DNA from: Chiloscyllium plagiosum
Lineage: Eukaryota
Direction: 5' to 3'
NCBI RefSeq assembly: GCF_004010195.1
Contig: NC_057749.1
Coordinates: 16,881,750-16,945,749 of the forward strand
Length of the DNA: 64,000 nt
The position numbers were made by a program, and so were the translations under genes. Position 1 is the first letter of the stretch. The number at the start of each line of letters is the position of its first letter. Under the pieces are notes generated by a model. That model saw only the letters and a program-made list of their open reading frames with translations. It was not told the DNA's origin and did not search any database. Of this stretch, positions 1-64,000 are shown in pieces.

Positions 1-68
1 ACCCCCTTCCCATTGATATAGACTGAACCCCCTTCACCCCCTCCCCATTGATATAGACTGAACCCCCT
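1..68. repeat. End of a tandem repeat (cccattgatatagactgaacccc) running off the left edge
   Basis: Two copies visible. Confidence 0.7.
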
Positions 69-430
69 GGAGCTGATTTTGCATCAGGAGCCACGTTCTA
101 GTTGCACAATTGTCTCACACCACCTCTAGCTGCTCCTGTGAGTTGATCGTCCACCTTCCCAATTCAGTCACTGACTCTCTTCTGCTGTAGGAGCACCTCA
201 AAAAGTGACTTTCAATCAAATGAGAACTTATTTTGAGGTTTAGAAGTTTTTGATTTACTTGTTTCTTCTCTTCTTGGTCTTTCAGTTGTGATGGGATTTA
301 GCTACCAATTTTTCTCTATCTCTTCGCTCACCACCCCAACACCACCATAAACCTCAAGTTCAACCAAAGGTCAGCTGCCTGTAGCCAAACTCACACTGAA
401 TCCTATTTGCTGAGTGACTGATGGTCATTG

Positions 431-1380
431 TGTTATGGACCAGCCCAGAGACCCCTCAGAATATTTTAAGGTAGCCGAGACCCTAACCTTTTCTTATTTT
501 ATAAGAAAAGTGAAGTGCTCTGTTCCAGATGTGATGTGACTGATCAAACTACTCGATGTGAAGCAAAACACAATTTATTTAAACACTCTAGCTAAAATAC
601 ACAAAAGAAAGAGGAATTTAGATTAGATTAGATTAGATTACTTACAGTGTGGAAACAGGCCCTTCGGCCCAACAAGTCCACACCACCCCGCCGAAGCGCA
701 ACCCACCCATACCCCTACATTTACCCCTTACCTAACACTACGGGCAATTTAGCATGGCCAATTCACCTGACCTGCACATCTTTGGACTGTGGGAGGAAAC
801 CGGAGCACCCGGAGGAAACCCACGCAGACACGGGGAGAACGTGCAAACTCCACACAGTCAGTCGCCTGAGGCGGGAATTGAACCCGGGTCTCTGGCGCTG
901 TGAGGCAGCAGTGCTAACCAGAATAACAATTATTGGAAAACTTAACCGAATAATAGATACGGTACTTTTTACTAATTAACTATTTATTCCAATATAGTAA
1001 CATCTCATAAACACACCCTTTGCAAAAAAAGTAAATTCAGATATAGATTCTCACATGCGGTTCTCCCATCCAGGAGGAAGAAACACCAAAAGAAAATTCA
1101 GAGACAATAGCAGCCAGGAGACATTCACTGAAACTTCCAACTCTGCTGAGACCCCAATAGCTTCTGATGCTACTGAGAAACCAAACCCAGAAATCCTAAT
1201 CTGAGTGAGCTGGCCACCCCCATTCAGGCTGCTTCCTTTGTTCCAACTTTTATAAAAACGTAAAGGCCTCACAAGTTGTTTACTTAAGTCATCTTCAAGT
1301 TGCCAATCCAGTGTCTCTGCCTTACACCCTCTTTTAAACAAAACAGGACAAAATAACCTTTTAAAGTGATAGTATTACCA
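431..1380 (-). mobile_element. Possible solo LTR-like element, interrupted by the SINE at 618-919 and embedded in an L2-like remnant
   Basis: Starts tgttatgg, ends ...ttacca; minus-strand AATAAA at ~574-579; downstream flank resembles an L2 3' end. No clear TSD. Confidence 0.35.
618..919 (-). mobile_element. HE1-like V-SINE (tRNA-derived, CR1-type tail)
   Basis: V-domain gtgtggagtttgcacgttctccccgtgtctgcgtgggtttcctccgggtgctccggtttcctccc; B-box ggttcaattcc; (taatc)n tail. Confidence 0.88.
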
Positions 1381-1949
1381 CCTTCCTGCAACATCTCAAT
1401 TTAACATCCTCAGTCTTGTCTTTCAAATCCCCATAGGGTCTCTCGTCTTCCCTACCTCTGTAACTGCCACTAGTTCTATAACTCTCTGAAACCTCTGCTC
1501 TGCTTTCACCCTGCACTTTGCACGCTCCTGATTTTAAAGGCTACACCATTGGTGACTGTGCCTTCAGACACCAAGGGAATTCCTCATCTAAACCTCCCAT
1601 CCTCTCTGAGTGTCTCCACCTTTTAGATACTCCTCAAAAGATCAATGTTGCTCCTTGGTGGTGCATTTACTATGTTCTTCTACATTCACTTGAAGCGGTC
1701 TTGGTGCGGGGGTGAAGTATTTACAGCTGAACCAATATATCTATATAATGCAGAGTAATAGCAGGAAAGGCCTGTGTCTCGAGTGCTACTATGCAATGAG
1801 CCTGTGACCCGTGGTGATGTGATAACATTCCAATTTATTTGGCTCATATGTCTGCGGGCCTCTCAAAGAGACATCACTCCAAAAGGACTCAAAACATTAC
1901 ATTTAAACATGCATCCTGCAGCAGAGCGTTGACTCCCTTCAGAAACCTA

Positions 1950-2156
1950 TGATGTGGAGGGGCTGGAGTTGGACTGGGGTGGACAAGTCAGAAGTCATAT
2001 GATACCAGGTTGGAGTCCAACAGGGTTATTTGAAATCACAAGCTTTCTGAACACTGCCCCTTTGTCAGGTGAAGTGCAGGGGCAGTGCTCCAAAAGCTTG
2101 TGATATCAAATAAACTTATTGGACTATAACCTGGTGTCACGTGACTTCTGACTTCA
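1950..2156. mobile_element. Penelope-derived fold-back element (family of 10729)
   Basis: Inverted arms aagtcagaagtca...aagcttt / aaagctt...tgacttctgactt; degenerate hammerhead halves at the centre. Confidence 0.6.
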
Positions 2157-2524
2157 GACATCTGGAATTCCCTCATAAATTCCTCAGATTTTGTTGACAA
2201 TTGCTCCAGGACAATATGCATTATTTTAAAGCATTAAGTATATGTTTCAGTGCTATGTGACTCTACATGGACAGGACCAGGCTTTGGGAGGGTCTGGGGA
2301 TGGGGCCCAGGCTGTGGCCTAGCTTTCTGTTCCGAAGGTAGGGAACCCAATTGTGATAAGCAAGTGCGATGCTGGCTTTGACCACCTGACTTTCAGATGT
2401 GTGCGTTATTTTCAATCTGGGGCTGAGATTCACACAGGATATGAAGCATTGTTCAGAGTGAATTAGTTTGTGGGCTCACTGGAGTTCAGAATTTGCAAAT
2501 GGCAACTAGGAGGCACCAGAAAGA

Positions 2525-2850
2525 GGGGTGGCTCAGTGCGTAGCACTGCTACCTCACATTGCAAGGACCTGAGTTCGATTCCAGCCTCGGGTGACTGTCT
2601 GTGTGGAGTTTGCACATTCTTCCTCTGTCTGCATGGGTTTTCTCCTCCCATAGTCCAAAGGTGCCTAGGTTAGGGTGGATTGGCCATGGGAAATTGCCCC
2701 ATAGTGTCCAGGGATGTGCGGGTGAGGTGGATTGGGCATAGGAAATGCAGGGTTATAGGGCTGGGTCTGGATGGGATGCTCTCTGGGGGGGGGGGTCAGC
2801 TTGGACTCGATGGGCCAAATGGCCCACTTCCACACTGTAGAGATTCTGTG
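2525..2850 (+). mobile_element. HE1-like V-SINE
   Basis: ggtggctcagtg A-box, gttcgattcc B-box, V-domain, tail ccacactgtagagattct. Confidence 0.82.
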
Positions 2851-3600
2851 AAACAGGTTAATAAACGCACTGACATGAACTGAATCCCTCCTCACAGTGA
2901 GGAACCATTTGGGGAAAAGAAAATCCACACTGCCGAGACAAATTATTTCATTTTGACTTCAAAAGGTTTTACTTTCAAAGCTAAAAGAAAGTTATAAAAT
3001 GAAACTTGAAATGATTGTTTTTAATGATCTGCCATTTGATGGGATGCCAAAGTCCAGATTAGTTACTCAGTGCATGTGACTGAGCCAGACAGATAGTTGG
3101 ACACAAGCATTTCAAACACAAATCCACAGAATTTCTGCAGAGATTCCCTCTGAAAACAATTGTAACGTTTACAGAATGAGGAGGCCATTCGACTCTTTGT
3201 GTCAGTGCAGGTTTGGTAAAGAGCTATCCATTAGACTCCACTCCCCTGCTTTCTAAAAGCAGCCCTATAATTAAACAAAACATTGATCCAAATCTCTTTC
3301 GAACGTTTCTTTCTGCCATAGCAGCATGTCCATCATTCCGTCAATAAACTCTCCGAAATGATTGAACTATTTCTTAGCTTCTAACTTGTTGATGTAACTT
3401 GCCTCCTCCCAGTTGAAGGGTCAGTGACAAATGACAGAGGACTGGGTTGCAGCAATGTCCCTGCATCTCAGCTCTCAGCTCTCCAATATCACCTCCTACT
3501 CCTTCCTCCTCCCTAGTTTGTTCAGCTTCTCTTTCAAAGTACATACACCATTTGCCACAGCAACTCCTGATGCGAGAGTTCCATATTCCACGTTCTCAGA

Positions 3601-4357
3601 TAGAGTCATAGAGATGTACAGCATGGAAACAGACCCTTCAGTCCAAATCGTCCATGCCGACCAGATATCCCAACCCAATCTAGCCCCACCTGTCAGCACC
3701 CAGTCCATATCCCTCCAAACCCTAGATGTATCTCATTGGCATACAGTCATACAGCACAGGAACTGATCCTTTGATCCAACCAGTCCATGCTAAACATAAT
3801 CCCAAACTAAACTAGTCCTCCCGCTGTCAACTCCTGGCCCATATTCCTCCAAACCTTTCCTATTCACGTATTTAACCAAATGTCTTTTAAATGTTGCAGT
3901 TGTGTCCACATTCCCCACTTCCCCAAGACGTTCATTCCACATATGACCCACCCACGAGTAAAAGATTTGCCCCTCGTGTATTTTTTACATCTCTCTCCTC
4001 TCACCTTAAAAATGTGCCCCCTAGTTTTAAAATCCCCCACCCTAGGGAAACGGCAACTACCATTAACCCTATCTATACTCCTTGTGATTTTATAAACACC
4101 TATGAAGGTCAACCTCCTACACTCAAGTGAAAAGAGTCCCAGCCTGTCCAGCCTTTCTTTATAACTCAAACCTTCCATCTTCTGAACTCTCTCCAGCTCA
4201 GTAATACCCTTCCTATAACAGGGCAACCAGAACTGGACACAGTATTCCAGAAGAGACCTCACCAAGGTCCTGCACAACCTCAACATTACTTCCCAACTTC
4301 TAAACTCAAAGGACTGAGCAATGAAGGCAAATGTGCTAAACGCCTCCTTAACCACCT
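3601..4357 (-). mobile_element. Two adjacent CR1 3' fragments
   Basis: ORF 3864..4394 RTLVRSLLEYCVQFW...LERVQK is CR1 ORF2 C-terminal; 3' tails at ~3601 and ~3740. Confidence 0.85.
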
Positions 4358-4439
4358 GGAAGCTTTTCCTGAATCCCTGAAGGAATCTGTACAAATCTAA
4401 TTTTTTGTAAGGAAGGAACTCACGGGGAGAGGGGTCAGT

Positions 4440-6245
4440 AAAAGGTCATTGTCCACATTGGAACCAATGACATAGGAAGGGAAGAGATTGAGATTCTGAA
4501 GGGAGATTACAGAGAATTAGGCAGAAATTTAAAAAGGAGGTCCTCGAGAGGAGTAATATCTGGATTACTCCCAGTGCGATGAGCTAGTGAGAGCAGGAAT
4601 AGGAGGATAGAGCAGATAAATGCATGGCTGTGGAGCTGGTGTATGGGAGAAGGATTCATATTTTTGGATCATTGGAATTTCTTTTGGGGTAGAAATGACC
4701 TGTACAAGAAGGACGGGTTGCCCCTAAATTGGAAGGGGACTAATATACTGGCAGGGAAATTTGCTAGAGTTGCTCGGGAGGATTTAAACTAGTAAGATGG
4801 TGGGGGTGAGACCCAGGGAGATAGTGAGGAAAGAGGTCAATCTGAGACTGGTACAGTTGAGAACAGAAGTGAGTCAGACAGTCAGGGCAGGCAGGGACAA
4901 GGTAGGACTAATAAATTAAACAGCATTTATTTCAATGCAAGGGGCCTAACAGAGAAGGCAGATGAACTCAGGGCATGGTTAGGAACATGGGACTGGGATA
5001 TCATAGCAGTTACAGAAATGTGGCTCAGGGATGGGCAGGACTGGCAGCTTAATGTTCCTGGATACAAATGCTACAGGAAGGACAGAAAGGGAGGCAAGAG
5101 AGGAGGGGGAGTGCCTCTTTTGATAAGGGATAGCATTACAGCTGTGCTGAGGGAGGCTATTCCTGGAAATACAACCAGTGAAGTGATTTGGGTGGAACTG
5201 AGAAATAAGAAAGGGATGATCACCTTATTGGGATTGTATTATAGACCCCCTAATAGTCAGAAGGAAATTGAGAAACAAACTTGTAAGGAGATCTCAACTG
5301 TCTGAAAGAATAATAGTGTGGTTATGGTAGGGGATTTTAACTTTCCAAACATAGACTGGGACTGCCATAGTGTTAAGGGTTTGATGGAGAGGAATTTGTT
5401 AAGTGTGTACAAGAAAATTTTCTGATTCAGTATGTGGATGTACCTACTACAGAAGATGCAAAACGTGACCTACTCTTGGGAAATAAGACAGGACAGATGA
5501 CTGAGGTGTCAGTGGGGGAGCACTTTGGGGCCAGCGACCATAATTCTATTAGATTTAAAATAGTGATGGAAAAGGATAGAGCAGATCTAAAAGTTGAAAT
5601 TGTAAATTGGAAGAAGGCCAATTTTGATGATATTAGGCAAGAACTTTCGAAAGCTGATTGGAGGCAGATGTTTGCAGGTAAACGGACGGCTGGAAAATGG
5701 GAAGCCTTCAGAAATGAGATAACGAGAATCCAGAGAAAGTATATTCCTGTCAGGGTGAAAGGAAAGGCTGGTAGTTATAAGGAATGCTGGATGACTAAAA
5801 AAATTGAGGGTTTGGTTAAGAAAAAGAAGGAAGCATATGTAAGGTATAGACAGGATAGATTGAGTGAATCCTTAGAAGAGTATAAAGGCAGTAGGAGTAT
5901 ACTTAAGAGGGAAATCAGATGGGCAAAAAGGGGACATGGTCGGGGAGTCCAGAACTAGAGGGCATAGGTTTAGGGTGAGAGGGGAAAGATACAAAAGAGA
6001 CCTACGAGACAACTTTTCACACAGAGGGTGGTACGTGTATGGAATGAGCTGCAGAGGAAGTGGTGGAGGCTGGTACAATTGCGACATTTAAAAGGCATTT
6101 GGATAGGTATATGAATAGGAAGGGTTTGTAGGGATATGGACCGGGTGCTGGCAGGTGGGACTGGATTAGGTTGGAATATTTGGTTGGCATGGACGGGTTG
6201 GACCGAAGGGTCTGTTTCCATGCTGTACATCTCTATGACTCTATA
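4440..6245 (+). mobile_element. CR1-clade LINE, internally deleted: ORF1 esterase remnant, ORF2 AP endonuclease, 3' end
   Basis: ORF1 FLDHWNFFWGRNDLYKKDGLPLNWKGTNILAGKF (SGNH-like); ORF2 YFNARGL...DIIAVTEMWL...GDFNFPNIDW...DLLLGN...SDHNSIRF with a stop and a frameshift. Jumps at ~5937 to the 3' end; (ctctatga)n tail. Confidence 0.9.
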
Positions 6246-6849
6246 ACTAGTTATTGAGAACTGTCAGTTATTACAATGGGATAATGATCTGCAGGGCATG
6301 CAGCTTTGCAGAGGATAGACCGCGATACTGGGGAAATTCAGCTCCCTCTGTAAACACTGAGCGCTCCTCAGCTTATCATGGGATAAGGGAGCCTGGAAGA
6401 TGAAATAACTCTCACTTCATCACTGCAATGCCCACTGTGATGAACTATTTATTGATAGATAATATTCTACCACACTAGTGCGTGAGGAAGACCAGAATTA
6501 ACTCTGTGAGTTCCAAATTGTCAGTGTCTTTGAAATTCTAAAGTTTCCTGATATATGAGATTTATAACTCTGGATACGAGAATGAGTTTCTTGTCCAGCA
6601 GTTGAAGAATCTCTCCTCAGTGATCTTCATTATAAACATCAGTGCTGACAGTTTCACCTCGGAAACACTGCCCTGTATTCTGAATTAGCTTGAGGCGATT
6701 CACACAATGCCCCAATGCCACCTTACACCTTCCTTCCAAGATACAATCGAGACCAGATACTCCATTGCCAATTCCACCTCACGCTTCTCCTGAATCTCAA
6801 ATCCTCCAGTCATGTCCTTTTACTAAATAGTTCCACACTCTCACTGCTC

Positions 6850-7272
6850 CCTCTGCCCAACAGACTGGCGCTCCCTCAGAACTGACCCTCCGACAGTTCG
6901 GCACTCCCTCAGCACTGACCGTCTGACAGTTCGGCACTCCCTCAGCACTGACCCTCCGACAGTGCGGCACTCCCTCAGCAATGACCCTCTGACGTGTGGC
7001 ACTCCCTCAGCACCAACCCTTCGACAGTGCGGCACTCCCTCAGTACTGTGCCTCCGATAGTCTGGCCCTCTCTCAGCACCAATCCTCCAACAGTGCGGCA
7101 CTCCCTCAGCACCAACCCTTCGACAGTGCGGCACTCCCTCAGCACAGACCCTCTGTCAGTGTGGCGCTCCCTCAGCGCTGACCTTCCAACAGTGTGGTGC
7201 TCCCTCAGCACCGGCCCTCTGACAGTGCGGTGCTCCCTCAGCACCGAAACTCTGACATTGTGGCACTCCCTC
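6850..7272. repeat. 33-bp minisatellite (ctccctcagcactgaccctccgacagtgcggca)n, ~12-13 units
   Basis: Direct tandem repeat; source of the periodic ORFs in both strands. Confidence 0.95.
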
Positions 7273-8102
7273 ATGTTATGTTATTTTATGGATTGATTTT
7301 CAACAGCGTCTTACAAGACTTATACTCCTTGTGTAACAACAAACATATATTTCATTTATATATTGCTTTTTGACATAGCAGGAAGTCCTAAGGTGTTTTA
7401 CAGAAAGTGTTATAAGGCAAAATCAGACAGAAACCAAAGAGATGTTAGAGATGGGGTGGATAAGGGAAGAGATAAGGGATGACATAGTCCCAATGGGGCA
7501 AGATTAAAATTAAGGATATGCCAAGGTCAGAGTTGAAGGATTGCAGAGATCCGAAATTGTTGAGAGGAGCGAGGCCAGGAGGGGAGAACAAGGATCAGAA
7601 TTTCATATTTGTGGCTTTCCAGGTCTGGAAGCCAAAGATATCCACAGCTACGTTCATTCCTTTATCAGACATCACAAAGTTAACAGGAGAACATCATGTT
7701 TCACATAATCCTTAGCAGAGGAGTTGCCAAAAACAACTCATGATTCTTACAATTATATTTTTCATTAAATGTTTCTTTTTCTGTGGGGCCTGGGATTAAG
7801 GGGGTGGATTTTCCATCCAGTCTCCTTCATAAATGGATCAGCCTACAGGGAGATGGAAATCCATTGCCAAACTCTGTGGCAATGCAGTGGCTAAAGGTGA
7901 CAATTATCAGAGTTCCTGGAGGGAGAATGGATTGAAGGGGAAAGTGAGAAGCTCACTATAAAGAAAACATGCAATTTTCTCGAGCTTTTAAAATGGTACC
8001 AGTCTGAGGCTGCTGTCATAATTAAACTGTAAACAAACAATAAGTGGCTATAGTCCTATCAGTTCACATGGCTATGCTCTCATTAGAGAGAGAGACAGAG
8101 TT

Positions 8103-9021
8103 GCACTCCGTCAGCTCTGACCCTCCGACAATGTGGCTCTCCCTCAGCACTGATCCTCCCACAGTGCAGCGCTCCCTCAGCACTGACCCTCCGACAGTAC
8201 GTTGCTCCCGCAGCACTGACCCTCCGACAGTGCAGCACTCCCTCAGCACTGACTCTCTGACAGTTCAGCACTGATCTTCATACAGTGCGGTGCTCCCTCA
8301 GCACTGACCCTCCGACAGTGCATACTCCCTCAGCACTGACCCTCCGACAGTGTGGCGCTCCCTCAGCACTGACTCTGACAGTTCAGCACGGAGCTTCATA
8401 CAGTATGGCGCTCTCTCAGCACTGACCCTCTGATAGTGCAGCACTCCCTCAGCACTGACCCTCCAACAGTGCGTGCTCCCTCAGCACTGACTCTCCGACA
8501 GTGAGGCGCTCCCCCAGCACTGACTCTCTGACAGTTCAGCACTGATCTTCATACAGTGTGGTGCTCCCTCAGCACTGACCTTCATACAGTGTGGTGCTCC
8601 CTCAGCACTGACCCTCTGATAGTGCAGCGCTCCCTCATCATTGATCTTCCAACAATGCGCGCTCCCTCAGCACTGACCCTCCGATAGTGCAGCACTCCCT
8701 CAGCACTGACCCTCCAACAGTGCGGCACTCCCTCAGCACTGACCCTCCGACAGTGAGGCGCTCCCCCAGCACTGACTCTCTGACAGTTCAGCACTGAGCT
8801 TCATACAGTACGGCGCTCCCTCAGCATTGATCTTCCAACAGTGCGCGCTCCCTCAGCACTGACAATCCGACAGTGTGGCGTTCTCTCAGCACTGACTCTC
8901 TGATAGTGCGGCATTCCCTCAGCACTGACTCTGCCGACAGTGCGGCAGACCCTCAGCACTGACCCTCTGACAATGTGACACTCACTCAGCACTGACCCTC
9001 TGACAATGCAGCGCTTCCTCA
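8103..9021. repeat. 33-bp minisatellite of the same family, with shortened variant units
   Basis: Direct tandem repeat with recurring gactctctgacagttcagcactgatcttcatacag variants. Confidence 0.95.
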
Positions 9022-9852
9022 CGTGAGGGGAAACATTGAGGAGAATTTCCAATGATAACCTCAGCCAGTATGGGATTAACATGTACAAAACAAGCCACAG
9101 GTTCCATATAAACCTTTCTATCAACTGCTGTTGAGAAGCTGCAATTCTGACAAACACACCGCACAAAGTGAATGCAGTGCCTACTCCTCCTTAGCACTTA
9201 CTGCCATCTGGTGTCAGTCTCTGAAACAATCCAGGGGACTCAGGCCAGTATATTGCAAACATTCATCTCCCAAGAGACTCTGGATTTCAAACGTTGACTC
9301 TCTGCTCACAGAAGCTGCCAGACCTGCTAAACTTCTCTAGCCTCCTCTTTTTTTGTTGGAAAGGGTCTCTCAAAGTCAAGCCACTGGAAAATGTCAGGAT
9401 CCGTTTTCCCATCATACTATCTTCCCTCGCCCCTCCAAGCCCAAAGGCTCACAGTTACAATCTCAGAGGAATTACCATCAACAAACATCCTTAATGTCAT
9501 CAGATGTCCCAAAGAACCTAACAGGAACGATCTGGGACACGATGTTTTATACCAAATCACAGTTAATTAAAAAAAAAAGTTCTTTCATGGGACGTGGTGT
9601 CATTAGCAAGGTTGGTATCAGCTGCCCATTCCTAAATGCACTTGGGAAGACGGTGATGAGCAACAATTATTGGCCTAGCCAGCAGCATCCATATCTGACA
9701 AAATCAATTTAAAATATCATGGTTTGTTATTAGGAAAAGCTCAAGACACCTTCCCTAATAAACAGCTCCAAATTAATCTCGATCCCCATTCCTTGGTATT
9801 TCAAGTGAGAAAAAGCTATAAACATATTTTGTGTAGATTTGCTTTGATATAT

Positions 9853-9858
9853 TTTATT
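9853..9858 (-). promoter_or_regulatory. Candidate distal polyadenylation signal AATAAA
   Basis: tttatt on + strand at the end of the repeat-poor, AT-rich region downstream of CRTC3. Confidence 0.45.
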
Positions 9859-10728
9859 TGAAAGACAGGATGCAAAATGACATTTTACAAAAAGTAACAC
9901 TAGCTCACAGATAAGTCCTATTTAAATATTACTGTACACTTCACAATAACTGAATTCAAAATGTCAAAGGATAGGTCACAAGAACCAGATACATAATGGT
10001 AAATATTTAATAAAATTAGTTTTTAAAAAATGGACAAGCTGCTGTCACAAAAATGGCTAACATGGACATATTGTTCAAGAGGTCAGAATAAATTAAAAAG
10101 GATTTACAATAAATGGACATTGATAAAATTCAATGATGATAAAAGAAGTCAGAAGGGCAAAGAGAGCTTAATACTGAGCTCAATCCAGCTGTAACGTAGC
10201 AACCCAAGAAATGGGCTATTGTAGGTACTATGCTGCATATTCTTCAAGCCAACCTCGGTTATTATCACTCCATTTTTCCTAAGGTGCAGACTTTTACTGT
10301 ATAATTATACTGCTAACACGTCAACCAGAATGTGAAACAGATCAGCTTTTTGCAAGTTAGGAAGCCAAGACTACACCAAGTCTGCACATAGACACACACA
10401 CACACTGACACAATGAATAGTGATCATGAGTTAAGAATGCAGACTGAAGCCAATTCAAATCTGATGGACACCAGAGCAGTGTGAGAGCCCGCAACAGGAG
10501 GTTCATTTCTAATCAATTACTGATGGATTTTGTTCCCAGATGGTGGGAGGTCAGCCTATTGTGGGGGAACAATTTTAACCTGTACCATCCTTGGAGAAAT
10601 TTGGGGTAGTATGCAACATTGGTTTGACAACCTACCCAATTACACTCCCCATTCAGAGAACGCAGTCAGGTGGGGCATCACTCCAGTCATCCATCAGGTC
10701 AGGTAGATTAAAATCATGATCGTCATGA

Positions 10729-10930
10729 TTTGGAGATGTAGGTATTGGACTGTGGTGTACAAAATTAAAAATCACACAACACCAAGTTATAGTCCCACAG
10801 ATTTATTTGGAAGCACTAGCTGTTGGAGTGTTGTTCCTTCTGATGAACCACCTGATGAAGGAGCGGCGCTCCAAAAGCTAGTGCTTCCAATTAAACCTGT
10901 TGGATTATAGCCTGGTGTTGTGTGATTTTT
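10729..10930. mobile_element. Penelope-derived fold-back element in the putative 3' UTR
   Basis: ~73-bp inverted arms 10768-10840 and 10857-10929; hammerhead motif in the right arm. Confidence 0.7.
10849..10883 (+). ncRNA. Hammerhead motif with one core mutation (GAAA to AAAA)
   Basis: CAC CUGAUGA A GGAGC-GGC-GCUCC AAA AGCU A^ GUG: stem I CAC/GUG, palindromic AGCU. Confidence 0.55.
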
Positions 10931-11075
10931 ATCTTAAACACTTCATGATTTTAGTTAAGTCATATTTCAGAGAATGAAACAGTGCACTGGGATCTGCTCT
11001 AGTCTGGTCAGACAAGGCTTTCCTTAGTCCCAAAGCATTGTGAACAGAGACAGATGAAAGATAAGGCTTGGGAAT

Positions 11076-11081
11076 TTTATT
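11076..11081 (-). promoter_or_regulatory. Candidate proximal polyadenylation signal AATAAA
   Basis: tttatt on + strand ~2.85 kb past the stop codon. Confidence 0.4.
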
Positions 11082-13931
11082 AAAGTCATGAGTGGGGTAA
11101 TAGTTCAAATGTACTCCCTACTGACAAAAAATATTTAAAAACCTTTTGTAAGAAAACACAAATGATAAAATATAGATGTTATAAGCATTTATACAACTGA
11201 ATTAAACCAGCACCAAAAACAAATTGGATGATTTTAAACAGACCATAAAACCTACTCTACATCTCAGGAGGACTAGACCCTAAAATTGGGTCCACTGTGT
11301 TCTATTTTAAACAGGAGGCTGGAATATCCTGGCTCTGCACATTAATAAATAGACAGCTCTTTTCAAGATTTTAACAAACACACTTTTCTCCCCTGCAGCA
11401 AAACCCAGTTTATAAAATTTAACCAAACAGAATTTTGAATATTTGACATATCTGTACATTTAATTGCTGAAATAAACACAGTAAAAGGCTGGGAATACAG
11501 GTCAGTGAGAATCTAAAGGTAAGACAGTTCAGTATTCCTCATGAAAGGTTCCTTTGGCCACTAAACAAGTCACTTCACATTTACAGAATGTGATTGATCA
11601 AATTGTTAACCCCAACATATTCTGCTTTGAACTCAGGACATTGAACACATACTGTAAAATGATACATGGAGTTCAATGATTTCAATGTGAAGCCTGTTCC
11701 ACTATTGTATCAATATTTCTTGTTTCACTCTTGTCTTGAGATGTAGGAGTTCTAGAGAGGGATAGAACTGTCTCTTTCTCGTGATCATTTCATGAAATGT
11801 TGGTTTCCAGACTATTAAAGGGAAAATAACTGTTGCAATGTCAAGGATGAGATGACGGTCTGAAACTGGAGGAAGAGGCGACCCTGTGTTCAGGTCCAAG
11901 ACTATGAGACAGAGACACTTTCACTCAGTATGAGAGACTTCAGGAGTTTGAGTGGCCATTAGAATTAGAAACGTAGAGGTGAAACTTTGTCTGGAGTCTC
12001 TCTGAATCAGTGCTGGGGGTGAAAGGACAACAATGACACATTAGTGTCTAGTGCTGATACTTCTGAAAATACAATCCAACAAAACAGTGTGTGTAGTGCA
12101 ATGACAGCAGAATTCTGATGTGCAATGAATTTGCCCACTGACATCCTCCAATCGATTGCGTCTTCAAAATGAGTCAAGACAGAGTACACCGAGGTGCAGG
12201 TTCATGATAAGCTCACATAAAATTTGTTTAAAGAAAAACAAATGCTTTATAAACCATGAGAGGCGAGATGGTTTACATGGAGCGGTATTAGAACTTTGTT
12301 TGTTGGTAGGGCTCCTGCTCTCAGCAAGAATCAAACACACATTTCCTCAGGTGAGTTGAGACTGAATACATTTCACTCTCTTTTCCAACAATAAATCTGC
12401 ATTTCAGCTTAACCTGGTACCTAATCCGGAGGGAGGTTCACCTCCAATCTTTCAGCATTTCACAAGCAGTGTTCTAGCCTCTCAAACCCTGAGCCGTAAC
12501 TATCTGCCATTCTATTAACATTCAAATTCTGTGGGTAAGGCCTACAATTGCTGAGCACAGTGCACTTCCAGCTCCAGCTTCCAGCTGCAAGGTACAAAGG
12601 AACAATCAATTCTCTCCAAAGACAACTGCCAGATTGTAATTCTCTGTCTATTAAGGCATTCAGTGGGTGTGTTAACCTCACAGTATAGCAATTTAAAGCT
12701 ACAGCTTTTCACCATTCTGATATCAGAAACTCTGATTATATATTATTTAAATCCCATCCCACACAACTGAATATTTGCCTTGTGAAAAGAATTATAAATT
12801 ATATTTATAATTAAAAAAAGAGAGGGGTCACAGCTGCCTGTTGCACTAGCCTCCACTAGACAGAAGAAAGGAAATTGGGTTCTGAAATGACGACTTATTT
12901 CACTACAATTCAGCTTCTTTAAACTCTTACATTTTATAACATATTTAGAACTGCAGAAACTGCTTTCCTTCACAAATTAATGTGCACTTAGTTTTCGAGA
13001 ATGAAAATTGCAATGGATAATGTTACAGATTAGCCAGAGAGGTCAGTGCCTACACCCCAACCTGGTCCCAAACACCACGTGACTGTTTCTCCTGGTCCCA
13101 GTGGGTCAAGTAGAAATTCAATCCACATCAAATATCAACTTTCTATGAGGCAAAGCATCAGGTACTCATTTTAATGATCTCCTTGCTGCCTGAAGGTGCA
13201 GACTTACGCTGGTGACTAGACTGTCAATTGGCCTCTGCTGCTTTCTTCATGTCTTACCCAATGCGCGGATGATGTTTCCACCAAAAAAGTCGAGAGTGGA
13301 TCAGACTCACCCCAATCTGTGAAGATTCCAGCAGGGGTGAGGGGTTTTGGCCGATTTCTCACCCTTCAGCCCACAGAACGCTATGGCACGGAGTACTGAC
13401 CAAATTGCTGTCCCAGCTAAGAGCAGCTCACAGCCCAGAGCATGACCAGGACCTGCTGGAGTACATTACGCCACACCACAAACAGCAACAAGTGTGGAAA
13501 CAATGCCAAAGAATTCCATATCTTAATAGAGGCTTCAATTAGCTGTAGTGGTTTAGATTTAAAGACTAAAAAGAATAACATTTTACAAAATGCAAATTTT
13601 CTGGTTTTGATGTGAAAAGCTAAGATTTGAAATTTGTAAACAATTTGCATTACATCTATTTAAGTTAAATACAGTACAATCATGTGCCCTGTGATGGGGT
13701 GGTTATTGTCTGGCAATGGTCAGCTTAAATTGAAAAATATTTCAACCTTAACTCAGCTAAACATACACAGAAATGAATACAGTTAAAAACCAAAAGCAGT
13801 GACTAGTTCTTTAATCATTAAAAAAATAAGTCTTGTAGCCCATGTGCCATTCTGTAAGTGCTCTCCTTCACTCTGTAGTGTCCAGATATATTCTCTTCCG
13901 CCATCATCCCCAAAGTTACAAGTTGGGGCAG

Positions 13932-14140
13932 TTACACTCTGTCCGTCCTGAATGTATCTTCGATCGTGGGGTCAGCCAGAACCAGATCCGGATCACTGAG
14001 CATGCTCAGTCCATCTAGGCTAAGTGGTTCGATTTTTAACTCGTCATCCAGTTGGAACTGGCCATCGGTGTCAAAGGTCATGTCTGGGACACCAGCCAGA
14101 GCACTGCTGATATCCTTGCACAGGCTAGGTGGAGAATCCC
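13932..14140 (-). CDS. CRTC3: CRTC3 last coding exon, (G)[68 protein letters not shown]
   Basis: ctccag acceptor; TAA at 13934-13932; CRTC C-terminal transactivation domain. Confidence 0.95.
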
Positions 14141-17100
14141 CTGGAGTGCAACAGAAACAGAATGAAGTGACAAGCTGGCACAGGATTTCACACTAAACTT
14201 ACAAACCCACGTCTCTACAGGCTGCTTTCCCTCTCACAGCAATAGTCCTGGTTCTCTGCTGGCCTCACTGGTAACTGAAAATGACCACCTTTTTATTCAG
14301 GAAGTGGGGACAATGTGGAACTGATGATCACATGGTTAAGGGAAATAGCACAGATGCATTAAGGGGAAACTATAGAAACACAGCAGGAGAAAGGAATTCA
14401 AGATTATGTCAACTTCCTCATCAGTAGGTCAGGGCTGCTTCATCAATACATCCTGAAATATTTAGCCTCGACTGTTCAGTAAGAATTAATAAGCCTGATA
14501 AAACCAACTTTCTGTTCCAAACTTGTGGTATCAAAGACATTAGGAGGAATATTCCTTTACCCCCAAAATCCTTCTGTAAAATTCTAATGAACCAAGGCAG
14601 TTCCTGGGAACATTCCCGATGTTAATGAGTGGGGAGATGAATTGACAGAAGCAGGCCATTTGGTCTCACTGGTATTTACTATCCTTACAAACCTCTTTCC
14701 ATCCCTTTTCACTTCATCCTATCAATATGGCCATTAACTCGAAATATTTGTCTCCACAGATGTTTCCTTCATTTCTGGCATTTTGTGTCTTTATTTCAGA
14801 CTACCAGAATTTGCAATACTTTGCCTTTAGTTCTGTCAGTGTAGCACTGCTATGCCTTTCTACCATGTACATTTACCTAGCTCGCTCCAGCCAATTTTAG
14901 AGATTAGCTGCTCACCTGTTAAGATGATGTTGGGGATATTCCCGGTACAGGTGGAGTATGGCAGGTTGGGTTTCAGGTGAGGTGGGTCTTGGAGATTCCC
15001 AGTCAAACCTGCCGAGGAGGCCTGTGAGTAGTGCAGGCCGGGGCCTGGATTACAGAAGCTGCTGCCACTCATTGCCAAGGTGCCGACTGGGTTTTCCAAC
15101 ATGTTAAACTGCTCCAGCTGTGGGAGATGGGGAGGTTGGAATGAGCAGAGCAAAAAAAAAGCTTCAGAAATTATACCTTCGTTGTAAGGGAGGGTTGTTA
15201 CTTACTCTACATATGACATACAGCAGACGTGTCCAAATTAAGGTTTCGAGCTAAACCAGCTCAAGCATGACCAACTCAGCTCCACCTGAGCCTGCAGTAG
15301 GATTTATTAATTTGGCCTGGTTCAAATTGTGGTACTTTCTCTTCACTAACATATCAATTCTGATTCAGAACACCATGATCAGTCAGCTGTGGCTCAGTGC
15401 TTACCAAACTTGCCTCAGAGTCAGAGCACCGTGGGTCCGTGCCCCAATCTGAAGAAAATCTTGGCAGAATGTTCCAGTGCAATATTGAGGGAATGCTACA
15501 CTGTCAGCGGTGCTGCCATTTGGGTAAGACATTAGATGGAAGATTCATCAGTTCTCTCAGGAGGATGTAAAAGATCCCATGGCATGTAGAACAGGAGTAG
15601 GGAAGTTATCCCTGGTGTCCTGGACAATTCTTATCATTCACCCGATATCACAAAAACTGATCTGATCATTATTCTCACTGTTGCTTGTGGAAGTTTTCTG
15701 TTCACCTGTTGGTTGCTGTTATCCTTACATTATAACAGCAACTACAGTTCAAAGGTACGTCATAGGCTGTAAAGCATTTTGGGTTCTGGAGACTGTGAGC
15801 AGCATGGTTTAAATACACGTTTTAATTCTTTATCAATAGATGAAGATATAAACAGAGTCTTGGATAGAGGGAATTAACATATCCAGATCCCTTGAAATAA
15901 AGACAAAGCTTGGACAAACCTGACATACAGCACTAAGAAGAAACAAATATGGACCACTGCATTTCTGTGCAGGAGAAACAAGAATATAAATTTTAATGGA
16001 TAATGGAGTCAAGTTGGGAAGGTGGCTTTGGGGAGGGAGACAGAATTTAATTTTTAGTTATTGTTCGTTCTTGAGTAATGGTTGATCTCATGTACAAGTC
16101 AACCCCTGACCTTTTATAAAGAAGCCTAAACTTTGTGCTTACCAGCTGCTTGCTGCAGAATGACCCTGACTGGGGGAGCACCCCAGTGACAGGAGCTGCT
16201 GAAGTCCATTAAACAAAATCTCTTTGGCTCGGTTTTGCACTGCTGAGGGTTGGGTTAGACTGGACTTCCACTCAGCAATTCTGTGAAAGCAAGGCAGTGG
16301 GAGAGGGTGGTCCACAATAATATCGGGAGTAAAAGTGGAACCCCTATATTTAATGTTTGAAACCAAACTTTTCCCCAAGTCTATATATGGTACCTTACAC
16401 AGGGAGATGAAAGTAGGGAACAGACTTCACAAGGACAGTGAACTCAAGAGAGACATTTGTCAAAACACATCACTTACATCTTTGAGGTACAGAGGATCTG
16501 AAAGGTTCTGAGTTTTGGATCAAACAGGTGGAGTGCAGTGATCCCTCTCACTTTTCCAGTTTCCTCTGTTCACCTCTGGGTGATTGCTGGAGAAAGGACT
16601 TACAGGTGAGCTGGGAGTGGCTTACAAGGTCACAGAAGTCACAACTAAAGGTCAGGTCATGAGTAAGTCCCTTGGTGTGAGCAGCAGGTGAGGAAAGTGA
16701 GACAAAGTTTCTTCTTTCAGAAGGTCATTACTCTTTGTAATTCTATTCTGTAGAAAGCAGTGAAGGACAGACTATTGAATACATTCATTCAAAGCTGAGT
16801 TTGATAGATCTTTGATCTCTAAAGGAATTCAAGGTTGTGTTGATGGAAGGGGGAGGTAAAAACACAGTCTGATCTTGTTGAATGGCGGGGCAGGTTTGAG
16901 GGGCCAAATGACATCCTCCCCCCCTCCTAATTTGAATAACTCCAAGATGCTCTTTGGAATTAATTGAGTGAAAATCTAACAGTGTTTTGCAGCAAACACC
17001 GGCCACAGACTGATGGATGAATACATGAACATAAATATAAACACAACTCAGTGATGGAGATGGCCAATGAAGACTGAAAAGATCACACTGTATTCCAATC

Positions 17101-20100
17101 ACAGGTTTACATCACTGTATAAAATATTTAGCATACCATAACCCGATCCCATTCTGATATCCCTAGACTGCACGGGATCTCCATAGGTCTGTTGATGGCA
17201 AACTTCCATACCTGCTGTGACAACGGCTTGGTGTTTCTGGCAACCAAGTGCTGCCCAAAATATGGATCACTGAGGATGTTTTCCATTGTGTCATTCTGTT
17301 AAATAGCAACAAAGTGGAGATAAAGAACAGTGTGTGCATCTAATAATACTGCATCTAATCCACTCCTGTGTTAACACACTGAAATAAGCCAAAGTTTATG
17401 CAAATTAACAGCCTGAATTTATTTTTAAATATATAGTATTTAGACAATGATAATTCCAACTAGTTTTCTTAGCACCATGCACGGATCTAGGTTAGTTACT
17501 ACTGTCATTCTGGGTGTTAATTCTGACACTCATTTTGCATTCTTCACAAATTCACTACCTAGGCGAAAGTGGGTACTGCAGATACTGGAGATCAAAGTCA
17601 AGATGAGAGTGGTGCTGGAAAAGCACAGCAGGTCAGGCTCACTACCTACAGGGCCACGTACCTGCAAGACCAACCTGATTTTCTTTTCCCTTAATGGATT
17701 GCAAAGTCCATTGTGATAGCTAGGGGTTTATATCAAAGTGCTATCCATGTTTCGGTGATATTCACAGGAGGTCTGTACCCCTATACCCTATGGATAACGA
17801 TGATTTACTGCAAACAAAACAGTCATTCTACAATCTATTCAACAGCTGTCTGGTGAAATGGTTTCTTTCTGAGAACCAAGAGTCAGGAAGCTGCTTTTGC
17901 ACTTGTCCAGCAGGGGGCTTAACTGGACCCAATTGCTGCGAGTTGCTGCAGATAGTCTGATTCAACCCTGAATGAGCTAATGACAGCCAAATCCTCGATA
18001 GCACTGACTTCAAGCGGGTGTGAGGTGTGCTCTGAGCTCTTCAGGCATCAGCAGGACTATGACAGGGCAGACACAGAGTGTTTCTACTGGATCGGGGAGT
18101 CTCAGAATAAGGGATTTTTCATTTAGGTATGAGGAGGAGGAGAAATTACTTAGGGGTTGTAAATATATTAAAATTCTCTATCCCAGCCGATGGCGAATTT
18201 CCATTGTTGAATATATTTAAGACTAGAATAGACAGATCTTTGGTCTCAGGAAAGTGAAGGAAATGGGGAGCAGGCAGGAAGGGGGAGTTGAAACAGAAGG
18301 TCAGCAATGATTGTTTTAAACAGTGGAGCAAATTTGACAGGTCATGAGGTCTACTCCTGCTTCATGTTATGTTTAGATTTTAAAACATGAGCCAAAGAGA
18401 TTAGAGTAAAATATTCTAAAAGTGAGCCCACAAATAGGATGTTAAAAACGCAGTTTTCAGACTCCCCCCATGGGTGTGTTGCCCTTCTCTACCTCCTTAA
18501 TCTCCTCCAGTCTTACAAGATCCCCACACCTCTTTGATACCAGCCTTAGCTGCTTCCCTTCTCTCAGTCACCACATTGCTGGCTCCTACACCTTCAGCTA
18601 TCTGAGCCCCAACCTCAGAAACACCCTCATTAACCTCTACTGGCCTCCTAAGATGCTGTTCATTTTACATCTTGTATAGCTTGGAATCTTGTTTCATTCA
18701 TTACTTGCACCTTCAAAAATCCTTGGAATGTTCTACTCTGTAAATGATGCTATACAAGTTCAAGATGTCACTATTCTATCGTTATAAAATGACTTGCAAA
18801 TTTATTGATTGCACTGAAAAATTTATTTGTTTGTATACTTTTGATAAATAATCTAATGTGCCAATAAAAATTTATATCAGCAGAGAATTTATGAAATTAA
18901 GTGAATAGGCGGAATAGTAGTAAAACAATTTCCAAGTAGACAAGTGTGAAACTTAGAACAGAGTACTTTCCAAACAATGAGAAACTAGAAGCTGTGAAGG
19001 CCCAGAGAGAGTGAAGCATAGAATCCCTACACTGTAGAAGCAGGCCATTCAGCCCATCAACTCCACAATGACTCACTTGACACCATCCCACCCAGACCTA
19101 CCCCCTACTCTCTCCGTGATCCTGCATTCCCCATGGCTCACCAACACAGCTTGCATATCCCTGGCCACTAGGAGCAATTTAGCACGGCCAATCTGCTTAA
19201 CCTGCGCGTCTTTGGATTGTGGGAGGAAACTGGAGCACCCGGAGGAAACCTACCCAGATACGGGGAGAACGTGCAAACTCCACACAATCGCCAGAGGCTG
19301 GATTCAAACCCAGGTCCCTGGCACTGTGAGGCAGTAGTGTGAACCACTGAGGTAACATGCTGCCAAAGTTCAGGTACATTGATCATTAACATATTATGGA
19401 TAAAAAGACAAATAGATTGCTGGCCTTTATATCGAAATGATGGCCAGAATACAAGAGGGTAGAAGGCATGCTTTAGCTTTACAAAGCTCTGGTGGTTCAA
19501 AGATGTGTAAGTTAGGGTGGTTTGGCCAGGTTAAATTGCCCGTCGTGTCCAGGGGTGTTCAGGTTAGCTGGGTTTGCTGTGGGAAATGCAGGATTATAGA
19601 GATAGGGTGGAGGTGGGGGTTCTGAGTGGGATGCATCTTTAGAGGATTGGTGTGTACTCAATGGATTGAATGGCCTGCTCCCACACTGTTGGGATTCTAT
19701 GATTCTATGGTTAGTCCACATGGTGTTGTAGGCACCATACACACAATTTATACATATTATGAAATAAATATACTAAAAAAAACTGAAGAGAAACAGCAGA
19801 TTGTATGCCCTATCAAACCTGCTCTACTGTTCAATCCAAGCATGACTTTCCCTAGACCACAACTTCATTTTCCCAACTGCTCCCCACATCCCCCAATTCC
19901 CCGAGAACTGAATATGTGGCTGTCTCTGGTTAACTCTATTCAATGACAGAGCAAGCAGCTCGAGTTCGAGAATTTAATAGACTCACAACCCCTTCCGTGT
20001 GAAGTGAGTTCTCCTCATCTTGAGACTGTGCCCCCTGTTTCAGATTTCCCAAGGAGCAGACCTACTCTCTCAGGCAGGCCGATCTGATCAGTTCCCAGGC

Positions 20101-23100
20101 TACTCAATGTTTGATCCAATGACTACACTTACAGTGGGAGAGTGCAGTTCGATTGCTGATTGCTGAGAGAGGTGATGAAGAGGAGACACTGGTGACTGTC
20201 CCTGTGGGTGCTGCACTTTGTGTTGAGTTTGGTGCAGTTGTTGATAGAGGGGATAAGGCGGTAGGTGTTCCATGGTCATGTTACTTGTATCCAAGGCAAC
20301 CCCCTGTGAACCAAAAGGCAGAATTAAACTATGTTGAGAGCGGAAATGACTGCCTTCTCTCCTAGTCCCTGGTTGGGCAAGCTAGACACAGCATCACTTG
20401 GTGCAGCTCAAACAAAAAAAAAGCATCAGCCCTGAACATGTGCATCATGTTTTGTGATTTCTGCTTCTGAACATTTGTTTTCCTCCCAAACTGCAGCTCT
20501 TTTAAATGGGAACGATGTATTTTGCCACATCCTGTCCAGCTGGGAGCTCAGTGTCAAGACAGGCCTGGTACAGCGTTCCCGATCCAGCACTGCACCAGAA
20601 AACCGGTGCCTCCCTGCTCAACATTTCACAGAAGAAGAAACTGCAAGGAAAGTGGCAACAGCAAAGTAGCATTTAAATCTTGCACAGTTTAAGTACGATC
20701 CACATGGCTTTTCATCTGAAAGCCCTGTCTGTGGAAATTGGCTGCACTGCATATGTTTGCATTATACCAAGTTCCACCAAACGGCCAATGAAACCTGCTG
20801 CACAGAACCGGTTTCCTGGCTACACCTCCATTTTACCAACTGCTCCTGCAAAGTGTGTCTACATTTGTTAAGAGTTTGGTATAAGCAACTACTGGCTCTG
20901 ATGGTCAAGGCTAAATTAACAAAAACGGGCACTACTTAGATACGTGGTGCCGACTAGTTTAATGCCTGTTAGTTATCAGCAGCAGGAAGCCCGTTTTATC
21001 TTTAATTCTTCCATGGCATATAGGTGTCACTGGTTTGGCCAGCATTTATTGACCATTCCTAATGAGTTAATAGTGAACCACATTACGGTGGGTCTGTAGT
21101 CACACGTAGGACAGACCAGGTAACAATGACAGATTTTCTTCCCTAAAGGACATAAATGAACTAGATGGATTTTTATGACAACTAACAGTGGTTTCATTTG
21201 ACTGTCACTTCCAGATTTTTATCGAATTCAAGTTCCACTACTTGCCATGATGAGATTCAAACCCAGGCTCCAACAACATTATCTGAGTCTCTGGATTAAT
21301 AATCTAATGGTAATACTGCTAGAGCCATCGCTTCCCAGGGTACTGAGTTCAGTGGAACGATACCAGCTCCTGCTGCCAAAATCAGGCAACCTGGCACAGA
21401 CTCATGAACTGATCCATTCTGGTCTATGAGACTTTAACAATATACCAAAGCTGCTCCGTTATCACTAATAGGGAAGCAAAGTAATGTAACTGCATCCCTC
21501 CCGGCCACCGGAAACCCATTTAAGGACCTTCCATCACACGTACTTGTGCTATCGACGATAGCGTTGGTGACATGGTTGGTGAGAACTGTTTACTCATGGA
21601 CCTTCGAGGCTCCATTCCTGGCGAGAGTGTTAGCGGACTGACCGGTGTCTGCCGTCGGCGTGGCGAACTCTTCAAGGCGGTTGGGATGGACGGGTTGCTT
21701 AGCGATGACCGTAGTGAGGAGTGGATGGAGGGGTTGCTGAGGGAGTGATTGTTTAAAGGAGACTGCAGCATGGAGTTGCTGAGTGAAGCCTGTATTGATG
21801 GGTTACTCAGAGAGCTGTGCAAAGACGTGGAGAAACCTAGAAAAATAGAGAGAAGAAAGAAATCAAAAACGGAAATGTTCTTGATGGTAATCCCAGGAGA
21901 AAGTGAGGACTGCAGATGCTGGAGATCAGAGTCGAAGAGTCTGGTGCTGGAAAAGCACAACAGGTCAGGCAGCATCTGAGGAGGAGAATCGACATTTCAG
22001 GCATAAGCCCTTCATTCCTGATGCTGTGCTTTTCCAGCACCACACTCTTGATTGATGATAATCCCACCCACATGTGGAATGCATTACCTGGGAGGGAAGT
22101 GGGAACAATTCCATACCAACTTTCAAAAGGGAAGTGCGTGAATATTTATGAAGAAACATTCCGTAGGGTTATAGGGAAAGATTGGTAGAGCAGCAGGTTT
22201 AATTGGAAACATCAATCAAAGGACATAGGCCCAATGGGCTGATTGGCCTTCTCCAGTGCACTGTAATTCTATCAATTTCAATAAATATAGTTACACAAGA
22301 CCAAGGCATCTACATTAACTCATCAGTGACTTGGTAAACGTATTGTCAATGTATAATTAAACTGTACACACTCGAAGGTTTAGGCTGACTCTTCAGTATG
22401 TGTTGAATTAACTGCCAAGAGGGGTATGGATCATCCATTTCACCATTCGGGAGCTCCCAATGGGAGGGCAATGGGAAATCTCCCAGGGTTCCTACCTCAA
22501 TGCTGGGTAATGCGGGTTTGTGGTCCTCAGGCAGGGCTGTGATATCTTCCACAGTCATAGTCTCTCACTCATGGAGCTCAGGTGAGGTTTTTAACACGCA
22601 GGTTCAGTTGGCAGTTAGGAAGGCAAATGCAATGTTAGCATTCACTTCAAGAGAGCTAGAATACAACAGCAGGGATGTACTGCTGAGGGTCTATAAGACA
22701 CTGGTTAAACCGCATTGGGAATATTGGGAATAGTTTTTGGCCCCGTATCTAAGGAAAGATGTGCTGGCTTTGGAGGGGATCCAGATGAGGTTTACAAGAA
22801 TGATCCCAATGATGAAAGGCTTAACATGAGGGGTGGTTGAGGACTCTGGATCTATACTCTGTGGAGTTTAGAAGGATGAGGAGGGGATCTAATTAAAGCT
22901 TACAGAATACTGAGAGACCTGGACAGTTTGGGCGTGGAGAAGATTTTTCTGCTCGGCCAAACTAGGATCTGAGGGGCACAGCCTTAGAGTGAAAGGACAA
23001 CTCTTTAGAATTGAGCTGAGGAGGAATTTCTTCAGTGAATCTATGGAACTCATTGCTGCAGTGGGCTGTGCAGATCACGTCATTGAGTGCATTTAAGACA

Positions 23101-26100
23101 GAGCTAGATAGGTTCTTGACGGATAAGGGGATCAAGGGTTACGGGAGAAGGCAGGAGAATAAGGTTGAGAAACTTTTCAGCCGTGATTGAATGGCAGAGC
23201 AGACTGGATGGGCCAAATGGCCTAATTGTGCTCCTATATCCTATGGTGTTACAGGTCGCAACGTATAACTGATGTTCATCGCAAAATGGTGTGGAGTTAA
23301 GTTACTCAATTCCAGGTGGACAGCAGTACTGATCTCCTGCATCTCCTTCAATGTGTCGTCAGTTTCCAGGAGTTGCTGGATACATTTTGCAATCCCAGGA
23401 CTAACTTTGTCCTGCTCCCAAACTCCAGAGGCCTGGGGGCGACACACAGACCTGGGGGCAATAATGATTGGAGAAATGTTCTGCTGGCTGAGCTACTGGG
23501 AATTGAATCAGATGCTTCCCAGCCCATTTATCTGCCAGATCTTCATACTTTTGTGATACAGCTTTACTTGTCAGCAAATCCCTATTCATACACCAACCTG
23601 ACTCACGACCTAGAAGAAAAACAACGAAAAGTGGCCATTAAAGCTGAGTCAAATCAAAGCTGCACAAATCACTCCCTCACCTTGAGAGTTGCTGATGCCC
23701 AGGTGTGTCATGGTAGCAGCCAGGTTGCTGGTACTGTTGCCTCCACTGATATTGAGGAAGCTGCTGTCTTCAGGGTCCAGAGGGGTCGGCAGAGGTGACG
23801 GGAAGTGAAGGTTTGTGAGGTCTGGCAGGGAGCCTCCTGTGTTTAGTGACCCTTGAAAATGTGACAATCCGACATTCTGCTCTGGGGATGGATAGATACT
23901 TGAAGGAGGGAATCAGAACAATCAAATAAAAAGTCAGCACTTTTTTCTGAAATTATTTGTGAAAGCACTTTGTATACAAACTAATTTTCCCATCAACTTC
24001 CTGTAGCAACAATTTCGTCAGCTATTTTTCAAATAGCAAGATACCAAAGACAAATGAGCAGTTAATTTGTTTTTGCATCAGGTAGCACTTCATTCCATGA
24101 TGCAGTATGACATTATGGTGTTAGCCTTGATTTTAGATACAACCCACAAAACATGGCTTGAACTCGTAATCTGTTGGAATACAGGTTATTACAAAATCAC
24201 TCAAACAGATATTATAATAAAACCCAGTTCAAAAATAAATATGGTACCGATGCAATTGTTTTTTGAAAATGTAATGGTTTTACTGACTATTGTGGAAAGG
24301 TTTGTCTTGGAATCAGTGACAGGATAGTCATTCTATGGCAACATGAGACAGTTTCACCAGTGCAGCTTCTCACATGTTATGGTGCCACTGGTTCATGACA
24401 TTTCCATGTGGAATTCAGGTAATAGGTGTCAAGCAGGTTTCTAATGGGTTCCAAGAGCTTCCTTTTATCTTTAGCCTCAGGTATGTTGCCCCAATGATCA
24501 CATTTGGGAGGGATATCGGGTCAGGATTTCATATTAAGACTGATGCAACATCCCTTTCACTGCAAAGCACGACACATGTAAATGCAGAAAAATCCCATAG
24601 TTATTCACTTATCACTGAATTGTTTTCGTATAGCAGCTTTGTCTGCACCAGGTTGCTGAGCATTTTAAACTTGGTGCAAATCTCCTGTCTTTTCCCCAAC
24701 CTCTGCACTGTTTTGAGTTAAATAATCATCCAATGTATTCTTCAATTGAACCTTGCTTTGGTGGCTCAGTGGTTAGCACTCTGCCTCACAGCACAGAGAC
24801 CTGGGTTTGAATCCACCCTCGGGCTTGTGTGGGGTTTGCACATTCTGCCAATGTCTGCATGGGTTTCCTCCCGGTGCTCCGGTTTCCTCCCGCAGTCCAA
24901 CGATGTGCAGGTTAGGATTGGCCATGCTAAATTGTCCAGAGATGAGTATGCCTAATGGATTGCTATGGGAATGCAGGGTTATAAGGATAGGGGTTCTGGG
25001 TGGGATGCTTGTGTGGACTCTGGCTGAATGAGCTGCTTCCCCGCTGTAAGGATTCTATGTTTCCAACATCCTCTCAGACAGTCCATTCTGGAGCATAATT
25101 ATTTGCTGCTTGATAGATTTTTCTCACCTCACATTTGCTTCTTACGGAAAACACTTGAAATGCAGTGTCCTCAGCTTTACAACTGTTTGATGAGTGGGAA
25201 CATTACCAAATCTCCTCTGAGCCTTTTCTTTTCCGAGAAAACCAGTCCCAAATTTGTCAACCTTTCTTTGTCGCTGAGGGGTCTCATCCCTAGAGCTATT
25301 CTTGTAAATCACTTCTGCACTCTCGCCAATATATTCCCATCCTTCCTCAGGTCTGATACTCAGCACTGCACATCACACTCCAGTTGAAATTCAACCAGTG
25401 TCTGATACAAGTTCATCATAACATCTCTGCTCCTGCAATCTATGCCCCTATTAATGAAGCTTCGAATACTGATTAGCTTTCCCATCAGTTCTCTCTGCTT
25501 GTCCTATCACCTTTAATGACTCTCATGCTCCTGCATACCCTTCAGAAGCACACCCTTTTTATGCTCTCTCATACACTTTCTGCTTCACCTGGCACCTACA
25601 TGCCCACTCCACCAACTTGTCAAGATCATTCTGAGGTTCTGCAGTGTGCTCCTCTCTATTTGTAATGTTGCAAAGTTTTGTGCTGTCTGCAAACTTTGAA
25701 ACTGTCCCCCACAAACTGAAGTCTAGACCTTTTACATACATCAGGTGAAGGAAGAGTCCTAATACTGACCCCTTCCATCAGTAGCTAGCTATTCTGATCT
25801 TGCTGAGGGAAGAAGTGTGGGTCAGGAAAGGTAACAAGACCAACCTAAGGAGTTCAAATCCACTCACCTGATGCCAGGGACTTCGCAAGACTTGGGACGT
25901 GACAGCAGCGACTGAACCTGAGGAACAGAGCAAGCAAAATAAAAATCCCTCTCAAACTCAAGCTCTGTGAGATGAGCTTCACCAGGTCAACCTATCAGCC
26001 ACAGTGGAGAAGGAACTAACATCAGCCCTTCAAAAAAGGCAAGGGAGAAAGGAGCCCTCACTGCTTCAGTCATCAGTAAAGAAAGCAGCATGCACCTTAG

Positions 26101-29100
26101 ATCCTTGGTTTACATACAACTTGGTTTAGAGCTCCTTTATTAATGTGCTCTATTAATGTGCTGGACAAAGCTGGCGTTAGAAACAGCAACAAGACAGGTT
26201 AAGCAGTAAATTAAAACACATACACACATTGGCAAAAATCTGAATAAGGTCAGAAACACAGCAGGCCAGTTTGGGTCGGCAGTAAGCAAGAGTCGGCAGA
26301 GACCAATATTCCTCTGTGTCTGTAGGTTTTGCACATTTTTTGTGACTTTTTAGTTTGGAAGGCTTTAAAAAATGTAAAGTTTTGCACTGATTGCTGAAAC
26401 TATCTGCAAACAAATGGTTTCTGCTTTCATCCTAAACACTTCTCTTCCACGCAATGTTCCCAAATCCTAACAAAGTTCAGCTCTTGCAATAAATCTGGGG
26501 AGGCTCACTTGGTAGTTAACTTCCTAGGAACATAGAGGGAGGATGAGACCATTCAGCCTCTGAGTCTGTTTCGAGATTCGCTGAGATCATTGATGATTTG
26601 GGAGGTCAAGGTGTAAAGCTAATGCGAGTATCTAGCATCCCAGGTTAATGTTTTGGGCTAATTGGTTCAAATTTCACCACAGATGGTGAAATCTGAAGTC
26701 AAATAAAAACTTGTGATTAAAACAAATACAAATGGTGACCACTGTCAATTGTCATACAAATGCATCTGATTCACTAAAGTCATTTAGAGAAGGAAATTCC
26801 TCATCTCTACCCGGTCTAGCCTAGATGTGATGCCAGTCCCACAGTAATGTGGGTCACTATTAACTGCTCTCGAGGTAAATTAGGGATGGGTAATAAATGC
26901 TGGCCCAACCCACAATGCCAACATTCCATGAGCAATGCCAACATTCCACGTTTTCCTGCCCTTGGTCGATTTCCAATAACACACTTAACTAACTTTAAAA
27001 AGCTCGCTGACATACACTGGATTCCTTCCTTGTCTCTGGTCTCCAAGTAAGGAAGGGGCAGGGTTGTTGAGATAAAAATGACCATTTAATTTACAGTTTG
27101 TGCTTTGCATAAACATTGACATGTCAGGTTTGTAACTCTTAATGGCAGAATTAAAACGGTCAAAAATTCCAACATTTCATAACCATTTCGCAAGTTTAAT
27201 TTGTATAAAATCTGGGCATTGTCACAGATGAGGAATCAGCATTGAGTTGGAATGGTGACAAAACAGAGCATGGAATTGTGGAATCCAAAAGAAAGATGCA
27301 GAAAACGAAAGCAGGGGTTATGTGCTTGCTAAAACCAATGATACTGCAATCTGCCACTCACCTTCTTTGCTTCCCACAGCTGTTTTGGTAAAGGTTTGTT
27401 CAACTTTAAGACACTGTCTTCATTTGTCAGGACCGGGAATGAAAAGACTGAATAAAAAGCAGTAATCTATTAATAATGCAATGAAGATGGTGAAAAAATA
27501 AGATCGGAAACAAAAGTAAAGCTCTTAAGGAAAACAAACTAAATGATTAGGATAATATGAAATCATTTCATAATCGAACATTGAATCGATTACTGAAATA
27601 ATTAATCGATCACTATTATCGATTAACTAGATGACCAGGCTCTGCTTAACATAACGTGGATTTTTTTCCTGGATTATGGTTAGGCTAAAGTCGAAACCTT
27701 AGACTTTGACAGAGCTCCATTAAGTTTATAGGGTCTTTTTAATACCTGACTTACAGATGTCTCACACACACACAAAAAAAACCCACTTGTTTAAAAGATG
27801 AGAAAGATACAAGCTTTAAACCTTTCAGAAACACAAGCCTTCTGTGAATTTGAGGATTAACAAGGAGAACTGAACTGAAAGATCACCTCAGCAATTTTGA
27901 CAGGAAAGTAATCTGGGACTGCCAGGGATCTCTCTGTTGAAAGTCTTTGGTAACAGGAGAAACCGAAGTATGAAAGGTGACTACTCGAACAAAGGTAAAC
28001 TGCAACAAGCCATTGACCATATTTTTGAATAATGCTTCTCCTTTTCTTCTGAAAGTACTGCCCCTTTGTTAAGCTGTGCATCCAAGCATACTGACAATCT
28101 TTTTGTACCACGTCCAATTAACCTTCGATTCAGCCTACAGACCAGAAACATGCCATTCACTTCAAAATGCTGTGTGAGCAAGGACATCATTGACAACCTG
28201 GGCTATTCTGAGCAAAGCACACAGAAATGCTTATTCCGTTTCTTGCTAACCACATGGATTTGGATGAAAGGCAGCCATTGGATTCAGCAATGTTAACAAC
28301 TTGCCACCATCATACATTCCTTTTATATGAACCTAGAACCACATTCCCAGTTCATCATCACCCTGACATCTAGAAACAGAAACAGATTAAATTCATGGAC
28401 CAGGTAGAAGTTTAAAATTGGGATTCAACCATTTCTGAACTGCCTAGGCCTGGTCATGACCTGTTTACAATATTTCCAACACCTGAAATGATTTCAGGCT
28501 GTACGTGGACTTACAACAAAACAGACTCAAGCTAATTTGAACTCACCTTCTCCCAGACTGTCCATCTCATCACAATAATTTACTGTAGAAACAAAGAAGA
28601 CACAATCACATATCAGAGAATATCACCAACCAGAAAACACAGTCAGAAAGCCATTGACATCATTTCAGTGAGATGAATCCTGGATACAGCCTGGGTGTTC
28701 TGCAGCTAAAAACAATTTCAGATATTACTGTTGTACTCAGCTTCAGTACACAACTACTGGGTTACAAACGTGAGGGCAAAATGCTTTGTTAAAATTCTCC
28801 GATGCCCTCTCCCTTCATGATACTCTACGTGGCATTATTTCATTGGCATTTAACAGTCCATTGATACCTCACCATGTGCCAACCTGAACAATGGCTGGTG
28901 CCAGCTCCATGCTAAGCATCACAGTTGAGTTCTGCCATCTGCCATGGTGGGATTTGAACCAGAGACCCTAGGACATTAGCTGAATTTCTGGATTAATAGT
29001 CTCACGAGAACACCACTAGGCTATTGTCTCCCCAGAATTTTAGGGGTCCAGTTAGCCTGGGTTTCTGGATTCCTACTACAGTGACATTACCATTACATCA

Positions 29101-31086
29101 CTGCCTTGCCCAATACCCCACTCCCATTCCTGTATTCCTTGATTTCTACTGTGTCCAAAAAACTATCGATCTCTATCTTGGACATAATCAATGATTGAGC
29201 ACCCATTGCCCTCTAGATATGGAGTTCCAGAGTCACATACTTTACATAACGGAATTGTATATAGTCTTAGAACACATACTCCCTGGTTCTAAGTTCTCCA
29301 GCTAGGGGAAAAAGAATCGACCCTCATCAAGCCCTCAAAGAATTTTACACATTTCAATGAGATCGCCTCTCATTCTTCTCAACTCCCAAGAGACTAATCC
29401 ATTCTGCTCCACCTTCCTGCTTCTAACCCCGGCCAATTTAAACATTCTGGACTGACAGAATAAAAAATACAGATGACCTCACCATTCTGCCGCTCCTGTT
29501 GTGGGAACAGCTGGTTCCCGCTCATGAAGGCATCCTGTGGATTAGGGTTCAGAGCGCTGGTATGCAGAGCAGAGTCAGAGTTTGTTCTATTGAAGTAATG
29601 AGGAGAAAGTTAGAAAACTAAATGAGAAAAAGACAGGTTTTATAACCATAGTGTGCTGTAAAACGCTTGGTGTTCTTCTGAAATTGATGTTGCTGTGGGA
29701 GGTCTTTGACAGTAAACATGTATAGCAAACTCCCACAACAGCAATTCGATGAAGATCAGATTTCTAAAAAAAAGTGGTGCTGATTAAATAATGGACAGAG
29801 GGAACATCTCCATTGTTCTTCTTTGAATTAGTGCAAGGGGACATTTTGCCTCCACCTGAGCGAACAGACAGACCTTAGCTTGTCTCATTTGAAAACTGGC
29901 ACATAAGGCAGTGCAACCCTCCCTCAGCGCTGCACTGGAAATGCCAGTCTAGATATTTATGCTTAACTGGCTGGAGGGGATGGGGGAGTTTAAAGCAACA
30001 GAGGGGACAGCACTACCCAGTGAGCGACAGAGGAAGCAGCTCTCTGCAGACAGAGAGAATGAAACATTGGAGGATAATACATAATATACAAAAAAATCAT
30101 CCAAAGCGTTTCAAAGACCGAAGTAATATCAATGACTGCATCAAAGCTTTTCCAGCAGATTTTTCAGTGAATATATTTCACTCTTTACATCAGTGAAAGT
30201 TTCACTATTGAGGTTGTGACAATTTGATGCTACAAGTCCTGACTCCAGTCCTGTTCCATCACTGCTGTTAAGTGCACCAAGTCCTTAGCACACGAGAGGG
30301 ACCACAGCATTAGTGCGACACCCCCCCGACCATGTGTCACTGAGTTTGTCATCCAACTGTGGCTGAAAAGTAGGAGCTTCCCAAACAGGAGAGGAAGCAG
30401 AGACATTACCACTTGGCACTTAAATGATCCACCAACTTTCACCGAGTTATTAAACATGATGTAGGAAGATGAGGCAAAATACTCTTTTCACTTTACCCCT
30501 ACCTACCTCATCGTCTACTTTATTGCATAAATTATGTTCAGTGAACAATGGTAATAAAATCTATACAATCACTCACAAGATCTCTAATTGTTCAAACAAA
30601 ATGTCCAGATCTGTTACAAAATCTCAGATATTGGAAAGTGACCCAAAGTCATTCACGAGCAGCTTGCTGTTCTGAATGGCACCAGTTCAGAATAAAGACA
30701 GAAATTGCCAGTGAAACCCGGCAGGTCTAGTTGCAACCGGGGAGGAAGAATCCCAGAGTTAATATTGAGTCCAATATGACTTGGAAGTCTTGAAGGAGAG
30801 TCATATTGGATCGAAATGTTAGCTGTTTCTCTCTCCACAGACGTGCTGAGTTCCTCCAGCATCTTCTGATTTTATTCTGATGTCCAGCATCTGCAGTATT
30901 TTATTTTTATTTCAGCATTGGCTTGAAAGCAGGTCGTTTATGGATAGGGAACCAGGACGGGTTGGAAAAATAAAGAAAACTGGGAGATGAATGTGTAGGA
31001 CCAAAAAGAAAAGTAACATATTGCTGAGATTATTAAGAACATAGTCTGTCATAGGCCAGACTGGATTTGCAGGATATCCTACGCAA

Positions 31087-31126
<40 letters not shown>

Positions 31127-34100
31127 ACAGAGAGAGAGAGAGAGTGAGAGAGTGAGAGAGAGAGAGCACGCGCAAGGGCCATGAGTTGTTGTTTCGAATA
31201 AGATGGTATACTGGTAAAGGTTTGATCACATGGAATCCTGGACCAGCTAGCCAATTGGATATAAAATTGGCTTGAGGGTAGAAGACAGACGGTGCGGTGG
31301 AGGGTTGTTCCTTGAGCTGTTGGCCTGTGAATGGTGGTGTGCCGCAAGGATCGATGCTGGGTCCACTGCCTTTCGTCTTTTACGGAAATGATTTGGATGT
31401 GAATATAGGATGCTTGCAGATGACAGCAAAATCGGTGGTGTGGTGGACAGTGAAGATGGTTATCTCTGAGTACAAGACCTTGATCAGATAGGCCGATGGG
31501 TCGAGGAATGGCAGATGGAGTTTAATTTAGATAAATGTGAGGTGATGCATTTTGATAAGGCACACCAGGGCAGGATTGGTACACTTAATGGTAGGGCCCA
31601 GGGGAGTGTTGCCGAACAAAGGAACCGAGGAGTGCAGGTGCATAATGCCTTGAAAATGGTATCACAGGTAAATAGGGTGGTGAAGAAGGCATTTGATATG
31701 TTTCCCTTCATTGGTCGGGGCATTGAGTACAGGGGTTGGGAGATCATGTTGCGGCTGTACAGGACATTAGTGAGGCCACTTTTGGAATGCTGCATTTAAT
31801 TCTGGTCTCCCTGCTATAGGAAAGATGTTGTTAAACATGAATGGGTTCAGAAAAGATTTACAAAGATGTTGCCAGGTGTGAAGGGTTTGACCTATAGGGG
31901 GAGGTCGAATAGGCTGGGGCTATTTTCTCGAAGGCTGAGGGGGGACCTTCTAGAGGTTTATAAAGTCATGAGGGGCAAGGATAGGGTAAATAGACAAGGT
32001 CTTTTCCCCCTGGGGTGGGGGAACCCAAAATCAGAGGGTGAGAGGGGAAAGATGTAAAAAGGTCCTGAGGGATAGCTTTTTCATGCAGAGGGTGGTGTTT
32101 ATATGGAACAAGCTGTCAGAGGAAGTGGAGGAGGAGAAGGAGGGTACAACATTAGGAAGGGTTCAGAGGGATATAGGTTAAATGGGACCAGATCCATTTG
32201 GGATATCTGGTTGGTGTGGACGAGTTGAACTGAAGGGTGTGTTTCTGTGCTGTACAACTCTATGATTGTATAAGATTGTGAAAATGCGTCACCTGCTGAG
32301 GGCCGAAATCAGTCTCAATCCAGGCGGCTTCTCCTCATTTCCCCATGGCAGGAGACTCCTTCACAGAGCAAACAAAGGACAAAAACAGAGAGGTCTTGAT
32401 TCACTTTGACTCTCCACCTACAAGTGTGTTAGTGAGAGAGAGAGAGCGAGAGAGAGAAAATGGAAGACAGCAGTAGTCTGGTGCAGTCGATGGTTACCAG
32501 GAGGCTGAGCGACAGAAGTGACAAGACCAGACGTGATTTGCTTTAAGGGAGAACGTTAGTGCAACATCCAGACTGCACTGGCCTGAGAACTGAAGAGATA
32601 TAAAGCACGAGATGCCCTGATTCAAGCACCCAGCATCGCCCTCACTATGTGTTTGATGAACTGAACTCCTCCCTTTCCTGAAGGTTCTGACTCTTCCTGA
32701 ACACAGTGTCACAGATGACTGTAGGCTTACAACAACTCGCACAAGTTATCAGCGTTCTGAAAAGGCCACTCCCTCCGTGACTCCCTCGTCAGGTCCACAC
32801 CCTCCATCAACCCAACCTCCACTCCTGGCACCTTCCTCTGCAACCGCAAGAAATGCAAAACTTACACCCATACCTCCCCCCTTACTTCCCTCCAAGGCCC
32901 CAAGGGATCCTTCCATATCAGCCACAAATTCACCTGCACCTCCACACACATCATTTACTGCATCTGCTGCACCCAATGTGGCCTCCTCTATATTGGGGAG
33001 ACAGGCGGCCTACTTGCGGAACGTTTCAGAGAACATCTCTGGGACACCCAGAGCACCCCGTGGCTCAACACTTCAACTCCCCCTCCCACCCCACCAAGGA
33101 CATGCAGGTCCTTGGACTCCTCCATAGCCAGACCATAGCAACACTACGGCTGGAGGAAGAGCGCCTCATCTTCCGCCTAGGAACCCTCCAACCACAAGGG
33201 ATGAACTCAGATTTCTCCAGTTTCCTCATTTCCCCTCCCCCCACCTTGTCTCAGTCAAATCCCTCGAACTCAGCACCACCTTCCTAACCTGCAATCTTCT
33301 TCCTGACCTCTCCGCCCCCACTCCCACTCCGGCCTATCACCCTCACCTTAACCTCCTTCCTCCTATCGCATTTCCAATGCCCCTCCCCCAAGTCCCTCCT
33401 CCCTACCTTTTATCTTAGCCTGCTGGACACACTTTCCTCATTCCTGAAGAAGGGCTCATGCCCGAAACGTCGATTCTCCTGCTCCTTGGATGCTGCCTGA
33501 CCTGCTGCGCTTTTCCAGCAACACATTTTCAGCAAGTTATCAGTCAGACAAGCAGCAAAAGATAATTGAAACTAGCCATACTCACCTTATTCACTAGACA
33601 GCACTACCTTCTCAACCATACAGCCTTGCCACAGTCATAACACTACTTTCAAAGAGAGCTAACCACTAAACTGTAGACAGTGAGTTATTCAACCACATAG
33701 GGTGAAGCTTGTCTGCAAATATTGATCTCCAGTACGGTTACTGGGACAGGGAACCCACATGGTTAATATTAATGAAATTGGATAAAAGCCACCCAATGCC
33801 ATACCTGTGTTGGGAGTGCTTGATGGCAACAGTTGTGCAAAGTTCTATTCTGTACCTAACCCCGAGCTGTCCCTGTCCCTGGGACAGAGTGAGCTTTACT
33901 CTGTATCTAACCCCGTCCTGTTCCTGTCCCTGTCCTGGGAGTGTTTGATGGGAGACAATGTAGAGGGAACTTTTCTCTGTATCTAACCCAGTGTTGTATC
34001 TGTCCTGGGAATGTTTGATGGGGACAGTGCAGAAAAAGCTTTACTCTGGATCTGGTACAGAAGATGCTCCATTTCATGGCATGAACCACGGAAGTTAGCT

Positions 34101-37100
34101 AGATAGATGGACTGAGATTGGTGCAAAAGAAAATGGCCATAATTCAGATGTAATGTGATCAAAGTGGCCAAGCTATCTGTGGTTGGTTTTACAATTTTTT
34201 TCAGGAAGTACCTTACACCCTGTTCATAGCTACCTTAGCAGATTGTGGTTTAACCGCTAGTCTTGTGTGTTCATAAAACTCTGGGGAAGTACTCTGGTAA
34301 GGCATACAATCACCACATATAGGATTCAATGTCCAAATGACCCAACTTCATGACAGGTTTTGGGGAGGTAGCCAGACGTCTAGAAGCTATTGCATCTATG
34401 TGAACATCCCCCAACCATGCCTTGGCTCCACACCCTCGCCAAGGTCCACTTAAAAGCATAGATTTGTGTTTACATAACATTTTTTATGACCTCAGCATAT
34501 TGCAAAATGCTTTGTGGCCAGTATAGTCTTTTTTTTGTATAGTCATGGTTGCTGGAAATGCTGCTTGTGGATTTTGCTGTATGCAATGTAATAATGGCCA
34601 GATAATTTGTTTAGTGATGCTGTCTGAGAGTAAAATATTGGCCATGATACCAGGAAAGTTCCTATGCTCTTCAGTGGAAAAATGCCATAAGGTTTTTACA
34701 GTCATCAGGATAGATGGGACCTTCTATTTAGCTCTCATCCAGAACACACAAGGCAACTCTCCAACAATACTGTATTGAAGTGTCAGCACCTCACAGTATA
34801 AATCGGAATACTGGAAGCCTCTTGAAGAATATTTGATTGTGGAATTAACCAAGGGAACAGGAAATGATCAGAATTCATGACAGAGACTCAGGTACTGTGA
34901 CCCCTTGAAAAGAAGTGCTTACATTCTGATTAGCTTTAAGAGACAAGGAGACATGAAAGTGGATGGAGGACTTGACTAACACACAGGTTAGCAGTGTCAC
35001 ATGACAGTTCTGACAAAAAGGGAAAATGCTAACTGAACAAAATAGCTTCAGAAAATCCCTTAAACACTACTCTAATGCACAACTCGGTAATAAGTATAAA
35101 GAAGTGAACCGTGAGATGCAGGAAGAGTGAACGGTGAGGTGCAGGAAGAGTGAACCGTGAGGTGCAGGAAGAGTGAACCGTGAGGTGCAGGAAGAGTGAA
35201 CCGTGAGGTGCAGGAAGAGTGAACCGTGAGGTGCAGGAAGAGTGAACGGTGAGATGCAGGAAGAGTGAACCGTGAGATGCAGGAAGAGTGAACCGTGAGG
35301 TGCAGGAAGAGCGAACCGTGAGATGCAGGAAGAGTGAACGGTGAGATGCAGGAAGAGCGAACCGTGAGATGCAGGAAGAGTGAACGGTGAGATGCAGGAA
35401 GAGTGAACCGTGAGATGCAGGAAGAGCGAACCGTGAGATGCAGGAAGAGCGAACCGTGAGATGCAGGTAGAGTGAACGGTGAGATGCAGGAAGAGTGAAC
35501 GGTGAGATGCAGGTAGAGTGAACGGTGAGATGCAGAGACTGCAACAAAGCAAAAAAAAAAGAGAGACAGACGCAAAGCCATTCATAAAGAAAGAGCGAGA
35601 ATGGGTGAATGAAAAGACTCCATATTGAAAGCTAGCTGGCAATAGCAAGACCCACTGGATCAGCTAAGTTCGGATATAGCCTCTGGGGTCTCAGCTCTTA
35701 TCTCATTGCAACATGTACATCTGACAAGCAAACTGTTCAACTTTTGATAGGAAAGGGAATTGTTTTGCACATAGTCTTATATAGGTCTGCTTCTATCTTG
35801 CACTTCTCACATCCACACTGCTATCAGAGTACAGAATTTGTTTGCCAGCAGGCTGCTTTTATCATTGTGCAGTCACAGCTCATTCTCCGAACCTTTGTGA
35901 GTCTCCACATAGCAGTTGAATATCCTTACAATGTCTCCCTCGGCCTAGATGTGATCAGTTGGTTGGGTGTTGATTTATCCAGACTTGCTTTGTATATCTG
36001 CTAGGGAAAGTGTTTAAAAGCTTCAAGAACAGTGCAGGAAAGGGGCTTGCTGACAGTGGGAGTGGAGGGGGGAAACTGTGCTGTTCTGAAGTGGCATTGC
36101 TTAAACAACACACCTCCCTGTTACTCTCATGAAATCACGTCAGACACGCTCAAACGTCAAGCTGAAATCAAATTTGTTAACAAGTAATCAGCACAAGCTT
36201 AAGTATTAACAGTAAAATAATTTCCTTAGCAGACGCCCTGGTTAATAAGAGTTAGTAACGAGCAGGGTTCATGCTATTCATAAAATTTAGAAAGAAGGAA
36301 GATGGACAGTGTTAATGAAAGCAAAGCGGAATGAATAAGTTTTAAATGAATACACATGTTCCCAATACAAAACAGACTGTACAAACATTATATTACTTAG
36401 TTACATAACAAATGGTTGGTGCTCAGAGCAAGCTGGCAAGTGTACAAACAGACCTCTACTTTCAGTTTTTTCCCTTCTTATTTCTGGTCACAGAAACATC
36501 TCAACTCGCGACACCATGAGCCCTGAGAAGAATCCCTTTACTAGTTCCCACGAGTTTGTTATAGGGTTTGGCTACACGATGCAGTATGGGTGCTCAAAGA
36601 TTAGCCTGGGATCAAGGGACATGTCCAATGCAAAGTTCACACTATACTTGGTCAGCACCAGTTTGATTTTGAGCTCAGTTTCCTCTTTCCCTCTGGCAGG
36701 AGCTGTGGGACAGTTCTATCTGACACCCTCTCCTATCACAATTACATGACAAATCACTGGATAGTGAATGACATCAAATGGTTTGAGTGTGCCAGGAGTC
36801 TTGGAATTCACCTGATCTGTTTCTGAACCAGTGCTCACTGATAGATACTTTTCCTGGAATTCATTGGATGGCAATTGGATGCTTAGCACCTCTTTAGATC
36901 ATGACCGTGGGTGTACCTACACCAGATGGGCATAGCGGCACAAGGAACCAGCCCACTACCAATCTTTCAAGGGCAACTATATACAGGCAATGAGGCCCAC
37001 TTCCAAGAAATTATAGTTTTTTTTGAAGAAAGAGGTGACCAGCAGCACCAGCTGAAATCAATTAAAACCAGCAGGTACTTGGGATGAGACTGTAACAGCA

Positions 37101-40100
37101 CGCTGCTCTCTCTGTCTCGCTGTAGCAATGCATTAGGGAATCTACTGGGGGAAACACAGGTCAGGTTAAAGGAATTACCTCTGTTTATTATAACCACATT
37201 TGTGGGGCCCTCTGGTGGTAGTGTCCCTACCTATGGACCAGGAGGCCCAGGTTCAAGTCCCACCTGCTCCAGAGATGTGTAATAAGATCTCTGAACTGGT
37301 TGATTAGGAAAATAGGTTAAGTTAAAAAAAACACACCCTCCACTAAATACTCAGGAGAAGCATCGCAAAACTCATGCCACCTAAACACTGGTGTAATGGG
37401 GTATTTGTGTAATGTGTAAATTTCAAACTCAAGGAGGGCTGGCTCCCAGAACACTGAGAGCAGCTCTTAGTCACAAACAAGACTATTTCTTGATCAAAAT
37501 AATTTATTTTTAGGACTTAATGATGAACGTCACATTTAAATCCATTTAACTTTCCTTTATGGAACAAATGCATTGAAATATAAGAGATGGTGGGGCAAGG
37601 AATTTTAAAGATACAGGCTTTATGTAATCAAATAATCTCCACACTGGTAAATTACTTAGACATGCAGCCTCTGTTGCAAGACAGAAAACCACGAAAATGG
37701 CCTTTTGTGCACACCTAGATCTGCAGACAAGAGCAGGATTGATGACCAGTTAATGGAGAGAGAGGATTGTCAGCTAGCACTGAGAACTCTCTACCTTTCT
37801 AATAGTGCCAGAAGACATTTAATGGTTACATTCAAATGAGCATTCCCATATAATGTAGCTCTTGACAATGATACACTCTCTGAGCACTGTTTTTAAATGA
37901 CAGTTTGGATAATGTGTGCCAATCTTGAATAGTAAATCTTCTGAGTCAGAGGTAAGAATACTATCAGCTAAAATAACCCAATATGCCCAAATTTAAAACT
38001 AGCCTGACAACAGGTTTGAGCAGAAAATGTGTTGCTGGAAAAGCACAGCAGGTTCCTGAAGAAGGGCTTATGCCCGAAACGTCGATTCTCCTGTTCCTTG
38101 GATGCTGCCTGACCTGCTGCGCTTTTCCAGCAACACATTTTCAGCTCTGACCTCCAGCATCTGCAGTCCTCACTTTCTCCTCCAACAGGTTTGAGCATCC
38201 AATCATGGGAAGCTCATGAGGGAGTTGGAAGTAGTAAAGAGTGGATCCAGAAATTTCCATAATGGGAAACCCAAGGTAAGTGGATTTGTTCTCTTTGGAA
38301 TAAAGAAGACAGTGAGTGATCTAATTCCATTTTTCCTGGGTAGAGGAACTGTTTCCAGTGAAAACAGCATGCATTAGGGACACAAGTCAGAGCTGAGGAA
38401 GTCAAGAATACAGAGAGCGATCAGGATAAACTATTTCACCCAAAGGACAATCGAGTTGTTGTTCAGAAACCAGCATTTGAATTAGGGTTCAGGGAGAAAT
38501 CCAAAGTATTTTGTGAGAATGGAAAAGATTGAATGGTACGATAGAAAGTTTGGGTGATCTGTCAGAGTGGAGACTAGTCACTCAGCCCTATATTCTTGCC
38601 CCCTTTTTTATTCAGTTACTTCTACAGCACTCCAGAACCATAATCAATTCAAGATTACAGCAACACTTAACAGTCTGAAGCCTAGATTTATGGGTCAATC
38701 CAACATCAGGTTCACTCTCATTATACAGGATTTTTGGAGCATGGAACTATCCAAACCCAGCTTCACCCTCATTATACAGGAAACTTTTGCAGGTTTAAGG
38801 GAATTTTTAGACTTATTTATTTAATGTTTGAGGTGATTTAATAGTGTGTTAGCTATACTGTACAGTTGATTGCCCTGTAATGGGCTACACAGCAGGCTTT
38901 TTAATCTTGGTGATGGTAATTTTGGAGTGATATCACAAGAAACCCTACAGAACCAGACCCAATTAGAAAGCAATGAAGCTGCTAGCAATGATAAATAATT
39001 TCCAAAATTAATACTTGGCACAAATCTGCAACAGGACACAAACGTTGGTTCGGGAAACCTTCACAGAATAAACACTGCAGTAAATCAACATTCCCCAGAA
39101 GGCTTTTATGTGATGATACAACAGAGGAGGCCATTCAGCCCACTGATCCAATGCCGAGCAATCTAATTGGTCCCAATGCTCTGTTCTTTCCCCTTAGACC
39201 TGCAACATTTTTCTTCACAGATATATCCAATTCCCTTTTAAAAGTAATAATGAATTTGCTTTCACTGCCCTTTCAGATCACAAAGCCATTGTGTAAGTAA
39301 TAATTCCCACCTCCCCTCTGTTATTTTAAAATGCGTCCTCTGGTTACCATCGCTTCGGGAGTGGGAAGTGTTTCCCACCAACTACCCTATCAAGATCTCT
39401 AATAACTTTGAAAACCTTTATTAAATCTCCCTTAATATATATGCATCTAGTACAGTCTTTAAACCAATTTCCAGCATGGTTTCTGCACCAACCATGACAA
39501 AAAGTTAACATCTCAAGTTTCTTTCAGAATTACCGGGCTGCCATTGCCTCAAATTCAGCGCATTAATGATTTGGCTGGTACAGGACTGAAGAACTTGAGA
39601 ATTACCAATATAACAGACATAACAACAAACACTGAACAGCAAATTGTCTTACCGTCTCCAACTTGTATCCGGTGGTGGAGAGAGATAAACTGAACCATAT
39701 GGGGAACTGCCAATGTGCACATGTTAAGGAGAAGCTGAGTTTCAACACCATTGAGCAATTTATCCAGTGTTACAGGAGCAGCACATTAAACCCTGAAACG
39801 TGGACAGGTGAGTGACACAATAAAGCAGACATTAACCATTCACTTGTGGGACCTTGGTTTAAATCTGATGGGTTGTAACTCTTCTCTATCTCCTTAAAGG
39901 CTGTGTGCGTAATGAGCTATGTATCTTACAGCTCACATTTACACAAATACCTTACTATACAAAACATGCTTGATGTTTTTTCCCCCTAACAAGGCAACTG
40001 CAATTATGTACAAAGTTGGAATACACTATAATCAGACAAATGGACACCAAGCTGAAGGAAGAGATGTCAAGGTGGAGGTTTTTAAGAGATGGAATAGGGT

Positions 40101-43100
40101 GAAGACAGAGTTAAACACGAGGATAAGAATTTTAAATTGAGAAAGGAGAGCCAATGTACATAACTAAATACAGGGTTAATTTAAAAGTGGGACTTGAAAC
40201 TGATAAAGACACATACACTGAGATATGACCAAGATTTTGACAGAGGATTTGGAAAGGAGTCTCTCAAATAAAACCTGAAGAAAGGAACAGTCAATGATGG
40301 AGGATATAATGAAGGGATCCTTATCAATCCAGGTCTCGGCCCTGCTCCAATGAACTGAAGCATGTGGTTGGCACAGCCTGTACCTGATGTTGATGCTGGA
40401 TGCCTGAACTCTGTTTCATTAACCTGCATCAACATTAGTCAGCTGAATGAACATAAAAAAATTAAAAAGATCCACATTAAAAACAAAAAGCAGATTCCAG
40501 AGAAATTACACTGAGGGACACACATCTAGGAACAGTCAATTGAGGATTCTGCAGATGTGCTATAATGTCCTTCGGATACGAAGGGAAGAGTTACATCCTG
40601 CAGGCTGACCTCAACTCCATCAGCTGCAGACCTTTACAGAGACTGGAAAGGTTTATGGAAAAATCCATGGCCTGAACTTGCCCAACTTACTCACTGAAGG
40701 AATACACGTGCAGGCTACAGCTGTCACTGAATGAATAACTTCACACAGTCTGTTTCTTTTTTAAGCAAAAATTCTATTCAAACTCAATTGCCCTGTTCGG
40801 TCTGTTCTTTAGAGTTGGAGAAAGAAAAAAAAATGAATATCAAAAGTTAAACACAAGTATTACAATTAAAGTCAGACGAAAATTAATCATCCACTGTTGT
40901 TTTAAATTCGGACAGTTGGTGATTTCAGTGATTTCTGGATGGTCTAGGCTATGCTGAGTGGAGGAAGAGTATCCAGTAACTTCAAGAACACTTCAAATCA
41001 TTTCACACTTGAACATTCACCAAAATGTTCTACCCCCAGCTGGTACATGAAACCTCATGGTGGACATACAGACAGCTAACACTCCTAACTAGTCCAGACT
41101 TGGTATTCAGTCCCTCGTTGAGACCACGTGGCGTGTGAATGTATTAGGAGGAAGGGAGGACCGCAGATGCTGGTGATCAAGTCAAAAGGTGAGGTGTTAA
41201 AAAAGCACAGCAGGCCAGGCAGCATCTGATAGCAGGAGAGTCGACGTTTCGAGCATAAGCTCTTCATCAGGAAGGCTGCAATTTTCCAGCACCATACGTT
41301 TTGATGGTGTATGAATTTATACTAATGTTAAAGCTGATCCTTTGAGATTAATAATCTAAAAATGTCTTAAACTAATGGCCATGAATTCTAAATAATTTTA
41401 ACCACTACTAAGGTTCAAGTTTGTTTTAGAAACATACTAAATATAAAAACTGATATTCTAGGAAAATTGAGTCCAACTCATTCAACTCCAACTGATATCA
41501 GGCCTTTTTTTAAAAAAGGCCTGAAAAATTGTGAACAAAGACACACACAAACTTACAGGAAGATCAATACTTGGACATCAAGTAGAAAAATCTTTCAGAG
41601 TCCCAATTCCAGAAATATCCCAACCTCAGTCACTCATGAGATGAGGTGGTGAGGGCTAGGCCTGGCCTTCCTTTCTGTCCCAAATTGTCATCATGAAGGC
41701 GATGGTGAGCCATCTTCTTCATCCGATTTATTATTGTCACTTGTACTGAGATACAGTGAAAAGTATTGTTTTGTGTACTAACCACAAAAATCATACCTTA
41801 CATAAAAGGCGGCACAGTGGCAGTGGGCGGCACAGTGGTTAGCACTGCTGCCTCACAGTGCCAGAGACCTGGGTTCAATTCCTGCCTCAGGCAATTGTCT
41901 GTGTGGAGTTTGCACATTCTCCCCATGTCTGCGTGGGTTTCCTCCGGGTGCTCCGGTTTCCTCCCAGAGTCCAAAAACGTGCAGGTTAGGTGAATTGGCC
42001 ATGCTAAATTGCCTATAGTGTTAGGTGAATGGGTAAATGTTGGGGAATGGGTCTGGGTGGGTTGCTCTTCAGAGAGTTGGTGTGGACTTGTTGGGCCGAA
42101 GGGCCTGTTTCCACACTGTAAGTAATCTAATCCAATAAGTACATCAGGATAATTGAACAAAATGAAGAATATAATGTTACAGCTACAAAGAAGGTGTGGA
42201 GAAAGATCACCTCTAATACATGAGAGGTCTGTTCCCAAGTCTGATAACAGCAGGGAAGAAGCTGTTCTTACATCTGTTTGTGTGTGTGTGTATTCAAACT
42301 TTTACATCTTTTGTCCAATGAAAGAGGATGAGAGAGAGTATAATCAGGGAACGAGGGGTCTTTGATTATGTTGGCTCCTTTCTCAAGGCAGCAGGAAGTG
42401 TAGGAGAGAGTCAATAGAATGAAGGCTGGTTTATGAAATGCACTGGGCTGTGTTCATAACTCTCTGTAATTTCTTGCAGTTGTGGGCAGAGTAGTTGCTG
42501 TACCAAGCTGCGATGAATCCAGATAGGATGCTTTCTCCGGTGCATCTATAAAAATTGGTAAGAGTCATTGTGGACATGTCGAATTTCCTTCGCCTTCTGA
42601 GGAAGTCAAGGCATTGGTGTGCTTTCTTGACTGTAGCATCAACATGGATTGCTGGTGACATTTACTCTCTGGATCTTGAAGCTCTTGACCATCTCCACCT
42701 TAGCCCCATTAATACAGACAGGGGCATGTCCTCCACTCCGCTTCCTGAAGTTCGATGACCAGCTCCTTTGTTTTGCTGACACTGAGGGAGAGATTGTTGT
42801 CTTTACACCACGCCGCTAAGTCCCTATCTCGTTCCTGTACTCTGCCTCATCATGGTGTGAGATCTGACCCACTATAGTGGTGTCATCAGCAAAACTGTAA
42901 TTGGAGTTAGAGCTGAATTTGGACACGCAGTTGTGTTTGCATAAGGAGTACAGCATGGGGCTGAGTACGCAGCCTTGGGGGGCACAGGAGTTGAGCATTA
43001 CATTGAAGAGTTGTTTTATCTATTCTTACCGATTGTGGTCGATGGGTCAAGAGGTCAAGGATCCAGTTGTAGAGGGGGGAACAGAGTCTGGGTCTCAGAG

Positions 43101-46100
43101 CTTGGAGATGTGGTTTGATGGAATTTTGTGTTGAAAGTGCAGCTAAAGTCAATAAAAATGAGTCTGACGTAGGTGTTCTTATGATCTAGATGTCCCAGCG
43201 ATATGCGTACAACCTGGAAGATGGTGTCTGCCCTGGACCTATTATGACAATAGCTGAATTGTAAAGGACCAAAGCAATCTGGGGTACTGGAGTTGCCGTG
43301 TGCCATTGCTAACACCTCGAAGCACTTCATAATGATGTGTGTTAGAGTCACCGGGGAGTAGTCATTGAAGTACGATGCTTCATTTTCCTTTGGCACTAGG
43401 TTGTTAGTGGTCTTCTTGAAGCAGTTGGATACCTCACATTGTAGTAAGGACAGGTTAAAGATGTCTGTAGGTCTGGGCAGGATTTGAGTGCACAGCTGTC
43501 ACTCCATCTGGGTCAGTTGCATTCAGTGGGTTCACCCTCAAGAAAGCCGATCTAACGTCTGCAGCAGTGACTGTGGGTACAGGTGTACTCAAGGCTACTG
43601 GAACAGGCAACATCATGAAGCATCACAGTCCATGCGTAGCTAGACCCAGTGCGCTGTTAGGGACAGGAAGGTTTCACAAGTTTGACCAGTGACAGTGGAA
43701 GAACACCGATACATTTCCAAGTCAGGATGGTGTTGGACTTGAGAAGAACTCAGAGTGAATTTAGTTGAGACCACAGACAATAGCTGAGGCCTAACCTCCT
43801 ATGAAAAACAGTTGACTGCTTTACAATTGAGTGCAAGGATTAGGGAGATTCAGCCTTTGTATAAAAAATGTTGGACAAATGTTTTGTTTTGTTCTCTGAA
43901 CACAAAGCGATGATGTGAGTCATGTTGAACTGCGTCACAGGAGCGAATTTAAATTCAGCTCTTGGAAGTAATTCTTCTGCAAAAGGTGACAAATGAACGA
44001 TGCATGTGACAAAAAATCCATGAAAGCTCGATTTTTAAAAACTTACTCACTGCAATATCCATAACTCTAGACCCTATATATATATTTGGTTTGGCACTTT
44101 CTCTTAATATATGGTCTTGGCGCATAAGTGATCTCCTCTGTTTTATCCCAGTCTCCGACAACTGCAACTGTTGATGGAATTTATGAATAAATGCCACAGC
44201 AAGCAAGGCAGGAAATGTGGATTAATCATTCCTCGCCAAGAGATGTTGAAGACAAGGAACAGAGAGAATTAAATAGCTTCAGAATCTACAAAACAGTTTT
44301 CATCTATGAAACGCCGAGTCAAATACTGCACACACACAGCTTGAATGGCAAAGCTCAGAAGTTAACAAAAATAGGGTAGATAACAGATACTTCATATTGC
44401 ACTGCATTTACAGAAACCTTAGTTCCTTGAAAATATATTTCTGAGCAAAGGTAAACAGTGAGACGCTGCCTTGCAGGAAATATTGCATCAACATTACTGA
44501 GTGACTTCAGCTACATAGTAAATCACCAATTAGTGAACTTGACTCATTTTCTCCTTTATTCCTCTACAGACAGAGACACAAACCACATTCTGAAACATCC
44601 TTTGAGATATGTCGGTTTTAATGGGACCAGTGCACAGTCACTGTAACAACTTTAGAGTAAGCGGCTTATTTAAACACTGCCTCCAAAATTTATTTCAAAT
44701 TTAGGTGTCTTTTTTCTGTTGAGATTAAATAATGGGATGTTCATGTCTCTCTGTGATACCGTCAGTTTTGCACATGCCAAGAATCTGATCCCAAAGTTCA
44801 ACTTGTCTTCTAATAGCTCATATATAAACAAGTCCCTGCTCTGGCCCCCACACCCACTCACAACACAAGCTAAAAGGCCTCAATACTTCTGTCTTTCCAA
44901 AGTAAAGAAGTGAACAGTATTTTTTAAAACCACATATCAACAACTGCACCAATGCTTGAAAATTGAATGGACTGAGCATGTTGCAATAATATAATAAATA
45001 CCAGACAATTCACTTTTCAACTGAGAGAGATGCACTCCCCACTATAGTACTAGAGCTACCCAAGCATGGGAAGATCTAACTTGATTTCCATTTGTACCAA
45101 TGTAAGCGAGGCTGCCCTAACTGGTCCAGAGGTTTGTCAATCAAAGAGCTTGCCCCTCAACACGAGAGGAAGTCTTGCCTTCAATCCTTAATAAGATCCC
45201 AGTGATTCCTTTGCTCGAGAACAGGACTGGGGCATTGACTCCGGGAAACACTGAGCTTGACCAAATTGTTCTTCCATATTCAAACCTCTTGCTAAAGTAG
45301 GGAGGGCTGCTCATCGACCAACTGTAGCGGGAGACACATGAAGAGGTGGGCAGTACTGGGGATAACAAAAGGAGAGAAAACCTTGCTCAGTCTTACTTCT
45401 GAATTCAGTCAAACAATTGTGGGTGCAGATTTGAGCCTGGTTCAGTAACTCATTGTCCTAAACTGTAGGATCAGAAATGTACGATGAACTCAAGGGGATT
45501 GAGTGGGGAAACCCAGAAAGAAAGATAGATCTGCACTGCTATATTTTCTAATCAACCTGTTCAGGGATGATGTTACACACCTCTGGAGCAGGTGGGACAT
45601 GAACCCAGGTCTCTTGGCTCAGAGATAGGGGCGCTACCACTAAAGCACCTTTCATAACCACAGCATGTTCAAAGCACTTTCCAGCCAATATTTTATGAAG
45701 TGAAGTCAATGCTGTGATGCAGAAGATGCAGGATCCAAATTATACACAGCAGGCTTCCACAAACAGGAAAGTCATAATGAAGAGATAATCCATTTCAAGA
45801 GTTGGCCAAGAGATAAAAAAATATTCACCCAGGACACTAGAATTCTTCTGTTCTTCTTGGAAATACTGGCCATGGGATCCATTTTACTTTCCTTTACTTT
45901 AATACTTCATCCAAAAGATGGCATTTTGGAGGCCTATCCCAGTGCTGCACTGCTAGTGACAGAGACAAAAACAAAAGCAGATACTGGAACCCAAAGTAGA
46001 TAAGCAGGAGGCGAGAAGAACGCAGCAAGCCAGGCCGCATCAGGAGGTGGAGAAGGCAATGTTTCTGGTGTAACCCTTCTTCAGGACTGGGGGTGGGTGT

Positions 46101-49100
46101 AAAGGGAGCTGCAAATAAAGGGGTGGTGGGTGCAGGGTAGTTATAAAGGGGTGGCGGAGGCAGACTGGTCTACACCTATCCTTACTTCACCACCCTGCCT
46201 CTGCCACCCTCTTTATAACCACCCTGCCCCTGCCACCCCCTTTATAACCACCCTGCCCCGTTACTCCCTTTATAATCACCTTGCCCCTGCCATCCCCTTT
46301 ATAACCACCCTGCCTACACTCGAAATATCGCCTTCTCCACCTCCCGATGTTGCCTGGGTTGCTGTGTTCTTCCAGCCTCCTGTCTGTCTGCGCTGCTAGT
46401 GAAATCCTGGATTGCACATTCAAGTCTCTTCAATGAAACTTAAATTCAGAATGTTCTTACTCAAAGGCGAGAGAGTTACATGAAGCCAAGGCAGACATCG
46501 AGCAGTTAACATTTAGCAGCAATGTACAGTATACTTGGTCAGGAGGTCAGGTCATTCCCAAGAACAGTGATGAAAGAGTGTCAGATCCTGGCTGAAATGT
46601 AAGATTCTGGAAGTTGAATTGTAAGGCTGTCCTTTGTGCAGTCTCAAAATAAACTCTTTTAATTTTGGCATAAATATGTTCTGATTGGGCAGAGTGCACC
46701 TCTGTCGCATCCAGCAACATGGTCACTGCTGGATGGTCTGGCTGGTTTTACTCTTTAGTTTTACGTATATAGTTATAGTTCTGTGTAGGAGTTTACCAGA
46801 ATGGCCATTTCAGAGAACAGTTGAGAGTCAACCACATTGACTGAAGGTCAGGACCACAAGTGAAGACAATCTGATTCTAGCTTTTTGATTCCAGATTATT
46901 TAATTGGCTGAATTTAAATTCCTCAGGGTGACGTGGTGGGAGTTAAACGTGTTTAGCTAAGTTATTAGGCCAGAATTGTGGATTACTAATCCAGTAGCAT
47001 ACCTACTATGACACCATAAGCATTAAGGGCAATGTGGACAAGGAGCTTTATCTAATACCTAACATATGCAGTGCCTGGCCTGGGAGTATCTGACTTAGTG
47101 AGGAAAGTCCCTCCATTTCCCAAGCACCAATATCGCTCAACCTGGAGTATGGGCTGAAAAGCCTTTGTTTGATGACAAATTTTCAAAGTAAAAAAGTTGT
47201 TTTAAGTTAGGGAGTGGAGACCAAAATATAAAAATTGCAGGAAGCTGGTATTAACACATGGAGATCTTATCAGATGGAGCACAGCGCTGTCAGAAAGGGA
47301 GGCAGGAACAGCATGTACGTGTTGCAGGTCAAAGATCTGACTTAATGATAAATCACGCAGATCTGTGAAACCGACAGCTCCACTGAATAAGATTTTATCT
47401 TGAGTTGTTTTTAAGTTTTTCAGACGGCAATGAACCAGAATATCCTGTCAATATTCCTCATCACATTGAAAGTAACCATGATACAGGAACTCCCAATGAT
47501 AAGGGACACACATTCTTTTAGTCACTAAAGTACAGAAATGTGTCTTATGTTCACGGTGATAGGGGTTCCACATAGTCTGGTTATCAAATCTTGTCCTCCA
47601 GTACCTCACTATCCTCCTACTGAGTCCAGGCCCTGTTTCATGTACACTTTCAGGCACACACTCCTGGATAAATCATTTTCATTTTCATCCCACTGGGATG
47701 TGGTATCATAAAGAATGAAAACAAGCCATTCAGCTGAACCAGTATTGGCATATATACTTCACTGGAGCCTCCTTCTCATCATTGAATTCAACCAGAAAAC
47801 CAGTCAACTTCCTCACCCTCATTAGCTTATCTGGATTCCTCATAAATTAATCTATGCAAGCTGCCTCAACTTCTCTATGTGGTTGCTAGTTCCACGTTTT
47901 CAATACTCTTTGAGTAAACAAGCTTCCCCTGATTTCCCAATCGAATTTATTAGTGACTGCCTTATCTTTATGCCCCTAGTTCTGATTTCCCTCATAAACA
48001 GAAGCATCTCCATATCTGTCCTTCCACTATAAAATAAGACACACTCAATCTTTCCTTGTCCAAGAGAAAAAATGCACAGCTTGTTTGACCTTTTCTGATG
48101 TTATATCCACTCCATTCTGTACACCTTTTTTTTTGCACCTTCTTGTCTAACAAATACTTTATAATATAACCTCCTTTGATTCAATTCTAACAAGCTAGAA
48201 ATCCGAATTGCTTGTTGTACTTTATGAAAAAAAGCTTATTAACTTGCATCACTAGTTTTGGTGATTTGTGCATCTGTACCACCCATGAGATCCATTCCCT
48301 CCTCAGCTCCCCTTTAGAGACTCCATTGTCCAAGAGATATATTGAGTAATACAGCATGGAAATAGGCCCTTTGGTCCAATCAGTCCATGTCGACCATGTT
48401 TCCAAACTAAACTAGTCCCACCGACCTCCTACATTTGGACTGTACTCCTTCAAACCTTTCCTTTCCAAGATCTTATCCAAATATCTTTTAAACATTGTAA
48501 CTGTACCTGCATCCACCACTTTCCCTGGCAGTTCATTCAACACATAAACTACTCTTTGTAAAACAATTTGCCCCTCATGTCCTTGTTAAATCTTTCTCAT
48601 CTCACCTTAAAAATATACATCTTCTTTTTGAACTCTTCCACCCTAGGGAAAAGACCCTTGTCATTCACCTTATAGAGTCATAGAGATGTACAGCACACAA
48701 ACAGACCCTTCGGCCAAACCCGTCCATGCCGACCAGATATCCCAACCCAATCTAGTCCCACCTGCCAGCACNNNNNNNNNNNNNNNNNNNNNNNNNNNNN
48801 NNNNNNNNNNNNNNNNNNNNNNNNNNNNNNNNNNNNNNNNNNNNNNNNNNNNNNNNNNNNNNNNNNNNNNNNNNNNNNNNNNNNNNNNNNNNNNNNNNNN
48901 NNNNNNNNNNNNNNNNNNNNNNNNNNNNNNNNNNNNNNNNNNNNNNNNNNNNNNNNNNNNNNNNNNNNNNNNNNNNNNNNNNNNNNNNNNNNNNNNNNNN
49001 NNNNNNNNNNNNNNNNNNNNNNNNNNNNNNNNNNNNNNNNNNNNNNNNNNNNNNNNNNNNNNNNNNNNNNNTTCACTATCCTATCTACCTGCGACTCCAC

Positions 49101-52100
49101 TTTCAAGGTCTCTTTCTTCAGCACCACTCCCTATGACCTTACCATTAAGTGTATAAGTCCTGCTAAGATTTGCTTTCCCAAAATGCAGCACCTCGCATTT
49201 ATCTGAATTAAACTCCATCTGCACTTCTCAGCCAATTGGCCCATCTGGTCTAGATCCTGTTGTAATCTGAGGTAACCTCCTTCTCTGTCCACTATACCTC
49301 CAATTTTGGTGTCGTCTGCAAACTTACTAACTGTACCTCTTATGCTCGCATCCAAATCATTTATATAAATGACAAAAAGTAGAGGACCCAGCACCAATCC
49401 TTGTGGCACTCCAGTGGTCACAGGCCTTCAGTCTTAAAAACAACCCTCCACCACCACCCTCGGTCTTCTACCTTTGAGCCAGTTCTGTATCCAAATGGCT
49501 AGTTCTCCCTGTATTCCGTGAGATCTAAGCTTGCTAATCAGTGTCCCATGGGGAACCTTGTCGAACGCCTTACTGAAGTCCATATAGATTACATCTATTG
49601 CTCTGCCCACGCAAAAAGCCATGTTGACTATTCCTAATCAGTCCTATCAATACCTCTCCACTTCCAATGCGCCAGTGAAAAACATTCCAGTCTATTTTTA
49701 TATCTGAAAATGTCCATTCTTTCCAGTTTAATAATATCAGTCTTATAACAGGGTAGCTAGAACTACACACAGTACTCCAAAAGTGACCCCAATATCCTGC
49801 ACAACATCAACATGACGTCCCAATTCCTACATTTAATGATCTGAACAATGAAAGGCAAGCGTGCTAAATGCTCTCTTAACCACACTGTCTGCCTGCAATA
49901 TGTATTATTCTTTTGATAAAAATGCACTAGTTCACACGACCAACACTGCAATTAATTTGTCGCACTGTAATGGGAGTTTAGATATCAAGCTCCCTTCCTT
50001 GATTGAAACAGGTGCCAGTGCATGAAGCACCAGATTTACAACTATATGATACAAACTGTAACCTCACAAGTGGCCACAGTGAGACTTGAACTCAACCACA
50101 CAGTCCTTGGTTCATGACCATAAGCCATGCTTGTATCTGTGAAAAGCATTAGGAAGGCTGATTTCCCTGGGATAGTATCACCTTGCTCGGCCCAGACCAT
50201 GCATTAAAACCCTTCGTAACCACCCCATCCCCAAAAACACATTCTTGCTGCTCAGTGTGAATCAGGAGAGTGATGTCTTTGCCTCATCTAGGGCAACCTG
50301 TGTTAACAGTAGGTCATTAAATAGAAGCTGATGAAAATGTCAAAATTGCCAGACACATGGTGGTTAATTTAGAAACATCACAAGGCACTGAACTGACAGT
50401 CAATCACCAAATCCGACAGCAGAGTATCAGAAAATCTGAATCATTTTCACACCATTGAGGTGATAATATTCGATTCCGGTTACCATCCCCAACCAAACAG
50501 GAAATGCCACTTGACAATATTTCAGCAGTCACACAGCTCACACGTGCAACACAAAAATATCCCATTTCTTACTGTTAAAAAAAATCATAATATCAAAGTT
50601 CAAAGTTTGTGAGAAGATTTGTAGCTCGGGTGCTCGTTGCTGTGGTTCTGTTTGCCGAGCTGGAAGTTTTTGTTGCAAACGTTTCGTCCCGTCTAGGTGA
50701 CATCCTCAGTGCTTGGGAGCCTCCTGTGAAGCGCTTCTGTGGTGTTTCCTCCGGCATTTATAGTGGTTTGTCCCTGCCGCTTCCGGTTGTCAGTTTCAGC
50801 TGTTCGCTGTAGTGGCCGGTATATTGGGTCCAGGTCTATGTGTTTGTTGATGGAGTTTGTGGATGAGTGCCATGCTTCTAGGAATTCCCTGGCTGTTCTT
50901 TGTTTCGCTTGCCCTATAATGGTAGTGTTGTCCCAGTCAAATTCATGTTGCTTGTCGTCTGCGTGTGTGGCTACTAGGGATAGCTGGTCGTGTCAAAGTG
51001 CCTTTTCAATAACAAACAGGTAAACTGTAAGTCCTCTGTGGATGTTGGTAAGCTAAGGGAAGAGGTCAGCTAGCATTCCTGTTTCTGCTAGGCAAGTATG
51101 CACAAACAGTCACACGAGGTCAGGACAGCATGATACCTCCATCATCAGACTGTACACACTTTCCAGCTGTAGTTGATAAACACTGACTGTATGTAACACC
51201 TGATTTTCTCTCTTCACAGATGCTGAGGCCTACAGTTGCTTGACAGTGGCTAACTAATGTAGAAGTGTTCCGGAATAGTACCTGCTGCTCTCCGGGCAGT
51301 GCACTTCCTACTGCTAAAATTATCTTGAGGTGCAGATAGGACAACAGAGCATTCTCTTCAGACAGTGCATGAAACATTCTTTATAAAGGGGTCTTGGCTC
51401 AGTGAGTCAGCACTCCTGCCTCCGTGGCAGACAGCAGTGGATTAAAATCCCAATCCAGACATTTCAACTGCACAAATAAGGTTGACATTTCAGTGCGGTC
51501 TTGAGGGAACACTACATTGCCAAGAATGTCATCTCTCAGAACCTGCCTGTCCTCTCAAGTAGAAGGAAATAATCCCATGGCACTATTTCAAAGAAGAATG
51601 GGGGAACGCTCCCTGGAATCATGGTCAGAATGCATCTTTTTTAATAACAACTTGCTGTTTGTGAGAGCTTTGTGTGTGCAAATTGTTGCACATTCCTTAT
51701 GTTATAACAGTGATGATACTTCATCGGTGCTTTTAGAATCAGAGATTCATAAAATCCCTACAGTGTGAAGGTAGGCCATTCGGCCCATCGAGTCCACACT
51801 GAACCGGCGAAGAGCATCCTATCCACCTACCCTATTCCTGTATTTCCATGGGTGACCCACATACCTGTACATCCCTGATCACTGCAGGCAATTGAGCGTG
51901 GCCAGTCCACCTAACCTGCACACCTTTGGACTGTGGGAGGAAACTGGAGCATTTGGAGAAAACTCACGCAGACATGGGGAGAACATACAAGCTCCACTAA
52001 GATGGAAGCTGGAATCGAACCTGGGGTGCTGCTGTGAGGCAGTATTGCTAACACTGAGCCACCGTGCTGATTAACTGGTTGCAAAATGCTTTGAAATATC

Positions 52101-55100
52101 CCAAGATTTGCAAATGCAAAACCTTTCTTTTAAAGATAATAGATTCAGTGTTTGACCAGAGAAAACAACGATGTGATGTAGTGGATATTCCCAGAGCTCC
52201 AAAACTCTACTTAAAAATGTGGTTAATTTCTTACCAAACCCGTTAAACTGTAGATTGTTATTAAGTATGCAGTGTAAAATATCTCACTCACAGGCAGCTG
52301 GAAGCACATGCATTTCAACACAGAAAGAACAATAGACCTCTCCCCTGTTAAACAGCTTCTCTTCTGAATTGGAAGTTCCTGGAGAACCTCAGCAGGTCTG
52401 GTAGCATCTGTGAAAGAGAAATCAAAGTTAATGTTTCAGGTTGAGAAGGGTCTGAGGAGGGGGGTCACCTGACCTGAAACATTAGCTTTGATTTCTTTTC
52501 ACAGATGCTGCCAGACCTGCTGAGGTTCTCCAGCAACTTGTTTTTCTTTCTGATTTACAGCAGCCACAGTTCTTTTGGTTTCACTTCTGAATCATGTCAG
52601 TTTTCCCTCAATTATTTCTGTATCACAGGTTTCAGTGATTAAAACTTATTGCACTTTAGAAATTCAATGAACTAATGCCAGAGATTAAATGGCTAAGGTT
52701 ACAGCAGTCAAACCCACAATTCGCAATTTCATGCTAATAGTTTCAACAAAGTTACAGAGCACGGAATTAGTTATGGACAGCTTAGATGTGAAACATCCAG
52801 ATCAAGAAATCAAAAACAGAAACTGCTGGAAAAGCTCAGCAGGTCTGGCAGCATCTGTGGAGAGAAATTGTGACAAGCTCAGAGGAAGGGTCATTCGACC
52901 CGAAACTTTAACTCTGATTTCTCTCTGCAGATGCTGTCAGACCTGCTGAGCTTTTCCAGCAATTTCTACTTTTGTTTCTGACTTACAGTATCCCGCAGTC
53001 TTTTACTCAGATCAGGAAGTCTCTGGTTCAGAGCTTAACTGGGTAGCAAAGGATGTGAGAAAGTAAAATTTCAACCCCTGAAGTCATGAGCTAAATGTGT
53101 GGGTTTCAAGTAGGAGGTTAAAACTGTGATGCTACTGACCAGGTGATGAGCCAAGTCTGGAAAGTGGAATTCCTGTTGACTTAGCAGATTTGTAAGCACA
53201 GACTTGATGGGTTGAAGAGCATCTTCTGTATTATCTGATTCTATGCATGACACACTAACAGGCCAGAAAAAGACTTTTGAATAGAGATCTTTAACATTTA
53301 CTCGACAGCCAAATCAGGTTTCAACCATCATTTGAAAGAGGACAGCTCTGACAATGCGGCACACACTCAGTACTGTCCAGCCTTAACTGCAACATCAGGT
53401 CTGGGAGTAGGACTGAACCTTCTCACTCAAGAGGCAGGGGGGACCACACCAATGAGGGGGGGGGAAGCTGGTACCTCAAATTCTGTAGCAGTTAGATTAG
53501 ATTAGATTCTCAACAGTGTGAAAACAGGCCCCTCGGCCCAACAAGTCCACACCGCCCCTCCGAAGAGAAACCCGCCCAAACCCATTGCCCTACCCGATAT
53601 TTACCCTTGACTAACACACCTAACACTGTGGGCAATTTAGCATGGCCAATTCACCTAACCTGCACATCTTTGGATTGTGGGGGGAAACTGGAGCACTTGG
53701 AGGAAACCCACACAGACACGGGGAGAATGTGCAAACTCCACACAGACAAGCGGGAATTGAACCCAGGACTCTGGTGCTGTGATTTAGATCAGGTTTTGCT
53801 CACAAACAAGTTTTTAGCCTTTCAAACTACGGTAAACAACAAACTATTTAATCACATACGCTATAGTTCACTTCAAAAATGGTTTTAGCTCCACTCTTTG
53901 ACTTTGTTTACTGGATTAGTCCATACCAAGAATTACTGGAAAAACCTGCTTTGAAGGCTGGGTTAAGAGTACATTTTAGCACAAAGACAGAAGAGGAAGA
54001 AAGAATCCAATGCAATTCAAGATACAGCAGCTCAAATGACACCAAGATTGAGTTCTAAAAGGCTGTGGATTGTGAGCTAAAGGGGAAAGTGTGAATAAGC
54101 GAGGAGTTCCTCAGGTTTAAGTATCTGGATAAGATGAATGAAAGCAGGAGACAGAGCACCAAGCTGTGAATTTCTTTTCTTTATTCTTTCGTGGATGCTG
54201 CCCATCCTTATTTGCCCTTAATGGCTTGCTTGGTGAGTTCTGAAAGCTACAGGAGTCAATGCTACTGCTGTTGGTCTGGAGTCATTGTCGGCCAGACTGG
54301 GTAAGGATAGCAGATTTCTTTCCTGTAAATAACATTAATAAACTAGATGGGTATTTAAGAACACGGTCACCATCACTGAGACTAGCTTTTTAATTTCAGA
54401 CTTCCATTAATTTAGTTTCAAATCTACCAGAAGCCATCATGGGATTGGAAAGCATATCCTTAGAGCTCAGTTTGGGTCTCTGGATTACCAGTTCACTGTC
54501 GTTACCACTACGTTGCAATGTCCCATTACTTATGTGTGAAGATGGAGGAGGAAGTCACTGATTGCTGTCATGCAGGAGGTAGTCATTTAGCCTACTGTAT
54601 CCACATTGGCTCTCTGAGCATTTTGTCTAAGTGCTGAACTCCTACCTTTCTCCCTGCACATTGGATGGTTATTTGGATAGAAACAATGTTTTCTTGAATG
54701 CCTTAATTGAATGTGCCTCCACGGGTTTTCCAGGCAATGCATTCCAAACTTGGATCACTCCTGGGAAAATATGACTACAAAAGTCAGTAGTCCCTCTAAT
54801 TTATTTTCCAGGGTGCGGACCTCCAAGGTCCACGTGCAGTAGCAACTTCTGAAATCAGAAGCCAGTGCAATGGCACATCTCTCACCCAGTGCAAGAACTC
54901 AGAAGAACCTTCAAGTAGCTGGGTAGCTCAGGGGGAACACAGATAACTATAACTGAGAGGAATGACAGAGAATGAGAGTTCAGCAAAATTTTTTTAAAAA
55001 TCATGTCGTAAGTAGCAAAGGGGCCAAGACTGACTGCCAGGGGGTCAGTTTTGACTTGAGTCATATGACTTTAGACAAATTAAATGGTTATGCTCAATTA

Positions 55101-56205
55101 CATCATAACCAAAGACTATGGTTCATCTCAGTATCCATTCAAGATTTCTACGCTCCTCGAGTTCTGGTCTCTTGTCCTTCACTCAACAAGTCAATAATGA
55201 TCTTGCCTTCAGTAGCCTTGTCTCTAAATTCTGGAGTTGCATCCTTCAACTTCTCACCTTCTCTTGTTCTTTAAGACATTCCTTGAAATCTACCTTGAAT
55301 GAAACGTGGGGCATAATATTCTGTTAAAGGGTCAACATTAGTCCAACAAGTTGTTGTTGATCCACACTCTTTACTAACAATAAACCTAGCTGAAAATGTG
55401 TTGCTGGAAAAGCACAGCAGGTCAGGCAGCATCCAAGGAGCAGGAGAATCGACGTTTCGGGCATGAGCCCTTCTCCTGCTCCTTGGATGCTGCCTGACCT
55501 GCTCGCTTTTCCAGCAACACATTTTCAGCTCTGATCTCCAGCATCAGCAGTCCTCACTTTCTCCTAACAATAAACCTAGGCAGGTTTCAGTAGAAAACTG
55601 TAACTTCACAAGATTCCTTTTCCTTCATCATCACCTTCTTCTTTGCAGAACTATGACTAATGACTTTCATTTCAACCTGTTTCTTACACTGGCTAGTGAA
55701 CTGGATAATATCCTTGAATTGTCAAGTAACATACTGCTGTTGCTGAGTGCGCTTGGTTTGGTTGTACAAATGTACAATAGAAAAGATCAGGCTTCTGCTT
55801 GTACCTCCGCAAACTGCTCCCACTGCCATCACTGGCAGTAACAGCACTATAACCCTGAGCACTGCATTCCTCTGTTATACAGCCCACAATGCTCTATATA
55901 AATACAACCCAAACCAGTAATTGGAAGGATAGGTAATTTCATGCAAATCCTTTAAAACAGCTGAAAAAAAGGTTTTGCAGGTCTAACATCATTCTTTACT
56001 AAAACCAAAAATGAAATTCTACAAATATAACGCAGGACTGGGAAGGGAGGGGAATACAGGCAAAGGATATCTGTCGGCCATGTTTATCCATTGCAGGCTG
56101 GCGTCGGCGAGGTGATATCATGTGACTCCGGTCTCTGTGAACCCTCTCCACCAAACCGTGATGCCGTGTTCCTCGTGTAGAATCCAGAGTGGGATGGAAT
56201 GACAT
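13932..56205 (-). CDS. CRTC3: CREB-regulated transcription coactivator 3 (CRTC3/TORC3), partial spliced CDS, 13 coding exons (probably exons 3-15); 5' exons outside the window
   Basis: Exons join in phase: 135+62+66+104+36+86+50+218+293+171+84+202+209 = 1716 nt. CRTC family motifs: [33 protein letters not shown]-terminal acidic TAD ending [13 protein letters not shown]3-type segments, compared with human CRTC3 from memory: [44 protein letters not shown]. Family certain; paralog call by recalled similarity. Confidence 0.9.
14916..15117 (-). CDS. CRTC3: CRTC3 coding exon (probable exon 14), 202 nt, [10 protein letters not shown]...GNIPNIILT(G)
   Basis: ctcccacag acceptor, gtgag donor; LEQFNM and IPNIILT motifs. 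Confidence 0.94.
15385..15810 (+). mobile_element. Deu-domain SINE (SacSINE1/AmnSINE-like); related decayed copies near 29650-30030(-), 34480-34790(-), 45650-45960(-), 51390-51720(+), 63200-63420(-), 63815-64000(+)
   Basis: tRNA-like head gtggctcagtg plus ggatgtaaaagatcccatggca...gggaagttatccctggtgtcctggacaat, matching the Deu core as I recall it. Confidence 0.65.
17212..17295 (-). CDS. CRTC3: CRTC3 coding exon (probable exon 13), 84 nt, [28 protein letters not shown]
   Basis: tttaacag acceptor, gtatgg donor, phase 0/0; resembles the CRTC segment that precedes LEQFNM. Confidence 0.82.
19015..19362 (-). mobile_element. HE1-like V-SINE
   Basis: Same head, V-domain and tail on the minus strand. 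Confidence 0.82.
19495..19710 (+). mobile_element. HE1-like V-SINE, 3' half
   Basis: aaagatgtgtaagttagggtgg...ccacactgttgggattctatgattctat. Confidence 0.72.
20133..20303 (-). CDS. CRTC3: CRTC3 coding exon (probable exon 12), 171 nt, [22 protein letters not shown]...LHSPT
   Basis: ttcacag acceptor, gtaagt donor, phase 0/0; GVxLDTS...LPPYP as in CRTC proteins. Confidence 0.9.
21000..21335 (-). mobile_element. Third SINE family (tRNA-like head, tail ...aataaatgctggcc); copies also near 26600-26950(+), 46800-47015(-), 54180-54520(-), 62380-62710(-)
   Basis: Shared block aaccacatt..tgggtctg(g)agtcaca..tagg(c)cagacc..gtaagga..cagatttcttccctaaagg in several copies; family name not assigned. Confidence 0.6.
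21544..21836 (-). CDS. CRTC3: CRTC3 coding exon (probable exon 11), 293 nt, (G)[15 protein letters not shown]...[15 protein letters not shown]...SPTLSSIAQ
   Basis: tttttctag acceptor, gtacgt donor; in frame with ORF 21520..21975; SLSNPS repeats. Confidence 0.94.
21896..22052. mobile_element. Penelope-derived fold-back element
   Basis: Same sequence family as the pLTR at 33440-33532; inverted arms; near-perfect 14-bp direct repeat tgatg(g/a)taatccca on both sides. Confidence 0.75.
22585..23245 (+). mobile_element. CR1 LINE 3' fragment
   Basis: [40 protein letters not shown]1-type 3' end. Confidence 0.85.
23681..23898 (-). CDS. CRTC3: CRTC3 coding exon (probable exon 10), 218 nt, IYPSPEQ...[27 protein letters not shown]...[10 protein letters not shown]
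   Basis: ccttcaag acceptor, gtgag donor; second SIK site NTGGSLPDL; overlaps ORF 23649..23867. Confidence 0.95.
24760..25060 (+). mobile_element. HE1-like V-SINE
   Basis: ggtggctcagtggttagcact head; V-domain; gattctat tail. Confidence 0.82.
25130..25770 (-). mobile_element. Degraded CR1 RT fragment
   Basis: [10 protein letters not shown]...[11 protein letters not shown] (ORF 25559..25741). Confidence 0.7.
25868..25917 (-). CDS. CRTC3: CRTC3 coding exon (probable exon 9), 50 nt, [16 protein letters not shown](S)
   Basis: ttcctcag acceptor, gtgagt donor; [15 protein letters not shown] motif. Confidence 0.93.
27362..27447 (-). CDS. CRTC3: CRTC3 coding exon (probable exon 8), 86 nt, (V)[28 protein letters not shown]
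   Basis: tttttattcag acceptor, gtgagt donor; KPLPKQLWE motif. Confidence 0.92.
28547..28582 (-). CDS. CRTC3: CRTC3 micro-exon (probable exon 7), 36 nt, (V)[11 protein letters not shown]
   Basis: ttctacag acceptor, gtgagt donor, phase 1/1; resembles CRTC3 GFCDGENNGHGE. Confidence 0.8.
29483..29586 (-). CDS. CRTC3: CRTC3 coding exon (probable exon 6), 104 nt, (R)[34 protein letters not shown]
   Basis: tag acceptor, gtgag donor; contains the SIK/AMPK 14-3-3 site RTNSDSAL. Confidence 0.94.
30700..30910. mobile_element. Older Penelope-derived fold-back element
   Basis: Ends ccagcatctgcagtatttt; degenerate hammerhead (gagtc-atattg-gatc gaaa). Confidence 0.5.
31092..31166. repeat. (GA)n microsatellite
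   Basis: Direct observation. Confidence 0.95.
31215..32270 (+). mobile_element. CR1 LINE RT plus 3' fragment
   Basis: [37 protein letters not shown]; 3' tail ctctatga. Confidence 0.9.
32293..32358 (-). CDS. CRTC3: CRTC3 coding exon (probable exon 5), 66 nt, (R)[21 protein letters not shown](R)
   Basis: Pyrimidine tract plus aag acceptor, gtgac donor, phase 2/2; resembles human CRTC3 PPWKDEKHPGFRLTSALNR. Confidence 0.85.
32753..33532 (+). mobile_element. 5'-truncated Penelope-like element (Neptune-like): Cys-rich linker, GIY-YIG endonuclease and pLTR tail
   Basis: Translation CNRKKCKT...[26 protein letters not shown]...ERFREHL, then frameshifted HFNSPSH...[20 protein letters not shown]. 11-bp direct repeat caagttatcag at 32742-32752 and 33533-33543. 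Confidence 0.88.
33442..33473 (+). ncRNA. Minimal hammerhead ribozyme motif, intact core, in Neptune-like pLTR
   Basis: UC CUGAAGA A GGGC-UCAU-GCCC GAA ACGU C^ GA; stem I only 2 bp. Confidence 0.68.
33795..34060. repeat. Degenerate ~69-bp tandem repeat (ctgtatctaacccc..tgtccctgtcctgggagtgtttgatggggacagtgtagagggagctttact)
   Basis: 3-4 imperfect units. Confidence 0.75.
35101..35535. repeat. 23-bp minisatellite (gtgagatgcaggaagagtgaacc)n, ~19 units
   Basis: Highly homogeneous tandem array. Confidence 0.95.
37205..37314 (+). mobile_element. Short (~110 bp) tRNA-derived SINE-like repeat; second copy at 45541-45645(-)
   Basis: tggtagtgtccctacc...ggttcaagtcccacctgctccagag...tgaactggttgattaggaaaata; reverse complement at 45541. 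Confidence 0.6.
38023..38182. mobile_element. Penelope-derived fold-back element with 15-bp TSD
   Basis: Direct repeat caacaggtttgagca at 38008-38022 and 38183-38197; inverted arms; hammerhead motif. Confidence 0.85.
38054..38085 (+). ncRNA. Minimal hammerhead ribozyme motif, intact core
   Basis: UC CUGAAGA A GGGC-UUAU-GCCC GAA ACGU C^ GA. Confidence 0.65.
39653..39714 (-). CDS. CRTC3: CRTC3 coding exon (probable exon 4), 62 nt, [20 protein letters not shown](R)
   Basis: Preceded by U12 branch site TCCTTAAC and AC acceptor; gtaag donor; CRTC YLSPPP..SWRR motif. Confidence 0.93.
41146..41305. mobile_element. Penelope-derived fold-back element
   Basis: gaggaccgcagatgctgg...cgacgtttcgagcataagctcttcatcagg...ttttccagcacc; same family as 21896 and 38023. 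Confidence 0.72.
41241..41272 (-). ncRNA. Minimal hammerhead ribozyme motif, intact core
   Basis: UC CUGAUGA A GAGC-UUAU-GCUC GAA ACGU C^ GA; stem II shows a compensatory G-C to A-U change relative to the 33442 copy. Confidence 0.68.
41725..43480 (-). mobile_element. Rex1/Babar-like LINE RT plus 3' end, interrupted by a V-SINE
   Basis: [17 protein letters not shown]...[10 protein letters not shown]...[61 protein letters not shown]. Confidence 0.8.
41809..42131 (+). mobile_element. HE1-like V-SINE inserted in the Rex1/Babar-like LINE
   Basis: Full length, with duplicated ggcggcacagtgg head; gtaagtaatctaat tail. Confidence 0.88.
45965..46392. mobile_element. Penelope-derived fold-back element with internal ~27-bp tandem repeat
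   Basis: Arms caggaggc..gaagaacgcagcaagccagg..catcaggaggtggagaaggc / gccttctccacctcccgatg..cctgggttgctgtgttcttc..gcctcctg; tandem ccctttataaccaccctgcccc at ~46185-46315. Confidence 0.65.
48345..49895 (-). mobile_element. Nested CR1 fragments (younger copy 48672-49640 inside an older copy), spanning the assembly gap
   Basis: [38 protein letters not shown]...KFADDTK; two CR1 3' tails (~48345, ~48672). Confidence 0.85.
48772..49071. other. Assembly gap (300 N)
   Basis: Run of n inside a CR1 copy. Confidence 0.99.
50600..50992 (-). mobile_element. 3' fragment of a second Penelope-like family (Poseidon-like): GIY-YIG C-terminus plus pLTR
   Basis: Minus-strand translation [58 protein letters not shown], followed by a hammerhead motif. 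Confidence 0.82.
50675..50712 (-). ncRNA. Minimal type I hammerhead ribozyme motif, intact core, in Penelope pLTR
   Basis: GCA CUGAGGA U GUC-A-CC-UAGAC-GG-GAC GAA ACGU U^ UGC: stem I GCA/UGC, stem II, palindromic stem III ACGU. Activity untested. Confidence 0.75.
51745..52068 (-). mobile_element. HE1-like V-SINE
   Basis: Head, V-domain and tail on the minus strand. Confidence 0.8.
52368..52582. mobile_element. Penelope-derived fold-back element
   Basis: Long inverted arms ctggagaacctcagcaggtctgg..atctgtgaaa / tttcacagatgctgccagacctgctgaggttctccag; central CTGAGGA..GGTCA-CC-TGACC..GAAA. Confidence 0.72.
52810..53003. mobile_element. Penelope-derived fold-back element
   Basis: Inverted arms around cAGAGGA A GGGTC-ATTC-GACCC GAAA (degenerate hammerhead). 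Confidence 0.72.
53492..53782 (-). mobile_element. HE1-like V-SINE
   Basis: (ttaga)n tail; V-domain. Confidence 0.85.
55390..55563. mobile_element. Penelope-derived fold-back element with 16-bp TSD
   Basis: Direct repeat ctaacaataaacctag at 55374-55389 and 55564-55579; near-perfect inverted arms. Confidence 0.85.
56071..56205 (-). CDS. CRTC3: CRTC3 coding exon (probable exon 3), 135 nt, [45 protein letters not shown]
   Basis: Pyrimidine tract plus cag acceptor; ends at U12 donor ATATCCTTT; phase 0/0; TRHHGLVER motif. Confidence 0.93.
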
Positions 56206-56894
56206 CTGAGGGTGGCATGAGAGAAAGAAAAAGAATTTTAAAATGCTGCCCACTATCATTCTACATTGATCAATAGGTTACTGTCAATTGCCTCCACGTC
56301 ACATTTAAAAGGACAAAATCCACTGTGTCTCCACAGGGAGTACAATGTGGATAGCAGCACATTGACAATATACTGACAACAGGTTAGTATATATCTGGAC
56401 ACAACACACACCATGTCATTTTATCATTACACAGGTGAAGTAATTCAATCACTGATCCATGCACAATCTGGATTTTATATGTTGCCTTCAACGTACTGAA
56501 GGATCTCAATGTGCTTCACAGGGACATAATTGGACATGATTTGACATCGATCCGTATGTGCAGGTATTAGATTAGGTGGTCAAACGATAGGTCAAAGACA
56601 TAGGTGTTAAGAAGTACCTCACACAGTGATAGCAAGGAAGAGAGGTTAGGGAAGGAATTCCCAAGATTATCACTTCTGCATCTTTTCTTCTGTTCTGGCC
56701 TGCCATCCCTATCTCCTTGTTTACTGACCCTTTTCATGTCTCTCTCTCTCTCTCTATCTCTGGGCTCCATTGCCACCCAACTGCTCACCTCTTCCTTTCC
56801 CTCTGCCCAACTTCAGCATAAAATACTACTTTTTTCTAGCTATTTATAGTTCTGATGAAGACTTGAAACATGAATTCTACTTTCTTCCCACAGA

Positions 56895-58350
56895 TCGGTG
56901 CTGGGTCTACTACTTTTCATCATTTACATAAATGATTTGGATGTGAGCATTAAGAGGTAAAGTTAGTAAAGTTTGCAGATGACACCAAAATTGGAGGTGT
57001 AGTGGACAGCGAAGGAGGTTACCTCAGATTACAACAGGATCTTGATCAAATGGGCCAATGGGCTGAGGAGTGGCAGATGGAATTTAATTTAGATAAATGT
57101 GAGGTGCTGCATTTTGGGAAAGCAAATCTTAACAGAATTTATACACTTAATGGTAAGGTCCGGGGGAGTGTTGCTGAACAAAGAGACCTTGGAGTGCAGG
57201 TTCCGAGCTCCTTGAAAGTGGAGTCACAGGTAGATAGGATAGTGAAGGCGGCGTTTGGTATGCTTTCCTTTATTAGATTAGATTACATACAGTGTGGAAA
57301 CAGGCCCTTCGGCCCAAACAGTCCACACCGACCCTCTGAAGAGTAACCCACCCAGATCCATTTCCCTCTGACTAATGCACCTAACACTATGGGCAATCTA
57401 GCAAGACCAATTCACCTGATCTGCACATCTTTGTACTGTGGGAGGAAACAGGAGCACCCAGAGGAAACTCATGCAGACATGAGGAGAATGTGCAAACTCC
57501 ACACAGACAGTTGCCTGAGGCTAGAATCAAACCTGGGTCCCTGGTGCTGTGAGGCAGCAGTGTTAACCACTGAGCCACCCTGCCGCCCCAAGAGGAGAGT
57601 CAAGGAAAGTCCTTCATGGTACCCTCAGCTGGTGTGGGAATGGAACCCATGCTGTGGGCATCACATTACTTCGCAAACCAACTGTCCAGCCAACTGAGCT
57701 ATACCAACCAGTGAGCTAAACCAAACAGGAGTATTGGTAGGAGTACTGAGTACAGGAGTTGGGAGGTCATGTTGCAGCTGTACAGGACATTGGTTTGGCC
57801 ACAGTTGGAATATTGTGTGCAATTCTGGTCTCCTTCCTATCGGAAAGATGTTGTGAAACTTAAAAGGATTCAGAAAAGATTTACAAGAATGTTGCTAGGG
57901 TTGGAGGATTTGAGCTATAGGGAGAGGTTAAAAAGCTGGGGCTGTTTTCCCTGGAGCATCGGAGGCTGAGGGGTGACCTTCTAGAGGTTTATAAAATGAG
58001 GGGCATGGATAGGATAAAACGACAAAGTCTTTTCCCTGAGGTGGGTGAGTCTAGAACTAGAGGGCATAGGTTTAGGGTGAGAGGGGAAAGATATAAAAGA
58101 GACCCAAGGGGCAACGTTTTCACGCAGAAGGTGGTACGTGTATGGAATGAGCTGCCAGAGGAAGTGGTGGTGGCTGGTACAATTGCAACATTTAAGAGGC
58201 ATCTGGATGGGTATATGAATAGGAAGGGTTTGGAGGGATATGGGCCGGGTGCTGGCAGGTGGGACTAGATTGGGTTGGGATATCTGGTCGGCATGGACGG
58301 GTTGGACCGAAGGGTCTGTTTCCATGCTGTACATCTCTATGACGCTATGA
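56895..58350 (+). mobile_element. CR1 LINE RT plus 3' end, interrupted by a V-SINE
   Basis: [59 protein letters not shown]; tail ctctatgacgctatga. Confidence 0.9.
57272..57587 (-). mobile_element. HE1-like V-SINE inserted in a CR1
   Basis: (ttaga)n tail; V-domain; head ggcggcagggtggctcagtgg. Confidence 0.86.
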
Positions 58351-58718
58351 GATGCTGTCCGACCTGCTGAGTTTCTGTTTTTGTTTCAGATCTCCAGCAT
58401 CCATAGTTTCCTGTTTTGAGATTAGGACCGAGGCAGCTGAAGTCGCACTCACCAATAATGGGGAATTAAAATCAGTGATGCATAAGAAGTCAGATTTGGA
58501 GGCGAGATCTTGGAAGGTTCTCGCAGTGAAGAAGGTTGCAAAGATGTGGAGGTGAAATGACAAGAGAATTTGAAAGCAAGTGTAAGCAAGAAGAAGGAAT
58601 TCCAAAATGCTTTATTTATTCTCAGGGGAACAGACATCCCATCTGAGGAACTTTACCTCAGAGAGACTGCAGCCTGCAACAAAACACCCGCAGCAGCCAA
58701 GCCTGGAAAAGTTCAGTA

Positions 58719-59123
58719 GAAGGAGAAAGTGAGGACTGCAGATGCTGGAGATCAGAGCTGAAAATGTGTTGCTGGAAAAGCGCAGCAGGTCAGGCAGCAT
58801 CCAAGGAGCAGGGGAATTGACGTTTCGGGCATGAGCCCTTCTTCAGGATAGACCCAGGTTCAATTCCCGCCTCAGGCGACTCTCTGTGTGGAGTTTGCAC
58901 ATTCTCCCCGTGTCTGCGAGGATTTCCTCCGGGTGCTCAGATTTCCTCCCACAGTCCAAAAATGTGCAGGTTAGGTGAATTGGCCATGCTAAATTGCCCA
59001 TAGTGTTAGATGAAGGGGTAAATGTAGGGGAATGGGTCTGGGTGAGTTACGCTTCGGCGGGTCGTTGTGGACCTGTTGGGCCGAAGGGCCTGTTTCCACA
59101 CTGTAAGTAATCTAATTTTCAGC
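58719..59123. mobile_element. Composite: Penelope-derived left arm, 5'-truncated V-SINE, residual right-arm end
   Basis: pLTR arm 58721-58848, SINE ~58850-59116, then tttcagc; 11-bp direct repeat aaagttcagta at 58708-58718 and 59124-59134. Confidence 0.75.
58817..58848 (-). ncRNA. Hammerhead motif, core intact, stem I mismatched
   Basis: UC CUGAAGA A GGGC-UCAU-GCCC GAA ACGU C AA. Confidence 0.5.
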
Positions 59124-59346
59124 AAAGTTCAGTACAACCACAGATCAATCCAACACTGGATCATTTCTGGTACCAACCTCAGACTGATCATAAGGAGATC
59201 TTTTGATCTTTTGTCACGATACTGTGAAAAGATTCTCAACAACATTACTGAGCTCATCATTCTGGAACAGTTTATATATTAATGTCAAGTGATGGACTTA
59301 CTGTGCAGTCCTTTCAGTTGCTTCCCATTGGGTTATATGATTAGAT

Positions 59347-59519
59347 TCATGATTAGAAGCAGGAAAATTGATGTTTTGTATAGGAGCCCTTCCTGATGAA
59401 GGGTTCCTGCCCAAAACGTTGATTTTCCTGTCCCTCGGATGTTGCCTGACCTGCTCTGCATTTCCAGCACCACTCTAATCTTGTCTCTAACCTCTAGCAT
59501 CTGCAGCCCTCACTTTGGC
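59347..59519. mobile_element. Penelope-derived fold-back element
   Basis: Direct repeat ttatatgattagat at 59333-59346 and 59520-59533; hammerhead with GAAA to AAAA change. Confidence 0.7.
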
Positions 59520-60733
59520 TTATATGATTAGATGCCCATTGACTGCTGACAAGTCAGCAAGCTGATGTTGACGATGCACCATGTGCACCTTGGGAGCAGG
59601 CAACACCAAAACAGAGCATTAATTGTCACGTCAATTCATCACAGTCACTGATAAAGCATGAGGATTACACTCCTGGGTTACAATACGTTCTCTGAACATA
59701 GCCCAAGTTTGCAAATGAGTGTATGGAGCGGAATATTCTTCCCATTTTACACGAACGGTGTGAAAATGTCATGCACACACAAAGTTCCATTTGATTGGAA
59801 CATAGAGGCTCTTTTCTCACCCTGCTGGTACCCCAAGGCTTTCAAACTATGGCACTCCTCTAGCTGGTGACCAGAGATTCTAAAAACCCAGAGACAGTGC
59901 GGCACAAGTTAGACTCCACACTTCCTCTTAACTTCTCAAACATTAGGGCAGGAACTTGTTAATAAGGATCAGTAACAAGCCCCTTCACACTGCACTGGGC
60001 CAGTGTGCTTGGATGGACACATCTGCTGCTGCAATAAAGTTCAAGTTTCTATCTCGCTACTTTCTATCCTGGACTTAAGAGACAGACCAGCACATAACTC
60101 CTCCGCATTTATACATATTCAGTCTCCGTGGGAACCAGCTCCTGCATTAAAAACCAGGCAAGCATACATAATACATCAATGCCTGTGACATTTTGGCTGC
60201 TCTCCACATGTAATGCTCTCCCATCAGACTAGTGACAAGGGAGGCCAGACAAGTGACAAATATAAAGTTGTCTCCAGTGTCTCCACTGTACAGACCCCAT
60301 ACAGCAGCAACAACATTACAGAGAGACTAAAGCAATCAGCTTCCATTGCCAGCTCCTCTATCTTGGACAGGCTTCATGTGCAGCTCAAAGCATACTTGAA
60401 GCAAACAGCTGAAACTTCAGTCACTTTCTATATCAATGACTTAGATAAAGGGGTTGAATGTACACTTGGTAAATTTTCTGATGACACAAGGCCAGATAGG
60501 AAAGTAGGTTGTAAAGAGGAGGAGTCTGCAAATGGAAATAGATAGGTTCAGTAAGTGCGCAAAAATTTGACAGATGGAGTATAGTAATGTGCAAAAATGC
60601 AAACTTGTTCACTTTGACAGGAAGAATAGAAAAGGATAGAATAAATATTTAAACAGTGTACTATTTAAATGATGAGAAATTACAACACTAGAATGTACAA
60701 AGGGCTTTGGGAGGTCATGGTGCATGAATTAAG

Positions 60734-61280
60734 GGTGGCACAATGGCTCAGTGGTTAGCACTGCTGCCTCACAGCATTAGGGACCCAGGTTCGATTCTAG
60801 CCTCGGTCGACTGTCTGTGTGGAGTGCGTACATTCTCTGCATAGGTTTCCTTCGGGTCTCCAGTTCCCTCCCACAGTCCAAAGACACGCAGGTTAGGTGG
60901 ATTGGCCATGCTAAATTACCCATAGTGTCCAGGGATGTGTGGGAAATGCAGGGTTACAGGGATACCCACACCACAAGAATTAACTTTAACTAAATCTCTA
61001 AGGAAAATCTTTTGAAATTATGGCAGGCGAGCGATGTGGTGGGGGGATTCTGGGATGCTCTTCGGAGAGTCAGTGTGGACTTGTTGGGCTGAATGGTGCT
61101 CCAGTGAAGTCAGCTAACTCTGTAAGACTGAGAAGCAAACACTGGAGCCTCCCTCTTCTGTGTCTTTCTGTCTGGTCAGAAAGAATAGGGAGGTTCCAGT
61201 GTTTAATTATCAGTATTACAGAGTTAGCTGACTTCACTGGAGCACCATTATAATTCCCACACTGTAGGGGGTTCTATGAC
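60734..61280 (+). mobile_element. HE1-like V-SINE carrying two internal insertions
   Basis: Head ggtggcacaatggctcagtggttagc; extra ~70 bp near 60965-61035; palindrome at 61092-61249. Confidence 0.8.
61092..61249. repeat. 158-bp imperfect palindrome; a third copy of the arm lies at 62158-62242
   Basis: aatggtgctccagtgaagtcagctaactctgtaa ... ttacagagttagctgacttcactggagcaccatt. Confidence 0.9.
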
Positions 61281-62894
61281 TTTATTCTGGTACAGAAAAT
61301 GATTTGGAAGACAAACACTATGTCGACATTTATTGCAAAGGGGATGGAATATAAAAAAGAGGGGGATTGCATTAGAGGTAGCTTAGATAAGGCTCCCGCA
61401 ATGAATGTGATGTTTTTCCGTAAGGAAATTTGGACAGATGTGGTGTGTATTGATTGGAGTTGAGAAGACCAAGAGGCAATCTCACTGAAACAAGGGTCCT
61501 GAAGGAACTGGACATGGTAGATGCTGAAAGGATGTTTCTCTTTGTGGGAGCTTTTTGAAATTGGGGACATGATTCTGGGGTCTCTGATTTAATGTAGAGG
61601 TTTGCCAAACTGTGGCTTTCTCTTCCTTACAGAACAGTGAAGATAGTCATTGAATTGTTTTAAGGCCGAGTTAGATTGATTCTTACTTACAGGTCTAAGG
61701 GGAAGCTATCCAATAAGGAATTGAAGGCACAATCAGATCAGTCATGATCTTATTAAACAGTAGTATGTGCTTAAGGGGCTGAATGATCTACTTCTGCCTC
61801 TAGCGTATATGTTCATATACTGTACATGATGAACTAGCATATAGAAGAGCATCTTTGCCCAGATGACACCTAATGAGACACCCTGAAAGAAACGATGCTT
61901 TCAACATCTTGGTTCACATTGTTTGGGGTTTGTACATAAACACTCAGCACAACTGCGCCTTGCACCCCATCATCGTGCAATGTGCATGACTGGTGACCTG
62001 AGCAATTGCACCTCATCTGTACAAATTGCCAGAATGGGATGTACTCCACGCTCTTGTCCAGGTCTAGGCTGATAATCTTGCTGCTGGAACTCCAATTGTG
62101 AGGTTTCTGTATTGGCAATAACCCCAACATCATTCCTCCAAATTGTAGTGAGACTAACTGGTCAGAAAAACACAGAATAGGGAGGCTCCAGTGTTTGAAT
62201 CTCAGTCTTACAGAGTTATCTGACTTCACTGGAGCACCATTACAGAAACTAAGACTGACCTGTTTGCTTCTGAGAGGAGGAGTACAGCCTAAGCCTGTTG
62301 TTAAGTAGCAAATCAGGTGATACTCAAAGTTCAAAAACTTATATAGGATTTCAAAAGAGTTTCCTTAGAAATTTAATTAATTCTTGTGGTATTATGTGCA
62401 ATAAGGCTGGTGGTTTATGCCCATTCTTGAGGAGGCAGTGCCAAGTGCTTTCCATGGTGCAAGGAGCACCTGAAGTGATTTGATGCGCAGTAGTGTCTTG
62501 TCAGCACATTTCAAGGGGAAGTTAAGAGTCAACGACCTTGCAGTGGGGGTGCTGGTAGAAGGCCAAGAAAGGACAACAGGTTTCCTTCCCTATAGGATTG
62601 TTGTGAATAGGTTATGCTTTAATCACAATCAAATTTTACTGGTGTGGCTTTTTGCTTCCAGATTTAATAAACGCAATCTTGTGACACAAACTATGCTGGT
62701 TGGAACTTACTAAATGGCTGACAAAGCAAACAATGAAATACAGTAAAAGATGGAAGGCCCACATTTGTATCACACTGTGCACAACATCAGGACATCCCAA
62801 AGTACATCTCAGCTGTAAAGTACTTTTAAAGTGTAGTCACTGTTAACAATGTAGGAAAAGGTGACAGCACACTCTCACAATCAACCAGTGACCA

Positions 62895-63195
62895 GATTAG
62901 ATTATATTAGACTCCCTACAGCATGGAAACAGGCCCTTTGGCCCAACCAGTCCACACCGACCCTCCGAAGAGTAACCCAACCAGACCCATTTCCCTCTGA
63001 CTAATGCACCACGGGAATTTAGCATGGCCAATTCACCTAACCTGCACATCTGTGGATCGTGGGAGTAAAACCTGAGCACCCGGAGGAAACCCACGCAGAC
63101 ACTGGGAGAATGTGCAAACTCCACACAGACAGTCACCAGAGGCTGGAATTGAACCTGGGACCCTGGTTGCTAACCACTGAGCCACTGTGCCACCC
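62895..63195 (-). mobile_element. HE1-like V-SINE
   Basis: Tail, V-domain and head on the minus strand. Confidence 0.85.
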
Positions 63196-64000
63196 TGATA
63201 ATCTGGTTTTTTGTAATGTTGGTTGAATGACAATTTGACTAAAATACTTGGGAGACCTCCCCTGCTCCTTTGTGAAAACTCCCTGTGGAAGCCTTAATGC
63301 TTACCAGCCTCTCAGACTGAAGTTTAAAGTCTCATCTGAAAAATGGCCAACCTGTCTTGCTCAGTACTGGTTTTGTAGTGTCAGCACGGATTAAGTGATC
63401 AAGTCTCTGGAAAGTGCATAAACAATGTTCACAAGAAAACAAAAAAAAGGATTTGTTTTTTACAAGGAGAGATTAAATGTTACTCTGGGAGACCATTCTG
63501 AATTGCAATTTTTGCATATAATAGGCACTGACACCATTGTTTATTTGTACATTAACAGGGGTCACAACAGACAGGGGTGCACTGGACCGAAACAGGCATG
63601 TTTCACAGTGGATCAGCAGCAGCGTAATTTATTTGGTGCAGCAGTAAATCAGCTCAATGTCAGCTTCTTGCACAATTTCAAATATTTTATTGTGCAAGCT
63701 GACAAGGAAGGACATGTGGGAGCTATCACAGGGAACTGCAAAACTGTCTCCAAGGTAAACCTGTAGTGATGAGACTTCAGGATAAACTGTGACGCCTGAA
63801 CAGAGTAATTCCACTGTCAGCTTGGGTTCAATGGGTAACATCTCGGCTTCCAAATCAAGGATTCTGAGTTCCAGCTCCACCCGAGAGCATTAATTCAAGC
63901 TGCCCCTGTACTGGAGTGTGGTAGTGTCAAAGCTGTTGGCTTTCCAATGAGGTATTAAAGGCCTGTCTGCCCTCTCAACCAGACAAACAGCAAGGCACTT

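Follow-up and report, generated by a model that had tools for sequence, protein, structure and literature searches.

Dispersed across a 64,000-nt stretch of the Chiloscyllium plagiosum genome (GCF_004010195.1, contig NC_057749.1, 16,881,750-16,945,749, forward strand; hereafter the window) are 13 minimal type I hammerheads, of which 3 are intact, 2 near-intact and 8 decayed relics, and it is very probable that these motifs are the minimal hammerhead ribozymes (min-HHRs) of Penelope-like elements (PLEs), where they form the 3'-terminal module of scattered insertions that are 5'-truncated and mostly dead. A sequence-only reading of this DNA had put the number of copies at about a dozen, in agreement with our count, and had described a common layout at seven named sites, which we found at all seven.

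The minimal hammerhead in the window and in the genome

In the motif, CUGANGA and one further base precede stem II, after which come GAAA, a palindrome (CG or GC), U and H. A strict descriptor matched three times in the window and none of 300 dinucleotide shuffles gave any match; two weak matches of a loose descriptor, at 49121 (-) and 2187 (-), look like chance. Scoring of the core elements (C3-U4-G5-A6-N7-G8-A9, G12-A13-A14, A15.1/U16.1 and H17 at the cut site) revealed a complete core in 5 of the 13 copies (33444+, 38056+, 41270-, 58846- and 50709-) and a broken one in 8. The catalytic G12 of decayed copies is often gone via CpG loss, e.g. G12 to A at 10873 and 59413; CpG decay strikes G12, stem III and the first helix I pair earliest, and most genomic copies are relics. 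Searching the window with Rfam gave 0 matches at the gathering threshold and 27 at E up to 10, none of them a hammerhead family. The Rfam hammerhead families (types I, II and III) resemble the shark motif in the conserved core and stem II, but the Rfam models score a helix III hairpin and a loop on helix I, both absent from the motif. Because no Rfam hammerhead family matches, identification rests on descriptor, counts and context, not on a curated model.

The motifs fall into four families, A-D, with 7 or 8 of the window copies in family A. Stem II is GGGC/GCCC in family A, with subfamilies GAGC/GCUC and GGGU/ACCC, and is GUC(A)CC/GGGAC in B, GGGUC/GACCC in C and GGAGC/GCUCC in D; families C and A have a 3' tail in common. 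Stem II closes with a G10.1-C11.1 pair, and A9 and G10.1 are separated by one unpaired base, which is U in family B and A in the other three. A single extra base was present in 90 of 94 matches (84 A, 6 U) of a scan that itself required a paired stem II, and G10.1 was invariant among 11 representatives. Helix I pairs contiguously over 2 bp in family A and over 3 bp in families B and D. The claim of at least four Penelope-related families stood for the motif families, but a coding link was found only for A and B; sites 33442, 38054, 58817 and 41241, four of the seven named, belong to one family, A.

The earlier reading had also claimed that the genome is densely seeded with such motifs and had proposed a genome-wide descriptor search. 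In support of the claim, a search of this kind returned about 220,000 core occurrences in 3.56 Gb, compared with about 1,900 for a reversed-pattern control. Stem III in preserved copies was, as claimed, a self-complementary tetramer with no helix III hairpin, AGCU in family D and ACGU in the other three, and both tetramers were in excess over controls: the core followed by ACGU-H had 168,415 genome-wide matches (reversed control 1,637) and the core followed by AGCU-H had 52,077 (reversed control 277). Exact family A motifs, with GGGC/GCCC, numbered 88,166 (control 0). The other stem II variants were GAGC/GCCC (1,345), GGGC/GCUC (1,103) and the double GAGC/GCUC (393), for which the odds ratio was ~23, with ~29 copies expected from the margins, making the double ~14-23x commoner than independent decay predicts. 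Because the copies are related by descent, these counts show that a paired lineage was amplified, not independent events. Between families, stem II differs at every pair but G10.1. The claimed covariation of stem II was supported with a qualification: the true signal is that between subfamilies and between families, and it is CpG decay, not selection, that accounts for many of the single-sided changes among dead copies.

Penelope-like remnants and insertion architecture

At 32747-33533 (+) we found a 5'-truncated 3' fragment of a Penelope-like element of family A, composed of a GIY-YIG remnant, ~200 nt of 3' UTR, a hammerhead and a short-form 3' end. The remnant is frameshifted (frames 32761-33138 and 32781-33287) and its GIY-YIG Pfam match (E 4.9e-4, 20.8 bits) is under the curated cut-off of 22.6. 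Relatives of this fragment amount to 115,475 first-look candidates genome-wide, and the 150 of them that were scored were 74-100% identical. The intact hammerhead (33441-33474, +) passes the strict descriptor and is composed of helix I UC/GA, CUGAAGA with the extra A, GGGC/GCCC, then GAA, ACGU and C17, with the predicted cut between 33471 and 33472. A second intact hammerhead (38053-38086, +; strict descriptor passed, predicted cut between 38083 and 38084) sits in a young insertion of 160 nt (38023-38182, +), in which the direct unit, with its long tail, comes after an inverted left arm of 30 nt (38023-38052); a target duplication of 15 bp (38008-38022 and 38183-38197) brackets the insertion. 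The site is empty in a related species, a 2,260-nt contig of which joins 38007 straight to 38183. Family A copies are 96-100% identical and near-identical ones occur in thousands; together with the empty site, this identity indicates that mobility is recent.

The third intact hammerhead (41240-41273, -; strict descriptor passed, predicted cut between 41243 and 41242), with the compensatory stem II GAGC/GCUC, belongs to an older subfamily insertion with a short inverted left arm (41146-41306, -). A solo unit (58721-58848, -) starts at the 5' edge of a near-intact hammerhead (58815-58848, -), whose core is whole and which fails the helix I test, its first helix I pair being gone (G1.1 to A, 58818). 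Inverted left arms were also found in the insertions at 21895-22046 (-; target duplication of ~15 bp), with a relic (21989-22021, -) in which the core is changed and stem II and stem III are CpG-decayed, and at 59347-59519 (+; 14-bp target duplication, 59333-59346 and 59520-59533), with a relic (59390-59423, +) carrying G12 to A. The head-to-head insertion at 55389-55565 (+; target duplication 55376-55388 and 55566-55578) has as its left arm (55389-55473) a reverse-complement copy ending at the short-form 3' end and as its right arm (55474-55565) a direct copy truncated within the unit and followed by a 36-nt tail; its hammerhead (55443-55473, -) is partial, without C3-A6. An old relic of the GGGU/ACCC subfamily (46015-46092, -; hammerhead part 46055-46087, -; intact relative in L036) has C11.1 changed to A and has lost the stem III palindrome. 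Loop II of family A holds an AUG, whose frame stops after 26 codons. From the hammerhead to the fixed 3' end of the insertion is ~65 nt in the short form and ~101 nt in the long form, which has the 36-nt tail, and therefore any family A copy longer than ~100-135 nt carries the hammerhead.

Family B is represented by a 5'-truncated 3' fragment of a Penelope-like element (50596-50995, -), with its 3' end ~85 nt past the predicted cut. Its ORF (50693-50992) covers the C-terminal ~100 aa of a putative RT-endonuclease protein and terminates at a stop codon (50693-50695) inside loop II of a near-intact hammerhead (50675-50712, -; predicted cut between 50678 and 50677), in which the loss of two bases relative to the common genomic form leaves a bulged A in stem II. 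This ORF is 93% identical to the C-terminus of a 463-aa protein that has an RVT_1 match of 27.4 bits, below the cut-off of 29.6, and a GIY-YIG-type motif seen by eye. The fragment has at least 1,236 candidate relatives, of which 40 were scored (94-99% identity), and coding sequence abutted the hammerhead in 4 of 4 family B loci. The hammerheads of families A and B thus adjoin, as the sequence-only reading had noted for two copies, the coding remnants of two distinct Penelope-like elements; the coding sequence of the endonuclease ends ahead of the hammerhead in family A, and its end overlaps the hammerhead in family B. As regards the single ORF of an EN+ PLE, in which an RT is followed by a C-terminal GIY-YIG endonuclease, full-length genomic copies have N across the ORF, and the coding evidence is the family A fragment and the family B match to the 463-aa protein.

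Family C contributes two inverted-arm insertions. That at 52373-52539 (+) holds a decayed relic (52449-52486, +) with an intact CUGAGGA core, a 3-nt spacer, stem II GGGUC/GACCU and a non-palindromic stem III; that at 52807-53004 (+; intact relative in L044) holds a relic (52877-52912, +) in which stem II GGGUC/GACCC is kept and the core (U4 to A) and the stem III palindrome are broken. Family D is present as a head-to-head insertion (10766-10931, +; intact relative with the same tail in L035), whose relic (10849-10883, +) has helix I CAC/GUG, stem II GGAGC/GCUCC, AGCU, H17 = A and G12 to A at 10873, and as a diverged, D-like inverted-arm relic (1949-2137, +), in which the core of the hammerhead (about 2064-2102, +) is decayed, with G12 to A. 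A search for coding remnants at the family C and D loci found none, and we infer from insertion architecture only that C and D belong with Penelope-like elements. The insertions show 5' truncation, inverted arms arranged head to head, target duplications of 11-16 bp and, on one arm, a tail of 36 nt, in keeping with the known hallmarks of PLE insertions (PMC11167929, PMC8557442), which are strong 5' truncation, an adjacent inverted 5'-truncated copy, a tail of 30-40 bp at one end and variable target duplications. Tandem or partial-tandem copies (pseudo-LTRs) were found neither in the window nor at three long copies that were fetched, where the flank begins after the tail, and none of the window's hammerhead sites coincides with an array listed by Tandem Repeats Finder.

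Insertion 5' ends and the role of the ribozyme

Published PLE work suggests that reverse transcription would begin at two adjacent internal RNA sites and prime from both target strands, which would yield the tail and the head-to-head arms. A lone hammerhead would be unable to form helix III; two copies could pair via their self-complementary ACGU or AGCU, share a 4-bp helix III and cut after H17, probably assisted by protein; H17 is U in two families, B and C, whereas family A has C and family D has A. Cleavage of min-HHR dimers was reported by Lunse, Weinberg & Breaker (cited in PMC6765202). The role in the element cycle may be processing of multi-copy transcripts. Site-specific self-cleavage of the shark copies is a prediction from sequence. 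No same-strand tandem or nearby pair able to dimerise in cis is found in the window, and cofolding of the family A motif is predicted to favour an intermolecular register other than the active dimer.

Analysis of 50 family A insertions revealed none with a 5' end within 5 nt of the cut site, and none of 30 copies in a sample picked by the 3' part alone had its 5' end there. Instead, 28 of the 50 start at 400-408 in reference numbering, no more than 9 nt from the base that opens helix I, and 15 start at one identical base, 12 of these following an AGG that represents filler or else an inverted arm of minimal length. Another 11 of the 50 extend into the PLE 3' UTR. In family D, too, the two arms of head-to-head pairs come together at the ribozyme 5' edge, 8-15 nt apart. 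RNA reads (run X19) showed no pile-up of ends and continuous depth between 38083 and 38084, in a poly(A) single-cell library that is ill-suited to ends. A possible but improbable reading of these starts is that the hammerhead marks precisely where a discrete template RNA begins. The clustering would fit a pLTR promoter with its start site at the helix I edge, near which lie an initiator-like YYANWYY and, ~30 nt upstream, a T/A-rich stretch. If this were true, element RNAs would start with one hammerhead and end with another, palindrome pairing could hold the ends together, and short hammerhead-plus-tail RNAs would be the commonest trans-copied product.

The absence of 5' ends at the cut site among the 50 insertions and the unbroken RNA depth there speak for a different reading, in which the motif is kept as a structured RNA signal, i.e. 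a protein-binding or template-recognition fold, and cleavage is incidental or vestigial. This is possible, though we consider it improbable. Hammerhead core mutants of the anole element left in vitro insertion unchanged and no public reads ended at its cut site (PMC11167929), and hammerhead-less PLE clades proliferate well according to Craig et al. (PMC8557442). However, the positions conserved in four families with differing stems are the catalytic ones (CUGANGA, GAA, A15.1/U16.1 and H17), the anole motif cleaves once protein is added, with C3/G8 rescue (PMC11167929), and weak dimer cleavage of PLE hammerheads in vitro is reported in PMC4209133.

Starts confined to 400-408 in 28 of 50 copies, 15 of them at a single base, and thousands of near-identical copies could likewise mean that the ~100-135 nt units are an independent non-autonomous element, retrozyme-like or SINE-like, parasitising PLE machinery, and not truncated PLE copies; a 2026 preprint argues that animal retrozymes derive from PLE pLTRs. 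We regard this as unlikely, given that the short units match the 3' end of coding copies base for base, that no tandem unit arrays occur in the window, that 11 of 50 copies run into the PLE 3' UTR and that no promoter-bearing head was seen on short units; a unit starting at its own 5' end therefore carries no upstream promoter. That the matches arose by chance, or that miRNA precursors or other hairpin RNA genes lie at these loci, is vanishingly improbable. Five sub-threshold Rfam matches were miRNA-like (10804-10894, 46086-46272, 52823-52962, 55419-55500 and 61121-61220), but all five score far under the gathering scores, the first, third and fourth are inverted arms of head-to-head insertions and the second is a 29-nt tandem repeat beside the family A relic, while the shuffle and reversed-pattern controls exclude chance and refute this reading. 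Dispersal as the 3'-terminal module of truncated PLE insertions remains the reading that we favour.

Comparison with known systems and significance

The traits listed for PLE min-HHRs by Cervera & De la Pena 2014 (PMC4209133) are all found in the shark copies: an additional base separates A9 from G10.1, G10.1 pairs with C11.1, 15.2-16.2 is palindromic, and there are families showing compensatory changes. As in that paper, the shark motifs have type I topology, a full catalytic core and no helix III or loop of their own, are sited at the repeat or 3' end of the element, form several families per genome and occur mostly as single copies in truncated elements. The differences from what is given there concern the host (bony fishes, coelacanth, Xenopus and reptiles there, a cartilaginous fish here), the number (~4,000 in coelacanth and ~9,000 in Xenopus compared with ~220,000 cores here, a rough comparison as descriptors differ) and helix I (2-3 bp here, usually 4-5 bp, with 2 bp reported in D. 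virilis). A literature search found no report of PLE min-HHRs in sharks.

Poseidon of Anolis carolinensis (PAc; Frangieh et al. 2024, PMC11167929) is alike in having its hammerhead at a fixed distance upstream of two adjacent internal RT start sites, which are putative in the shark. Its optional tail is 30-40 nt (36 nt in the shark), its priming from both target strands fits the shark head-to-head arms, and in neither system were molecule ends seen at the hammerhead cut site. The PAc ORF begins inside stem II, whereas in shark family B the ORF end overlaps loop II; PAc was studied in vitro and the shark copies are known here from sequence. Non-LTR retrozymes and amphibian satellites (Cervera & De la Pena 2020, PMC7229834) also carry type I hammerheads with a weak helix III working as dimers, at very high copy number (126,247 motifs in axolotl) and with a proposed PLE pLTR link. 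Retrozymes consist of units of 170-400 nt repeated in tandem, have canonical loop-loop contacts and give rise to circular RNAs, whereas the shark units are dispersed singles or inverted pairs with target duplications, with no tandem arrays and no loop 1.

Because these findings match Cervera & De la Pena 2014, the shark is a new host for a known kind, and because PLE hammerheads have been known since 2014, the main value is confirmation and scale. The shark genome holds roughly one intact-core motif per 16 kb in 3.56 Gb, and its ~220,000 motifs exceed the 126,247 type I hammerheads of the roughly 28-Gb axolotl genome, although descriptors differ and the comparison is rough. The genome-wide counts provide a simple population-style test of stem II pairing. 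The clustering of 5' ends at the 5' edge of the ribozyme and not at its cut site constrains models of its role. The family is young, with 96-100% identity and one species-specific insertion, and therefore offers many natural variants for probing the role of the ribozyme in the element.

Four hammerhead families in the window

Scanning the 64,000 bases of the window, 300 of which are N (48772-49071), against Rfam gave no match at the gathering score, and none of the 27 matches obtained with E up to 10 belonged to a hammerhead family; the identification therefore draws on the anatomy of the motif, its context and the controls. Eight sites in the window fitted a loose descriptor of CUGANGA, at most one further base, a stem II of at least 3 bp and GAA: 33444+, 38056+, 41270-, 58846-, 50709-, 52452+, 49121- and 2187-, of which the weak sites 49121- and 2187- look like chance matches. 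A strict descriptor retained 33444+, 38056+ and 41270-; it also demands at least 4 bp in stem II, 2 bp in helix I, and GAAA followed by a palindromic 15.2-16.2, U and H. None of 300 shuffled versions of the window with preserved dinucleotides matched it. Reading all copies against a ruler brought the window total to 13 hammerhead copies or relics: 3 intact, 8 decayed and 2 near-intact, the latter being 58846-, in which the first helix I pair is gone, and 50709-, in which stem II is bulged. The motif had been read well and correctly in the sequence-only reading, with which anatomy, shuffle and reversed-pattern controls and context agree. The first five loose-descriptor sites were on its list, which lacked 52452+, but two other listed sites proved to be decayed, with the catalytic G12 replaced by A at 10849 and an altered core at 52880.

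Self-comparison of the window separated four families, A to D, so that the claim of at least four families stands, although four of the seven listed sites belong to one, family A. Its members (22013-, 33441+, 38053+, 41273-, 46092-, 55389-55565, 58848- and 59390+) carry stem II GGGC/GCCC, with subfamilies GAGC/GCUC and GGGU/ACCC. Family C (52373-52539 and 52807-53004) has its tail in common with A and a stem II of GGGUC/GACCC; family B (50596-50995) and family D (10766-10931 and 1949-2137) are unrelated by sequence. The window copies of C and D are decayed, and intact relatives with the same tails were found in the flanks of retrieved loci (L044 for C, L035 for D).

Five sub-threshold Rfam matches of miRNA type in the window were rejected as noise, three of them being accounted for by the inverted arms of insertions; the match at 46086-46272 is a 29-nt tandem repeat. 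This repeat (46086-46315) is G/C-strand-biased, forms a long imperfect palindrome, adjoins a family A relic (46015-46092) and is the origin of the best, still sub-threshold, miRNA-like matches. A hairpin of ~100 nt at 61121-61220 has a mir-515-like match below threshold. Reverse transcriptase fragments at 31282-32200 (+) and 49131-49951 (-) are of LINE type, not Penelope-like; the second includes an RVT_1 match of 36.5 bits (49131-49427) and adjoins the 300-N gap. The window also holds arrays of a 33-nt tandem repeat at 6867-7273 (12 copies) and 8106-9021 (about 29 copies), with 72-81% matches, and a 23-nt minisatellite at 35103-35535 (18.8 copies, 94% matches).

Penelope-like coding context and insertion architecture

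The family A hammerhead at 33441-33474 lies ~200 nt downstream of a frameshifted ORF remnant with a GIY-YIG Pfam match (E 4.9e-4; 20.8 bits, below the cut-off of 22.6). Used as a genome query, this remnant gave 115,475 first-look candidates, 150 of which were scored and showed identities of 74-100%. The family B ORF (50693-50992) had no Pfam match. It shares 93% identity with the C-terminal end of a predicted carpet-shark protein of 463 aa, in which an RVT_1 match of 27.4 bits (cut-off 29.6) and YVDD are accompanied by a GIY-YIG-type motif that encloses a pair of Cys residues. The endonuclease motifs of A and B share 36% identity over 42 residues, indicating that the two families are two lineages of Penelope-like elements (PLEs). 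In all 4 B-type loci with upstream sequence, the coding region runs up to or into the hammerhead, and in the window copy of B the stop codon lies within hammerhead loop II. Coding remnants were looked for in families C and D and not found; we infer their PLE membership from insertion architecture. Apparent open frames of 944-1,513 aa in long Penelope-like copies (L073-L075) were discarded as artefacts of N runs over the ORF. Loop II of family A (33456-33459, 38068-38071) holds an AUG in the same place as the ORF start in the anole element, but the family A frame ends after 26 codons, within the tail region.

A family A query of 151 nt found at least 1,563 candidates in the host genome (3.56 Gb), 40 of which were scored and found 96-100% identical; with only the 76-nt 3' part as the query, there were at least 1,008. 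At 50 unique loci of family A the 3' end was fixed in two forms, a short one and one longer by 36 nt, and target duplications measured ~11-16 bp. The copies fell into three classes: those extending 5' into the PLE 3' UTR (11/50), solo units, and head-to-head pairs in which the short form terminates the inverted arm and the tail is on the direct arm. Structures with head-to-head or inverted arms lie in the window at 55389-55565, 38023-38182, 10766-10931 and 52373-52539. For PLE insertions, Craig et al. (PMC8557442) describe 5' truncation, a neighbouring inverted copy that is itself 5'-truncated, and a tail of 30-40 bp, often at one end only. In vitro, Frangieh et al. saw reverse transcription begin at two neighbouring internal sites, and both strands of the target being cut and extended (PMC11167929). 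The architecture of family A agrees with both accounts.

In a contig of 2,260 nt from a related species, the position corresponding to 38007 is joined straight to 38183, so that the contig lacks both the 160-nt insertion and one 15-bp duplication; the copy at 38023-38182 is a recent, lineage-specific insertion. A tRNA-related SINE-like sequence with a box B-like element (58849-58910) lies antisense to the hammerhead and borders a family A unit at the unit's 5' end (58848); it is probably a nested insertion.

Insertion 5' ends and the predicted cut site

The 5' ends of family A insertions gather where hammerhead helix I begins (window 33440-33441 and equivalents; loci L002-L060). Of the 50 ends, 28 lie inside one 9-nt span, and 15 of those 28 share one identical base, preceded by AGG in 12 of the 15 copies. 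Family D behaves similarly, with five head-to-head pairs, among the matches listed, joining 8-15 nt apart at the ribozyme 5' edge. The cluster may mark a promoter start, a reading that draws on an initiator-like heptamer at the common base and a T/A-rich stretch ~30 nt upstream, both recognised by eye only. Alternatively, two cDNAs may have been joined where the motif offers palindromic microhomologies, or the reverse transcriptase may have turned around. Eight junctions lie in or beside stem II.

Starts no more than 5 nt from the cut site numbered 0/50 among family A insertions and 0/30 in a sample selected by the 3' part only. In X19, a raw run of poly(A) single-cell RNA of which about 2% was read, 2,334 reads on the element only came in both orientations and 96% extended into unlike flanks, indicating that they show embedded copies rather than autonomous transcripts or ends. 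This library, weak for ends, revealed no position at which molecules start or stop, and RNA depth was unbroken across 38083|38084. The other raw RNA run, X20, gave 0 reads and so carries no weight either way. Cofolding of the family A motif kept stem II in the monomer and predicted for the dimer a longer quasi-palindrome in a register that differs from the active one, which is not decisive. The anole study likewise saw no reads terminating at the cut site, and found cleavage to be protein-assisted and dispensable for insertion in vitro (PMC11167929); the lack of cut-site ends in the shark agrees with it. The indirect looks at cutting through insertion starts and RNA reads, both negative, also agree with the low in vitro activity of PLE hammerheads, dimers included, reported by Cervera & De la Pena (PMC4209133).

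Genome-wide counts and stem II covariation

We counted exact pattern matches genome-wide and took the reversed pattern as the control. The family A motif with GGGC/GCCC was found 88,166 times (control 0). The generic core, for which a genome-wide search had been proposed, gave 168,415 matches with ACGU-H (control 1,637) and 52,077 with AGCU-H (control 277), together ~220,000 or roughly one per 16 kb.

The sequence-only reading had further claimed covariation of stem II, and this holds between families, where all stem II pairs vary except G10.1, and in the genome counts of the second pair: G-C 88,166, A.C mismatch 1,345, G.U 1,103 and compensatory A-U 393. The margins predict about 29 doubles; 393 were observed (odds ratio ~23). 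The A-U variant occurs mostly on the background of a single subfamily, whereas the single variants A.C and G.U are scattered across the common backgrounds, a pattern as from decay; given that copies share descent, the A-U excess reflects amplification of a paired lineage rather than many independent events. Within families, however, single-sided changes in dead copies are mostly CpG decay (C11.1-G12, C15.2-G16.2 and C17-G1.1; 113 copies, 76 distinct) and were rejected as covariation. Decay at C11.1-G12 accounts for the loss of G12 at 10849 and 59390. CpG dinucleotides hold the catalytic G12, the palindrome of stem III and the first pair of helix I (10873, 59413, 58818, 22000 region), so that the ribozyme is what dead copies lose first as CpG turns to TpG/CpA. 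In alignment A1 (11 representatives, MAFFT) both family D rows were off by one column and 8/11 representatives came from a descriptor that already required pairing, which is why the unbiased genome counts took its place.

The shark motif has all the traits of the minimal type I PLE hammerhead listed by Cervera & De la Pena (PMC4209133), and the shark hammerheads belong to this already known class. No earlier report for this host group was found in the literature searched, the supplementary species lists of PMC4209133 aside. With descriptors that differ between studies, the ~220,000 cores compare with about 4,000 in coelacanth and 9,000 in Xenopus (PMC4209133), and with 126,247 motifs of canonical type I in axolotl (PMC7229834); the copy number in this shark genome is very high.
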